Assembly: GCF_003918875.1 (NCBI RefSeq)
Contig: NW_025767081.1
Location: 434,001-498,000 of the forward strand
Length of the DNA: 64,000 bases
Direction of reading: 5' to 3'
Source: Haliotis rubra
Lineage: Eukaryota
Shown here piece after piece: positions 1-64,000 of the stretch; positions within the stretch are counted from its first letter, which is position 1; every line of letters starts with the position of its first letter. The notes under the pieces are model-generated. The model was not told the DNA's origin. It worked only from the letters and a program-made list of their open reading frames with translations, and made no database searches. The translations under genes were made by a program, and so were the position numbers.

Positions 1-145
1 ATAAAGTTGACATTATATAGTGGGAATAATGTTATAGTGGGAATAACGTTGACATTATATAGTGGGAATAATGTTATAGTGGGAATAATGTTGACATTAT
101 ATAGTGGGAATAAAGTTGACATTATATAGTGGGAATAATGTTATG
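1..145. repeat. Minisatellite, ~25-bp unit GTTGACATTATATAGTGGGAATAAT with shorter variant units
   Basis: Unit visibly repeated about 6 times at the window start, probably truncated by the window edge. Confidence 0.85.
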
Positions 146-419
146 TTCTATGTTAAGCAGTCCACCTTCACTCTGTTGTTGTAAAAATACGGTCAAGAGT
201 TGCCTAGTCATCTTAGGTGCTGCAATTTGCTGTGCATTCCTTGGGCACACCAGAAAGCTGTGAATGAGATCAAATACCCAGCATGAAATACAAACATTTT
301 GGTTTGCTTAACATGATAAATAATTCAGACAAACTTTATTCTTATCATCCATCTTATTTCTTGCAGACTGAGTGTATTATTATGCAACTTGTAAAATCCT
401 GATGAAATGTTTGTTCTAG

Positions 420-633
420 GCGTCAGTTTCCCCCAGTTCCACAGACGTCGCCAGTGCTTCCGTCATGGCAGATGTCAACATCCTCTACAACGCTGTCATC
501 TAGTGACAGTTCCTCTAGCCAATCAAATGGCACAGAGACAAGTTCCAGTAATAATATGTTGGGGGTAGCATGTGAAGAAGATGTAAGATTGCCTGGAACA
601 CAGGGAGACAACTCTAGCAGCATTCAGGAGCAG
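420..633 (+). CDS. Penultimate coding exon of a gene starting upstream of the window (Ser-rich low-complexity C-terminal region, product unknown)
   Basis: Acceptor ttgttctag|G at 419/420, open frame RQFPPVPQTSPVLPSWQMSTSSTT...SIQEQ, donor CAG|gtaggg at 633/634 (phase 0). Confidence 0.55.
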
Positions 634-1006
634 GTAGGGTTTTCATTGTTGGTTAGTTCCATCCACGTAATGTCATATTGCTGAATTATTTAGAACAATG
701 GTCAGTATATCGGAAGAATAAGTTGTCTTCAATTTAGTTATCCTTTGAGAGGATTACCCGTTACTTTTCTTATTTAGCTTGTCATAAAATGATGGACCGA
801 ACGACTTATTTGACATGCACATACATACACATACGTGTAATAATCTTGAAAAGACTTGTTTGAAGTACAACCAGAAACAGTTCGCAGTAGTGAGGGTGAC
901 TCTAGGATTAATCACTAAAGTAATTGTATGTTAAGTGACATTTTTTGCAAAGTAAAACAGCTGATATTTATTCACTCACTAGTTTAAAGGTTGTAATTTG
1001 TTTCAG

Positions 1007-1198
1007 ATAAACTCTGATTCTGGAAGAGTTTTAGTCTCAGAAGTTACGAGTACTGACCAATCTCAGATGAATGGATTGGAGGTCAAGGGTGATGAGCCTC
1101 AATCTGGTAATGAGCCTCATTCTGGTAATGACAACTTCAGCAAAACAAAAGATCATTCAGAAGAGGAGGCGGCAAGTCAAGCTATTTCATCTTCATGA
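1007..1198 (+). CDS. Terminal coding exon of the same upstream gene
   Basis: Acceptor ttgtttcag|ATA in phase 0, matching the previous donor; INSDSGRVLVSEVTSTDQ...AISSS then TGA; AATAAA near 2032. Confidence 0.55.
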   Translation: MNSDSGRVLVSEVTSTDQSQMNGLEVKGDEPQSGNEPHSGNDNFSKTKDHSEEEAASQAISSS

Positions 1199-2302
1199 AA
1201 TCTATGATCATCAGTCCTGTGAAAAAAGCTTGTGAATTTGGTAACGGTCCATTATCCAAACTCGAGAATTCTGGACAATTTGAAGTTGATTTCTCTTTCA
1301 ACCAAAGATGAAGACATTTGTACCTTGTCAGTGAGAAGCAGTTGGTTAAGTGAGGTATCACATGGATTGAGAGATGAACTGGAAAAAGGTCTTCCCAAGT
1401 GCATTTAATCTGATTACTGCTGTGGAACATGGATTCAGCTTTTTGGAACAGGAAGACTGATTCCAAATAATTATAAGGAACACTGATAATCCACCTTGCA
1501 ATTTTTGTTTGCTTGTTCCTGTTGTGTTTGTTGTAATTAACGGGCCAGTGTGTCGACACTTCTGAAGTATTGTTTGCAAATCAACTCCAAGTTTACTCAC
1601 TTTATGCTGCAAGAGATGTTTCGGCTTGATTGTCTACACCACTCAGGGATTTACGGGACGTGAATTTCTGCGTCCTATACACGTAAGAATTGACAATGGA
1701 CACAACAAAATTTATTAGCGCGGCCACAGGGACGCAGAAAAAGTCTAAATACTTTTTGTAGAATTTCCAATCAAGTAACCATAAGTTATCACTGAGTTTG
1801 CTACTAGCTGGGTTATGGTATCGTTTGCAATTTGATTACTGTAACAGTTTAAGTGATAATACAATAACAGTATTAATAGTAATATTTAAGTGTCTGGGAC
1901 CACCATTTTGTTGTCCAGGACCCCTGAAAATTAAGAGTATGAGTCCAAGGGACCCTCAAATACAGGACTCAAGGTATATCCCTGACCCCTGATGTAGTCT
2001 GATCACAGGATCTGACTTTTCTGTTGTTTATAAATAAATACTTATATTCTGAAATACGAGCAGACAGGTCTAATGCAAGCCTTTCAGTACCTCCTTACAT
2101 ATCGTAACTACGATAGTGAGGGTGAAGTGTATGATAATTTTTCTTCATCAACGACAGATTAGGGAGCTGTACAACCAGATTAAATGAAAGATAGATACTC
2201 AAATGAAATAATGAATGTTTCACTCTTCAGGACATTTTCTCAGTGAAAATTCCAGATTTTGTGACATATTTATTTACAAGTGTTGAGTCATCAAAATAGT
2301 AT

Positions 2303-2558
2303 ACATATACAGACAAACTTTATGGATAAACAACTTCTTTATTCGGTAGATGAGACGTTTCGATACACGTCCTTGTTGTTTCAGTTAATTATTTACTGTA
2401 TATATATATAGCCCCTGTTTTTCTACCTTACTCATACATGCTTGACAACGATACAAGAATCTGTATCGAAAAGTCGCATCTACCGAATAAAGAAGTTGTT
2501 TAACCATAAAGTTTGCCTGTATATTACTCTCCAACTTCTAAACAATGCCACTCAAAGA
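2303..2558 (+). mobile_element. Penelope-like retroelement remnant (inverted pseudo-LTR) with a hammerhead-like motif
   Basis: 17-bp TSD AGTCATCAAAATAGTAT (2286-2302 and 2559-2575); ~60-bp inverted arms 2305-2367 and ~2462-2524 containing CGAAAC and AATAAA; second copy at 54151-54351. Confidence 0.65.
2438..2479 (+). ncRNA. Minimal type I hammerhead ribozyme-like motif (U3-A8 core variant)
   Basis: ATGC-TTGACAA-C-GATAC(AAGAATCT)GTATC-GAAA-A-GTC-GCAT: stem I ATGC/GCAT, stem II GATAC/GTATC, GUC cleavage triplet. Folded by eye. Confidence 0.5.
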
Positions 2559-3674
2559 AGTCATCAAAATAGTATTCAATATGTTTAATAGACTACTAAT
2601 GTGGTATGGCAACAATAATACCCAAAAGGATCTCTGGGTATTATCGTGAGCTGCAAAGTGACTTCATGACACCAAGGTGTATTTATTGTTTCATGTATAT
2701 ATGTTTTGCCTAATCAAACTGGCAATGAGTATTTTGTAATTCATTTGTGAAGAAAAACATGCAAGATTTCTTGTCAGTTTGTGCCTTAAAACATGAGTTA
2801 TAGTACAGATTGCTGTAGTAGTTGAGTTAGAGAATTGATTTGTGCACTCTTATAATTATCAAACACCTTTATATGTTGACATACTGGCGATTTAAACTTC
2901 CAAATGTATATATGTTTCATTTGCTTTAATCAGAGTTAAATTCGCCCCTGCGTACAACATACCCTTGTGGCTAATTGTATGGCTGTGCGTGCAACGAATA
3001 TCAATCATTCTGTTGATGTGACTTTGTGTGTCCCTTTGTGCTTAAGTATTATATTTGCATATTGATTTGAATTTAAAATTTAATTTGAATTTAAAATTTA
3101 ATCATTTGTTTCTACTTCATGATTCATATGCATTTTCCATTCAGATTAATTTCAATACTTTTGTGATGGTTTTGACACAGTCCTAGTAAAAATATGTGGA
3201 GAAGGGGATTTGTTGGTCAGAATGGTGGCATTGTGTGGAGAGAACAAACAAAGGTGAATGTCTTGTGTTAACTTTGAGTTGTGATTGTTACCCGGTATCC
3301 TACCTGCAGTGTTGATTACTGTTCATGTTATTGGTCAACTAACTCAAAGCCCAGATAGTATGTGATTGACTCTCATGTGAGTGTGTGAGTGAAGATGAAA
3401 TAATTGGTCCCCAAGACTACGTGGTCAAACACCTGGAATTCCATGTTAGCTTGTAAGAAGTGAATGTATGAAATGGGTGGTCAGTGGAGGGAACTTGGTT
3501 GAGTGTGTGGCATCATACCCAGACAGGTTGAATCGTTGCTCATGATGTCAATCACTGGATTGTATGGTTGGCTGGTTTGTTGTTTAATGCCGCACTTAAC
3601 AATATTCCAGCTATATGGCATCAGATAGTCTGGTCCAGACACAATTATTTTCCTGTCTGCCATCACACTGGACT

Positions 3675-3830
3675 GGGGCGGTGGGGTAGCCTAGCGATTA
3701 AAGCGTTGGCTCGTCACCCGAAGACCCGCGGGTTCGAATCCCCACATGGGTACAATGTGTGAAGCCCATTTCTGGTGTCCCCCGCCGTGATGTTGCTGGA
3801 ATATTGCTAAAACCAAACTCAGTCAGTCAG
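3675..3830 (+). mobile_element. tRNA-derived SINE, family 1 (~170 bp)
   Basis: Pol III A box (TAGCCTAGCG) and B box (GGTTCGAATCC), (CAGT)n tail, 12-bp TSD TCACACTGGACT. More than 30 related copies or fragments occur across the window. Confidence 0.9.
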
Positions 3831-6252
3831 TCACACTGGACTATTGCTGGAAGTTTGGCATTAGACAACCATCGAAACAGGTAGTGTGTCTGAAGATTGT
3901 TCACTTTGCAGACTGCAATCATTGGATGCTGTAAGTAGAATAATTGAGACTAACACATTGTCAGTTCACCCACAATCATCTTAGTTTACCTACTGATCAT
4001 ACTGTTAATGGTTGATCATATTAATTGGTTGCTATGCAATTCTGTCATGATCCTGATATTATTTCTGTTCATAATATTATCAATGTTCATTATCACAGGG
4101 AGTCCACATATTTACTACTACAGCTACCATATTTCTATTCAGGTTATCATGACTGATTTCTCGTACCCAGAAAATTTCAGTTGGAATAATGTTACATTTG
4201 TTTCAGTCAAGTTCATCACAGCTAATGTGCTGTCATGGGAAAGGCCGGAGGGTGATAGGGAAGGTTGCAACAATTTGAGATGAGTGAATGAGTGAATATT
4301 GTTTTAAGCTGTTTTAGCAATATTCCTGTAGTATGACGGCTGGTGACACCAGAGATGGACTTCACACATTGTACCCATGTGGGAATTTAACCATTTGGCT
4401 ATCCAGCCATCCCTATTTAAGACAAGAAGTAGTTACATTTGTAATGTTTGATCATGCATGGCAAGGGAGTGTGGAACTATGTGGCAATGTGGCATGTGTC
4501 ATTGGGCCGGGTGTGTTAATGATTTGTTTGGGCCTTTTAAATGTTGGCTTCTAATGGATGCCTCAATGCCATACGTTTATAAGTCTTTCAATACAGAGAT
4601 GTATACAATAAAAGGGTTCACTTTACTGCCTTGTCTGTCATCAATGAGACCTTTGGATTTCAGATCATTATAACTGAAACAGCCTTCCTTTGTCTCCTAT
4701 CAGTCTAGTGCAAACATTTATATTATCAACATCCCTGAAGCGCACCAGGGCGTGGTGTAGGGATGTAGCTTCTTCTCATTCCTCAAGCAAGGAGGACATG
4801 GGTACTTTGTGTGAAGCTCATTTCTGGTGTACCCGGCCGTGATATTGCTGGAATATTGCTAAAAGCGGCGTAAAACCAAACTCACTCACTCACTCAAGCA
4901 AGGAGGAATAATATCATTCATAAGTTTGCAAAAATAGATGTAAAACACAAATCTAAGTATTCTTAGTGTACTTACATTTAATGATATTTTAATCATGTTT
5001 TATTATGTGGTTAAGGTCTTCTCTCCCGACCAACCTCGGCTCTGTACCCGTCAAACTGCCTTGAGACGTTATCAAAAACAACGAGACAGTTGTAAAAAAT
5101 TGTTGAAGGAAGCCTTCGTAAAATACTTAGATCCCAACTCTACCTTCAAAAATGTTAAAAGTTACAAGTTATTACATTACACTATTACATTTATATCATT
5201 GTTGAAACACTGATGCAGTGGAGTTCCCGATTTCCTGAAATTTCGCTTATGTGTTTTGTTGTGCAGATCATGTGACCGAGAATGGATCTGTGTTATAACT
5301 CATTGGAACAATTAATCTTCCTGTACTCCATTTATTCCGGCGCTCGGCATCGGCGGGATAAAACAAGGACTAGCCGAATCGTACTACAGTCCGTTTGAGT
5401 CAGAAACGGACCGATGAATTGCAAATTTTATCATTGTACAAAATTGCCACATAAATAAAGGGACAGCCAGTTGTTAGAGAAGCACGTGCACAAGTGCCCA
5501 CCAAATTATTGATTCATTAGCCTGTGCTGTGCCGTCTCCATCCTTTCTCGCACACCTGGCTGTCCCTTTCTCTGCACTCCTCCCTCGTAACAAATAGTGA
5601 ACTGTGTCAAAATTTTAATGATAGTTTCTGTGCGATAACACCTTATCGTACCATGTCGTTCTTCTTTTCTATTACCACTAAATGACCTGCAACAATATGT
5701 AGCTGATAGAAAATGCCCTGAAATGTGCACAATAATGCATTTCAGGGAAACACAGGTGAATGATAGATTATAGAAGCAGGAACCCATTTGGAGATATTAC
5801 GAATGTTTTTAAATTTTGATAGATGCTATGTTTTACCATGTTTAATAATTTTGATACACTTTGCTTGGCGTTTCTAATATTCAATAGAGTGACTTCATAA
5901 TGATTTTGAAAAGAAGTTGAGGCATTTGATCTCTCTAATTTGCATCGATACCCGCATATGACCCCAACGGATATAAACAATATCTGTAGACTTTTATCCT
6001 GACGAGGACACTATGCATTGTAAGATATATTTGAATATTAAGATCTTGAATTTACTACCCTGCAAAAGTTAGACTCACAATGCATGTATACATGAATGTT
6101 TAAAATTGTGCTCTATAAATATATATATTTGATCTAAATATCTAATATAAGCGTTCTGGCATTATTTGTGTAATCAATAATACAAGGGTATTACAGGGTG
6201 GGGGGTTTGCTTAACACCTATTAAAAGAAGTACTTTTTTTTATATGAATGCC

Positions 6253-6425
6253 GGGGCGGTGGTGTAGCCTAATGGTTAAAGCGTTGGCTCGTCACGCCGA
6301 AGACCCGGGTTCGAATCCCCACATGGGTACAACGTGTGAAGCCCATTTCTGGTGTCCCCCGCCGTGATGTTGCTGGAATATTGCTAAAAGCGGCGTAAAA
6401 CCAAACTCAGTCAGTCAGCAGTCAG
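6253..6425 (+). mobile_element. SINE family 1
   Basis: Full-length copy with 12-bp TSD TATATGAATGCC (6241-6252 and 6426-6437). Confidence 0.92.
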
Positions 6426-6467
6426 TATATGAATGCCCTCTTATGTCTTGCTTTATTCTCTTATAGC

Positions 6468-7453
6468 GAGAACATCTCATGTTACGCTGTTAGCTGCAGT
6501 CTGGGGAGAAGAACGATTCAACCGCTACGTTGAACCCGAGGTACAGATTACTCCAGCTGCTGCACAGGTCACAGGCATACGTGTTGAGGGGAGAAGGATG
6601 TTTCACTACAGTGAAGAAGTTTATCCTGTATCTTTAAAGACGGCTATTGGAGACCTGATTTCCTTTCTTAGCAAAAGTGAAGGCAATGTTCTGGTTGGGC
6701 ACAATATCAAGTTATATGATTGTCCATTACTTTTCAATGCATTACTTGCCATTGATTACATACCACAATTTTCAAATCATGTACATGGTTTTCTAGGTGG
6801 TTTTCTAGATACACTTCAGCTATTCAAATTGACAAATCCTGGACTTAATTCATATGCTCAGGTTGAGTTGTTTAAAAATATTGTGGGGAGTGACTATGTT
6901 GCACATGATGCCTTGTCAGATGCCTTGTCATTGCAACAGCTGTACTCAGCTTGTCATGCTTCTCTTGATGCAAAGACCCAATCTACTTTTTGTGTGAAGT
7001 ACTGTACAGACTCCTTGGCACGGTCTAAAGCTATAAAAGCTAATCTCCCAAGCCTTCAACACCTTGTGTGTGAAAAGGTTTTATCTACAAATATGGCCAG
7101 AAAGATAGCCTCTAGTGGTCTCTGCTTTGACCACTTGAACGTAGTTTACAAGAGACAGGGAGATATTGGATTATCCAATGTGTTTGCTAAAAAGTACCAG
7201 ACTGACTGACTGACTGAGTTTGGTTTTACGCCGCTTTGAGCAATATTCCAGCAACATCACGGCGGGGGACACCAGAAATGGGCTTCACACATTGTGCCCA
7301 TGTGGGGACTCGAACCCGGGTCTTCGGCGTGACGAGCCAACGCTTTAACCATTAGGCTACCCCACCGCCCCGAAAAGTATCAGAACAAATGCAGGCAAGC
7401 TCTCAGAAGATTGTAAATTCTCTATCTCACTACCTTTCCAAAGTTACAGTTTG
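6468..7453 (+). pseudogene. Decayed DEDDh 3'-5' exonuclease exon (TREX1/PML-like exonuclease with PML-type C-terminal extension)
   Basis: Acceptor ttctcttatag|; motifs VLVGHNIKLYD (ExoII), GFLDTL, AHDALSDA (ExoIII), MARKIASSGL; ExoI DxE motif not found in the window; a SINE with TSD interrupts the 3' end; the remaining tail (SSQKIVNSLSHYL) is out of frame; 12-bp internal duplication (GFLGGFLD). Confidence 0.75.
7201..7371 (-). mobile_element. SINE family 1 inserted into the exonuclease coding region
   Basis: Full-length reverse copy; TSD AAAAGTA(C/T)CAG at 7190-7200 and 7373-7383. Confidence 0.9.
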
Positions 7454-10400
7454 ATCAAACTTTGTTGTTTCAAGATGACCTGTATTTTGTTTAGTTCAGT
7501 GCTTTACACTGTAAAATTCCATTATCTTAAAAGATATTTTTATCTCCCAATGTCCTAAGGTGACAATTCAAAATTAAAGAGGAATGATAGTGAAGATCTG
7601 CTGAAATCTTCCATGTGTCAAGGTGACCTTGAAAAATATGTCAAGGTCACCAAAAACTACTGGACCCTGCACCTTCTCTAGATGAAGTTTGGTGTCAAGT
7701 ATGAAAAGAAATCCAGTGAACTGTTTTTGAGATTTATTACATGCTAAACAGTGAGAGAAAAGTGCTCATCACTACAGTGAGATATCGCTTTTCTCATCAC
7801 TGTGAAAATATCACAAAGAGGATGATGTAACCTGAACATCAGCAGTTGCTAAGTGACAGTGCAACAATGGTATGATGAGGTCAGAAAGAGCTAAAGTGGA
7901 CCATTATGTAATATAATGTTACACATTGTGTCATAGCGGAAAAATACCCTCAGTGACCCATGTTTTTTTTATACTTATTTTTATGGCAAAACATGTTGTC
8001 ATTAACATATTTGAATTTAGAAAAAAGTTTAATACTAGAAATTATGAAAATGAGGGATCATGTCAGAAGTTTGCTGATTTTCCCATAGACTCCCATTTTA
8101 AAAGTCTTGGCTAGCCAAGGATTCTTCAAGACTCCATATCTCCAGAAAACCCACAGTACCCCCTCCTTTTCTGTGCTGTTTTTACAAATACAAACGTCAT
8201 ACTTTAAAAATATACCATTTAGAAAAAAAGTTTAATACTATTTATATTACCAGCGAACATCCTTAAGGGTTATATTTACCAATACAGGTAAAAATGTAAT
8301 TCCATCAGTATTGCCATCATCCGCTACGATTACTGACTAAAAAAGGTCTTTTAATTGAGTGTTTGAGACGCTGTATCTGTCTTTGAGGTTGCCTGTTCTA
8401 GTCCTGGTGAAGAACATGTTCCAAATCGTCAAGATTCTGTACCGTACCGGAGGAACCCTCTGACGAGCACGGCATCCTGCTGGCCAGGGATGAGTTGTGA
8501 TCGCTACCTGGCATAGGAAATCCATCACTGCGCGGCTTCTGTGGGGCTAGCGCTGTTATCTGGGCCTTGTCAGAGCACAATGGTTGTCGAAATGTGGTGC
8601 TACAAGCCAGTCCAGGATCTCCCTTTGTTCATAGGATTGACAGATTGAAATTTACAGTCGTACGACAGACACCACCACACTGTAACGTACCCACGCTAAA
8701 TGAAACCTGTTCGAGGGCGTTTCTCAGTCATTCTCAGTTAAGTTGTACAAATGCTGTCGGACTGGTTACAGGCCCCGCTATCCATACCGTGAAACCGTTT
8801 TTCCCATGAAATCGACAGTATTCAATAGTCAGATGTAATAGAATTTTTTTGGTAAACTACAATAGTCACAAACATTTGAGAAAATATTTGAAACTGACTG
8901 TTTCTTTACAGTTGGTTGTGATTTTCTTGCTGTCGGCAAAGCATATTGCCGTCAATGGTTCTCTTCTAGATAATACTAATTACTTACAAGTCAACGTAAT
9001 AAACCAGAATAATGAAATTTCAAAGTGTGCTTTTATATTTAAGAACATAAAAATCAAGAATGAGAAAGAAACAAAAAGACAATTTTTTGTTTTAATTTTG
9101 TCGGTAGAAGTAACGTAATTTACGTTATGGTAACTGATGTACATAACATTTACTACATATAAACAAGTTTAGCAAGTAAAATGGGTTGTATTCTATGCCG
9201 AACACAATATTGCTTTCAAACAAATGTCAACTGATCAACAAGGAAAATTAATAGAACGAACTTATCCATTTTATCTTCAGTTATTGGAACGATTTTTTTA
9301 AGGATGTAATCATACGTGACGGTCACAGTAAAATAAGTCTAATAGGAATCGATGCTGGCCCTAATCCATTTACATGGATAGCATAACCGTGCATGTTTCC
9401 AAACATTAAATCACCAAAACGGAGTAATGTGGCCCTCATCCTGGACATTTAATATAAGGATGTAATTTACGTTTTGTAATTTACGTTTAGTAGATGTTCA
9501 GAAATTCCTTCTAAGTGCAAAAGTGCACCACAAATACCCTATGCAATCACACGTTGGAAGCAGTGGTCATTACAGCACGTCATTCGAATGTGAACTTTGA
9601 TGAACCGGAGTTTCCTGATTCATCCTGAAGTAGAATAAGTGTTTTTCAATGATAAGGATAACTGTACTGTTTTGACACATGCTGTATAATGATTCTGAGT
9701 TACATTTTTGCAACATTATGATAATATATTGATTAATCAGTTTAAATACTTTCGTAATTCAGACATGATTTATGAAAACCATTCTTTGCCTTCCATGCAT
9801 GACCCTGTAACGTAAATTACAGGAATTGTGACGTATATTACTTTTCATTGCCTCTACATTAATCTTTTCTGTAAAAAGCACAGATGTATAAAGTAAGCTG
9901 AATGTTGAAACAGATGGTTTCCTATCAAGTGATAAAGCAGTAAACCTGTGATTGGATCGTGGAGATTTAAATTTAAAGATGTAAACAGAACTAATTTCAG
10001 TGTTTGATTATTTGTTGATGTAGTTCTTTATATGATACTTGTGAAACTGCACATAATGATGATAATACTTAAAAACATCCATGTTTTATCTTTAAACAAA
10101 TGGCTATTGGGATACTCTTCAAAGTAGTGATGTTATTGCATGCGATTAATAATAAAGCATTTATGAAGTCTAATATTAACTGGTAACGTAAATTACATTA
10201 CTTTATTTGGGATTGTTTGGAAAGTGTCATTATGTTAAATGATGGAATCTATACATTATTGCTTGAATTGTGGTCATCTATTACAGATATTATAGCTAAT
10301 TCTCAAGCAGAGAAAGAAAGAAAATACAGATAACGGGAAAATCAGCATTGGGAAACAAATGGAATAGGAAAGAATTGGAACGTGTTAAAAGTATTATAAG

Positions 10401-11473
10401 CAGACCAGTACACTGTTTAGAGCTGAAAAAGAAAAATTAACCGTAGAGAAAGAAACAAAAAGAAATGTCAGAAAATATGGAGAAAATGTAAAAGGCATTC
10501 TAGCTACTATGACCCAGAATGAAGCGACTGCAGAAGTTGTTCCACGGGAGCCTGTAGTGACTAAAAAGTACAACACACGAACCAGTGATTTTAAGCTACC
10601 TGCTTTTATTCATGTACAAGTTTCTGTGTTTTATGCGTTCATATACGTCAATTGTTCTTCGAAACCTCTGCTTTGGTCCTTGCTTATGATAGTATCACCT
10701 ATGCCCATTTATATTTAAAGTTGCAATTGTTGACTGGTAATTTACGTGACAGTCGTATTTTGATCAGGGTTTATGTGTCTAATGTTCAAGGTCAGGTTAA
10801 CCAAAAGTTGTTGGTTTCATTAATTAGTTGTCAATTTGGAAAAAAACCCTTCTAAATATAGGCATTTAGGAGTTGCACCTTTTGTCATTTGGTATTGTTT
10901 ATTTGTATCAAAATTAATGAAACATTGTAATTTACGTCACTCAAAAAAAGAATGAGTTGTTACACAGATGACCGTTAGGACCAGCGTTGGGACCAGCATG
11001 TGAGATTATTGCCTGACAATACAGTATCACAGTGACAGGTGATAATCAAATATGAAACGCAGCAATTCTGTTTTAGCATTATCGATGAGAAAGCGTATCA
11101 GTTTTAACAATGTCATTTCCTTTGATACCCAGTATAAAAAATCTGAAATAATAAAGTACATGCCCGGATGTTCATATTGCTTTTCCACATAGATGACATG
11201 TGAAACTGTCTATCTTATTCTGCTGTTTTTGAAAATATCAAAGTATTACTATTTGAAAGGCAGCTGGTCATTGTGGCGTGGGTGTCGTCACGTAAATTTC
11301 ATTGTAACATCAGGGTACAGTAGTATAAAGAGCTGTTGCAGGGTAATTGTCTGTGCCTGAGTGCTGAATATTTAGTAACAGGTTCTCTAATGCTTGTACT
11401 TCATGAAAAGTAATGCAATTTACCGAACATGAAACATTTTTTTCCCGCGAGTTTCCACTGGCAATTGTACATT

Positions 11474-11705
11474 TTAACTGAGAATGGCTGTTCTATGTGC
11501 GTATGTCGTGTTGGTACGACGCCAGACACGTGCTCTGCTGTCGACCATGTACAGAAGAGAAGTCAACTTATCATACGGGTTACATTTTCTCCCGGATGCT
11601 AGAATCCAGTAACGACAACCTCTATGACAAGCTAAACGAACAGCTGAGTGTCCATCTGTAAATACAGGTCTCCTCACTGGTTTTCTGGCACGAATTCCTG
11701 CAGTT
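11474..11705 (-). mobile_element. Tc1/mariner transposase relic (HTH-to-DDE linker region)
   Basis: GIRARKPVRRPVFTDGHSAVRL...VDSRARVWRR matches the Tc1 pattern RRP.R.P.LT..H...RL...DGR.RVWRR. Confidence 0.7.
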
Positions 11706-11707
11706 TG

Positions 11708-12082
11708 ACCCGTGAAGATCCGAGTTAGAAGTAGTCTTTAGCAACCCATGCTTGTAAGATCGGGTGTTCAGGCTCGCTGGCTTTGTTGACACTTTTCATC
11801 CAATCCCAGTTGCGTAGATCAATGATCGCTAATCACTGGCTTGACTCTTAGAAACTTTATAAGTTACAGACCGCCTCTTAAAATCTGGAATATTGCTGAG
11901 TGCGGCGTTAAAAGTAAGTGAGTGAGTGAATGTAGTTTTACGCCGATTTATCAATATTCCAGCATTATCACGACGGGGGACACCAGAAATGGGCTTCACA
12001 CATTATACCAATGTGGGGAATCGAACCCGGGTCTTCGGCGTGAAGGGTGAACAATTTAACCACTAGGCTACCCCACCGCCCC
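11708..12082. mobile_element. Family 2 retroposon (+, ~11708-11915) with a family 1 SINE (-, ~11918-12082) inserted at its tail
   Basis: ACCCGTGAAGATCC head and GGAATATTGCTGAGTGCGGCGTTAAA tail, followed by a reverse SINE1 flanked by GCGTTAAA repeats. Confidence 0.75.
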
Positions 12083-12355
12083 GCGTTAAAGAAGAAGATT
12101 GTCCGGTCCAGAACGCCACCAAAGTGAGTGAGTGTTAAAATTTAAAGTCACATCGGCAGTATTTATCGTGACCAAGAAAGTTGTACATTTATAATGAATA
12201 AAACAAAGTTAGAAAACATACCTACCTTTCACAGAAATACATTTAAAAATAGTAAGTAGATCTTAAATACTACATGGAGTGTGATTGTATCTGTTTGTCT
12301 ATCTGAAGTATAAATTCCAGTGCCAGTTAGTTTTGCACGTCTGTTTGAAATCGTT

Positions 12356-12685
12356 CGCCTCCGTGGTGTAGTGGTTAGAGCGTCCGCCCGGAGAGCGGAA
12401 GGTCGCGGGTTCGATCCCCGACCACGTCATACCAAAAGACGTTAAAATATGGTACTTGTTGGTCCCTGCCTGCCATTAATGGGACTAGTCGGCTCGGAGT
12501 CAGTATAATGTGTCTGAGTGGGGTATTCATGCTTCACTGCGGCATGGTATCTCAGTGGGCTAGCACTATAAATCCAGCTTAAGTCTGGGCTAGTACAAGC
12601 AGCCGCACATACCCATACACACGCATGCACGTCGTCATATAAGCGAAATACTCAAGCACGACGTAAAACCCAATTTCACCTCACC
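12356..12685 (+). mobile_element. tRNA-derived SINE family 3 (V-SINE-like, ~330 bp)
   Basis: A/B boxes (GTGTAGTGG, GGTTCGATCCC), V-domain-like GTCATACCAAAAGAC...AAATATGGTAC...CCCTGCCTG, (CACCT)n tail. Confidence 0.85.
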
Positions 12686-13013
12686 GTCGTGCTTGGGAAT
12701 ATTTCGCTCATATGACGACGTGCATGCGTGTGTATGTGTATGTGCGGCTGCTTGTACTAGCCCAGACTGAAGCTGGTTTTATAGTGCTAGCCCACTGAGA
12801 TACCATGCCGCAGTGAAGCATGAATACCCCACTCAGACACATTATACTGACTCCGAGCCGACCAGTCCTTGTTGTACCCATTAATGCCGAGCGCCAGGCA
12901 GGGACCAATAAGTACCATATTTTAACACCTTTTGGTATGACGCGGTCGAGGATCGAACCCGCGACCTTCCGCTCTCCGGGCGGACGCTCTAACCACTACA
13001 CCACGGAGGCGGT
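12685..13013 (-). mobile_element. SINE family 3 (V-SINE-like), tail-to-tail with the preceding copy
   Basis: Reverse complement of the 12356-12685 copy, directly abutting it. Confidence 0.85.
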
Positions 13014-13564
13014 CTTGAACACAACAATTTAAATGGCCCTCACATGACAACTGAACGGCTAGTTGTAGCTTTCGTTCACATTCGAACCAGCCTCAAAACA
13101 TTTGATCTTGCACAAGCATTACGTTATTATAGAATTGATATTTTCTATTCTGAATGACCCTTCGAAAGTTGAAATTGTTTTATGGCTCCATTCATGTGAA
13201 TAGTAGCATCAATTAAAGCTTCACGCGTGTTTCTTTTGTTTTTTGATCAATATATTTATAAATATGTCACACCTAAATCTTCATGAAATAGGTTCCAGAA
13301 CAGGATAAAGACATTGTGTTGATCATATATGTTAAGTTACATCACAATTCAGTGAATCCAATTTATATGTTTTGGCCGATATTGTAAAACCCTCGACAGG
13401 CTGGGATCTGGCTGGTGAACTTCGGCTCCGTACAGTCCTCGTCACCCGTCTCAGCCTTGACACCTGATTCATCGCTTCAGGTGACAAGCATAGGTTGCTG
13501 GGAACATGTTCCACAAAGGTAACCCTCAATGGTGCCGCAAGTAGGGTAGAGTGAACTCTGGGGC

Positions 13565-13900
13565 ATTGCCATGCGATTGCAGTAAATCAAACTTGAAAGT
13601 TTTGAGACAACCATTTGATACAAACATATGAAAGTGGGAAGTGGCAATGATATATGACTTCGTTATCGATTTCCCTTCTTGTTATATAAAAGGGGAGGCA
13701 TGCTGGTTATCATATCTGTCGAGTCAGCACTTTGTACCGACTCTGCCACATAACAATGTTAGACAAGCAGATTTATGTGTTTCAATAAGCACATTGAGTT
13801 ACAACCATAGTGTTAATCATTTCTCTCTCTTGGAACAGATGCTGGTGCATCCATCATCGTCACTGGTGCTGTTAATCCACGGCACAGACTTTGGTTATGA
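13565..13900 (+). repeat. Unclassified interspersed repeat; inverted second copy at ~36540-36975
   Basis: Near-identical segment GAGGCATGCTGGTTATCATATCTGTCGAGTCAGCAC...; both copies give the same spurious ORF peptide (ACWLSYLSSQHFVP...). Confidence 0.75.
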
Positions 13901-14020
13901 TCATAAGGAAGACATATAGGTACATGTATATAGACCAAACCCTTTTACTATATGAAACGATATTAATAGGGCAGGGTCTATACACCTACATGTCTTTCTA
14001 ACGCTGTTTCTAAGCGAGAC

Positions 14021-14202
14021 GGGGCGGTGGGGTAGCCTAGTGGTTAAAGCGTTGGCTCGTCACGCCGAAGACCCGGGTTCGATTCCCCACATGGGCACAA
14101 TGTGTTAAGCCCATTTCTGGTGTCCCCCGCCGTGATATTGCTGGAATATTGCTAAAAGCGGCGTAAAACTAAACTCAGTCAGTCAGTCAGTCAGTCAGTC
14201 AG
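14021..14202 (+). mobile_element. SINE family 1
   Basis: Full length, long (CAGT)n tail, 12-bp TSD TCTAAGCGAGAC. Confidence 0.92.
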
Positions 14203-15219
14203 TCTAAGCGAGACACGCCCCTATGGATATGATGTCATGGCTATTAAGACGTATCCAGCAGGTGCATGAAAAATGTTCATGGAATTATTGGTTTGCATGA
14301 AATATGTCGTGATTAATGTATCATGTTAAGTTTGCTAATTCTTCAGAGTTTAATTTACTTTTATGCCGCTTTTAGCAATATTCTCGCAATATTCCTTGGG
14401 ACACCAGAAATGTGCTTCACACATTGTGGGGAATCGAACCCGGGCCTTCGGCGTGACGAGCGAACGCTTTAACTACAAGGCTATCCCACCGCCCCTAAGT
14501 TCTTTAGATCTTCCAAGCAAAACAGTTTGGAATGTGGGTGTCCCGTTCTAGGGGAAATTTAACATGAGGAGAAATTAAGAGCACTACTGCTGCTGCTGCT
14601 GCTGACCTGGAACGATCCGGGTTGGAAATGGTCTTCAGCAACCCATACTTGTGGTAAAAGGCGACAAATGGGATCGGATTGTCTGGTCCAGACTCGATTA
14701 TTTACAGATTTGCAGCGTTAAACCATACACACACAAAAACAAAACAAAACAAACAAACACACAAACAAAAAGCTACAGAGACTTAACAGCAGTCAAAGCA
14801 GTCTAAACATTTTACATGTGAGGAGGAAAAGTCGAATAGATTCCCCACATGTCCTATTTCTTGGCTCACGCTGATATTGCTATTGTACCGCTAAAAGCGA
14901 CGTAAAATCATGCTCACTCACGAGTTAGTTTCCAAACATTGGGTAAATAGTACCAGACTGTAACCATTCCTTGTGCTTCCCTGCGAATACCCGCCAATTA
15001 AAGTGAGAAACATGTGCTGCTTTCGATTTAACAACAGAGTAATATAATGTTGTTTTACGCCATACACAACTGTAGCATGACGGCCTGTAAAAAATTGGGA
15101 CCAGTGTTTGACAGCATAGAAAAGGTCCATCCGATGACAAGCAAACATTAATGACCAACCGATCCTCGTTTTCGTCAAGCAAAATTGTACTTGTAACCTA
15201 TCAGTGCCGCAATCTTCGA

Positions 15220-15724
15220 GGGAATACATGTCAAACTGACTTCAGGGGAATACATGTCAAATTGACTTCAGGGGAATACATGTCAAACTGACTTCAGGGG
15301 AATACATGTCAAATTGACTTCAGGGGAATACATGTCCAATTGACTTCAGGGGAATACATGTCAAACTGACTTCAGGGGAATACATGTATCAAATTGACTT
15401 CAGGGGAATACATGTCAAACTGACTTCACATGTCAAACTGGGGAATACATGTCAAACTGACTTCAGGGGAATACATGTCAAACTGACTTCAGGGGGTCAA
15501 AATACATGTCAAACTGGGGAATACACAATTGACTTCAGGGTACATGTCAAACTGACTTCAGGGGAATACATGTCAAACTGACTTCAGGGGAATACATGTC
15601 AAACTGACTTCAGGGGTCAAACTGACTTCAGGGGAATACATGTCCAATTGACTTCAGGGGAATACATGTCCAATTGACTTCAGGGGAATACATGTCCAAT
15701 TGACTTCAGGGGAATACATGTCAA
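15220..15724. repeat. Minisatellite, 26-bp unit GGGGAATACATGTCAAACTGACTTCA (~19 units, some partial)
   Basis: Direct tandem repeat with no unique spacers. Confidence 0.92.
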
Positions 15725-16051
15725 GCAGAAACGATGTCAGTATTTCAACACTGATAATTGCATACTTGATTTACGTAAGTGGGCCAATTGATATCCAATA
15801 AATATCGCATACCTGATTTACGTCAGCAATTGATTTGCATGTGCCTTTGCATGTGTTTGTGACGGGTGCCACCGGTAGGGAAGCTCAGCTTTCAGCGAAC
15901 ACCTTGTATCAAGATTATAACATAGTAATTCAGAAACACATGCTCACGTCAGAGTTGGAACCATGTGACTGACTCTAAAAATACAAAGATTTGTAATGAT
16001 TAAAAAATGGATTTTGCCATGTATATTTAGTATGTCTCACAAAATGATAGA

Positions 16052-16210
16052 GTGAGAGAGTATGGTTTCACGCCGCTTTAAGCAATATTCCAGCAATATC
16101 ACGGCGGGGGACACCAGATATGGGCTTCACACATTGCGCCCATGTGGGGAATTAAGGCGGGCCTTCGAACCCGAGTGAACGCTTTAACCACTAGGCTACC
16201 CCACCGCCCC
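16052..16210 (-). mobile_element. SINE family 1 in the upstream region of sulfatase A
   Basis: 13-bp TSD ACAAAATGATAGA; absent from the homologous upstream regions of B and C. Confidence 0.88.
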
Positions 16211-16425
16211 ACAAAATGATAGAAATATTTTAGTTGTATAAAGTTTTTTATATTGTATGAGTTGTTTTCGAATACAATACAGGTTAAAAGTAATCCATTT
16301 ATGCTAAACGTGACGTCTATGAGTGTATGGAAAGCTGTACGAGATAACAAATTTCCGTCACCAGCAATATACCTGGTTACGAAGGGTCATGGTCACACCA
16401 GACCAATCCAGACCAGATATATTAC

Positions 16426-16470
16426 TGATAAGAATCTGCTGCTAACTTCACAGGCTCGAAGATACATAAA
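16426..16470 (+). promoter_or_regulatory. Putative core promoter of sulfatase A: GATA site (TGATAAG) plus TATA-like TACATAAA
   Basis: Same two motifs at the same spacing upstream of B (21334-21378), C (25795-25839) and D (58655-58699, TATATAAA). Confidence 0.5.
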
Positions 16471-16513
16471 TCCTCTCTCGTCAGGTGGATCCCGCTATGA
16501 TTTAGAGATCACG

Positions 16514-18030
16514 ATGCTGAGGGTGACGCTTCTGCTGCTGGCGGTGACTGCCGCCCTGGCCCGTATGAATGTGTTGTTTTTAGTGTCAGATGACATGAGG
16601 CCGGAACTCTCAATTTTTGGTGGAAAAGACTTCCCCAGTCCTGTTCATCCTCCGATACATTCACCCAACCTTGACGCCCTCGCTCGGAAAAGTCTTCTGT
16701 TAAAGAGAGCCCATGTTCAGCAGGCTGTGTGTTCCCCGAGCAGATCATCTCTCCTCACAGGACGAAGACCGGACACTACCCATGTGTATGATCTACAAGC
16801 TTACTGGAGAGATGTGGGAGGTAACTTCACCACCATCCCTCAGTATTTCAAGGAACACGGCTACAGGACGATAGGATCGGGTAAGATTTTCCATCCAGGA
16901 CATGCTTCTAACTACAACGACCCGATCTCCTGGACAGACCCGTATTTTGAAGTCGGAGGTGAAGCCAACAATTTTGTATACAAGGAGCATGTTTCCTGGT
17001 TGAATGTGCCGATGGATGTTCTTAAGAACAACTCCCTTCAAGACACCCAGAATGCAGATTATGCCATTAAAATGATTAGAGAAGCAGCACCAGAGGCTAG
17101 ATCTGGAGAGCGTCCTTTCTTTATCGGTCAAGGATTCCACAAACCTCATCTTCCCTTTGTGGCACCACAGATGTTTTTTGACTTGTACCCCGAGTCCTCA
17201 ATAAGTCTTCCACCGAACCCCTACGCTCCTGATAGGATGCCGGAAATTGCATGGTCTAATTATTATACTACAGAGCTCGGAGCTTACGAAGACATTGAGA
17301 AATTACACGTTACAGGAGACATCAACACCACTCTCCCAAACGATGTCATCCTCAACTTGAGGAGAGCCTACTACAGCGCTCTCAGCTACACGGACTACGA
17401 ACTGGGACGAGTTATCCAGGAGCTGGAGAATCAAGGCCTGGCCAACAACACAATTATCTCCTTCTGGGGAGATCACGGTTGGCAACTGGGGAACACGGTG
17501 AGTGGTGCAAACACACGGACTTTGACATCGCCACCCACGCCCCGATGATGGTACATGTGCCGGGTCTCACTGACAAGGGCATTGTGACTGAAGAACTCAC
17601 CGAGTTTGTGGATCTGTTTCCTACTCTGGTAGAAGCTGCAGGTCTACCTCCTATAAATCTGTGTCCAGAAAACTCCACTAACGTTCTAGTCTGCACTGAA
17701 GGCACTAGTTTGATACCTCTGATAACAAACCCAGCAAGTCCCAACTGGAAGAAGGCTGTGTTCTCCCAGTATCCGAGGAATGAATACAACGGAAATCAAA
17801 CGGGCTACAGCATGACCACCGATCATTACAGATACACAGAGTGGGTCAAATTCAACATACAACCTGTGTACAAGCCGGACTGGACAGAAGTGTTTGGTGT
17901 GGAGCTGTACGACCATTATGGCGATCCTGAGGAAAACAAGAATCTGGCTTATGATTCCGCCTACAGTGCTCTGGTGGCTCAATTCAGCAAACAACTACAT
18001 GCTGGTTGGAGGGCAGCTTTACCCAAATAG
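16514..18030 (+). CDS. IDS: Iduronate 2-sulfatase-like secreted/lysosomal sulfatase, copy A (intronless CDS; 1-bp deletion at G-run 17488-17491; ~505 aa if corrected)
   Basis: Signal peptide MLRVTLLLLAVTAALA; SDDMR metal ligands; QQAVCSPSRSSLLTGRRPDTT formylglycine motif (human IDS has QQAVCAPSR..LTGRRPDTT); GKIFH, FHKPHLPF, GDHG, WCKH. The two ORF halves join if G4 is read as G5, as in B and C. Confidence 0.88.
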
Positions 18031-18558
18031 GAGGAAAATATAGGGATGTTTCAATCAGAGTACCTGGTGTGTTAATTGTTTGATTTTGTTGATACACTGC
18101 ACTAGACAACATTAAAACTATAGAGACAATCTAGTTTTAGAATATTTTCATATACACATGTCTGTATGTGCAGATTGTGTGAAGTGCAGAATATGCTTAC
18201 CATTATATTATATTATCTAATTTCAGCCTCCTACGTCCAGTGGAATCTGTTTCAGGGCTGCGTATGCTCTGACGCTGACATGTACTACATAATACATGTA
18301 AATATCTTGTGTGGCAAAGTCTGAGTGAAATGAAGTTTAGATTGCTGTGTATCACTGTAAATGGAAAGGAGGTGTATGAGCAGGAATTCAATGAGCAGAG
18401 TTACATCCCTTCGCTTGCACAGGATCCACAGTTACTCAGCACCCGTCCACCAGGCGCCTCTGAATCTGTTATTATAATTTCGATTATCTAGTTCTCTCTG
18501 ATTATGTCTCACGGTCTGTAAGCACCAACTATGTGCTCGTTGGTTTCAAAGACAGTGG

Positions 18559-18723
18559 AGTGAGTGAGTATGGTTTTACGCCGCTTTTAGCAATATTCCA
18601 GCAATATCACGGCGGAGGACACCAGAAATGGGCTTCACACATTGTGCCCATGTGGGGAATCGAACCCGGGTCTTCAGCGTGACGAGCGGACGCTTTAACC
18701 ATTAGGCTACCCCACCGCCCCCC
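18559..18723 (-). mobile_element. SINE family 1 between convergent sulfatases A and B
   Basis: Full length, flanked by AAGACAGTGGA repeats. Confidence 0.88.
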
Positions 18724-19771
18724 TCAAGACAGTGGAAACGTCTGAGATAATTGTATCATGTTGTGCATACCAGTCACCTGTCGTGCACTGGATAGTGTTA
18801 TTGATATAATATGTTGAAACAAAACTATTCTGTGATATTTAATAATTAAATGAGTGGTGTGTACTTATGTCGGTCTGACAGCGCTAACCCACTGGGATAC
18901 GTCAGTGTTATCCAACCAGTCACATACAATGGAATCCGAGTAAGCCTTGCTTGGGGGGCTTCACACATTGTACCCATGTTAGGAATCGAACCCAGGCCTT
19001 CGGCGTAACAAGCAAACGCTTTCTCCACTAGGCTACCCCACTGCCCCGAGTCAGGAAGAATTACAGCAGGTATAATTTTTTGTCATTGTTTGGTTTAACA
19101 CAATCGAACCGGTGAGTGAGTGAGTGAGTGAGTGAGTGAGTGAGTTCGTGAGTGAGAGCATTAACCAAAAGTTATTATGTTTTTTTCACTCTTAATCGTG
19201 ATGTAAAAAGTAGATTATACGACATATGCACTAGGGTTGCTATACCATAACTGTCCTGGACTTTGATATAACAACGGTTACTTGAGGACCCCTGAAGAGT
19301 GTTTTTATTAAATTTAATAGTTTTTTGGAAAATTTCTTGAAACGATTTATTTGTGCTTTTTATGACGTTTTTCACTTATTTGAATCCAAAACTATAGTAT
19401 ATATACATGGTGGTGTAAAATAAACACAACATACAATAGGTGCAAAAATAATTTAGTCTGCTCATTTACATATTTGTCTAAATGAAAGAACGTATGCAAT
19501 GAAAACTGGATTTTATCACAACGTTACTCCGTTTGGACAGTGTATACTTAATGGTAAAAACAGAAGTATGATACTCGTATCGAAACAGAATATCGTGGTA
19601 TAAATGTTCTTTTCATATTTAACCATCATCAAACACGCATGTTTACATTCTTTTGTTGGGCAGTTGACACAGAATGGCATTTCGTCATTTCAGAAAAAGG
19701 CGTAAGCCTTCGTAAAATGATTAAACTGAATCAAATATGGGCCTGTTGTACATCTACAATTATTTAAAATG

Positions 19772-21290
19772 TTAATTGTCCCTTGGTCTGGCAGCCCTCC
19801 ATCCAGCGTGTAGTTGTTTCCGTAGTTCAGATACAAGTTTCTTTTCAGCAGTGTTATAGGCCAAGTTAAAGTTTTCCTCGGGGTCCTTAATATGGTCGTA
19901 CAACTCAATACCATAAACTTTGTTCCAGTCCGGTTTATAGAGAGGCTTTGAGTCGAACTTTACCCACTCTGTGTATCTGTATGTATTGGTAGTCATGCTG
20001 TAGCCCATCTGGTCACCACCGTCTTCAGATCTTGGGTACTGAGAGAACACAGCCTTCTTCCAGTTGGGACTTGCTGGGTTGGTTATCAGAGGTATCAAAC
20101 TAGTGCCTTCAGTGCAGACTAGAACGTTAGTAGAGTTTTCTGGACAGAGATCAATAGGAGGTAGACCTGCAGCTTCTACCAGAGTAGGAAACAGATCCAC
20201 AAACTCGGTGAGTTCTTCAGTCACAATGCCCTTGTCTGTGAGACCCGGCACATGTACCATCATCGGGGCGTGGGTGGCGAGCTCAAAGTCCGTGTGCTTG
20301 CACCACTCACCGTGTTCCCCCAGTTGCCAACCGTGATCTCCCCAGAAGGAGATAATTGTGTTGTTGGCCAGTCCTTGATTCTCCAGCTCCTGCACAACTC
20401 GTCCCAGTTCGTAGTCCGTGTAGCTTAGACCGCTGTAGTAGGCTCTCCTCAAGTTGAGGATAACATCGTTTGGGAGTGTGGTGTTGATGTCTCCTGTAAC
20501 GTTAAGTTTGTGAATGTCAACGTACTTTCTAAGCTCTCCATAGCTAGACCATGCGATTTCCGGCATTTTATCAGGAGCGTAGGGGTTGGCTGGGAGACTG
20601 ATGGAGGACTCGGGGTACATGTCAAAGAACATCTGTGGTGCCACAAAGGGAAGATGAGGCTTATGGAATCCTTGGGCGATGAAGAAAGGACGTTCTCCAG
20701 ATCTAGCTTGAGGGGCCGCTTGTCTGATCATGTCAATGACATAGTCTGCATTCTGGGTGTCTTGAAGTGAGTTGTTCTTTAGAAGATCCATCGGCACATT
20801 CATCCAACTCACCTTTTCTTTATACACAAAGTTATTGGCATCCGACCCTGACTCAAAATATGGGTCTGTCCAGGAGATCGGGTCGTTGTTATCGGATGCA
20901 TGTCCTGGATGGAATATCTTACCCGATCCTATCGTCCTGTAGCCATGTTCCTTGAAATACTGAGGGATGGTGGTGAAGTTCCCCTCCCACATCTCTCCAA
21001 TACACCACAAGATCATACACATGGGTGGTGTCCGGTCTTCGTCCAGTGAGGAGAGATGATCTGCTCGGGGAACACACAGCCTGCTGAACATGGGCTCTCT
21101 TCAACAGAAGACTCTTCCGAGCGAGGGCATCAAGGTTTGGTGAATGCATCGGAGGATGGACAGGACTGGGGAAATCTTTTCCTTCAAAAATGGATAGCTC
21201 CGGCCTCATGTCATCTGACACCAAAAACAACACATTCATACGAGCCCGGGCGGTAGTGACCGCCAGCAGCAGAATAGTCGCCCTCAGCAT
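19772..21290 (-). CDS. IDS: Iduronate 2-sulfatase-like sulfatase, copy B (intronless; 1-bp insertion at C-run 20981-20984; 505 aa if corrected)
   Basis: ATG at 21290 (MLRATILLLAVTTARA); all catalytic motifs present; span 1519 bp versus 1518 bp for intact copy C; GGGG versus GGG at the VGGNF codons. Confidence 0.88.
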
Positions 21291-22991
21291 GATGATCTTT
21301 AAGTCATAGCAGGTTCCACCTGACGAGTGAGGATTTATGTATTTTCGAGCCTGTGAAGTTAGCAGCAGATTCTTATCAGTTCTGATATGGATATGTTTGA
21401 ATATACCTGTGGCATGGCCTTGACCAATCGTGATCATGTGTATTGCTGACAACGGGAAACTATTATCTCGTCGAGCGTTTCTTACACACACGTTAACTAG
21501 GTCATCCTCAACTTATATAATATCCAAAATGAACTTATGTAATATCTAAAATCATTTTTTTAGACACACTAAATATACCTCGCAAATTCCATTTTAGAGT
21601 CATAAGACTTGTTTTGCATTTGCAGAGTCAATTATACGGTTTCAATTATATTATGACCATGTGTTTTTGAATTACTTTGAAATAGTGTTGATACAAGGTG
21701 GTCACTAAAAGGTGAACATATGCTTCACGACCCACAAACACATACAAAGGATAGTAAAACGGAATATCGATTTTCATCGGATATCACTTTTGTCAGTCAC
21801 GCATGATTTTTTGGACAAACTGACCTATGAACGCAGTATAAACATGGAAAAATACACAATATACAATACACAATGATAATACAATACAGTATAAACACGA
21901 GTCATACATAGACCTAGGTATGAAATAAAGAATATACCGGTTTTGGATGATTATTTAACAAAAAACAACGTAACGCAACATATGTAACTTGTACGTCACA
22001 GTTAAAACACTTTAAAAATACCTTTGCTGTTTTTAATTCTAAAGCCAAAACACAACGGTTGGTACAGTATAATTGTAAAAGACCAAATGAAAGATATGTT
22101 TATGAATAGTTTTCAAATATACAGTCACCTAAAACAAGGAGTGAGTGAGTGAGTGAAGAGAAAGGAGAACAGAGTCAATGACACCACGTAATTGTGACTA
22201 TCAGATTTTCATTCTATCGCTCTTACAACATACATAGGTAAACAGGCCTTATCTGTCATGGAATTTCCCGCGAGACGATACCTTTATGTGACCTTGTCAT
22301 AAAGTGGGTTAATAGCATGTGTGTATTTTCATCAGATATTACCCAACTTGAAAATCCTGGTGCCTCGTGCGTATCTAATGTAATCGTTTTTGTTTTACGC
22401 CGCACTCAGCAATGTTCTAGCCATATGGCGACGGTCTGTAAAATTGGACCGGGCAATTCAGTGATCAACAGCATGAGCATTGATCTACGCAACTGGGATA
22501 CGATGACATGTGTCAAGTCAGCGAACCTGACCACCCGATCCCGTTAGTCGCCTCTTACGACAAGAAAGGGTTACTGAAGACCAATTCTAACCCGGATCTA
22601 ACTACTAACGGGATCGGGTGGTTAGGTTCGCTGACTTGACACATGTCATGCGTAGTTCTATGCTCATGATGCTGATCACTAGATTGTGTGGTCCAGACTC
22701 GATTATATACGGGCCACCGCCATAGCTTTGAAAAACAAAGCCATGCCATCTCAACCCCACGTTGCTGATAATGTCAACCACTGGTTTGGCGAACCCAGAC
22801 TTCATTATCAACAGGATGTCCTCAAACAGAATGAATATTGTTGACTGCAACACAAGAAACAAAATATACCGAGGGAAACAAATAAGTGAACACCACTTCA
22901 TGGCAGTGTTCCTTTATTTATTCTCAGATTTCCTCCCACAGCACTATTCAAAGCTGGTGATGAAAACTGTAAAATATTAAAGGAACGCTTG

Positions 22992-23112
22992 TGTTACGAC
23001 GTAAATTGTAATAAAAACGCAAATTGTAATACTTGCAGCAATTGTAATAAACTTGACGTAAATTGTAATAAAAACGTAAATTTGCGTTTTTATTACAATT
23101 TACGTGGTAACA
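22992..23112. mobile_element. 121-bp palindromic MITE with TGTTAC...GTAACA ends and 5-bp TSD (Ginger-like termini)
   Basis: TSD GCTTG at 22987-22991 and 23113-23117; empty site in the paralogous unit C (~27015-27025). Confidence 0.75.
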
Positions 23113-23327
23113 GCTTGAATTTTCCTGTGATCCTTTAATCGTTTCTCTCAGTAAATATCACCTTGGCCCACTTACGTCAAACAAGTTCACAGTTATCAGT
23201 GTTGAAACATCTGACACCTTTACTGCTAGATATTACCTTGTCGCATTTGACAAAAGTTCAAGACATGTATTCCCGTGAAGATAACGGTAACGATCGGAGT
23301 ACAAGTACAGAGTTACTAAAATAATTG

Positions 23328-23480
23328 ATTGAGTTTAGTTTTACGTCGCTTTAGCAATATTTCAGCAATATCACGGTGGGGACACCAGAAATGGGCTTCA
23401 CACATTGTACCCACGTGGGGATTCGAACCTATTCGGCGTGACGAGAGAACGCTTTAACCACTAGGCTACCCCACCGCCCC
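23328..23480 (-). mobile_element. SINE family 1 at the junction between duplication units B and C
   Basis: Reverse copy; its homolog at ~18955-19047 marks the start of unit B. Confidence 0.85.
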
Positions 23481-24234
23481 GAGTCAGGAAGAATTACAGC
23501 AGGTCTAATATTTTGTCATTGTTTGGTTTTACACAATCGAACCGGTGAGTTCGTGAGTGAGTTCGTGAGTGAGTGAGATAGTGAGTTCGTGAGTGAGTGC
23601 ATTAACCAAAAGTTATAATGTTTTTTTCACTCTTAATCGTGATGTAAACAATAGATTATACGACATATGCACTAGGGTTGCTATACCATAACTGTCCTGG
23701 ACTTTGATATGACAACTGTTACCTGAGGACCCCTGAAGAATGTTTTTATTAAATTTAATAGTTTTTGGAAAATTAAGTGAACACATTATTTCTTGATACG
23801 ATTTCTTTTTTTTATTGCTTTTTATCACGTTCTTCGCTGATGTGAATCCAAAACTATAGTATATATACATGGTGGCGTGAAAATAAACACAACATGAAAA
23901 GGATGCAAAAATAATTTAGTCTGCTCTTTCACTTATTTGTCTAAATGAAAGAACGTATGCAATGAAAACTGGATTTAATCACAACGTTACTCCGTTTGGA
24001 CAGTGTATACTTAATGGTAAAAACAGAAGTATGATACTCGTATCGAAACAGAATATCGTGGTATAAATGTTCTTTTCATATTTAACCATCATCAAACACG
24101 CATGTTTACATTCTTTTGTTGGGCAGTTGACACAGAATGGCATTTCGTCATTTCAGAAAAAGGCGTAAGCCTTCGTAAAATGATTAAACTGAATCAAATA
24201 TGGGCCTGTTGTAAATCTACAATTATTTAAAATG

Positions 24235-25752
24235 TTAATTGTCCCTTGGTCTGGCAGCCCTCCATCCAGCGTGTAGTTGTTTCCGTAGTTCAGATACAAG
24301 TTTCTTTTCAGCAGTGTTATAGGCCAAGTTAAAGTTTTCCTCGGGGTCCTTAATATGGTCGTACAACTCAATACCATAAACTTTGTTCCAGTCCGGTTTA
24401 TAGAGAGGTTTCCTGTCAAACTTCACCCATTCTGTGTATCTGTATTTATCCGTAGTCATGCTGTAGCCCATCTGGTGACCTCCGTCTTCAGATCTTGGGT
24501 ACTGAGAGAACACAGCCTTCTTCCAGTTGGGACTTGCTGGATCTTTCATCAGAGGTATCAAACTGTTGCCTTCAGTGCAGACTAGAACGTTGGTGGAGTT
24601 TTCTGGACACAGATTAATAGGAGGTAGACCTGCAGCTTCTACCAGAGTAGGAAACAGATCCACAAACTCGGTGAGTTCTTCAGTCACAATGCCCTTGTCT
24701 GTGAGACCCGGAACATGCACCATCATAGGGGCGTGGGTGGCGATGTCAAAGTCCGTGTGTTTGCACCACTCACCGTGTTCCCCCAGTTGCCAACCGTGAT
24801 CTCCCCAGAAGGAGATGATTGTGTTGTTGGCCAGGCCTTGATTCTCCAGCTCTTGGACAACACGTCCCAGCTCGTAGTCTGTGTAACTGAGGGCGCTGTA
24901 GTAGGCTCTCCTCAAGTTGAGGATGACATCGTTTGGGAGTGTGGTGTTGATGTCTCCTGTACCGTTAAGTTTCCGAATATCAACGTAGTTTCTAAGCTCT
25001 CCATAGCTAGACCATGCGATTTCCGGCATCTTGTCTGGAGCATATGGGTTAGCTGGGAGACTGACGGAGGACTCTGGGTACAAGTCAAAGAACATCTGTG
25101 GTGCCACAAAAGGAAGATGAGGTTTGTGGAATCCTTGGGCGATGAAGAAAGGACGTTCTCCAGATCTAGCTTGAGGGGCCGCTTCTCTGATCATGTTAAT
25201 GGCATGATCAGCATTCTGGGTGTCTTGAAGTGAGTTGTTCTTCAGAAGATCCATCGGCACATTCATCCAACTCACCTTTTCTTTATACACAAAGGTATTG
25301 GCTTGCGACCCTGACTCAAAATATGGATCTGTCCAGGAGATCGGGTCGTTGTTATCGGATGCATGTCCAGGGTGGAAAATCTTACCCGATCCTATCGTCC
25401 TGTAGCCATGTTCCTTGAAATACTGAGGGATGGTGGTGAAGTTCCCTCCCACATCTCTCCAATACACTACCAGATCATACACATGGGTTGTGTCCGGTCT
25501 TCGTCCTGTGAGGAGAGATGATCTGCTCGGGGAACACACAGCCTGCTGAACATGGGCTCTCTTCAACAGAAGACTCTTCCGAGCGAGGGCATCAAGGTTT
25601 GGTGAATGCATCGGAGGATGGACAGGACTGGGGAAATCTTTTCCTTCAAAAATGGATAGCTCCGGCCTCATGTCATCTGACACCAAAAACAACACATTCA
25701 TACGAGCCCGGGCGGCAGTCACCGCCAGCAGCAGAAGCGTCACTTTCAGCAT
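24235..25752 (-). CDS. IDS: Iduronate 2-sulfatase-like sulfatase, copy C (intact, intronless, 505 aa)
   Basis: Single uninterrupted ORF with signal peptide, CSPSR motif, DD, GKIFH, HKPH, GDHG..GEHG.W.KH, ELYD...DPEE..NLA C-terminal motif, and several N-x-S/T sequons. Confidence 0.95.
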   Translation of the reverse strand: MLKVTLLLLAVTAARARMNVLFLVSDDMRPELSIFEGKDFPSPVHPPMHSPNLDALARKSLLLKRAHVQQAVCSPSRSSLLTGRRPDTTHVYDLVVYWRDVGGNFTTIPQYFKEHGYRTIGSGKIFHPGHASDNNDPISWTDPYFESGSQANTFVYKEKVSWMNVPMDLLKNNSLQDTQNADHAINMIREAAPQARSGERPFFIAQGFHKPHLPFVAPQMFFDLYPESSVSLPANPYAPDKMPEIAWSSYGELRNYVDIRKLNGTGDINTTLPNDVILNLRRAYYSALSYTDYELGRVVQELENQGLANNTIISFWGDHGWQLGEHGEWCKHTDFDIATHAPMMVHVPGLTDKGIVTEELTEFVDLFPTLVEAAGLPPINLCPENSTNVLVCTEGNSLIPLMKDPASPNWKKAVFSQYPRSEDGGHQMGYSMTTDKYRYTEWVKFDRKPLYKPDWNKVYGIELYDHIKDPEENFNLAYNTAEKKLVSELRKQLHAGWRAARPRDN

Positions 25753-26502
25753 GATGATCTTTAGGTATTGCAGGTTCTACCTGACGAGAGAGGATTTATG
25801 TATCTTCGAGCCTGTGAAGTTAGCAGCAGATTCTTATCAGTTCTGATCTGAATATTTTAGAATATATGTGTGGCATGGCCTTGACCCATCGTGATCAGGT
25901 CTATTGCTGACAACGTGAAACTATTATCTCGTCGATCGTTTCCTACACGCATAGACGTCACGTTTATACAAACTGGGGTAACTTTAACTTATATAATATC
26001 TAAAATAATTTCCTTTTTTAGACACACTAAATATACCTGTCAAACTCCATTTTAGAATCATGAGACTTATTTTTGCATTTTCAGAGTCAACTATACGGTT
26101 TGAACTATATCATCAGCATGTGGTTTTTTTATATAGTGTTGATACAAGGTGTTAGCTAAAAGGTGAGCATATCCTTTCCTACCGTTTTCGCGGGTCACAA
26201 ACACATTCAAAGGTTAGTAAAAAGGAATATCGATTTTCATCGGATTTCAATTTGGTAATTGAATCACTCATGAAATTCGAATAAACTGACCTATGGAACA
26301 GTATTGACATGACCTAGGTATGAAAGAAAGAATATACCTGTTTTGGAGGATTATTTATCAAAAACAACGTAACACAATGTATGTAAATTGTACGTCAAGT
26401 CAAAACACTTTTCAAAATATTAATCCCCAAACCACATGTGTATAGTTTCTTTTCTACGTCAGTTTATAATATCTAGATTGGGAATGCAGAGCTCGTAAAT
26501 TT

Positions 26503-26680
26503 GAGTGAGTGGGTGAGTTTAGTTTTACGCCGCACTCAGCAATATTCCAGCTATATGGCGGCGGTCTGTAAATAATCGAGTCTGGACCATACAATCCAGT
26601 GATCAACAGCATGAGCATCGATCTGCGCAACTGGGAACCGATGACATGTGTCACCCAAGTCAGCGAGCCTGACCACCCGA
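26503..26680 (-). mobile_element. Family 2 retroposon (3' part)
   Basis: GATCACTGGATTGT...GCTGGAATATTGCTGAGTGCGGCGTAAAACTAAACTCAC tail; homolog in unit B at ~22385-22600. Confidence 0.8.
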
Positions 26681-27479
26681 ACAACAACAACAACAACAAC
26701 AAAGCCATGTCATCTCAACCCCACGTTGCTGATAATATCAACCACTGGTTTGGCGGATCCAGGCTTCATTATCAACAGGATGTCCTCAAACAGAATAAAT
26801 ATTGTTGACTGCAACGCAAAAAACAAAATATACCGAGGGAAACAAATAAGGGATCACCTCTTCATGGCAGTGATCCTTAATTTAGGGCCTGTTCGATTAT
26901 TGCGAAAGTGGTTTTGGTTTCTGAAACTGGTTTCTCCTGTTATAAACGAGTATTCTCAGATTTCTACCCCCAGCGCTTTTCAAAACTGGTGATGAAAACT
27001 GGAAAATATAAAGGAACACTTGAATTTTCCTGTGATCCTTTAATTGTTTCTCTCAGTATACATCACCTTGGCCCATTTACGTCAAGTTTACAGTTATCAA
27101 AGTTGACACATTTGACACCTTTTCTGCCAGATGTTACCGTTGACAAAAGTTCAAGGCATGTATTCCCGTGAAGATAACGGTAACGATCGCTTACGAGTAC
27201 AAGTTTGCTTGAAAGGGCTGACTAAAATGAGGATGTGTTGGTCAGTAGTGTATGCCTTGGTGTAGGATGTAAATATAGGTAATTAATATCGCAGTGAGAG
27301 GCGAGATGGGCTGGTTATAACCGTTAACTTTACAACGTGTAGAAGTCGTTCGGTTACGGAAAAGGCTATCTCATATTGACCCGGATAGGCTTGTGAGTAC
27401 CGTTACAGACTGGTCAACTGGGTTCCGTAAATCGGTCGAATACCATTCTGTCTTGGTTGCAGTCCCTCCAACTCCATAT

Positions 27480-27649
27480 GGGGCGGTGGTGTAGCCTAGT
27501 GGTTAAAGCGTTGGCTCGTCACGCCGAAGACCCGGGTTCGATTCCCCACATGGGCACAATGTGTGAAGTCCATTTCTGGTGTCCCCCGCCGTTATATTGC
27601 TGGAATATTGCTAAAAGCGGCGTAAAACTAAACTCAGTCAGTCATTCAG
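27480..27649 (+). mobile_element. SINE family 1
   Basis: Full length with A and B boxes; flanked by ACTCCATAT repeats. Confidence 0.88.
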
Positions 27650-28514
27650 TCCTACTCCATATAAAAGACATTACAAAATTAACATCACAGGATTTTATAC
27701 TGCTTAGGACCGAGTAAATAGACTAGACACTGCGTGAGAGCAAACACTTTAAGAACTGCGCTACCTTACCGCCCGCTATCGGTCCGAGAATATCGGCATA
27801 AAGTAGAACCTCGCTTATCCAGACACTCTCGTTTTGTCACTTAGTGCTTTTTTCGCCCTCCCCGCCTAAACTCGTAACTCTGTTGTAGAATGCTGAAGCC
27901 TACTTAAAGAGTATTTTGCGAAGTCAAATTCTACATCGTATCCCCTCAGCGAATAATGAACGAACATGTGATAGAAACTTGCGGTTAATAAAAGAAGAAA
28001 ACTTTGGCGATAACACAGCACTGGACACAGTGATTTACGTGTGAAGTCCATTTCTGGTGTCCCCCCGCCGTGATATTGCTGGAATATTGCTAAAAGCGGC
28101 GTAAAACTAAACTCAGTCAGTCATTCAGTCCTACTCCATATAAAAGACATTACAAAATTAACATCACAGGATTTTATACTGCTTAGGACCGAGTAAATAG
28201 ACTAGACACTGCGTGAGAGCAAACACTTTAAGAACTGCGCTACCTTACCGCCCGCTATCGGTCCGAGAATATCGGCATAAAGTAGAACCTCGCTTATCCA
28301 GACACTCTCGTTTTGTCACTTAGTGCTTTTTCTCCCCCCGCCTAAACTCGTAACTCTGTTGTAGAATGCTGAAGCCTACTTAAAGAGTATTTTGCGAAGT
28401 CAAATTCTACATCGTATCCCCTCAGCGAATAATGAACGAACATGTGATAGAAACTTGCGGTTAATAAAAGAAGAAAACTTTGGCGATAACACAGCACTGG
28501 ACACAGTGATTTAC
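27561..28514 (+). repeat. Near-identical ~477-bp tandem duplication starting inside a SINE
   Basis: 27561-28038 is repeated at 28039-28514 with very few differences. Confidence 0.9.
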
Positions 28515-29025
28515 TCATTGAATTGTTTACATCTACGCACAAAGATTAAAATTACTGTGTGTATTTACCGGAAATTGAAATCAGCTGAGCACACGCTTTC
28601 TTCCTGTGGACAGATGATTCAGTTTGAAAGTATTCGTTGATATATATTAATTTCATGAAAATTCTATGCAATGGTCAGATAAGCTGGGATGTGATGTATA
28701 TTTACAAATACAACGATATTGTATTGATGACTGACTGACTGAGTTTGGTTTTACGCCGCTTTTAGCAATATTCCAGCAACATCAAGGCGGGGGACACCAG
28801 AAATGGGCTTCACTCTATTGATGAACGAGGGTTACAATGGTATCTGTAAATTTACAGATTTTTTGTACTGATGGCTTAAGAGAGCTACATTAAGGCTATA
28901 AATTAACTGCTTAGGTATGTAAAATTTGCGTTATTTATTTATATACGGACATCTGAAAATGTGGAGGTAATTTCTAAATTTGACGCATCAGTGACAAAAA
29001 TGATGTCCGATGCAATTCACTATTC

Positions 29026-29249
29026 TATGGAATCCGAGAAGGGACATTGTCGCGTTGTCGCATTGTCGCCCTCTCAAAAACAAGTAAAGTGAGGCAAAAT
29101 GAACCAAAACGCGACACGCGACATCGCGACATTTCACCCATTTGTCGAATTTGTCGCTATGTCGCTTGTCGCGTTTTGGTTCATTTTGCTTCATTTTGCT
29201 TGTATTTGAGAGGGCGACAACGCGACAATGTCCCTTCCAGGATTCCATA
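29026..29249. mobile_element. Palindromic MITE (TATGGAATCC...GGATTCCATA) with internal GTCGC/GCGAC repeats
   Basis: Long imperfect inverted repeat; flanking direct repeat CTATTC; related pieces at ~62060-62300 and 63227-63416. Confidence 0.8.
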
Positions 29250-30301
29250 CTATTCTTATTTCTACTATACGTTCCTGAATTCAGGTGAACAATATACTAC
29301 CTCAGCATATGTTTATAACGGGTGCCACCCATGGTGCAGGATTTCGCGAACACCTGGTACTATCACTATTTGAGAGTGATTCATGAACATCTGTTTACGA
29401 TATTGTCTGATTTTGTCACTTTTTTCAACATCTTCATAAGTTCACATCCAAACAGAACTGGTGCAGGTTGGCAAATAATAACAGATTGTGTGTGTGCACA
29501 TCGGGGTGTAAGAGTATGTACGTGCAATCTATCATGGCATAAATCGTTACAATTACAATGACATGCACTGATCATGCCATCGAGTCTGACCACTCGATGG
29601 CGTCACTCGCCACTTCAGACAAGTTGTAACCCAGCACTTCACAGGAGTAAGATCAGTATAAACAGACCACTTGAGTTTCCCGATTCCGGAGTGTCCATAT
29701 AACCAAGGTACTTCTGTAGTATGATGGCAAATCATGACATTCGCGCCCAACCACGCACAATGCATTATTTTTTCAAATGTAAACTGATTCAACTTTCTAA
29801 TCTTATAAAAAAAATGAGTAAACATTAAAATTGACTCAATATTTCGAGCTCTATGGTTCATCCCTTACACCCCTAGTTAAGCAAATACGTCCTCAGCAGC
29901 GACATTGATCCATTGATACTTCTAAGAGTAACTGCCTCGGCAACTGTGTGCTCAGGCATCAGCCATAATCCACAGAGGAAATGAACGAGAGAACAATCCT
30001 CTTGATTCATTTCATGGAGTTGTGAGATTCATGAGGGACTTCGTGTCAAAACAGTTATCCGACTTAGGGGAAAGGGCACTTGCTTCCTTTCACGCAGCCC
30101 AGGGCACAGGCCCAACCTCCCGGGAATCAAAGTCTCAAACGACACTTACGATAATCAAGTGTAGCCAGTCAGGATGTGTTCCAGATCGTGCTGCCTACCC
30201 TACTGTGGACATGTAACCACTGGGGTGATGTATAGGGATGGGGGGAGATAAAGATTACCACTGCGGATCAGTGGATCATCTTCACCAATAGGCCATTTAT
30301 G

Positions 30302-30686
30302 AAGTGTACGAAATAGTTTCCCAATTTTGCTAGCCAGTCGGGCTAGCTATGCCTGAAAGTTGCAAGCCCACAAACTAATTCACTAGCCCGAAATTTGAAT
30401 GTAGATACTAAGCAAAAGATTACCAAAATAGATGAGAATAAGATGTTGTCGACATGACACGGGTTCACCATTAAGCTGCTAATATGACGAACATTTTTAT
30501 CAGGTCATAATCTTGCATGATATAAAAGTGTATTATAACTTAACTAGTCGGAGAGAGTCATATATTTACAAAATGACCCCGTGAAAATCCCGTAGCCAGT
30601 CCGGCCAGTGACTGTGGAGATTTATTGGTCCGTTTGGGATTTTTACTAGCCACGGGCTAGCGGGCCAGTGGCTATTTCGCACACTG
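30302..30686. mobile_element. hAT-like MITE
   Basis: TIRs AAGTGTACGAAATAG and CTATTTCGCACACTG; 8-bp TSD CATTTATG/CATATATG; subterminal CTAGCC repeats. Confidence 0.7.
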
Positions 30687-31775
30687 CATATATGCTAACT
30701 GTAGGTTTAGAACGACTCGGTGGGGTAGCCTGGTGGTTAAAGCGTTCGCTCGTCACGCCGGAGACCCGATTCGATTCCCCACGTAGGTACAATGTGTGAA
30801 GTCCATTTCTGGTGTATCCCTCAGTCATTGTGTTGGAATATTGCTAAAAGCGACGTAAAACTCGCCCACTCATGAGGACGATTTGTAGGTCTTAAAAGAA
30901 TTCATAGGTCTGCCTTACGTTTGATGTCGTTTTGTATTTCTCTTGTCAGTATTGGTTTAACGCTGAGAAGCCGCATGATCTAAATTATATTAGCATCGTG
31001 GAAATAGTTACCAATTTTCCTGTATCAATGTATAGCAGTATCATGTAAAATGTGATGGTTGAAAAAAACTACGTGAAAATGTAAACTTACCGCTGCTGCG
31101 TATCCTTAAAGATACGTTGTTTGAGGTCTGTATTTCTACAATTAGCACAGCCGGTTTGGCCAACAAGTATCAACACCACACTTTTCGCTATTGTTTCATT
31201 GTTTGTTGGAAGAGTGAGTGAGTGAGTGAGTTCACTTTTACGTCGCTTTTAGCAATATTCGAGCAGTATCACGACGGGGGACACCAGACATAGGCTTCAC
31301 ACATTGTACCCATGTGGGGAATCGAACCCGGGTCTTCGGCGTGATAAGCGAACGCTTTAACCACTAGGCTACCCCATCGACCCTGTTGTTTGGAAGAGAC
31401 CTGTACGTATACACATGGGAAAAAGTATCGCAACATCCCTTATTTTTCATAGTATCAGTCTGTTACCATTAACCATGGCAGAGGAACTTATTAAAACTTC
31501 AATTCTGCTTACTACCTGGGTATCGTTACAATCATTAACTAATTAAATGGCAAATGTAAAAGCAAACACAAGTAAAATTGCAGTTTATTCAGAAAAGTAA
31601 ATATGGCAAAATTGACTCATTTTGTACGGTCCTATGACGCTAAGTACGTTTATTTTCACGTTTCTAGCAAACAATCCTCAAGAAATCACACAAGTCTCAA
31701 CAAGCGGGCTGAATGTCCGTCTTTAGTGAAGCCTCTGCCAACTGCAATAACATCCCCGATCCTCTTTCTCGTTGG

Positions 31776-32036
31776 ACCCCTGAAGATCCGGGGTAGAATA
31801 AGTCTTCAGCAACCCATGCTTGCCACAAAAGGCGACTATGCTTGTCGTAAGAGGCGACTAACAGGATCGGGTGGTCAGGCTCGCTGACTTGTTTGTCATC
31901 GGTTCCCAAGTGTGCAGATCGATGCTCATGCTGTCGGTCACTGGATTGTCTTGTCCAGACTCGATTATTTACAGGCCTCCGCCATACAGCTGGAATATTG
32001 CTGAGTGCGGCGTAAAACTATACTCACTCACTCACT
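31776..32036 (+). mobile_element. Family 2 retroposon, near full length
   Basis: ACCCCTGAAGATCCGGGG head, TGTCGTAAGAGGCGACTAA hairpin, tail shared with SINE1 ending in (CTCA)n. Confidence 0.85.
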
Positions 32037-33270
32037 CTTCCTCGTTGACTGTATCAGATGAGGCGTTGCGTTCGATTCTAAATGGAGGGTTTGATCCAAT
32101 ACATCAAGATTTTGTACTGGAGGATATCTCTAGCGTATTCTGCGATCCATGGTGTCCCAAAAATGCCCTAAAGGATTGAGATCTAGTCTAAATATCAGTT
32201 GGGGTAAGGTAGAGTAAGTAAGAAATCACCAAGGCCACTACCTAGCATTGTCGTTCATGAAGACTGGCCTTGTGTTCAGGATGGTCATCGAAATGTGGTA
32301 CAACACTCATGTCTAGGATGACAATGCTGTACCGTCGTCCTTTAAAATTTTGTCTGATCGTTACAAGGTCATGTTTACAGTAATGTGAGTCCCTTCCCCA
32401 AACCACCATCAATGACCCTTCCACCCCCACCCAACCGTTGTTCATTCCGTTGTTCATATGCAGTCTTTCTGTGGCGCCAAATTCCAGCTCGGTCATCAGT
32501 CATGAATAATAAAAATCGGTCTCCGTCCGATCAGTGGACCCTTCCCCATGATATCCAATTCCAGGGACGTCGAGTATGACACTAAATTAGTTGATCACTG
32601 GATTGTCTAGTTCAGAGACGATTATTTACAGAACGCCACCATGTAGCTGGAGTTTTGCCGAGTGCGGCGTTAAACAACAAACCAACCAACCAACACTAAG
32701 TCAGTTATGCTGCTATGTGTTTAGGAGATAACAACGGACGCATCTGACAGGTCATCTAGTTCTATGCCTGGTCGATTTCAGGCGATTTCTGTTGAACAAA
32801 CAATGATGTGGAAGACACTCTGGTTTAAACATGCTATTTGACATGAACGGATGAAGTCTTGTGATTCTGAGAAGGGCCTTATCCTCTCAAGGATTTGTCA
32901 CTCGTGGTCGGCCCGAAGTCCTTAACACCATTAGTTTGCTAATGTTTTCTGAGCAGCTTTCAGTTGAAGAGGCCGCCATACTTGCTCATCAACAGCAAAA
33001 TCGATCGATTGAGTTCCCGAGCAATAAGAACAGTTTACTGAAACTTCATGTTTGCCTTATGACGGATACATGGATTCTCGCCTTTGATAGTAGCACGTGC
33101 ATGTCTAAAATCAATGGTGAGTTCCAAGGGTAATAGTAATTATGCAAATATACAAAACTGTGATATCAATATAAATGGATATAGAGAGGTTAAACATCAT
33201 AGCAGTTGCGATATTTTTGCCCATGTGTATAATTTACAAAGCCTTTCTCATCCGGTGTTTTGTCGTTTCA

Positions 33271-33436
33271 GGGGCGGTGGGGTAGCTTAGTGGTTAAAGC
33301 GTTTGCTCGTCACGCCGAAGACCCGGGTTCGAATCCCCACATGGGTACAATGTGTGAAGCCCATTTCTGGTCCTCCCCGCCGTGATGTTGCTGGAATATT
33401 GCTAAAAGCGGCGTAAAACCAAACTCAGTCAGTCAG
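33271..33436 (+). mobile_element. SINE family 1
   Basis: Full length, flanked by TTTGTCGTTTC repeats. Confidence 0.88.
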
Positions 33437-34148
33437 TTTGTCGTTTCGGTCTTTGAAACTGACAGACAACACTAAAGAGCACTTAAACCTTATTAACTGT
33501 ATGCTTTGCACACGATATTTACGCGTAGGTCATGGCGCTGAATATCAGGGGCTCCTATCACGATGCAACCTTTATTACGGTTAACCTTAACTCTCATTCT
33601 TTAACAGTTCACTAAGGTTACCCCAGTGACTTGCGATCACCTTAGTGCTTTGTGAAAATAGGCCCAGGTGAGCGAAACGCCACTGTAACACAACAACTTT
33701 CATAAGTGCAAAAAGAAGGTTCAAAGTCATGCAGGTCAATCTCACACAAATTTAATCTGAACACATTAATCTTTGCTGTTTATTTGGTTTGGGCTTATCT
33801 TTAACACTGGGTCACCATACTGATCGCCACAACGGAGGAGAACACCTCACCTTGTGGCATGCTACCGTCCGAGAAGCATCGTCAGCTAATCTGGCATGAA
33901 CAATACATTGCTGGCCCTGGTATTCTTGCACGTTCTCGTATCGTACGACTTGCCTACAGTCTGTGTTGCGACACATTCACAATGAAGCAATATTCGTTGC
34001 CCGGATGAAGCCGCAACAAAGGAATGTCTTGAAATACCCCCTGACTACGAATGTATGGTGCTGTTAGAATACAGATAACAGAACAACGACAAGTTAAACT
34101 ATCACCATGCTCAACAACAGAAACCAAGCAACGTTGTATTTCGAAAGG

Positions 34149-34190
34149 TATAAGACTCTGAAACTCTGTGAGGTCTGACAGTCTTCAGTA
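34149..34190 (+). promoter_or_regulatory. Putative TATA-like box (TATAAG) and Inr-like CAGT motifs upstream of the NRF/EF-hand gene
   Basis: TATAAG at 34149 with ACAGTC and TCAGTA about 30-35 bp downstream, shortly before the ATG at 34206. Confidence 0.35.
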
Positions 34191-34205
34191 GTCCCCACTT
34201 TCACA

Positions 34206-34813
34206 ATGTGGAGTCAGGTTGTGTGTTTGTTTCTGACCGTAGTCTGTGTCTCAGGACAAGCTGATTTAGGTCACAGTTACACTGTTGACAAACAACCTTT
34301 GAATGAAACAGCTTTGTTTGTGGCCGACGCTCTGTACAAACACCCCAAACTGTTCCGGAAGTTGTTAAACATCAGCGCTGCAATGCAGCCATTCTTGTCA
34401 GAGATCGATGACCCGAAAATATCTGTCATGTTCGATCATTTCCTTGATGTCCTTCCTGCGATGCTGCGGTCAACCTACTTCATCAACGCCGTGCATGTCG
34501 TTGCAGATGAGCTGCATGGCGTCAACGTTAGCGACGTGTTCGACTACCTCCAGAACAACCATTTTTCCCCTGACGACCCTGCTGCTAGACAGATGGTGAC
34601 TGGTGCTGTCTTCGATAGGGTGGACAAGGTGAGGACTCTTCAAAGACTCCTCACTCTCAGTAGCGCCCGTGACATCCTTCCCCCTCACCGCCAACGACAG
34701 TGTCACACCACGTTGCTACAGTCACATGATGAACTTCGTCGACGCAGTTGCCGGTGTACAGGTCCCACCAAGAGGGGACATGAACTTCACCTTGGTACCT
34801 TGGGCACTGAAAA
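34206..34813 (+). CDS. Exon 1: signal peptide, N-terminal helical region and start of the NRF domain
   Basis: MWSQVVCLFLTVVCVSG signal peptide; after a 1-bp shift in the C-run it continues LTANDSVTPRCYSHMMNFVD...PWALK; donor A|gtaagt. Confidence 0.75.
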
Positions 34814-37800
34814 GTAAGTGCACTGTATTAATGCTAATATTGCTGATACATTGTAATACTGCTACATCCTCACTGTAAACACCGATAAGAAAGTAATTTC
34901 GCAGCGAGACCCCCAGGGTTGAGGTGAGGTGAGGTGAAATTGGGTTTTACGTCGTGCTTGAGAATATTTCGCTCATATGACGACGTGCAACTGATTGAGG
35001 AAAATGACATACTTACACAATGTTACCTTTGGTCGTGCAAAGTTGAGCTTGGGACTTGAAACCATTGGTTTTGCGAACAACATATGCTATGTTACCTTGG
35101 GTCGAGGAAAGTAAGACTTGAGCTGTGATACCTTGAGTTATGAAAAATAGGGCTTATGCCATATAGCCGTCAGTTGTAAAATGTTGGATTTATGCCAGGG
35201 TTGTGAAAATGGGACTTGCGCGATATTAACTTGGGATGTGTAATGGCAGGGAGTACATATCCACTGTCGCATCCATATCTAGTGCCCTTTGTTTTTACTC
35301 TACACCCCACTGTCGATACTGTCCTACATATATTTATATAAATTGTCATCGTATCCTGACAGCTTAGGGGGTAGTCTGGTGGGCAAAGCGTTCGTTCGTC
35401 ACGCCGAAGACCCGGGTTCGATTCCTCACATGGGTACAATGTGTGAAGCCCATTTCTGGTGTCCCCTGTCGTGATATTGCTGGAATATTGCTAAAAGCGG
35501 CGTAAAACGTAACTCACTCACCCACTGACGGCGTCGTTCGTTGATCATGCTATCAGTCATTGGTTTAGTTGGCCCAGTGAAATACATTTGGGAATTAAAC
35601 AGTATTATTCTCTCACTTCATTTTCAGTGCTAGACTCCTACGGCAAGCTGCCTAGTGGAATTTACGAGAGAAATCTACACTGGCAGGGTTCACCGGGTGA
35701 ATGTAGGGGCATACGCGCGCAGATGAGTGCTGGAGTTGTCCTTGGTAATACAACGCTTACCTCCCCTTTTGACTTCAAAGGAAAGTACTGTCGAGCTGAG
35801 TTTCACCATCTCTCTTGGGTTGCGAACATCTTACAAATGGTATGTAAACGCTTTGTGTGTAACGTGGAACACCTTCATCTGGACACGTTTTGAACTGTAG
35901 AACTATGACATCACTAATCGTTGAGAGGCATTAATACTGTCGTCTAGATTAAGGAGGTTTCGCTTTATGTAGAGTGAGTGAGTTTAGTTTTACGCCGCTT
36001 TTAGCAATATTACGGAGGGGGACACCCGCTTTATATAGATGTAGACGTGATATCCAAAGACAATTGATTGTTTATTGAATAACCTGTAGCACATGTGGTG
36101 TGTCTTTCAGCAAATGACTTTTTTCAAATTATGCACCTAGCAGTCAATGGGTACCCGGTAGTGTAAGATGGTAATGTCACTGTAACCTTTTCACGCTTCA
36201 CAGGCACATCTTTGGTCGCACACTTGACCGGAGCCTGATGTTTATTAACTCGTTTAGTACTCGTCGTCGTAGTAGTACTATTGCTTTTGATTTCTCCTAA
36301 TTTAAGATTTCCGATAGACCGGAACATTCCAACGTTTTTTCCTTGGAACATGTAAAATATTTACAAATTATTGTGTTAAATCAATCCTGACATATTTCTT
36401 GCGAACCAATTCTTTATGAACGTTATCATAAGATGAAATAGGATGAAAAACGATTGTGTGTATTTTGACAATCTGGTGAGCTCCAGAACTTGTTGGATGC
36501 CTGGTAATATCCATGACGTCATATCAAAACCATATATGAATCAAAGTCTGTGCTGTGGATTAACAGCATCAAACGACGATGATGGATGCACCAGCATCTG
36601 TTCCAAGAGGGAGAAATGATTAACACTATGGTTGTAACTCAATGTGTTTATTGAAACACATAAATCTGCTTGTCTAACATTGTTATGTGGCAGAGAAGGT
36701 ACAAAGTGCTGACTCGACAGATATGATAACCAGCATGCCTCATATGTCATATATCATTGCCACTTCCTGCTCCCGACAGTGCCCTACAACAACAGATACA
36801 CAATGTTCTATATTGTTCTTTTGGCAGATCAGTAGAGAGGTTGTGTTTATAAAAGTGCCCAAACTCTAACATTTAATGTGTTGACGTTTTAATTTCAAAC
36901 GTGATACACTTGAAGTTATATATGCTTGTATCAAATGGTTGTTTCAAAACTTTTATTTATTGCATTTGCAAGGCAGAGAGGCGATGAAAAGAGTTTTCAG
37001 GACAGGATGTGAGTGAGTGAGTGAGTTTTGTTTTACGCCGCTTTTAGCAATATTCCAGCAATATCACGGCGGGAGACACCAGAAATGTGTTTATCGTTAG
37101 AGGTGACATACGCATTCAGGTGGTCAGGTCTGACGACAATGTCAATGCATCATTTCTTTGTAAGATTAGACAGAGTCGAGTCAGTTCACATTTGAAATAT
37201 TACTGGATTGTGCATGGTTGAACGTGAATGTCATGCTAGTGACATGACGTACTGGTATAAAACATGCTATTCAGAAGAACCCTCAATATATGGACACCCC
37301 ACAATCAAGTGACATACTTTGCCTTTGTCTAAATTGATTTTCTGCCGTTGTCTTGGTTATGATTCCAAGCGATGTTGTCAGCGAGCATCCTAGGTACCTC
37401 TTGGTAAGGGTGCTATAATGGGTGAATAAGGTTTCTGGACGCCACTTTTGGTAAATGTATTTGAAGGGATTATTAATGTAAATGAAACTTGCATTGAAAT
37501 ACATTATATTATAAACCCAGCACGGGGCATCCTCGATAATCTCCAGGGTATACGTTACGATCACTCTCCACTACTATTATCTAATCTCCAGGGTATACGT
37601 TACGATCACTTTCCACTACTATTATCTAATCTCCAGGGTATACGTTACGATCACTCTCCACTACTATTATCTAATCTCCAGGGTATACGTTACGATCACT
37701 CTCCACTACTATTATCTAATCTCCAGGGTATACGTTACGATCACTCTCCACTACTATTATCTAATCTCCAGGGTATATGTAGGGTATACGTTACGATCAC

Positions 37801-40800
37801 TCTCCACTACTAACGTATACCCTGGAGATTATCGAGGAGCACAGGGTAGCAAGTAAGTTCACTCTGGACTTTTCCGGCCTATTTAGGATTACTTTTGTTG
37901 AACACGTCGCCAGCAACCCATGCTTGTCACCTGACCGAATAAGGTGCCAAGGCTGTGAGTTTGCTGTGACCCCAAGTGGGCTAGCCAAGTGGTTAAGGTG
38001 TTCGCTCGTCACGCCGAAGACCCGGGTTCGATTCCTCACATGGGCACAATATGTGAAGCCCATTTCAGGTGTCCCCCGCCGTGATATTGCTGCAATATTT
38101 CCCAAAACGGCGTAAATCTAAACTCACTCACTCTGTGGTCCCAGGGTGGCGGAGACTGTTCAGAGCCGAGGTTAACAAGCCAGGTCCCAGCCTGACGAGG
38201 GCTTTACAATGCCTACCAAGACAGTGTGTCATTCTTTCATCTCTTTTGTGAATTAATTCAATACTGAATTGTGTTGTAACTTCACAAATAAACTATGGAG
38301 GTGTGACTCATAGTAAGTCTATGTTTCTATACATCGATGTGCGTTAGGAGGGGAGATATTGGAGCAGAGTATTTCATTCGTTACCATTCGCCCTTTTCCG
38401 TGACGAGCACTCGGCCTGTCCCGGAACAACACGAGTTGGTTACGAACGACAGTGCCACTGCTCCAAACGCACGAGGTTTGCACGGACAAATATCGCTGTT
38501 GTCACGTGACTGGAAACACATGGGATTTCAAACTGCCTTCCGAAATAAAACAGTCGTGACGTACCACGGAAGACTTTTAGACCCTAACTACCTTTATTGT
38601 ACGGACGACATGACTGAACAAGAAAGTCCAGACGAAAATGATGTTCACCTGCGTTTTGGGAATTCGCCAAGAACACAGAAGTTGACGGAAGGTTGGAAAT
38701 TTGTTGTTGGCTTTGTTTGATATGCTCCAAATTTGGGTTGCAGTATTTTTTGTGTTCAAAACCTCCCAAGAATCTAAAACCTCAATAGGGCCCTTTCTGG
38801 ATCAGAAACAGCCTGTGTTATACTCAAACGTAGGTCTTGCAATGATCAGCACATTTGTCTGTCTCCCGTTCTCGAACCTACTTTACTATAGATTTCGGGG
38901 CGGTTGGGTAGCTTTGTGGTTGAAGCGTTCGCTCGTCACGCCGGAATATTGCTAAAAATGCGGCGTAAAACTAAACTCGCTCCCTACTATTGGTTTAATA
39001 TGTGATAGAAAGTAATGCATTTATAAAATCGTTGATATGCTTCATTTAACAAAATACCAAAGCAGGCAACAGTTGTCTGCTTGTTCATTAGATTTGGCCC
39101 CGTCAGATCATCATTGGAGGCATGTTGTCGGATCTAGCCCATCAGTTCAGATTTTAAGTATTGTTAAAGTTATATTTTCATGATGCCACTCCTAGATCAA
39201 CTGACCTGTTTTCCAGGATGACGCCCTGACGTGGGGCATGTGTGTCCCTGACACGTGTAGCGAGAAGGACGTGGAAGGACTGTTCCAGTTAGGTAGGTAC
39301 TTCTTCATTGAACCAGTAGATAAAGTCAGTCCAGTCGATCGTTGGACTCCAGGTATCATAACGCCAAGGATTTTTAAAGGGGGATCTTAATGTTTCCCTG
39401 CCCAGCGTTTAGCAAATCAGGCAGGGGACATAACTAGAACTGATTGGATAGCAGTCCATGTTATAATACGGAATGGTGGGCTGCCGCACTTTCAACCCGG
39501 AAGTAGTCCCAACTAGTATTTGCGTGGGAAAGACTTCCGCCCGTATCCCCTCTTAAATTTCATACTTTTTGTCAAATCATATCATCTGAATTATATTCCT
39601 CATCTGATAAGGATGAGTTTTAAAATGTTTCTTTAATTGTATCTGAACATACTGAAGACATATCCCTCTTCTGAAAATGCCACTCAAAGAATTTTTCCCT
39701 CACCGTTAAAATTTAGGGGGGATACGGGCGGACGTCTTACCCAATTTTGAGTGACTTTGTGTTTGGTCATTTTCTTCAAGTTCACTGCGATTAATGAATT
39801 CTCACATCAAACGTGATGCGTGTTCACGTTCCACACCCCTCAATGCGTTGTTTTGGGCTGACTTGCTAAATTAGCGTAGATCACTGGATTGTTTGGTCCA
39901 GAGTGTAAGGAATTTTGTTTATACGGAGTACAGGTGTTTACAGGGATCCACCTAATTGTCATGGACAGGTGTGTATGAGAGAACATTTTGTTTCATAAAT
40001 GGAATTTTGTCAAAGTTATTTCTTTTATACATTTACACTGCACTCATTGCACTATTTTCAAAGCCTCCTCCTCGGTCCTGATTTTCGGTGGTATACAAGT
40101 TACTTCTCCAGCGTCATAACATTAGGTATAAACATATTAATATGAATTGGAATTTAGTGATGTTGGGATGTTGACTGCTGCAGCCTTAGGGCAAATATTG
40201 GCCTCTGTGCCGGTCTTGACAAACCTCTGGAGTTCAGTCTTTCAGACTGAGGAACGAGTGTTCACGGTTGACTTGAATGGGGGAGATGGGTATGCAAGGC
40301 ATTCAGAATATCTAACGCAACACCCACCAAGAACAAGGTCGTCAGCAACCCAAGTTTGCGGTCTTCTTTACGATTGTCGTGCGGCCTTCTTTACGATTGT
40401 CGTTTGTCATCGTATTGCAATTGAGTAGATCGAGGCTCATGTCAATCATTGGTTTGTCTGGTCCAGACTCGATTTACAGACTGCCGCCATGTAGCTTGAG
40501 TAGAGCCGAGAGCGGCGTTTGACACCCCCAAGAAGCAAGCTGAAACAACACTATATAGACGATGAGGAACGCATCCTATGGTGCTATGCTAGAATGTTTT
40601 GACATTTAAAAGCGTAACTTGCGTAAGTAATTGACCCGAAGACACGATGGAATGACCCGGAAGTGATATAGGATTTCGTTCAAATGTGCTTGATCTGTAA
40701 TTTGACCTAAAGTACTGTCGGAAATATAAATGTGAAAAAGGTTTTCTTCTATCTATGATTTATGTAGTTAAACTAAGTTCGGCCTAACTATAGGGAGATA

Positions 40801-43800
40801 GGAAACGTAAAACATGGACTTTACTGAGGAGAGATTAGTGCAGAAATGAGCAATGTGGTTTATTTTGTAAGTCCAAAGCGACTTATTTGGAACAGACCAT
40901 GGCTTTATGCAAATTAGTGTGTGGTATTGTATAACAAAGGACACTTTTTAAATGCCCATTTTGAAATTAGACTTGGCTTAATTATAAACGATAGCCGACG
41001 TAAAAAAATGATTTTAATACTGAAACTAAGGATGTAGCTGCAATGGAGTCACACTATCACTTTAAAAAACAAGTAGGAGGGGTCGTCTCAAAAGCAAAAC
41101 CAGGACGGGTGTCTCAGACGGTTGTTGGGGTCGGGCGGGTTAATAGAGATATCACTGAGATAGAATATAACTTTATGAAAGACACGTTAGGTGTTAAGCA
41201 ATAGATGAGACATGAACGCAAAACAAAAAGCATAAAATATCTTTGAGATGAGCCCCTTGTGCCTGTAGGCAGCACATGCATTTTATGCCAGGTGAGTCGT
41301 CATACCTGGCTGAGCGACCTTGTTGCCATCTATAGTCGGATCTATTGTTTTAAACAGCTATTCGTACTTTTTCTAAGTTTATATCCGATTTCACGAGTAA
41401 ACATGCTTTTCTGGATATCTTATTAGCATCCCACTGAACGCCCAGTTAGGCCGATGTGGGTTATTGGAACATATTCGAATTCTGTTTGTAATTGTGTAAA
41501 GTTTAGGGATACAGTGTAACAGCCTATTTCCGACCGTACTGTAGTGCTTCTGTAGGACAAGTCTTCCTGACCTGTAACATCCTGGTTTGTACAAAACATC
41601 ATTTTGAAGTGCATTTTGGTTATGTGTAGATTGCGAGACAAAATATGTAACTAATATGTAGATGTTCTTAAATATATTTTATATATTGCAGGTTTTATGA
41701 AAAAATTCAAGATAACCCCTGATAATGTCTCCTGTTCAGACAGTCAGAAGCATAATGGTCATGTGCACGTCACATCCGGTACGACCACGTGAGTACATGG
41801 CATCCAGGATACCTCCGTGATAAGAGTCGATCATGTCTGAGAAATATTCTTGACCTATTAATATCGGGTTATATAACTGGTGTTCAGGAGGCCGGACCCT
41901 GTTCCTCAAAGCGATCGTAGCGCTAAGATGATTGTAACACCCATCCTCCCATTACGACAGTCGTAGCGCTAAGATGATTGTAACACCCATCCTACAACAG
42001 TCGTAGCGCTAAGATGATTGTAACACCCATCCTCCAACAGACTTACGACAGTCGTAGCGCTAAGATGATTGTAACACCCATCCTCCAACAGACTTACGAC
42101 AGTCGTAGCGCTAAGATGATTGTAACACCCATCCTCCAACAGACGTACGACAGTCGTAGCGCTAAGATGATTGTAACACCCATCCTCCAACAGACTTACG
42201 ACAGTCGTAGCGCTAAGATGATTGTAACACCCATCCTCCAACAGACTTACGACAGTCGTAGCGCTAAGATGATTGTAACACCCATCCTCCAACAGACTTA
42301 CGACAGTCGTAGCGCTACGATCGCTTAGAGGAGGGGGACCCTGGGCCCACCTGCACAAAGCGATCTTGTAGCGACTATCTAAGATGATTGTAGTTACGAC
42401 GCCTAAGATCCTTTGTGCCCCAACAAGCTGGTTTGGCACTTGGAACGACAGTCGTAAAGAAACATGTTAAAACATCCTTATAAGACAGAATATATAAAGG
42501 ACTCACATAAACCCTAGGGGGATCACATAAACCCTAGGGGTAAAAATACATAAATCACTAACTGGCATCGTTATAAATGAAACCCCGTCATTAAAACTAC
42601 TCATTTCGACCTTTAATTGACTTAAATCGACCTTTTTGACAACAGTGCACAATTCTCACCCGCGAACGAAATTTCAACCAATCAGAGCGGCGCGACTCTG
42701 TGACGTCATATGAGGAATAGCTTTGAGGGCCGATGCAGAATTCATCTACATTTTAGGGGTAAATTATCTTGTTTACAGGCTTGTATAAACCTGAAATCGT
42801 GACAATTGTTGTGGAAAATGAAAGCTATATGTTCTCACAATCTACTGTCATTTAATTTTGTCTCCTGCTTTGCCTAGTTTCCGAGTTACAACTTGTTTTC
42901 ATAGACGCTTCTGTCACAATTGATTGGTGTCGTTAGGCCCTATTTGTATAATGACTGATCCAAATTGATCCCATTTCTGTGTTTTTTTACCTCGATATTT
43001 AATCATGTCATGTAAAAATCTGTTTGTATTCTCAAAACAGTGTCGGCCCATAAGTTTTCACATGCAATACAGCAATTAATACTCCCTTGTTGTAACCCGT
43101 GTTAGGTGGTATAAACCTACACATGTTATTTGTCATCATTCACTTGATGGTCAGTTAATGAATTTATAACAGGTATAATTAGTGGTAACACACTTAGATT
43201 ACCCGACAAAGGTTCCCATTTGGCATTTCTTGTGTCTGGAGTAAATATTCAACATTATAAACATCGATCAAAGGATTAACCGATAACACGCTGATTGATT
43301 AATTACTTTTATCTTACACAGAGGAATTGTCAAAAGGTAGTGTTTATGTATGTAGATTTACTAATCTATACTGAATACACTCTGCCGTGTCGGTGTCTGC
43401 GTAAAAACAACGTCCTTCTTTCAAAGGATTAACCGGCAATACATTGATTGATTGCCCATTATTGGCTAACTAAATTACTGTTTTTAATGAAAGGCGGACA
43501 TTATGCAATTAGTTGCCAGGTGTGCTATCTTGGGTGACCAATGAGACTATACACCAATACCTGAAAAGATTTATCACTTTTTTCGTATATTAAACTGTTA
43601 AAAGACACATCATTTGGAACAGTTTTGTGGATATTGATGGATACATTCCTCAAACAAGGTAATGGCCTGATATTGTTCCTATAACTTTAATCTGTTTTAA
43701 TTTTAATATTTGCATTTTTTTTTTTATTCATTTGTCGTAGCATTCAACAGAATCATTGTTTTCGCCGTGAAGTGTAATGAGACAGACAACATACACTAGG

Positions 43801-46800
43801 GTGTGTGTGCGAATTATGATTCACATTGGCAAACTATAAAATGTCTAGATATTACAGTTCTGTTATAAATTCACTATAAGTATCAGCAGATCGTCAGCTT
43901 TTTATTTAGTTTCAAAATGCATAAAAGTATGATAATAAACTAATTAGGATTATAAGACCAAACATAAAGACGCACATTGACTAGTATCTACATACTGGTG
44001 AGTGGACATTAACCATGTGAATGTAGCAAGAAATTTATCGCGCAGTATTGTGACTTCGACCCCACCTCGCTTCCGTGGAAGAAATCGTTATGTTATAAGT
44101 TGTGTCATGCAAAATCCTTTTGGTTATGATTCCAATACATATTTAACTACGAGTAGAAAGTAGTTTTGATTTTCTAACTTGATGAAAACAAACTATAATC
44201 TCATTAATTCTAACAGACTTTACGATTTTCAAAAATGGCGGCGCCCTGTCGGGAACATCCGCCAGTCTGTGGATAAATGCTATTTAGGTTTGTTTTCACC
44301 GAGTTACAAAATCAAAACTACTTTCTACTGGTAGTAAAATATGTATTTTTTATTGATGGCCAATAGGATTTTGCATGACATAGCGTATAACATAACAATT
44401 TCTCCTGGCAGCGAGGTGGGTGTCAATATAATACTACTTACAATATTATTGTTACTTCGACCACAACCTCACTTCCAAGGAAGAAATCGTTATGTTACAA
44501 GTTGTGTTATGGAAAATCTTTATGGTCATCAATCATATACATATTTTACTATAACTAGTAAGTAGTTTTGATTCTTTAACTTCCGTGAAGCGATCTGAAC
44601 ACAAGTAAGATATCGTTTCAGGCTTCCACAACGCTCGCTTCGCACTCACAAACATAACCCATTTAGCACGAACTGCGGGGTCCTGTGGAAATCTGTGCAT
44701 GGTGACACCATCACCCGACCCCTAGGAGCAATTGACGACAAAGCAACGATTCGGCATGTCGTCGTTCATGTCGAGAAATCATCAAAATGATGAGCGTGCT
44801 ACACACTTTCTATACAACTAACTGAAAATCGTTCCTCATATGACGTCACTGCAGTGCTCTGGCGACAGAGTTACGTAACCTGTCTGTGGTTTCGTTGGCG
44901 GGCGAGAGGGAAGCAGGTGACTTTTTGGCCACTTTTAATCGCTCGGTATTAATTAACCACAAGTTTTTAAAGAATAACTTTGGTGTTCCGCATAAGACTA
45001 ACCACAAATCTTTCATATGTAATGGTTAAAAGAGTAACAAAAAACAAAGTTTAGTGGTTCTTTAAAGCGTTGGCTCGTCACGCCGAAGACCCGGGTTCGA
45101 TTTCTCACATGGGTACAATGTGTGAAGGCCATTTCTGGTGTCCCCCGCCGTGATATTGCTGGAATATTGCTAAAAGCGGCGTAAAACTAAACTCAGTCCT
45201 CATTTATAGAATGAATTCTTGTGAACAAGTCAGGGAAGTGGGGTAGCATACTGGTTAAAGCGTTCGCTCGTTGCGCCGAAGACCCGGATTCGATTCCCGA
45301 CATGGGTTCACTGTGGAGACCATTTCTGGTGTCCCGCGCCTGAATGAATGGTGCATGAATATTGCTAAAAGCTGTGTAAAACTATACTCTAATCGTCACG
45401 ACCGACATATTTCCAGTCGACCCAGTGTTGCAACAACAAACGCCTTCGACTTGCTTATAAGGTCATATTCTGACTGCAAAGATCGGATCAGGCCAGACGA
45501 ATTGATGAACTGTTTGTTCTCTCCCTGTGACATCGACAGTGAGTACCTTTCCAGAAATACCAGGCCTACCAAAGAAAACTTTCCCACTGTGCAGAAAAAC
45601 GCAGAAAAGCCCACATTAATCGTGGAAATAGCAACATAAACATAATACCTCGCTACTGAAACAGTGAAAACGGCAACTTTAAATCGCTAACACTGCATCA
45701 TAAAACGAGGAGCCCGCAACTTCGATTTTGCGCATGCGCACATGGAAGAGGAAGTCTCGACCGCATGTTGACATTTTCCAGCTTGGACAAAAGTTACATT
45801 TCTTTTTAAGTATTTCTGTTGTGTTATTTGTCATTTATCATCATGATACTTGTGTGCACACTTGTTTAGTTTACTTTCCATTCGTATGAAACAACTGACA
45901 GCGATTATTTCGACATATTTAATACTTTTTTTACGCGAGGCGATTCACGGTTGCTCGGAAATTGGAAAGAAGCCCGGATCGTAATGCACATGCGCAGTAG
46001 AGGTCAAAGTTCGCTGATTACTATGAAAGCTATGAAAATGTTGCAGTTTCATAGTTTTTCGTTGCAGTTTTTACTGTTTCAGTAGCGAGGTAATGTGTTT
46101 ATGTTGCTATTTCCACGATTAATGTGCGCTTTTCTGCACAGTGGGAAAGTTTTCTTTGGTAGGCCTGTATACCTAGTTGCCAGATCTATACAGAAGTGAC
46201 TGGGGTAGCCTAGTGGTTAAAGCGTTAGCTCGTGACGCCGGAAACCCGGGTTCGATGGGTACAATGTGTAAAGGACCTGGTGTCCCCTACTGCGATACTG
46301 CTTGAATATTGCCAAAAGCGGCGCCATGAATGCGTAAAGCTTTAATCGATATTTAGGAATCACAATAGCACTGGGAAAGGGCGTAGTTTATAGTTACCTC
46401 CTTGGAATCACGTCATGTTGACAGTGAAAAAAAAGGTTAAAGTCTCCTTTGCCATACATAGCTTTGTTTTGCAGAAAATGGTAACATCAGCAAGCGCGAA
46501 TGGCAGACAGAAAGCCACAGACTTGGAATGGACATGGCTGACCATGGAAAGATTGCGCGAACCTTCATCGAGTTGGACATTAACAAGGACCTCCAAATAG
46601 ACGCACCTGACCTCGAGTATCTCTTTGCCTTCTTTGACGACACCGGTGAGAGGTCCCCTTTTCGACATCCATTCCACAAGACTAGAAACGTTTTATTACA
46701 AATGTTAACACAGTAACTTGAGTCCTTTGGCTAGAATGACACGCAAGTGTGGCTTGAAATGGAGAGAGCAATAATATTATTTTCCCTTTTTCAGGCGACG

Positions 46801-46853
46801 GGCTTCTCAGCCTTCCGGAGTACATTTACAATTGGCAGTCTCTCATCTCGTAG
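34206..46853 (+). CDS. Predicted 7-exon gene: secreted NRF-domain (NRF-6 N-terminal-like) plus EF-hand calcium-binding protein, ~447 aa
   Basis: Exons 34206-34813, 35628-35839, 39217-39292, 41692-41788, 45417-45538, 46475-46645, 46795-46853; all introns GT-AG with phases 1,0,1,2,1,1 matching; needs removal of one C in the C5 run at 34680-34684; AATAAA at 46941. Confidence 0.7.
35628..35839 (+). CDS. Exon 2: NRF domain core
   Basis: ttttcag|TG completes WALK-M-LDSYGKLPSGIYERNLHWQGSPGEC...FKGKYC, the NRF-6 family motif D..GK.PSG...N..W.G...EC; donor ATG|gtatgt. Confidence 0.85.
37530..37838. repeat. MITE whose interior expanded into a 45-bp minisatellite (~6 units)
   Basis: TIRs TCCTCGATAATCTCCAGGGTATACGTTA and TAACGTATACCCTGGAGATTATCGAGGA enclose tandem CTCCAGGGTATACGTTACGATCACTCTCCACTACTATTATCTAAT. 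Confidence 0.85.
39217..39292 (+). CDS. Exon 3: NRF domain C-terminal motif
   Basis: ttttccag|DDALTWGMCVPDTCSEKDVEGLFQL-G|gtaggt; G.C.P..CS..D is the NRF-6 family motif. Not present in the supplied ORF track. Confidence 0.85.
41692..41788 (+). CDS. Exon 4: end of NRF domain and start of Thr-rich linker
   Basis: tattgcag|(G)FMKKFKITPDNVSCSDSQKHNGHVHVTSGTT-AC|gtgagt; phase 1 in, phase 2 out. Confidence 0.7.
41895..42340. repeat. Harbinger-like MITE expanded into a 51-bp minisatellite (~8 units)
   Basis: Unit GACAGTCGTAGCGCTAAGATGATTGTAACACCCATCCTCCAACAGACTTAC bracketed by inverted AAGCGATCGTAGCGCTA and TAGCGCTACGATCGCTT. Confidence 0.85.
45417..45538 (+). CDS. Exon 5: linker and start of EF-hand domain
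   Basis: atttccag|T-RPSVATTNAFDLLIRSYSDCKDRIRPDELMNCLFSPCDID-A|gtgagt; phase 2 in, phase 1 out. Confidence 0.75.
45561..46167. mobile_element. Non-autonomous DNA transposon with ~120-bp imperfect TIRs in intron 5
   Basis: CAGGCCTACCAAAGAAAACTTTCCCACTGTGCAG... and ...CTGCACAGTGGGAAAGTTTTCTTTGGTAGGCCTG. Confidence 0.85.
46475..46645 (+). CDS. Exon 6: EF-hand motifs
   Basis: ttttgcag|AA completes the canonical loop DIDKNGNISKRE; second loop DINKDLQIDAPD; ends FFDDT-G|gtgag. Confidence 0.85.
46795..46853 (+). CDS. Exon 7: last EF-hand and stop codon
   Basis: ttttttcag|GC completes DDTGDGLLSLPE-YIYNWQSLIS-TAG; AATAAA at 46941-46946. Confidence 0.85.
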
Positions 46854-48179
46854 TTCTTGAGAACTGATCTTTCCAACAGAAGAGACGAAATAGAACGCAG
46901 GAATAACATCGTTTATTCTACAATATGGTTACAGTTTAAAAATAAAATGCGGTTGCCATCCCTGACCTCAGCTTTGTTACCATTGTCGCCAGACATCCTC
47001 TCTTCAACAGCCATCTGAAAACTGACATCAATCATTTCTTTAGCTTCTGCATATAGGATCACACTACAACATGTCTCACGTCGTGCTTGTGAGTTTAGTT
47101 TAAGCAGCAATATGGCGGTGATCAGCATCGATCTGCGCAATTGGGAACCGATGACATGTGTCAACCAAGTCAGCGAGCCTGATCCCGTTAGTCGCCTTTT
47201 GTGGCTGAAGATCTTGCCATCCACTTCAAAAGATTAAGAAACACTGTGCACACCCAGGAATATGAAATCAGAGATCTTTGTTGTTTAAAAATATCCCGTG
47301 GAAAACACAACGAACCATCATGCAATCAGTCAATATTTTCCATGGATACTACTGACATTTACCAAAGTTCCCTCCACGAACCTGACACCAGATCGACTTT
47401 ATTGCGCAAAACTCTTGAGGTGAACGACTTGATCGTTTAGAACTTCAACAAAGCATAGAATTCTGCATGGTGTGACATATTGCATACACTATTGTAAAAT
47501 ATAAATAGCTCATCCTCCATTGTGGGATATCGTCTTACATGTGAAACGTTTCCAAAAAGTATATGTCCGCTCCATTACTTTTCAACGAATGGAGTGCTAG
47601 ATATAGGTGAGTTTAGTTTTACGTCGCTTTCAGCAATATAACGGCATTTTGACAGAAATGGGCTTCACACGTTGTGCTTATGAAAATACTTCGAACCTGT
47701 AATTTAACGTGACGAGGTAATATCCAAGAGGCTACCCCATTCCGTTAAAAAATGTGACTCGGCTCCATGGTTTCTTTTAAGGAATGGAAATTGTCCAAGA
47801 TATCTTACCCATCACTTAAATGCTGAGCAGCAGATACCATTACTACTCTTTGCTAGTTGTATTGAAACAGTCAACAATGGCTTCAAACAAGAAAGAAAGT
47901 GGGGACATCTACATTGAATGGTGCTGGAATCAAACGGGATGCTGTTTTTGTTGATCCAGCTTGGATTATGAACAGAACAGTTGGTGAACAAGAAGGGACA
48001 TGATATCGTACAGAATATAGTTTGGGTGTATAGGGTCCGTAAGTAGGTCACGGCATTTCGTGAAACCTTAGTAGTTCCGGTGACAAACGTCGTTTCATAC
48101 CGTTTGGAATGGTCTCGTGCTTAACAATAAGGAACTGCTAATCCTTGCATAACAAATTTCCGATTTAACCATCCCCAAA

Positions 48180-49075
48180 TTATCATCATCCTTTATTTAA
48201 GTATATATGGCCACGAGGCCAACAGTACAACATGTGTAAAACAGTAAGGTAAAGACATGCATATGCACCGTACTGAGAATGTAGATCTTATTACAATTGA
48301 TACGATTATATGTTAAGACATTTTTGTTTCGATCGACTGACTGAGTTTGGTTTTACGCCGCTTTTAGCAATATTCCAACAACATCACGGCGGGGGGACAC
48401 CAGAAATGGGTTTCACACATTGTACCCATGTGGGGATTCGACCCCGGGTCTTCCGCGTGACGAGCCAACGCTTTAACCATTAGGATACCCCACCGTCCCT
48501 GTTTTGATCGAAGTACAAACACTTTTTAAAGAAAGATACAGTCTTAATAGTCTATTTTTATCGCTTGTTCTCATCAACGCAATAAACATTTGGACATGAG
48601 GGTATTTATGACAGTATTCAGGTAAATATTTAGCACAATACTCATTGTAAAGAGGACATACTAATTCAACTTCTAGGTCAGTCACACAGGAACTACAAAA
48701 CGCAGTTTCATAGTTTTTTGATTATCTATACGAATTAACATTAAAATCATGTACATTACAACGAAGTTTTGTCAAACATATTCGTAAATCTTTTGAAGTA
48801 ATAGTTACAAGATATTTTTCAAGAAAAATGTCAGTCTTTATGGTTGAATAGAACGTCAAGGATTCGGAAAAAGCTATATATTGATGCCACTCTTTATAAA
48901 TATCTTTGCAACGCTGTTTAAAATTCTCCAGAAAACATTTCTCGTTACCAACATCTTCTACTATCCATACATAACCATAACCAAAACCGTATCTCAAGAA
49001 CATTCTCACTTTTGATACCCAGTTCTCATCCCCCATTATCATCTAGTCTTTTTAACATTTCTTTGTATATCTGTA
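48180..49075 (-). mobile_element. LINE 3' remnant (RTE-X-like ORF2 C-terminus with Zn-finger region), interrupted by a SINE1 at ~48335-48499
   Basis: NWVSKVR...YGFGYVW...FKQRCKD...EKYL...LTKLRC...LVCPLY; 3' end GGCCTCGTGGCC...AATAAAGGATGATGAT; frameshifted. Confidence 0.75.
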
Positions 49076-49104
49076 TGGCGGTTGTCACCCCCAAATTAGC
49101 CAAC

Positions 49105-49946
49105 TACTAGCCACATAAAGAAACTGTGCACACAGAAAATTCCTTCAGAATTGGATTACAACACAGAAAAGACGAAATGTTGTGGACACTTTATAAGCTG
49201 AAGTATCGGGCCACAACAACATGTCAAAAAGAACATGAACATTATCCGTAACGATGACGTCAGAAGTTCAAAATTGTGCCGGGGGTCACACGTCAAAGTC
49301 AATAACGGGGATGACCATCATGCGCGTGAAGCACAGCAGTGCATGGATGACGCATGGAGGCTACCAAATGAGCACTGAAGGCCTGGGGAACGGTTTGGGA
49401 CGTGGTCACTGCCGTCTGGAACCAGTGTCTGATATGAGTCACCCGAATCCATCTGTCCTGTCTTAGCGTCGTTAGTCGGGGACGCCCAGAACGTGGGTTG
49501 TCGGCAAATTATTACTGTTTCCATAACATCTGACCAATGCAGATATCGTGTTACGATGACATTGGAAATGTGCTGCCACCTGTTGTTGGCTCATGCCTGC
49601 TCGAACAATTCCAATGGCTTCATGACGTTGAGCAGATGTTAATCTTGGCATGATGTGCATGTGACTTCTCATGTGAATTTGTGAACATTTGGATGACCAA
49701 AGATCAAGCTTTCGACAGTGACAGCAATTTCTGAGTTCCACATGTGTGCAGCTGCACAGGCTGCACGTGCAGTAACACATTGCAAGTCCATAGGCCACCA
49801 TCAATGACGTCACGTCGCCTGGCACCTGCATGAGCATTTGATTGTCTCCAATACTTGCTATGTTCGCACCTTTATTTATGTATAAAGACACTGTCTGCCT
49901 ATCTTTATATTTTCTATGTGCACAGTTTCTCTATGTGGCCAGTATA
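49105..49946 (-). mobile_element. Internally deleted Tc1/mariner transposon
   Basis: ~36-bp TIRs (TACT(A/G)GCCACATA.AGAAACTGTGCACA.AGAAAAT) with TA flanks; MPRLTSAQRHEAIGIVRAGMSQQQVAAHFQCHRNTISAL from ATG 49651 is a paired-like HTH, then frameshifted GRPR.TT..QDR. Confidence 0.85.
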
Positions 49947-50397
49947 TTATGACTCAACAGCTGTGGCAGCCAAGCGGGTCTAGTAAAGTCATATTTGGCG
50001 GTCGAACAATTTTTAACCAGAACTGGTTCTTGAATATATGCTTGTCATCTGACACCTGGCACCGGAAGTAATCTGGGCCGCAAAGGGAACCATGCAGGTT
50101 GGTACCGGAAGTAGTGCGAGACAGGCGCTATTGTTCACTGAAGGAGAAACAGTGAGCGAGCTTAGTTTTACGCCGCTTTTAGCAATAATCCAGCAATATC
50201 CCGCCCAGAAATGGGTTTCACAAATGGGTTTCACAAAGAGACCCATGTGTGGGGGTGTGGGGTGTGGGGTGCGTGTGATCGAACACGGGTCTTCAGCGTG
50301 ACAAGCTAACGCTTTAATCACAAGGCTACCACAAGGCTACCACAAGGCTACCCCATCACCCTGAAGGAGAAACATGGCTGTCACAGTTGATGCATAA

Positions 50398-50630
50398 GTG
50401 AGTGAGTGAGTGAGTTTAGTTTTACGCCGCACTCAAGCAATATTCCAGCGATATGGCGGCGGTCTGTAAATAATCGAGTCTGGACCAGACAATCCAGTGA
50501 TCAACAGCATGAGCATCGATCTGCGCAATTGGGAACCGATGACATGTGTCAACCAAGTCAGCGAAACTGACCACCCGATCCCGTTAGTCGCCTCTTACGA
50601 CAAGATAGTCGCCTTTTTATGGCAGATGCA
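50398..50630 (-). mobile_element. Family 2 retroposon
   Basis: Matches the 55243-55500 copy; flanked by GATGCATAAGTG repeats. Confidence 0.85.
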
Positions 50631-50802
50631 TAAGTGGGTTAAGGATGAACCTTCACAGCTTTTCTACCTTTATTCTTTGGACATACTCGTCTTCATATTT
50701 ATGACAGCGTTTTGCCGTTTATAGTCAGTACCACAGGGGCGTCTCACGCTTAGAAACAGCGTTAGAAAGACGTAGGTATATAGACCCTACCCTAGTACTA
50801 TA

Positions 50803-51140
50803 CAACCGCCTCCGTGGTGTAGTGGTTAGAGCGTCCGCCCGGAGAGCGGAAGGTCGCGGTTCGATCCCCGACCGCGTCATACCAAAAGACGTTAAAATAT
50901 GGTACTTGTTGGTCCCTGCATGGCGCTCGCCATTAATGGGTACAACAAGGACTGGTCGGCTCGGAGTCAGTATAATGTGTCTGAGTGGGGTATTCATGCT
51001 TCACTGCGGCATGGTATCTCAGTGGGCTAGCACTATAAAACCAGCTTCAGTCTGGGCTAGTACAAGCAGCCGCACACGCATGCACGTCGTCATATGAGCG
51101 AAATATTCTCCAGCACGACGATAAACCCAATTTCACCTCA
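50803..51140 (+). mobile_element. SINE family 3 (V-SINE-like), full length
   Basis: 12-bp TSD CCTAGTACTATA (50791-50802 and 51141-51152). Confidence 0.9.
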
Positions 51141-51479
51141 CCTAGTACTATATAAAAAGAAAAGGGATGTAACGACGGAACCACCCCCGCCTCAATCTAA
51201 GTTAGATTTCACCACGTAAACTATTTTTAAGGCCCCGTCGAGGCCTACGGATCAAAAGCGAGATGATTTCCCTACAAAATGAGTTATAAATAGTCATAAT
51301 CGGATCATTATTTCAAAAGTTATACGCCACGACTCACCGAAAACAGCTACCTCCACAATTCCAAGCCAACATCATGGATCACCCAAGACAGCAAAAACTC
51401 ACCTATTAAATTCGTTTATTAATTCCAGCCACGTTGACAGCACTTATGTAGGGCTAGATTCGATCGGCAGCGGCATTCC

Positions 51480-51985
51480 ACGGGTCTAAAAAACTTACTG
51501 CAACATCTACAAATCATTTCCTCGACAGTAAGCAGATATTTCCTCCAAAACCATCGGCAGTCATACTCACTTGTCGGCCATAGATGGCCTTGACATTCAA
51601 GTGATCTGAGCAGATCCGCTGAAACGAAATTGGGCCATCCGATTGGTGAAAAATATAATATACTGTAAGATTTTGACTGTTGCCAATGGGCGCGAAATAT
51701 GAACTTGCAATAATCCTTTATTTTGGATGATGTACGGAACAGTAAATTGTTACGAATAGTTTTAGAGGTTGTAAAAATGCATTCGATATTGATTCATTTT
51801 TGGGAAATTATATTTATAAATATTTAACCTCTAAAATTATTCTTATAAATTTACTGCTCAGGTCACTTAAATGTCAAGGCCATCTATGGCCAACAAGTGA
51901 GTATTATTGCCGATGGTTTTGTAGGAAATGTCTGCTTACTGTCGAGAAAATGATTTGTAGATGTTGCAATAAGTTTTTAAGCGTG
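51480..51985. mobile_element. MITE with ~130-bp imperfect inverted arms
   Basis: ...AAACCATCGGCAGTCATACTCACTTGTCGGCCATAGATGGCCTTGAC... is mirrored at 51854-51985. Confidence 0.75.
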
Positions 51986-52019
51986 ACACGCCCCTGTGGT
52001 CAGTACTGTGATCACATCG

Positions 52020-52760
52020 ACAATCAGACATTCGAAACACCACCAGCCTAACAATCGTCAACTTTATGATCTCCACTACATCTTGTGCACACAATTGAAG
52101 CGTGTCCAAAACTGTTGACATTGTTGCCAATCTCACGGCTGGGGGAACAAATACGTACGATTGAACGTACATTTGGACACTTTCATGAAGATGGGCTGTT
52201 CCAAATGTAAGCAAAACAGTGGTAATTTATTATTCCTAACCACGAAGTAAACGCGTTGCTTGACTTTTTTACCCTAAGTTGAACCATTTCCTCAATGTTC
52301 ACAAAGCCAACACTGTAAATGACTTCCTTGTTTGGCTTAGACCCCTCGGGACACTGCCCGTGACACGAATGTCCCAAAGTGAGCTTAAGGCCAAGGGTCC
52401 TTTCAAATGATCAGCTGACTTGCAGTGAATCACTAGGCCCCCTTTACTAGTTTTCACGAACTCAACTTCACCTAATTTAATTAGACAGTCGGATTCCCCT
52501 GGTCCGTGCCAGTTCTGAGTCGGCCGTTGCTTACCAAACGACGCGGAAGAAGGTCCCACCAAAGAGTGGACTCAAATTTTGGAGTTGACTACAGGCTTGA
52601 CTGACATTTGTTCTAAGGTCCGTCATGGTGTTAACGTTTTTCTTAATGTTCCCGACATAATTTTCGGCAAATTTTGATTCGTTAGATGCTCCTTCGAAGG
52701 TGCTTAGAATATCATTCCTGGCGCGTTTAAGCCCGAAATTATCTCCATATCAACGACCAA
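52020..52760 (-). mobile_element. Decayed LINE ORF1 (gag-like, Nimb/I-clade-like)
   Basis: Frameshifted peptides GEVEFVKTSKGGLVIHCKS, KEVIYSV, LTFGTAHLHESV...YVFVPPAVR and a following Cys-rich knuckle remnant. Confidence 0.55.
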
Positions 52761-52979
52761 CAAAGTAATCGCCCAAAAAACCCCATAACAACCCCAGACA
52801 CGCCACGTTGGGTTAGTAGTCCGTGCAACACAACACAAGCAACACATTGCAAAATAATACAATATTTTAAACTGACCGTATTCTTAGCTTACCTTGATAA
52901 TATTATTGGTATGATCAGTTTTCAAAAGACAGAACAAAGATGAAACCGTTGCTACTGTAGCCCGATATCTACCAATATA

Positions 52980-53542
52980 CAGGTTGGGGAAACCTACCGA
53001 TCGGCCTATAAAAGGCCGAACGGGATATTATAGGCCGTTCTGCCTATTTTGCTGTAGGCCGATCAGGCTATATTTGACCATTATTATTAACAGTTCACAA
53101 ACTATCAATTTCCGCACGAAATGGTTTTATTAGATCATAGAGATGAATAGTTAATGAACCTGCTCAGCTTGAAAAAAATAAGTTTTTGGACAAAATGAAA
53201 ATTAATATAATGTTCAGGAAAAGATGTTTCATTTAAGAACACAATTTTGCACCGATTTTCCTTTTGAGAACTAAAACTGAATATCTATGTCATTAATTTT
53301 CAGTGAAAATTGTCAAAAATATTATAGTCTTATATTTAATTAGCAATTTCAAAACTCCTTTATTATGGGATGAAAATGCTCAAAAAGGGTTTGAATGAAA
53401 ACCTTAGGACATCAAAACTTGAATGATGTGAATATCCTCATGCGGAAATGCACCACTTCAAATTTATTTGATGAATATCATAATTATAGGCCAATCGACC
53501 TATAGCAAAATTATAGGCCGATCGGTAGGTTTCCCCAACCTG
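52980..53542. mobile_element. MITE with perfect 31-bp TIRs
   Basis: CAGGTTGGGGAAACCTACCGATCGGCCTATA at both ends; flanking direct repeat ATATA. Confidence 0.9.
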
Positions 53543-54150
53543 ATATAGGAATAACAACGGTCAGTATGTCCGACCTCGCTGACAACGTAAGTCGATCCTC
53601 GATAGAAACTGGATAGGTCAATTGACATCCTTGCCTCGAGAAGACGATGTATTCATTTCAGCCAGATAATACTACTCTACTGAAATTGTCACACAAACAG
53701 AACAAAAACAAGCCCCACGATTCACATCGTCACGAAATATCAAACCATTTCAAATCGTCATGTTACGCTCATCACAATTACAAATACAAAAGGAAATTCC
53801 ATTGATGTCAGTATGACCGTTTTTCAATCATTCAGCAAATGACTGAATGGGAAAACAAGAAATGACAACGACGAAGTCTCGGCACAAAACAAACAATAAC
53901 CGTAACAACGGGAATGTACACACGGCGCCAGCAAAGGTCAACCACGGAGCCGATGTTCGAAGCAAAAACTCTCATACTTTGACATAGTTTTATCATTATT
54001 TTTTACGCCGCACTCAGCAATATTCCAGCCACATGGCGGCACTCTGACATAGACTAACTACAACACAATCGTAGTGCTAACGCTATTTTCTACAATGACA
54101 CCCTGGACTGCACTTGCAATACGAGTCGTCATCCAAATTAATTAAAATTT

Positions 54151-54351
54151 AACTTCTTTGAGTGGCATTTTAGAAGTTGGGAAGTACAATATAGAACAAA
54201 CTTTATGGATAACAACTTCTTTTTATTCGTGCGTGCGACGTTTCGATACAGATTCTTGACATTATGATTGACAACGGTACAAGAATCTGTATCGAAACGT
54301 CGCACTCACGAATAAAAAGAAGTTGTTATCCATAAAGTTTGTTCTATATTG
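54151..54351 (-). mobile_element. Penelope-like inverted pseudo-LTR, second copy, with a hammerhead-like motif at 54268-54305
   Basis: ~73-bp near-perfect hairpin arms (54185-54353); 12-bp TSD TAATTAAAATTT; TTGACAA-C-GGTAC(AAGAATCT)GTATC-GAAA-CGTC; shares the AATGCCACTCAAAGAA end with the 2303-2558 copy. Confidence 0.7.
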
Positions 54352-55242
54352 TAATTAAAATTTGCAATCACAGTTCAACAATTCAAGATTCTATCAACAA
54401 TGAGCCCAACATACCAAAATGGCGTGTCCGCTTCCCAAAGCTGGTACATTTTGTAAAGGGCTGTCACGTGACCTGCTCTCCAGCAACTGCACGGACTGCA
54501 TGTGCCAGAGCCCCGGATGTTCTTGGCAGACCAAGGGTAAGGTGAGCTGTTCAAACCAACATCAGGAACTTGCAAGAAAGGTATGGTGAAACGTTGGCGC
54601 CAAAATCATGCTTAACAGCTAACAATATGAATGACAAATAGAGCCTGCGACCGAAATTTGGCGAGTTTTACGATGTACCCAATTTTCAGTAATTTTACCA
54701 TTCCTGCAATGATATTACAGAACTGGGAATTTCAAAACACGAATGAAGCGTAATTGAATGGAAAGACACGTGTTTCAACGATCAACAATCTGCATGCAAA
54801 TGAAGGGGTTAAAAGCTTCTCACAGTCAGTAGCGTGTGTGTCCACCTTGAACAGTGATGAGCGAGTGAGTATAGTTTTACGCCGCTATTAGCAATATTCT
54901 TGCAATATCACGGCGGGGACACCACCAATGGGCACACACTGTACCCATGTGGGGAATCGAACCGAGGTCCTCAGCGTGACGAGCGGACGCTTTAACAATT
55001 AGGCTACTCCACCTCCCCTGGACAATGATAAAGGTCTGGCCCATTCGCCTCATTGAGGCAATTTAACGTCCGCCACAGTTTGTCGCGGAGTAACGTTTTG
55101 ATATAAGCCAGTAATTTGGTCGAATATAGTGTTTAATTGTACAGCTTCTTTCTCCCTCTCACAGTGCAAACTAAAGTCCTTCAGCATCCATTTAAAGAAA
55201 AACGTAACGCTTGAAAACGTGTCTCTGTGGTTAATTCCAGTA

Positions 55243-55787
55243 TGAGTGAGTGAGTTTAGTTTTACGCCGCACTCAGCAATATTCCAGCTATATGGAGGCG
55301 GTCTGTAAATAATCGAGTCTGGACCAGACAATCCAGTGATCAACAGCATGAGCATCGATCTGCGCAATTGGGAACCGATGACATGTGTCAACCAAGTCAG
55401 CGAGCCTGACCACCCGATCCCGTTAGTCGCCTCTTACGACAAGCATAGTCGCCTTTTACGACAAGCATGGGTTACTGAAGACCAATTCTAACCCGGGACC
55501 TCGGTAATTCCAGTATGAACCAGGAAAGCCACGACAAGCATCTTATATTTGGGACGGTGTTGCTGGTTATTGTTTAACGCCGAACAAAGGAATATGTCAG
55601 CTACATGGCGGCGTTCTGAAAATAATGTGGACCAGGCAATCCAGTGATCAACAGCATGAGCATCGATTTCCGATGTGATACGATGATGTCTCTCAACCAA
55701 GTCAGCAAGTCACCCGATCCCGTTAGTCGCCTCTTACGACAAGCATGGGTTACTGAAGATCAAGTTCTAACCCGGATCTTCACGGGT
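55243..55787 (-). mobile_element. Two adjacent family 2 retroposons (~55243-55500 and ~55560-55787)
   Basis: Both carry the structured 5' head and the GGAATATT...GGCGT(A/T)AAAC tail. Confidence 0.85.
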
Positions 55788-57100
55788 TTGATTCTGTATT
55801 ATATATTATGTTTCTGAGTGGATAATATTGAAGTTATATCCCAGTGGGTTAGCCATATAAAACCGGCATACGGTTATACCAGGCTAGCATCACGAAACGT
55901 TCGTGGGCCTACGAACGTCTTTCGCCCATTTCAACAAATTGGCTTTAACAAAGTTAAGAATTCTTAGGGCTACGATCTTTTCGAGAATAAGGACCCAGGA
56001 CCAACAGCCACAAACATATATTTGTGGTGGCGCGAGGTCCTGTGCATAGAACTCAGATCACAAATCAGCTCAAGTAAAGCAACGTTGAGCTTGACTCCTG
56101 AGAGTTTTAGGACTTCAGTCCTGCCCCCACAACGAAATACATGTTATGCATGTGGTCTCACCTTAGGCACGTGAGTTCATCCACCAGAAAATGGGTACCC
56201 TGTGGGATATGTCAAATGACTATAACCTTCTAGCACCTAACAGGCAGCTTGGGCTATCCGGGGTAATAATGTTGTGGTGTTTGTGCGCGCTTTGAGCATA
56301 CCCCTTTGTAGTGTGGAGTATTGCGCGGTAAGTACCGCTCAGTATAATTTAAAAACCGAACGCGTTATATAAGTAAATTGACGATGAACCGGAATTTCCT
56401 ATCACCCCAACCTCTCTGGACGCTGGTTTAGTTCTACTCAATGTCCTCCTTAGTTCTTAAAAATGATTAAAATCGTTTAAGGATACTGTTTTAGTAACAT
56501 TATGCCGCGCATTGCAGGTGAATGAAATGCACAATATGATACAATTGCCTCAGAGGTTTCCATTGTGGCGAAACCCACGAGCACATACTTGGTGCTTAAA
56601 GACCGTGAGACATAATCAGAAAGAACTAGACAACCGACGTTATGATGACAGGTTCAGGGTCGCCTAAATGACGTGCTGACAGACATTGATTGCGGATCCT
56701 GAGTCAGCGAAGGGATGTAACCATGCACATTGAATTCCTGGCCCTACATCCCCTCTCAGTTTACAGTGATACACAGCAATCTTAAACTTCACTTCACTCA
56801 GATTTTGCCACACAAGATATTTACATGTATCATATACAAGACGCCATCGTCAGAGCTCAGCAGTCCAGGGCCTAGATTTTCGAAGCTCTCTTTGCGCTAC
56901 ATTGGATGTACTATACTACTGTTGTTCGCTAAATTGTAAGCATTTACTGCACTTCGGGCAAGCTGCATATATATACATTTATGCATATGTATATGAAATT
57001 GAACCAACTGCATATTGTCTAGATACTTTAATATTGCCAAGATCGGAGTGAAACAAAAACAAACAACTGATTTATATACGTCATCAGGTTTGGAAATGTC

Positions 57101-58611
57101 CTATTCGGGTAAAGCTGCCCTCCAGCCTGCATGCAGTTGTTTGCTGAGTTGAGCCACCAGAGTGCTGTAGGCGGCATCATAAGCCAGGTTCTTGTTTTCC
57201 TGAGGATCGCCATAATGGTCGTACAGTTCCACACCAAACACTTGGGTCCAGTCCGGTTTGTACACAGGTTCTAGGTTGAATTTGACCCACTCTGTGTATC
57301 TGTAATGATCGGTGGTCATGCTGTAGCCCATTTGATCTCCGTTGTATTCATTCCTCGGATACTGGGAGAACACAGCCTTCTTCCAGTTGGGACTTGCTGG
57401 GTTTGTTATCAGAGGTATCAAACTAGAGCCTTCAGTGCAGACTAGAACGTCGGTGGAGTTTTCTGGACAAAGATTAATAGGAGGTAGACCTGCAGCTTCT
57501 ACCAGAGTAGGAAACAGATCTACAAACTCGGTGAGTTCTTCAGTCACAATGCCCTTGTCAGTGAGACCCGGCACATGCACCATCATCGGGGCGTGGGTGG
57601 CGATTTCAAAGTCCGTGTGTTTGCACCACTCACCGTGTTCCCCAGTTGCCAACCGTGATCTCCCCAGAAGGAGATGATTGTGTTGTTGGCGAGTCCTTGA
57701 TTCTCCAGCTCCTTGATAATTCGTCCGACTTCGTAGTCCGTGTAGCTGAGAGCGCTGTAGTAGGCTCTCCTCAAGTTGAGGATGACATCGTGTGGGACTG
57801 TGGTGTTGATATCTCCCGTAAGATTTAATTTCGCAATGTCATCGTATAATCTGAGCTCTGTATAATTAGTCCATGCGATGTCCGGCATCTTATCAGGAGC
57901 GTATGGGTTGGCTGGAAGTCTGATGGAGGACTCGGGGTACATGTCAAAGAACATCTGTGGTGCCACAAAGGGAAGATGAGGTTTGTGGAATCCTTGAGCG
58001 ATGAAGAATGGACGTTCTCCAGATCTAGCTTGAGGGGCTGCTTCTCTGATCATTTTAATCGAATGGTTATTATTCTGGGTGTCTTGAAGGGAGTCGTTCT
58101 TAAGTGCATCCATTGGCACGTTCATCCAGGAATTATGCCCCTTGTATACAAAAAAAGTTGAGTTAAACCCTACTTCAAAATACGGGTCTGTCCAGGAGAT
58201 CGGGTCGTTGTGGTTAGAAGCATGTCCAGGGTGGAAAATCTTTCCAGCTCCTATCGTTCTGTAGCCGTGTTCCTTGAAATACTGAGGGATGGTGGTGAAG
58301 TTACCTCCTACTTCTCTCCAGTAAGCATGTAGATCATATACATGGGTAGTGTCCGGTCTTCGTCCTGTGAGGAGAGATGATCTGCTCGGGGAACACACAG
58401 CCTGCTGAACATGGGCTCTCTTTAACAGAAGACTCTTCCGAGCGAGGGCGTCAAGGTTTGGTGAATGTATCGGAGGATGTACAGGACTGGGGAAGTCTTT
58501 TCCTTCAAAAACAGAGAGTTCCGGCCTCATGTCATCAGCCACTAAAAACAACACATTCATACGAGCCTGGGCGGCTGTCACCGCCAGCAGCAGAAGAGTC
58601 ACCCTCAACAT
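57101..58611 (-). CDS. IDS: Iduronate 2-sulfatase-like sulfatase, copy D (intronless; 1-bp deletion at C-run 57640-57643; ~503 aa if corrected)
   Basis: Signal peptide, ADDMR, CSPSR, GKIFH, HKPH, GDHG, WCKH; C-terminus and 3' flank (~56570-56970) are homologous to copy A. Confidence 0.88.
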
Positions 58612-59791
58612 TATTGCGTCTAAATCACACTGTGTTCAAGCTGACGAGAATGGATTTATATATCTTCTAGCCTGTGAAGACAACAGACGATTCTTATCAC
58701 TTGGAATGTTTGAAATTTCATGATTGAAAAAACATAAAATATACTGAAATGCAAAAGTTATTGCAATATGCAAACAACAAATGAAAAAGAACAAACAGAA
58801 TCAGTGATAAAGATTTAATGAATTGATATTGCATTGAAAAGTCAAATGTTGTAAAGTATTGTAACCATCGACAAGCTCACCTCGCAAATGCATATGATCC
58901 ACAACATAAGAGGGGATTCATAAGGAAGTTCACACGGTCAGTAGCAAGTGTGTCAACCTTGTGAATTGGTGCAGGGCTGACACCTTCGCCTCTTTGAGGT
59001 AATTTAACGTCGAGGCAAGGATATATCATTCCATATGCCAGGAAGAATTTGACAGAGTTTCTGCAGTGTTGTTGGAGTACTCGGACATCGCAAACGTCGC
59101 TCCATTTCATCCCAGAACGTCCGTTCACTCTGTCAAGGGCGGTGTAGCCAAGGGGTTATTCACCGGGTTCATTCCCCCATATGGGTACAATGTGTGAAGC
59201 CCAGTCGCAAGAGTTGCTCGTAAAAGCATTATTCCAGTGTTGCCAGGATGACATCGACGTCGATGTATCTGTGTCGTCAGAACTGTCCGACGTGGGGGGC
59301 ACTGAGTGGTATTAATCTGGTATTAATGTAAGACTCCTCCCAGTCTAGGTTGGGTGAATGAGAGGATGAAAACTTGATAAACCTTCACATTCGTCTTAGC
59401 ATGAACGACAGTAGATTCCAGAAACCAAAACATCAGCTTCCCAGACACTGAGGTCGGCAACAAAAAATGCAGAAAAAAAAATCTAATTCTCGACAAACAA
59501 CATTTTACACATTTTTCAGAACACGCACCTATCTCCTTATCGTAACATAATTGCATATATCATTTCTTATCAAACAAGCCTGACTATGTAGGGCTTGGTT
59601 CTAACTTGTGAACACGTCCATTTTACTGCTGATCTGTTTACGATTTTCACCAAATATTTAACATGTCCTACCCTTCAAACAACAAATGAAACTTCAAGCT
59701 TCAAAGACATGCTACTATTTAGCTAAAACACGAGTATGGAAAGTTTGTTTTGCCAATTTGTATCGGTCAGTGTTTTCTCCATGTCCTGAGA

Positions 59792-60931
59792 TGGGCGTTG
59801 GGGTAGCCTAGTGGTTAAAGTGTCACGCCGAAGGCACGGGTTCAATTCCCTACATGGGAGTGAAGCCCATTTCTGGTGTGCCCCGTCGTGATATTGCTGG
59901 AATATTGCTAAAATCGGCGTAAAACTAAACTCACTCGCTCATTCTCTCCATATCCTGAGATCTTAAATCTGCTATCGTCATGAGTTTTTTCATTGTTAAA
60001 AGAGGCAATGTGGCAGCCTAGTTGTTAAAGCGTTCGGACGTCACGCCGAAGACCCGGGTTCGATTCCCTACATTGTTACAATGTGTGAAACCCATTTCTG
60101 GTGTCCCCCGCCGAGATATTGCCGGGATATTGCTAAAATCGGCGTAAAACTAAACTCACTCACTCCATATCCTGAAATCTGTAATCTGCTATGGTCATGA
60201 GTTTTTTCATTGTCAAAAGGGACTGTGGGGTAGCCTAGTGGTTAAATCGTTCGCTTGTCATGTCGAAGCTCATATTCGATTTTGCACATGACACAAGTGT
60301 GAAGCAAATCGCTGCGGATCCCGTATGGTATTGCGGAACAGTGAAAGAAGCGGAGTAAAACTATACTCACTCAGTTTCTTAGTTGATCTACTTAAACTGC
60401 AGTATCCTTTACAGCAGTAACAACTGTAGTGTACGACTGTAGGATACGATATACTCTGACCTTGGCTACAGGACCTTTAGGGGCGGTGGGGTAGTCTAAT
60501 GGTTAAAGCGTTCGCTCGTCACGCCGAAGACTCGGGATCGATTCCCACATGGGCCAAGACTTCGTCATTGTCATTTTGGGTCTTCACAATTCATTGCCTT
60601 TACATTTTCGTTGCTAAAACGGTCATATACGGACGGGGGTTGTGGAGTAGTCTAATGGTACTCAGGATCGATTCCCACATGGGCCAAGACTTCGTCATTG
60701 TCATTTTGGGTCTTCACAATTCATTGCCTTTACATTTTCGTTGCTAAAACGGTCATATACGGACGGGGGTTGTGGAGTAGTCTAATGGTTAAAGCGCTCG
60801 CTCGTCACACCGAAGACCCGGGTTCGAATCCCCACATGGGTACAAATTGTGAAGCCCACGTCTGGTGTCCCCCGCCGTGATATTGCTGGAATATTGCTAA
60901 AAGCGGCATCAAACCAAACTCACTCACTCAC
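59792..60931 (+). mobile_element. Cluster of five family 1 SINE copies or fragments, including tandemly duplicated SINE+flank units and a ~130-bp direct duplication
   Basis: SINE heads near 59792, 60004, 60224, 60480 and 60765; repeated flank CTCCATATCCTGA.ATCT..AATCTGCTAT.GTCATGAGTTTTTTCATTGT; 60535-60659 is repeated at 60665-60789. Confidence 0.8.
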
Positions 60932-61149
60932 TACAGGACTTTTAGGGGCCTATTTGCAAACAACGCCGCGCGTGAAGATAAGATTGTTGAGATGATAAAT
61001 GCATGGTGTTTTGTAGTATCCATGTTTGGTGGTACAGTTGTAAAGATGAACTGCCTCTCTACCTACCCAAACTACTCACATTCTTGCTCACCTTTCAACA
61101 TTTTCCCTCTCTCCTGCTAATCCATTCAAACACTCTGCCTCTTTCTCAG

Positions 61150-63226
61150 CAATTTGCTGTGCAGAGTTGTGTCTCTTAGTCACACTAGATAACTATGATC
61201 ATAGGTTCTGATCCCAGTACCATACACACTCATCACTTTGGACATTTCACCCACATCAAGCTCACAGGTTGTGAAAAAACTCAAATATTGTTAAAATTCA
61301 GGCCACATCGGCATAAACATCAAGTGATGTCCACGAATGGGTCACTATGTTCGACAGTGTGGCTCCTCAGAGAGATTCTTGGTACAGTCCTGTCCCACCG
61401 ACGCTGATGAACTGGATGAATACCAGGTGGATGAATACCAGGTAGAATGAGATGGTAATATCACTTAACCATCCAGGACCTCAAATACAGTTTTGGTCTA
61501 CATTGAACGTGATATTCTTCTTGGGAAAACGCCATACAAATGGAATGTTATGATTATGATTTTAAAAGAGGTCAAATCGCTTGGCAGAGTTGCGTACCCT
61601 TGGAGTGCCAGAAATCAACCCTCGCTCGCTCCCTTCCTCCGTTCGCTCCCTCCCTCCGCTCCACTCCCCGCTCCCTCACTCCACCCCGCTCCGCTCCACT
61701 CATCTCCTCTCCACTCTACTCTACACCACTCACTCACTCGCTCATTCCACTCCACTCACTCATTCCTCTCCTCTCCACTCCGCTCCACTCCACTCCGCTT
61801 CGCTCCACTCCACTCCGCTCCTCTCACTGACTCACTTCTCTCACTCACTTATTCCGCTCCACTTCGCTCCCCTCACTCGCTCTCGCTCCGCCTCCTCGCC
61901 CATTCACTCCTCCGCTCCATTCCACTCACACTCTCCTCCGCCCCGCTCCACTCACTCCTCTCACTCCGCTCCGCTCCACTCCACTCCGCTCCGCTCCTCT
62001 CCTCTCCGCTCCACTCTCCTCCGTCCACTCCAATCCACTCCACTCCACTCCAATCCAAACATCGGAAAGTAATCATGCTTGTGATAGTTTTTAAAATCCG
62101 CCGTGCGACAAAATGTCGCGTTGTCGCATTGTCGCGCGTCGCGTTTTCGTCAAATACGTTATAATACATACTGTACTCAATATATTAACAAAGCGCGACA
62201 ACGCGACATTTCATCAAAATGTCGCGTTGTCAGATTGTCGCGTGTCGCGTTTTATTAGAATTTCAAAACTATTACAAGGATGATTATGTTTAGATGTTTT
62301 TAAAGGGCTAAGATACTCTGGGATCGAACTCAGAGTAAGAATAAAGGTGGCCGTGAAGTTTGTGGGTTAAGAGTTCTTGGTTAATGGAATGGATGTGTTG
62401 AAACTGGCCATTTTGCTGAAAATTATTATGATTGAGTAGGTGTATGTTTGAAACGATACAAGTACATGTGTATCGCTTGGTATATTATTATTATCATAAA
62501 TAATATAGGATTCCAATAGAATTGAAAAACAGACATCACAACACATTATTGTAATGAAATATCTTGCTAATTTATCAAGTTCCCTAAACCTTGAGTGAGT
62601 GAGTGAGTGAGGAGTGAAAGTGGAGAGGAGCGGAAAGGAGCGGAGAGGAGAGGAGTGGTGCGGAGAGAAGCGGGGTGGAGAAGAGCGGAGTGGGGCGGAG
62701 CGGAGCGCAGTGGACTGAAGCGGAGCGGAGTGAGAGAGGGAGGGTTGGTTTCTGCCACTCCAAGGGTATGCAGCTCTGCTAAGCGATTTCATCTTTTCTA
62801 ATATCATAATGATAACAGTCCATTTGTATGGCGTTTTCCCAAGCAGAATATCACGTTCAAAGCCGACCTAAACTGTCTTTGAGGTGCTGGATGGTTAAGT
62901 AATATTACCATCTCATTCTACCTGGTATCCATCCACTGCTGGTTGAACAGGGGCAGATGACGGACAAATTCATCAGCGTCGGACAGGACTGTACCAAGAA
63001 ACTCTGTCAGGAGCCACACTGTCTAACATAGTGACCCATTAGAGGACTTCACTTGATGTTTATGCCGATGTGGCCTGAATTTTAACAATATCTGAGTTTT
63101 TTCACAACCTGTGAGCTTGATATAGGTGAAATGTCCAAAGTGATGAGTGTGTATGGTATTGGAATCAGAACCTATGATCATAGTTATCTAGTGTGACTAA
63201 GAGACACAACTCTGCACAGCAAATTG
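61150..63226. mobile_element. ~2.1-kb foldback-type element: ~480-bp inverted arms plus inverted (CTCCA/CTCCG)n satellites around a unique core
   Basis: CAATTTGCTGTGCAGAGTTGTGTCTCTTAGTCACACTAGATAAC... at 61150 mirrors 63226; arms continue to ~61620 and ~62745; pyrimidine-rich 61620-62055 versus purine-rich 62593-62745. Confidence 0.8.
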
Positions 63227-63799
63227 ACCTTGAAAATTGTCGCTATGTCGCGTGTCGCCCTTTGGAGGAATGAATATATATATTATTCATGGGCGAAATG
63301 TTGCGTCGTCGCATATCGCGTGTCGCGTGTCGCGTTTTGTTTAATTTTGCTTGTATTTGAGAGGGCGACAACGCGACAATGCGACAACGCGACAATGTCC
63401 CTTCCAGGATTCCATAGGTGTCCCCCGCCCTGATATTGCTGGAATAGCGGCGTAAGACCATACTCACTCACTCACTTAGCCACTCACTACTACCGCCCGT
63501 GCACACTCACTCACTCATTCACCCTTAATCCTTTCACTCTCCTGCTCTTCTTCCTCTTCTCCAGTGCTCACAATGACGCTCGTCTCATCTCACTCTTATT
63601 GTCATTGTGTAGATACATGAAAGCATTTGTATCCGAATGCCAGCGGTGACTGCCATCGCTGCAAAAAGGAGATTTCTGGTGGAAGATTACCTTCGATTAT
63701 CCACTGTATTATATGTCCAATTTGTTAAACTACATGTAATCAGGGATACTCTACAACAGAGTATCCCTGATGTAATAGTGTTCGGGCTGGACGCCGGTT

Positions 63800-64000
63800 C
63801 ATGTCGGTGGCGTAGTGGATAGAGCGTCTGCTTAGGAGCAGAGGGTAGATGGTTCGAGCCCTGACAGCGTCACACGAAAAATTCGATAATAAATGGTATG
63901 TGTTATTACCTTGCCTGAAGCTTGGCGTTAAGAGACTGGCTGGCTTGGAGTCAATGTTATATGTCTCAGTCGGATATCAATATTACACTATGACATGATG
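63800..64000 (+). mobile_element. Diverged SINE family 3-like copy (truncated by the window end)
   Basis: GGCGTAGTGG A box, GGTTCGAGCCC B box, GTCACACGAAAA...AAATGGTA and GACTGGCTGGCTTGGAGTCA similar to family 3. Confidence 0.6.

What the first reader, a model, noticed from the sequence alone, without database searches (positions are those of the whole stretch)
16514..58611. Array of four intronless secreted IDS-like sulfatases with conserved catalytic core and hypervariable loops
Seen: four paralogs within 42 kb, each a single coding exon with all catalytic motifs. Differences cluster in a few segments: EVGGEANNF/ESGSDANNF/ESGSQANTF/EVGFNSTFF, SNYYTTELGAYED/SSYGELRKYVD/SSYGELRNYVD/TNYTELRLYDD, DLQAY/DLVVY/DLVVY/DLHAY and RNEYNG/RSEDGG, while long stretches are nearly identical even at DNA level. 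Established: vertebrate IDS is a multi-exon lysosomal gene, and its sulfatase subfamily (S1_7) also includes marine bacterial enzymes acting on algal polysaccharides. Inference: a retrocopy (or transferred gene) was amplified and its substrate-facing loops diversified, plausibly as a host-encoded toolkit for desulfating dietary seaweed glycans.
Basis: partly seen in the sequence, partly recalled or inferred. Interest (0 to 1): 0.75.

Follow-up and report, generated by a model that had tools for sequence, protein, structure and literature searches.

The report
Abalone IDS-like sulfatase gene array
This stretch of blacklip abalone DNA holds four intron-free copies (one intact, three broken by single-base frameshifts) of a secretory-pathway sulfate-removing enzyme from an old sister family of the human Hunter-syndrome enzyme; it is an ordinary but instructive birth-and-death gene array that may help digest sulfated sugars, which was not tested.

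Summary
The window is Haliotis rubra scaffold QXJH01000400.1. It holds exactly four paralogs of a single-exon, signal-peptide-bearing formylglycine sulfatase (S1_7, IDS-like), each with every catalytic residue.

Only copy C (24235-25752, minus) is an intact 505-aa ORF. A and D share a 1-nt deletion (G5 to G4). B has a 1-nt insertion. Independent short-read contigs carry both lesions.

They are not hypermutating. Silent divergence is also raised there, pN/pS is 0.26-0.98, and no loop or pair shows pN>pS. Orthologs in H. rufescens keep the same copy-specific loops.

The near-identical stretches come from gene conversion: codons 20-120 and 290-400 group by species, codons 415-505 by orthology.

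The origin is neither a recent retrocopy nor a bacterial transfer. The intronless, tandem family also occurs in limpets, bivalves, annelids and homoscleromorph sponges. It is sister to canonical IDS, which abalone keeps as a 16-kb multi-exon gene.

A dietary role is plausible but untested. The scan already found the adjoining 11 copies of this array. Verdict: new member of a known kind, moderate interest.

The parts
16514..18030 (+). Copy A: IDS-like sulfatase, single exon, disrupted by a 1-nt deletion. Ortholog of H. rufescens P0003.
   Evidence: ORFs 16253-17548 and 17479-18030 overlap in different frames. G4 stands where other copies have G5. Orthology comes from synteny and the C-terminal tree.
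17488..17491 (+). G4 run: frameshift site of A (codon 324, just after GDHGWQL).
   Evidence: Logan contigs of runs X1 and X2 (same organism) show no extra G here. X4 and X13 (other organisms) do.
16426..16471 (+). Proximal promoter of A: TGATAAG (GATA-type site) at -88 and CATAAAT (TATA-like) at -49.
   Evidence: Both motifs are invariant in position in 10 copies from 2 species. Homology is lost upstream of about -95.
19772..21290 (-). Copy B: young tandem duplicate of C, disrupted by a 1-nt insertion.
   Evidence: ORFs 19772-21091 and 20919-21491. B-C dS is 0.18. The extra G is shown.
20981..20984 (-). G4 run (other copies GGG or GGT): frameshift site of B (codon about 103).
   Evidence: In X1, X2 and X4 about half the contig depth lacks one base here and half keeps it. 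That fits B carrying the insertion and C-derived contigs lacking it.
24235..25752 (-). Copy C: the only intact gene, 505 aa, with signal peptide and full catalytic set. Ortholog of H. rufescens P0001.
   Evidence: Pfam Sulfatase 2.1e-43, SGSH_C 1.2e-13. (human IDS 5fql, 3.5e-95). (AF2 pLDDT 91.7). (TM 0.85 to IDS).
25794..25839 (-). Proximal promoter of C, with GATA-type site and TATA-like box.
57101..58611 (-). Copy D: A-type copy on the far side of the NRF/EF-hand gene, carrying the same 1-nt deletion as A.
   Evidence: ORFs 57101-57652 and 57583-58611. G4 run at about 57640-57643. A-D dS is only 0.04 around the site.
18956..21846 (.). Duplication unit holding B. It is a direct repeat of 23393-26311, which holds C.
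   Evidence: Self-BLAST: 2945 bp at 90.4% identity.
23393..26311 (.). Duplication unit holding C.

Best explanation
The four genes are one end of a large tandem array on an H. rubra scaffold, with at least 10 copies seen here and about 15 if earlier scan notes are counted. The array encodes single-exon, formylglycine-dependent sulfatases of subfamily S1_7.

Shown:
- The proteins have the IDS fold and every catalytic residue, plus an N-terminal hydrophobic leader.
- They belong to an old intronless family, sister to canonical iduronate-2-sulfatase, that sits in tandem arrays in molluscs, annelids and homoscleromorph sponges.
- Abalone also keeps a separate multi-exon canonical IDS.
- The array evolves by birth and death. 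The B/C duplication is specific to the H. rubra lineage. Three of the four copies here, and one neighbour, are disrupted.
- It also evolves by gene conversion, which homogenises the catalytic core within each species.
- Four short cleft elements and the C-terminal subdomain keep old, copy-type-specific sequences that are conserved between species.

Inferred:
- The family lacks the canonical cleft features: the Cys171-Cys184 hairpin, Arg273 and the long Lys479 loop. These enzymes therefore probably do not act on iduronate-2-sulfate of heparan or dermatan sulfate.
- They more likely act as exo-sulfatases on other sulfated sugars, with copy types differing in substrate.
- The compact GATA-plus-TATA promoter and the long-known glycosulfatase and fucoidan-sulfatase activity of mollusc digestive glands make dietary polysaccharide desulfation the most likely role.
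- The shared G4 lesion of A and D was most likely spread by a conversion tract.
For: - Identity of the window and intact copy.
- Family membership: Pfam, PDB by sequence, AF2 plus Foldseek (best hits human IDS, then the S1_7 ulvan sulfatase 6hhm).
- Catalytic residues invariant across 40 family and IDS sequences.
- Frameshifts. Read-level support.
- Purifying selection: pairwise dN/dS 0.09-0.28.
- Gene conversion: sliding dS and incongruent region trees with 99-100 support.
- Loops: pN 0.15-0.39 against 0.03-0.09, with pS also raised. Orthologs keep loop sequences, pN/pS 0.21-0.38.
- Loop mapping to IDS substrate contacts.
- Phylogeny: with clade labels.
- Intronless tandem arrays in other phyla.
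- Canonical multi-exon IDS in gastropods, abalone included.
- Promoter.
- Mollusc fucoidan-sulfatase activities known, sequences unknown: PMC6315715.
- Contigs of a run guessed to be RNA lie on the coding sequence and repeats only.
Against: - No substrate, tissue or expression data for these genes. The one RNA-like run is a guess, comes from another organism, and its contigs are only 92-95% identical.
- Sponges, filter-feeding bivalves (including freshwater Dreissena) and deposit-feeding annelids carry the family. The link to macroalgal grazing is therefore not specific.
- Loop-to-cleft mapping rests on sequence alignment to human IDS and a docking study, not on measured distances in a model of this protein.
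- The conserved TTCACAG just upstream of the TATA-like box could instead be a splice acceptor of a 5'UTR intron.
- Many sequences in the IDS-like superclade are unnamed, so its taxonomic span and the root are not secure.
Confidence: 0.7

Rival explanations
1. Ongoing positive (diversifying) selection drives the substrate loops apart, as in a repertoire. The reader's 'hypervariable loops' are adaptive hot spots.
For: Loop pN/pS is about twice that of the rest of the gene and approaches 1 in pairs involving D. In the H. rufescens pair, codons 121-180 show dN 0.13-0.15 against dS 0.08-0.09. Earlier scan notes on other arrays of this genome report such sites (not tested here).
Against: No loop in any pair has pN significantly above pS (Fisher p at least 0.23). 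pS in the loops is itself 0.4-0.97 between copy types, so the divergence is old. Orthologs across species keep the loops (0.21-0.38). D is frameshifted, so its near-neutral ratio may be decay.
Confidence: 0.15
2. The enzymes serve endogenous glycosaminoglycan or mucus turnover in lysosomes (housekeeping or tissue remodelling), not digestion of food.
For: The closest characterised relative is lysosomal IDS. The family occurs in animals that do not graze seaweed. A mussel study reads digestive-gland sulfatases as lysosomal (PMC5549309).
Against: Abalone keeps a canonical IDS for that task. The substrate-contact residues of IDS are replaced. Large tandem arrays with frequent pseudogenes are atypical of housekeeping lysosomal enzymes. 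In molluscs intracellular lysosomal digestion of food is itself a digestive route, so the two readings overlap.
Confidence: 0.2
3. All four genes are intact. The three single-base indels in G runs are assembly or polishing errors.
For: All three lesions lie in G homopolymers. The downstream frames of A and D remain open for 183 codons. A contig of another organism laid at A's site has G5.
Against: Short-read unitigs of two runs from the window's own organism carry G4 at A's site with no G5 variant laid there. The B insertion is present in about half the depth in three runs. Seven other copies in the same assembly were called G5 correctly. NCBI's models for these loci are truncated (P0004, P0131). 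The runs may be the assembly's own input, so this is not fully independent.
Confidence: 0.1
4. A recent retrocopy of abalone's own IDS, or a gene acquired from marine bacteria, was amplified in the abalone lineage.
For: The genes lack coding introns while canonical IDS has them. S1_7 includes bacterial algal-polysaccharide sulfatases (PMC5066984; 6hhm).
Against: C is only 39-41% identical to abalone canonical IDS but 60-68% identical to family members of limpets, bivalves, annelids and sponges, which are also intronless and tandem. The family is sister to, not nested in, canonical IDS, and lies outside the bacterial clade. The best bacterial hits are 31-42% identical. An ancient retroposition at the base of animals is not excluded.
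Confidence: 0.03
5. The shared G4 in A and D is a recoding signal (frameshifting or transcript slippage) that still yields full-length enzyme.
For: The same lesion is in two copies that differ elsewhere, and the downstream frame is open.
Against: A-D dS is 0.04 around the site, so one conversion tract explains the sharing. No slippery heptamer or other recoding signal was noted at the site, and none was searched for. All other copies use G5. The A-site contig of a related organism has G5.
Confidence: 0.02

Closest known systems
Human iduronate-2-sulfatase (IDS; PDB 5FQL, 6IOZ), SulfAtlas subfamily S1_7
   Same: Same fold (TM 0.84-0.85). Same catalytic set: Asp-Asp, Cys-x-Pro-x-Arg, Lys/His, Asp-His, Lys. 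Same two-subdomain build and the Cys422-Cys432 disulfide pair (C382, C392 invariant).
   Different: Only 36-37% identical over the structure. Lacks the Cys171-Cys184 hairpin and the roughly 20-residue Lys479 loop. Has Tyr/Phe for Arg273 and His/Gln for Tyr348. Single exon and tandem instead of multi-exon and single-copy. It falls in a sister clade, not the IDS clade.
Formosa agariphila ulvan sulfatase FA22070 (PDB 6HHM), bacterial S1_7
   Same: Third-best structural and sequence match. It shows that S1_7 enzymes act on algal polysaccharides.
   Different: 29% identity. Bacterial, and encoded in a polysaccharide utilisation locus. The abalone family is not nested among the bacterial sequences sampled.
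Intronless ARSB-like sulfatase arrays of the same abalone genome (earlier scan notes) and the arylsulfatase B expansion in scallop (PMC5159873)
   Same: Tandem, signal-peptide sulfatases in a marine mollusc, proposed to digest sulfated algal glycans. One scan note reports the same picture of concerted evolution with retained loops (not tested here).
   Different: A different S1 subfamily (S1_2-like rather than S1_7).
Mollusc glycosulfatase and fucoidan-sulfatase activities (abalone hepatopancreas 1967, Patella vulgata 1971, Pecten maximus 2001; cited in PMC6315715)
   Same: Same animals and a plausible match of activity to gene family. From memory, the Pecten enzyme removes the 2-O-sulfate of L-fucose, which would parallel the 2-O-sulfate of L-iduronate.
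   Different: Those activities have no sequences. No link to these genes has been shown.

Membership tests
Type I formylglycine-dependent sulfatase (SulfAtlas S1, Pfam PF00884) | C/S-x-P-x-R motif carrying the formylglycine precursor | tested here: met
   CSPSR is present in all four copies. C73, P75 and R77 are invariant in 40 sequences.
Type I formylglycine-dependent sulfatase (SulfAtlas S1, Pfam PF00884) | Metal-binding and catalytic residues (human IDS D45, D46, K135, H138, H229, D334, H335, K347) | tested here: met
   D26, D27, K124, H127, H212, D318, H319 and K331 are invariant.
Type I formylglycine-dependent sulfatase (SulfAtlas S1, Pfam PF00884) | Alkaline-phosphatase-like alpha/beta fold with a C-terminal beta-sheet subdomain | tested here: met
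   Pfam Sulfatase 2.1e-43 and SGSH_C 1.2e-13. AF2 pLDDT 91.7. At least 441 PDB chains match at E up to 0.001; the 50 best listed are sulfatases or the related phosphonate monoester hydrolases.
Type I formylglycine-dependent sulfatase (SulfAtlas S1, Pfam PF00884) | Cys converted to formylglycine by FGE; sulfate ester hydrolysis | not testable with these tools
   Needs protein chemistry.
SulfAtlas subfamily S1_7 | Closest characterised relatives are S1_7 members | tested here: met
   The top three PDB matches by sequence and by fold are human IDS (two entries) and the S1_7 ulvan sulfatase 6HHM. SulfAtlas's own HMMs were not available.
Canonical iduronate-2-sulfatase (ortholog of human IDS) | Falls inside the holozoan IDS clade | tested here: not met
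   It lies in the sister clade. The IDS clade has 100/96 support and the IDS-like clade 98/92. Abalone has its own canonical IDS, P0341.
Canonical iduronate-2-sulfatase (ortholog of human IDS) | Substrate-cleft features: Cys171-Cys184 hairpin, Arg273, Lys479 loop, Tyr348 | tested here: not met
   These are absent or replaced across the whole IDS-like family. They are present in Biomphalaria, echinoderm, shrimp, fish and choanoflagellate IDS.
Recent processed retrocopy | Intronless copy closely similar to an intron-bearing parent in the same genome | tested here: not met
   The copies are intronless. They are only 39-41% identical to the abalone parent candidate, and the family is shared with sponges and annelids. 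Poly(A) remnants and target-site duplications were not examined.
Horizontal transfer from bacteria | Nested within a bacterial clade, with high identity to bacterial genes | tested here: not met
   The best bacterial matches are 31-42% identical. The bacterial sequences form a separate clade. The bacterial sample is small.
Multigene family under concerted evolution (gene conversion) | Paralogs within a species closer than orthologs between species over part of the gene, with incongruent region trees | tested here: met
   Codons 20-120 and 290-400 group by species (support 99-100). Codons 415-505 group by orthology (support 100). Sliding dS agrees.

The most novel reading that the evidence does not exclude
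These arrays encode the long-sought molluscan glycosulfatases or fucoidan sulfatases. Those activities have been known from abalone, limpet and scallop digestive glands since the 1960s without any sequence. The array's architecture would then be functional: selection keeps a small set of old substrate-loop 'cassettes' from being erased, while gene conversion maintains a shared catalytic core. Each copy type would desulfate a different dietary sugar, for example the 2-O-sulfates of L-fucose, xylose or uronic acids. More broadly, an intronless sister family of IDS would be a general marine-animal tool for feeding on sulfated glycans, dating back to early animals.
Probability: 0.3. Interest if true: 0.6.

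Novelty: new member of a known kind. Interest (0 to 1): 0.4.

Why it matters
Marine animals eat large amounts of sulfated polysaccharide, yet the animal enzymes that remove the sulfate have never been tied to genes. This family is a concrete candidate. It is old, intron-free and tandemly amplified in several phyla. It is distinct from the lysosomal IDS that all these animals also keep, and its substrate cleft is remodelled.

The locus is also a clean example of how gene conversion and birth-and-death evolution together produce 'conserved core, variable loop' mosaics. Such mosaics are easily mistaken for hypermutation or positive selection.

For annotation, three of the four copies here are pseudogenes. 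'Iduronate 2-sulfatase-like' should not be read as iduronate sulfatase activity.

Tried and rejected
- **Haplotype duplicates:** rejected. Divergence is 5-15%, the flanks are distinct, and there are separate orthologs in H. rufescens.
- **Extra fragments in the window:** none. tblastn finds exactly four copies.
- **Bacterial origin:** the genome-contig scan gave only 31-42% identity.
- **Labelling unnamed representatives:** The listing of cluster members gave few names. I located the canonical IDS clade instead by scoring representatives against 5FQL. P0264, P0149 and P0279 turned out not to be canonical IDS.
- **Measuring loop-to-active-site distances:** not possible, because no coordinates are returned for the AF2 model. 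I used alignment to 5FQL plus the docking contacts in PMC5472762.
- **Raw-read check of frameshifts and expression:** only Logan contigs were available, with no raw reads and no run on record as RNA. Transcript ends, strand and the 5'UTR could not be read.
- **Literature on IDS-like sulfatases in abalone:** no paper holds both 'iduronate 2-sulfatase' and 'abalone'. Other searches returned only general sulfatase or fucoidan work.
- **Pairwise tests for pN>pS in loops:** none significant.
- **tRNA scan:** nothing found.
- **Handling of the frameshifts:** they were read through in scripts with N at the break (A, D) or with the surplus base dropped (B), for alignment only. No stop-spanning protein was sent to a tool by reference.

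Full report
**What is in the window**

The window is eukaryotic, about 41% G+C, and contains no N. The exact protein of the one intact copy is on record on a 1,013,842-bp contig. That contig is Haliotis rubra GCA_003918875.1, scaffold QXJH01000400.1. tblastn with this protein finds exactly four sulfatase copies and no further fragments:
- A at 16514-18030 (+)
- B at 19772-21290 (-)
- C at 24235-25752 (-)
- D at 57101-58611 (-)

All four are collinear over their whole length with 505-aa single-exon proteins of H. rufescens.

**Check of the observation**

The four paralogs, the catalytic motifs and the quoted variable strings are real. Only C, however, is an intact ORF.
- A and D have a G4 run where B, C and seven further copies have G5, directly after GDHGWQL.
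- B has an extra G in the run after RDVG.

Only Logan contigs could be laid; no raw reads were available.
- In two runs of the window's own organism, the contigs at A's site carry G4 with no inserted G.
- In contigs of two other organisms laid there, a G is inserted.
- At B's site, about half the depth in three runs lacks one base and half keeps it. This is expected if C-derived contigs are laid on B.

I therefore take the lesions as real in this animal. A's lesion looks young. B's may be shared with a related organism. One neighbouring copy has an in-frame stop. A-D synonymous divergence is only 0.04 around the shared lesion, so one conversion tract is the simplest explanation for the sharing.

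**What the protein is**

- Pfam gives Sulfatase (2.1e-43) plus SGSH_C (1.2e-13).
- The best solved relatives by sequence are human IDS (5FQL, 3.5e-95) and the S1_7 ulvan sulfatase 6HHM.
- An AlphaFold model built on a 40-sequence alignment has pLDDT 91.7. It matches IDS at TM 0.84-0.85, then 6HHM.
- All catalytic and metal-binding residues are invariant.
- The N-terminus is a hydrophobic leader ending in Ala-Arg-Ala, read as a signal peptide. This is sequence inspection, not a prediction tool.

**How the array evolves**

In H. rufescens the syntenic place holds P0003(+), P0001(-), a 192-aa gene and the NRF/EF-hand gene. A is therefore the ortholog of P0003, and B and C are co-orthologs of P0001. 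B and C are a 2.9-kb tandem duplication at 90.4% identity.

Whole-gene dN/dS is 0.09-0.28. Synonymous divergence is strongly mosaic.
- Between A and C it is 0.1-0.3 over codons 41-120 and 300-400.
- It is above 1.3 or saturated over codons 121-180, 221-260 and 421-505.

Region trees are incongruent.
- Codons 20-120 and 290-400 group all eight H. rubra copies against both H. rufescens copies (support 99-100).
- Codons 415-505 group by orthology (support 100).

This is concerted evolution by gene conversion. It explains the 'long stretches nearly identical even at DNA level'.

**The variable loops**

I aligned the loops to human IDS and read the docking contacts in Demydchuk et al. 2017 (PMC5472762). 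The mapping, in C numbering, is:
- C 248-258 aligns to Asp269-Arg273.
- C 421-427 aligns to the SD2 loop bearing Lys479.
- Positions 95-96 align to human 106-107, whose role is unknown.

In 39 loop codons, pN is 0.15-0.39 against 0.03-0.09 elsewhere. pS is also 2-3 times higher, and pN/pS is 0.26-0.98 against 0.10-0.27. No loop in any pair has pN significantly above pS. Ortholog pairs give 0.21-0.38. For example, SSYGELRNYVD is identical in C and H. rufescens P0001.

The loops are thus old, copy-type-specific and conserved. They have either been spared by conversion or been protected from it. They are not hypermutating.

**Origin**

- Family members 60-68% identical to C occur in limpets, bivalves, annelids and homoscleromorph sponges.
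- Where I looked (Patella, Pinctada, Owenia) they are single-exon and tandem. Oscarella has an array of four genes with compact 1.7-1.8-kb ranges; one gene model there does not translate collinearly, so single-exon status is not shown for Oscarella.
- A careful tree rooted on bacterial sequences recovers a canonical IDS clade. It holds choanoflagellate, Biomphalaria, echinoderms, shrimp and fish. I labelled it by scoring against 5FQL and by source names.
- A sister IDS-like superclade holds the abalone family.
- H. rufescens keeps a canonical IDS of 590 aa spread over 16.4 kb on another chromosome-scale contig. It is only 39-41% identical to C. Biomphalaria IDS spans 6.9 kb.
- Bacterial relatives found were 31-42% identical.

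A recent retrocopy or a bacterial transfer is therefore rejected. An ancient retroposition at the base of animals remains possible.

The IDS-like family lacks the Cys171-Cys184 hairpin, Arg273 (Tyr/Phe instead), Tyr348 (His/Gln instead) and the long Lys479 loop. All are present in canonical IDS from choanoflagellate to fish. This argues for a different substrate.

**Regulation and function (inferred)**

Ten copies from two species share a roughly 95-bp proximal region. It has an invariant TGATAAG at about -88 and a C/TATAAAT at about -49. Homology ends just upstream. I read this as a compact GATA-plus-TATA promoter, which would suit endodermal expression. A splice acceptor at the conserved TTCACAG cannot be excluded.

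A run guessed to be RNA, from another organism, gives contigs on the coding sequence and on repeats but not on unique intergenic DNA. This is weak evidence that the family is transcribed.

Fucoidan-sulfatase and glycosulfatase activities of abalone, limpet and scallop are old observations without sequences (PMC6315715). This family is a candidate for them. Its presence in sponges, filter feeders and freshwater Dreissena shows the role cannot be specific to seaweed grazing.

**Relation to earlier scan notes**

The scan had already found the adjoining 11 copies of this array. It read them as an old sister family of IDS (s1-349425). It had also noted the G5-to-G4 lesion (s1-329687). ARSB-like intronless arrays with concerted evolution were reported elsewhere in this genome. 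My independent tests agree on the first two points. The ARSB arrays were not examined here.

**Verdict**

This is a real, partly decayed segment of a large IDS-like sulfatase array. It is a new member of a known kind, of moderate interest.

Noticed in passing
window 6433-7209 (+): A 258-aa single ORF with Pfam PML_C (3.7e-16) and RNase_T exonuclease (1e-05). It resembles a PML C-terminal DEDDh exonuclease, here in a mollusc.
   Followed up: no
window 34206-46853 (+): The gene between C and D starts with a signal-peptide-like ORF at 34206-34817 that has no Pfam hit. Its H. rufescens counterpart is called as a 453-aa NRF-domain plus EF-hand protein. It is the subject of another scan note (s1-329465).
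   Followed up: no
window 18400-19200 and 22000-22200: A very high-copy interspersed repeat sits between A and B and upstream of B. Contig depth there is thousands of times that of the flanks, with many joints linking the two places.
   Followed up: no
window 15220-15724; 37537-37777; 41993-42321; 61646-62057: Four minisatellites: a 26-bp unit x 19.6 about 800 bp upstream of A; a 45-bp unit x 5.4 and a 51-bp unit x 6.5 (both 98% matches) inside the NRF/EF-hand gene span; and CTCCA x 86 near the window end. The last produces long Ser/Pro/Leu/His-rich pseudo-ORFs on both strands.
   Followed up: no
L023:10001-20566 (H. rubra scaffold QXJH01000400.1, about 515-525 kb): The NCBI model P0127 spans 10.6 kb and does not translate collinearly. 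It appears to join two neighbouring sulfatase copies. The copy at about L023:19055-20566 has an in-frame stop (VILN*RRAYY).
   Followed up: partly
L002:1684-3246 (H. rufescens JALGQA010000013.1): A third sulfatase-like stretch lies upstream of P0003 in H. rufescens. It is 84% identical to copy A but is not called as a gene and gave no intact ORF of 300 aa or more. It is probably another pseudogene.
   Followed up: partly
L003:2143-9613 (Oscarella lobularis OX382150.1): Four IDS-like sulfatase genes stand head to tail within 7.5 kb in a homoscleromorph sponge, 64% identical to the abalone protein. That is unusually high for a sponge-mollusc pair.
   Followed up: partly

What the first reader, a model, noticed from the sequence alone, without database searches (positions are those of the whole stretch)
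34206..46853. Hidden 7-exon gene fusing an NRF lipid-associated domain to an EF-hand Ca2+ domain, with no acyltransferase
Seen: seven exons join through canonical GT-AG sites with every phase matching, and three motifs are completed only across junctions (WALK|MLDSYGK, DID|KNGNISKRE, DDT|GDGLLSLPE). The product is signal peptide, ~150-aa helical region, Cys-containing NRF domain, TSGTTTRPSVATT linker and three recognisable EF-hand loops (two canonical). Established: in NRF-6/OACYL proteins the NRF domain is normally followed by a multi-pass acyltransferase-3 domain, and small secreted EF-hand proteins occur in mollusc shell and secretory proteomes. Inference: exon shuffling replaced the membrane enzyme with a Ca2+-binding module, giving a soluble Ca2+-regulated lipid or ligand carrier. 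I do not know this architecture from any described family. It sits inside the sulfatase cluster, and the ORF track misses it.
Basis: partly seen in the sequence, partly recalled or inferred. Interest (0 to 1): 0.85.

Follow-up and report, generated by a model that had tools for sequence, protein, structure and literature searches.

The report
Abalone gene joining NRF and EF-hands
This is a real seven-exon abalone gene, already in RefSeq as an "uncharacterized protein", whose secreted product carries the outer (NRF) domain of a membrane acyltransferase family followed by calcium-binding EF-hands instead of the enzyme; three abalone species have it, but this assembly has a one-base frameshift in exon 1.

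Summary
The window is Haliotis rubra. They equal RefSeq XP_046579996.1 (LOC124287484, 274 aa). "Every phase matching" is wrong. Inside exon 1, the ATG, signal peptide and N-terminal part are in one frame and the NRF start is in another. The cause is one extra C in a C5 run at 34680-34684; exon 1 is 608 nt here and 607 nt in relatives.

Intact relatives of 446-457 aa exist in H. asinina and H. rufescens (two tandem copies). They share the seven exons, the intron phases and the architecture: signal peptide, helical N-terminal region, NRF domain, Thr/Pro linker and EF-hands. None has an acyltransferase-3 domain. dN/dS is 0.15-0.5 in every region.

New here: the NRF-part introns match canonical NRF-6-like genes of a spider and a beetle. 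The exon 4 donor (phase 2) lies where those genes have a phase-2 intron at the start of their first membrane helix. So the enzyme exons were probably replaced by EF-hand exons at an old intron.

RNA evidence in H. rubra is blank. Function is inferred only: a secreted, non-enzymatic calcium-binding protein. No paper names it. Moderate interest; a new variant of a known kind.

The parts
34206..34813 (+). Exon 1. It holds the ATG, the signal peptide (MWSQVVCLFLTVVCVSG), the ~145-aa helical N-terminal region and the start of the NRF domain up to ..PWALK. The donor is phase 1.
   Evidence: tblastn of the H. rufescens relative covers 34200-34682 in one frame and 34678-34809 in the next.
34680..34684 (+). 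C5 homopolymer where the reading frame breaks. The intact relatives imply one C fewer here.
   Evidence: Exon 1 is 608 nt against 607 nt. H. asinina and H. rufescens read D-I-L-P-L in frame at this place.
35628..35839 (+). Exon 2, the NRF domain core (MLDSYGK..ECRG..KYCRAE). It enters in phase 1 and leaves in phase 0.
   Evidence: PF20146, E 5e-8 on this exon alone.
39217..39292 (+). Exon 3, the NRF domain end (DDALTWGMCVPDTCSEKDV). It enters in phase 0 and leaves in phase 1.
   Evidence: PF20146, E 3e-5.
41692..41788 (+). Exon 4. It holds the last NRF cysteine (NVSC) and the start of the Thr-rich linker (TSGTT). The donor CAC|GTGAGT is phase 2, at the place where canonical genes begin TM1.
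45417..45538 (+). Exon 5. It holds the rest of the linker (RPSVATT), the degenerate first EF-hand (SDCKDRIRPDE) and the first three residues of the second EF loop (DID).
46475..46645 (+). Exon 6. It holds the rest of loop 2 (KNGNISKREW), loop 3 (DINKDLQIDAPD) and the start of loop 4 (DDT).
   Evidence: (100% match to P0001 residues 200-255).
46795..46853 (+). Exon 7. It holds the rest of loop 4 (GDGLLSLPEY), the C-terminus and the TAG stop at 46851-46853.
46941..46946 (+). AATAAA, a candidate polyadenylation signal 88 nt after the stop.
   Evidence: Read directly. It was not tested, and no RNA contig lies here.

Best explanation
The finding is a genuine seven-exon gene of Haliotis rubra (RefSeq LOC124287484). 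It belongs to a small family seen so far only in abalone. The proteins are about 447 aa long.

Architecture: signal peptide, then a family-specific, probably all-helical N-terminal region of ~145 aa, then a complete six-cysteine NRF domain, then a Thr/Pro/Ser-rich linker, then a C-terminal EF-hand domain. The EF-hand domain has one degenerate site and three recognisable loops, of which one or two fit the PROSITE pattern. There is no membrane segment and no acyltransferase-3 domain.

Origin (inferred from intron positions): a canonical NRF-plus-acyltransferase-3 gene lost everything downstream of its old phase-2 intron at the start of TM1. It gained three EF-hand exons there, from a gene like the small secreted EF-hand proteins of molluscs.

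The break in exon 1 of this assembly is one extra C in a homopolymer. It is more likely an error of the Nanopore-based assembly than a real lesion (about 65:35).

Function (inferred, not shown): a secreted, glycosylated, non-enzymatic protein. Its NRF domain binds whatever NRF binds in the enzymes. Its EF-hands are filled with Ca2+ outside the cell, so their role is structural or matrix/mineral-related rather than switching.
For: Gene model and architecture:
- Exon model and phases.
- An independent NCBI model has identical borders.
- Relatives of 446-457 aa exist in H. asinina and H. rufescens, with the same 7 exons and phases 0/1/0/1/2/1/1.
- NRF scores E 1e-20 to 7e-19 and EF-hand families are above or near cut-off in all four proteins. 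PF01757 is absent.
- No hydrophobic window beyond the signal peptide, 6 conserved NRF cysteines, 7-8 N-glycosylation sequons.

Conservation:
- With one C of the run left out, the product is 447 aa without stops, 83% identical to H. asinina.
- dN/dS is 0.15-0.49 in every region between non-converted pairs.

Origin:
- Introns at WALK|M (phase 1) and 8 residues before the CxPDxC motif (phase 0) are identical to the spider NRF-6-like gene; the first is also identical in the beetle gene. A phase-2 intron lies 14-16 residues after the last NRF cysteine in spider and beetle, at the start of TM1. In Haliotis it lies 17-22 residues after that cysteine.

Against hidden or separate parts:
- No acyltransferase-3 exons in the window, L001, L003 or L004.
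- Intron 4 is only 433 bp in H. asinina and holds no conserved alternative first exon.

Frameshift as artefact:
- All four frameshifts in genes of this window lie in G or C homopolymers.
- The assembly is a Nanopore hybrid (PMC6774278).

EF module:
- The closest EF-only kin is a 158-aa Pomacea protein.
- Mollusc EF-hand clusters of 133-145 aa match residues 315-446 structurally.
Against: - No RNA evidence. Four transcriptome-like runs of the species gave zero depth on exons 4, 6 and 7. No RNA run held the NRF exons.
- The frameshift could be real. A rough three-point estimate by hand gives omega of about 0.5 on the H. rubra branch against about 0.2 on the H. asinina branch.
- The other gene models are also automatic predictions.
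- The donor of the EF-hand exons was not found, so the direction and mechanism of the replacement are inferred from intron phase alone.
- The third NRF intron is 8 columns away from the spider's, and the phase-2 intron is 3-8 residues off.
- Structure models were poor (pLDDT 34 and 60) and gave no fold match. Nothing supports any particular ligand.
Confidence: 0.75

Rival explanations
1. The family is real, but the H. rubra copy is a true, recently disabled pseudogene or a null allele. On this reading the extra C exists in the animal, and only an N-terminally truncated, unsecreted 274-aa product could be made, or none at all.
For: - The frame break at 34680-34684.
- No transcript contigs on exons 4, 6 and 7 in four runs.
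- A rough branch omega of about 0.5 for H. rubra, by hand.
- Three of the four neighbouring sulfatase copies are also frameshifted, which could mean a decaying region.
Against: - This is the only lesion in 1341 nt. All splice sites, the start and the stop are intact.
- dN/dS against H. asinina is 0.31 overall and 0.15 in the EF part.
- Every frameshift in the window is a +/-1 change in a G/C homopolymer, as expected of residual Nanopore error.
- Contigs cannot show absence.
Confidence: 0.2
2. There are two separate genes that gene predictors and the reader joined by chance. One is an NRF-only gene ending at or near exon 4: the unspliced read-through gives ..TTT then TGA. The other is an independent EF-hand gene whose first exon was missed.
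For: - If the exon 4 donor is not used, the frame stops at once.
- EF-only relatives exist in other molluscs.
- NRF-only predicted proteins of 289 aa exist in arthropods.
- No read here spans 41788/45417.
Against: - Exons 5-7 have no start codon of their own before ..ELMNC.
- Adjacency, order, strand and phase 2 on both sides are kept in four loci of three species, although exon 4 (97 or 112 nt) and exon 5 (110-125 nt) change length, always by multiples of 3.
- Intron 4 is 433 bp in H. asinina. Its only ATG-to-GT candidates are 5-20 aa without a signal peptide. Nothing in it is conserved apart from the 90 nt next to the donor and short repeats.
- NCBI lists two H. rufescens isoforms that differ only in the exon 5 acceptor. 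As far as I know, Gnomon reports such variants only with transcript support; I did not verify this here.
Confidence: 0.04
3. It is an ordinary NRF-6-like acyltransferase gene whose acyltransferase-3 exons lie further away, with the EF-hand gene nested in a long intron.
For: NRF is normally followed by acyltransferase-3 (PMC12423673, PMC12799122).
Against: - tblastn with five NRF-6-like proteins finds only the NRF exons in the 64-kb window and in the three related loci with 10-kb flanks.
- The next genes on both sides are sulfatases.
- The queries were arthropod proteins, so this test is only moderately sensitive.
Confidence: 0.01

Closest known systems
NRF-6 / NDG-4 (C. elegans), Drop-dead (Drosophila) and 'nose resistant to fluoxetine protein 6-like' proteins: N-terminal NRF domain plus acyltransferase-3 (AT3) membrane domain
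   Same: - A complete NRF domain (PF20146, profile positions 1-120 of 121) lies behind a signal peptide and an N-terminal extension.
- Same cysteine pattern and the same WALKMLDSYGK motif.
- Same intron positions and phases within NRF and at its C-terminal border.
   Different: - No acyltransferase-3 domain and no membrane helices. A Thr/Pro linker and EF-hands follow where TM1 would begin.
- There is a 15-residue insert before WALK.
- The N-terminal 145 aa have no detectable relatives outside Haliotis.
Small secreted EF-hand proteins of molluscs. Examples: Pomacea canaliculata LOC112555596 (158 aa), mollusc-only ESM Atlas clusters of 133-145 aa, and by type Hdh-SMP5 of H. discus hannai (134 aa, PMC10741955)
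   Same: - An extracellular EF-hand module of about 110 aa.
- 41% identity over 63 aa to the Pomacea protein across loops 2-4, including DxNKDLxI and DLEYLF.
- Atlas models align to residues 315-446 with TM 0.59-0.67 by the small protein.
   Different: - Those proteins stand alone behind their own signal peptide. Here the module is the C-terminal end of an NRF protein.
- Kinship to SMP5 itself was not tested, because no sequence was available by reference.
SPARC/BM-40-type extracellular calcium-binding (EC) domain
   Same: Both are secreted, have cysteines flanking an EF-hand, and carry a loop of the type DxDxNGxISxxEW. Pfam gives a weak match to the last 20 positions of PF10591.
   Different: The score of 17 bits is below the cut-off of 22. 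There is no follistatin or Kazal part. I do not file it here.
NRF-only predicted proteins of arthropods (an Atlas cluster of 71 members, 289 aa, named NRF-6-like isoform X2)
   Same: They have NRF without acyltransferase-3.
   Different: They have no EF-hand. They may be truncated isoforms or fragments. This is a structural lead only (TM 0.42-0.43).

Membership tests
NRF-6/NDG-4/DRD-type NRF + acyltransferase-3 proteins | NRF domain (Pfam PF20146 / InterPro IPR006621) | tested here: met
   PF20146 scores E 7e-19 (P0001, the H. rubra model), 2e-21 (P0002), 1e-20 (P0009) and 1e-20 (P0010). All are far above the 27-bit cut-off. On single exons of the window the E-values are 5e-8 and 3e-5.
NRF-6/NDG-4/DRD-type NRF + acyltransferase-3 proteins | Multi-pass acyltransferase-3 domain (PF01757) after NRF | tested here: not met
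   - No PF01757 hit at E <= 0.1 in any of the four proteins, while control NRF-6-like proteins score 1e-15 to 1e-26.
- No Kyte-Doolittle 19-residue window above 1.6 beyond the signal peptide.
- No acyltransferase-3 exons by tblastn.
- The ORF ends at a conserved stop after the EF-hands.
NRF-6/NDG-4/DRD-type NRF + acyltransferase-3 proteins | Shared gene ancestry (intron positions in the NRF part) | tested here: met
   The phase-1 intron at WALK|M is identical in Haliotis, spider and beetle. The phase-0 intron is identical in Haliotis and spider. The phase-2 intron at the NRF/TM1 border lies within 3-8 residues.
EF-hand superfamily | 12-residue Ca2+-binding loops with canonical ligand positions | tested here: met
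   - The PROSITE PS00018 pattern matches DIDKNGNISKREW in all four proteins, and DDNGDGFVNLQEF in the two H. rufescens proteins.
- DINKDLQIDAPD and DDTGDGLLSLPE fit a relaxed pattern.
- EF-hand_5 (26.2-28.4 bits, cut-off 25.9) and EF-hand_6 (31.7-32.1 bits, cut-off 25) pass in P0001, P0002 and P0009.
EF-hand superfamily | EF-hands in pairs (EF-hand_7, PF13499) | tested here: inconclusive
   Scores are 27.6-29 bits in P0001, P0002 and P0010, just under the 30-bit cut-off, and 32 bits in P0009, which passes. The first of the four helix-loop-helix units has a degenerate loop.
EF-hand superfamily | Actual Ca2+ binding | not testable with these tools
   This needs recombinant protein and ITC, a 45Ca overlay or similar.
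SPARC-type EC domain | PF10591 above its gathering score | tested here: not met
   17.1-17.4 bits against a cut-off of 22, covering only the last 20 profile positions.
Mollusc small secreted EF-hand proteins (Pomacea LOC112555596 type) | Sequence similarity of the EF module beyond generic EF-hand level | tested here: inconclusive
   P0007 is the best non-Haliotis hit among 1.84 billion representatives, but only at E 4e-4. The pairwise comparison gives 41% over 63 aa, E 2e-12. Its locus could not be fetched to compare introns.

The most novel reading that the evidence does not exclude
Abalone have turned the extracellular NRF domain of an acyltransferase into a free, secreted protein by swapping the enzyme for EF-hands at an old intron. 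On this reading the protein binds the same still-unknown extracellular acceptor (glycan, matrix or lipid) as the NRF enzymes, in a Ca2+-dependent or mineral-associated way. It might act in shell matrix, mucus or digestive secretions, perhaps linked to the iduronate-sulfatase-like genes that sit head-to-head with it in all three species. It would then be the first natural soluble NRF domain, and a handle on what NRF recognises.
Probability: 0.25. Interest if true: 0.6.

Novelty: new variant of a known kind. Interest (0 to 1): 0.45.

Why it matters
The NRF domain is widespread in animals (NRF-6, NDG-4 and Drop-dead; 15 C. elegans OAC proteins), but its role is unknown. The papers read here only note that it is fused N-terminally to acyltransferase-3 (PMC12423673, PMC12799122).

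A naturally soluble NRF protein could be expressed, crystallised and used in ligand screens without the ten-helix membrane enzyme.

The locus is also a clean case of domain replacement at a conserved intron: both the phase and the position are kept between molluscs and arthropods.

For annotation, the RefSeq model of H. rubra is truncated by a probable assembly error. The region shows that homopolymer frameshifts are frequent in this assembly, which matters for every pseudogene call in it.

Tried and rejected
- RNA test of the 41788/45417 junction. The runs found held only repeats of the introns. Read laying on 41050-47040 gave zero depth on exons 4, 6 and 7.
- A short intron to bridge the two frames of exon 1. 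GT at 34629 with AG at 34660 (32 nt) or at 34700 (72 nt) gives the wrong phase (my reading). I rejected it in favour of a 1-nt excess, given the 607-nt exon in relatives.
- Relatives of the N-terminal 141 aa. Pfam found nothing, the Atlas nothing, and the word-based search nothing.
- AlphaFold2 on the whole protein with 5 sequences gave pLDDT 34 and is unusable. The NRF domain with 8 sequences gave pLDDT 60 and pTM 0.61. Foldseek against PDB found no hit at E <= 0.001, and the VIA-align wide search had a best Z of 2.8. No fold was assigned.
- EF region against PDB sequences. Only generic EF-hand proteins came up (mitrocomin and aequorin at E 5e-4 to 1e-3, calmodulin at about 0.01).
- The locus of the Pomacea EF-only protein, wanted for intron comparison, is not on record.
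- The spliced 447-aa protein has no reference, so it was never sent to a search tool. P0001 and the intact relatives were used instead.
- Literature. No paper names the loci or accessions, and none describes NRF together with EF-hand.
Full report
**What is in the sequence**

I rebuilt them base by base. The borders are:
- 34206-34813
- 35628-35839
- 39217-39292
- 41692-41788
- 45417-45538
- 46475-46645
- 46795-46853

Every intron is GT-AG with a good polypyrimidine tract. From the NRF start in exon 1 to the TAG at 46851-46853 the six junctions are in phase, with phases 1, 0, 1, 2, 1, 1. The three motifs completed across junctions are real.

Exon 1 is not one open frame, however. The ATG, the signal peptide and about 158 residues are in frame 0. 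The NRF start (..LTANDSVTPRCYSHMMNF..PWALK) is in frame +1. Frame 0 happens to stay open to the end of the exon. That gives the 203-aa ORF and hides the shift.

**Identity of the locus**

An exhaustive phmmer search was run with exon 6 alone (56 aa) against 1.84 billion representative proteins. It returned two strong hits.
- P0001 (100% identity, 274 aa) is XP_046579996.1, 'uncharacterized protein LOC124287484 [Haliotis rubra]'. It lies on contig QXJH01000400.1 of GCA_003918875.1. The window is therefore blacklip abalone.
It starts there because of the frame break.
- P0002 and P0008 are isoforms X2 and X1 (452 and 457 aa) of H. rufescens LOC124129262.

A further search found H. rufescens LOC124152475 (P0009, 453 aa) and an H. 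asinina protein (P0010, 446 aa).

All four proteins carry NRF (PF20146, E about 1e-20) and EF-hand families. None carries Acyl_transf_3. The gene is therefore annotated, though uncharacterized. It is 'hidden' only from a prokaryote-style ORF track.

**The frameshift**

I mapped each protein exactly onto its locus. All four loci have seven exons with identical phases.

| Exon | Length (nt) |
|---|---|
| 1 | 607 (619 in the diverged paralogue) |
| 2 | 212 |
| 3 | 76 |
| 4 | 97 or 112 |
| 5 | 110-125 |
| 6 | 171 |
| 7 | 59 |

In the window exon 1 is 608 nt. tblastn of the H. rufescens protein switches frame at 34678-34682. The local sequence is CTT-CCCCC-TC, where H. asinina and H. rufescens read Leu-Pro-Leu in frame.

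With one C of the run 34680-34684 left out (done only inside a script, for comparison), the product is 447 aa with no stop. It is 83% identical to H. asinina, 73% to LOC124152475 and 63% to LOC124129262.

Three of the four iduronate-sulfatase-like copies in the same window also carry single frameshifts. All of them are +/-1 changes in G runs. The assembly is a Nanopore hybrid (PMC6774278).

I therefore rate an assembly artefact at about 65% and a real lesion at about 35%.

**Is it one gene?**

(a) Reads joining exon 4 to exon 5. None could be seen either way. The transcriptome-like runs of the species hold only intronic repeats of this region, and they gave zero depth on exons 4, 6 and 7.

(b) A separate first exon in intron 4.
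- In H. asinina this intron is only 433 bp. Its few ATG-to-GT candidates encode 5-20 residues without a signal peptide.
- Between species nothing in the intron is conserved, apart from the 90 nt next to the donor and short repeats.
- Exons 5-7 have no start codon of their own.

(c) NRF exons splicing to acyltransferase exons. tblastn with five NRF-6-like proteins finds only the NRF exons in the window and in the three other loci with 10-kb flanks.

Positive evidence also exists.
- Order, strand and phase 2 on both sides of intron 4 are kept in three species, although exons 4 and 5 changed length, always by multiples of three.
- dN/dS is 0.15-0.49 in the N-terminal, NRF, linker and EF parts for pairs not affected by gene conversion.
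- NCBI lists two H. rufescens isoforms that differ only in the exon 5 acceptor (22402 against 22417 in L001). To my knowledge Gnomon reports such variants only with transcript support. I did not verify that here.

**Where it came from**

I aligned the Haliotis NRF regions with NRF-6-like proteins of a spider, a tick and a beetle, all of which have NRF plus PF01757. Then I mapped the exons of the spider (L006) and beetle (L005) genes.
- The intron at WALK|M(L/Y)D is phase 1 at the identical column in all six genes.
- The phase-0 intron eight residues before the C-x-P-D-x-C motif is identical in Haliotis and spider.
- A phase-1 intron lies 8 columns apart in Haliotis and spider.
- Both arthropod genes have a phase-2 intron 14-16 residues after the last NRF cysteine, right at the start of the first membrane helix (..GAIAV|ICLLSVFA and ..TTIIA|IIFFIGLI).
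- The Haliotis exon 4 donor is phase 2, 17-22 residues after the same cysteine. What follows is a Thr/Pro linker and EF-hands instead of TM1.

The simplest reading is that a canonical NRF-acyltransferase gene was cut at this old intron and joined to EF-hand exons with a phase-2 acceptor.

The best non-Haliotis relative of the EF part is a stand-alone 158-aa protein of the snail Pomacea (41% over 63 aa). Atlas models of mollusc-only 133-145-aa EF-hand clusters also align to residues 315-446. The donor gene itself was not identified, and its introns could not be compared.

**What it probably does**

Shown by sequence analysis here:
- an N-terminal hydrophobic signal-like segment and no other hydrophobic window
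- 7-8 N-glycosylation sequons
- six conserved cysteines in NRF
- a Thr/Pro/Ser linker
- one PROSITE-perfect EF loop (two in H. rufescens), two near-canonical loops and one degenerate loop
- an acidic EF region

Inferred:
- The protein is secreted and cannot be an acyltransferase.
- Seawater-like body fluids hold about 10 mM Ca2+ (my own knowledge). The EF-hands would then be permanently filled outside the cell, so a structural or matrix role is more likely than a Ca2+ switch.
- What NRF binds is unknown. The two papers read only state that it is fused N-terminally to acyltransferase-3. My models were too weak to assign a fold.

A 505-aa sulfatase gene lies head-to-head 6-9 kb upstream in all three species. 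That is conserved microsynteny, not evidence of a shared function.

**Distribution and novelty**

The profile search and the exon 6 search found the NRF plus EF-hand combination only in Haliotis. These searches are limited by word sharing and by the genomes held. No paper in the library names these loci or the combination.

I class it as a new variant of a known kind. It is a lineage-restricted, non-enzymatic derivative of the NRF-6-like family. It is present in databases as an uncharacterized protein and is not described in the literature searched.

Interest is moderate. The origin is clean, and the protein gives a practical handle on the NRF domain. There is no expression or functional evidence yet.

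Noticed in passing
window 16514-18027 (+), 19775-21290 (-), 57104-58611 (-); intact copy 24238-25752 (-): There are four intronless iduronate-2-sulfatase-like genes (PF00884 + PF16347). Three carry one frameshift each, all in G homopolymers: G4 instead of G5 at GDHGWQLG in two copies, and G4 instead of G3 in the third. This fits residual Nanopore error, or shared lesions spread by gene conversion.
   Followed up: partly
window 42537-45065, with an ORF at 44533-44700 (-): Intron 4 holds a repeat that transcriptome contigs of the species cover at 97-100% identity, mostly on the minus strand. It includes a THAP-domain ORF (PF05485, E 3e-5). It is probably an expressed transposon family, not part of the gene.
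   Followed up: partly
window 45050-45350 and 46200-46330 (also 35360-35500, 33260-33420, 38000-38110): These are copies of a tRNA-derived SINE (..GGGTAGCCTAGTGGTTAAAGCG..CCGGGTTCGA..). Depth in the RNA contig sets is enormous, up to 3e5. These copies, not the exons, explain why the runs 'held' the stretch.
   Followed up: partly
window about 45555-45640 and 46085-46165: Two arms in intron 5 read as inverted repeats of each other, about 450 bp apart. This suggests a foldback or MITE-like element. I saw it by eye and did not test it.
   Followed up: no
window 41969-42439 and 37448-37813: Two minisatellites in introns 4 and 2. They show in the ORF list as repeated 17-aa (51-nt) and 15-aa (45-nt) units.
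   Followed up: no
window 6433-7209 (+): An intronless 258-aa ORF with an RNase_T exonuclease domain and a PML C-terminal domain (PF25244, E 4e-16).
   Followed up: partly
window 49472-49891 (-): A 139-aa ORF with a homeodomain-like HTH_23 motif. It is likely a transposase remnant.
   Followed up: partly
L001 14188-14507 (H. rufescens, intron 1 of LOC124129262); L001 against L004: Intron 1 of this H. rufescens gene holds a partial second copy of exon 1 (50-57% identical). The two tandem H. rufescens paralogues are nearly identical in the linker and EF-hand exons (dS 0.02-0.03; 0.25 in the NRF region) but saturated in exon 1. This points to gene conversion or a partial duplication.
   Followed up: partly
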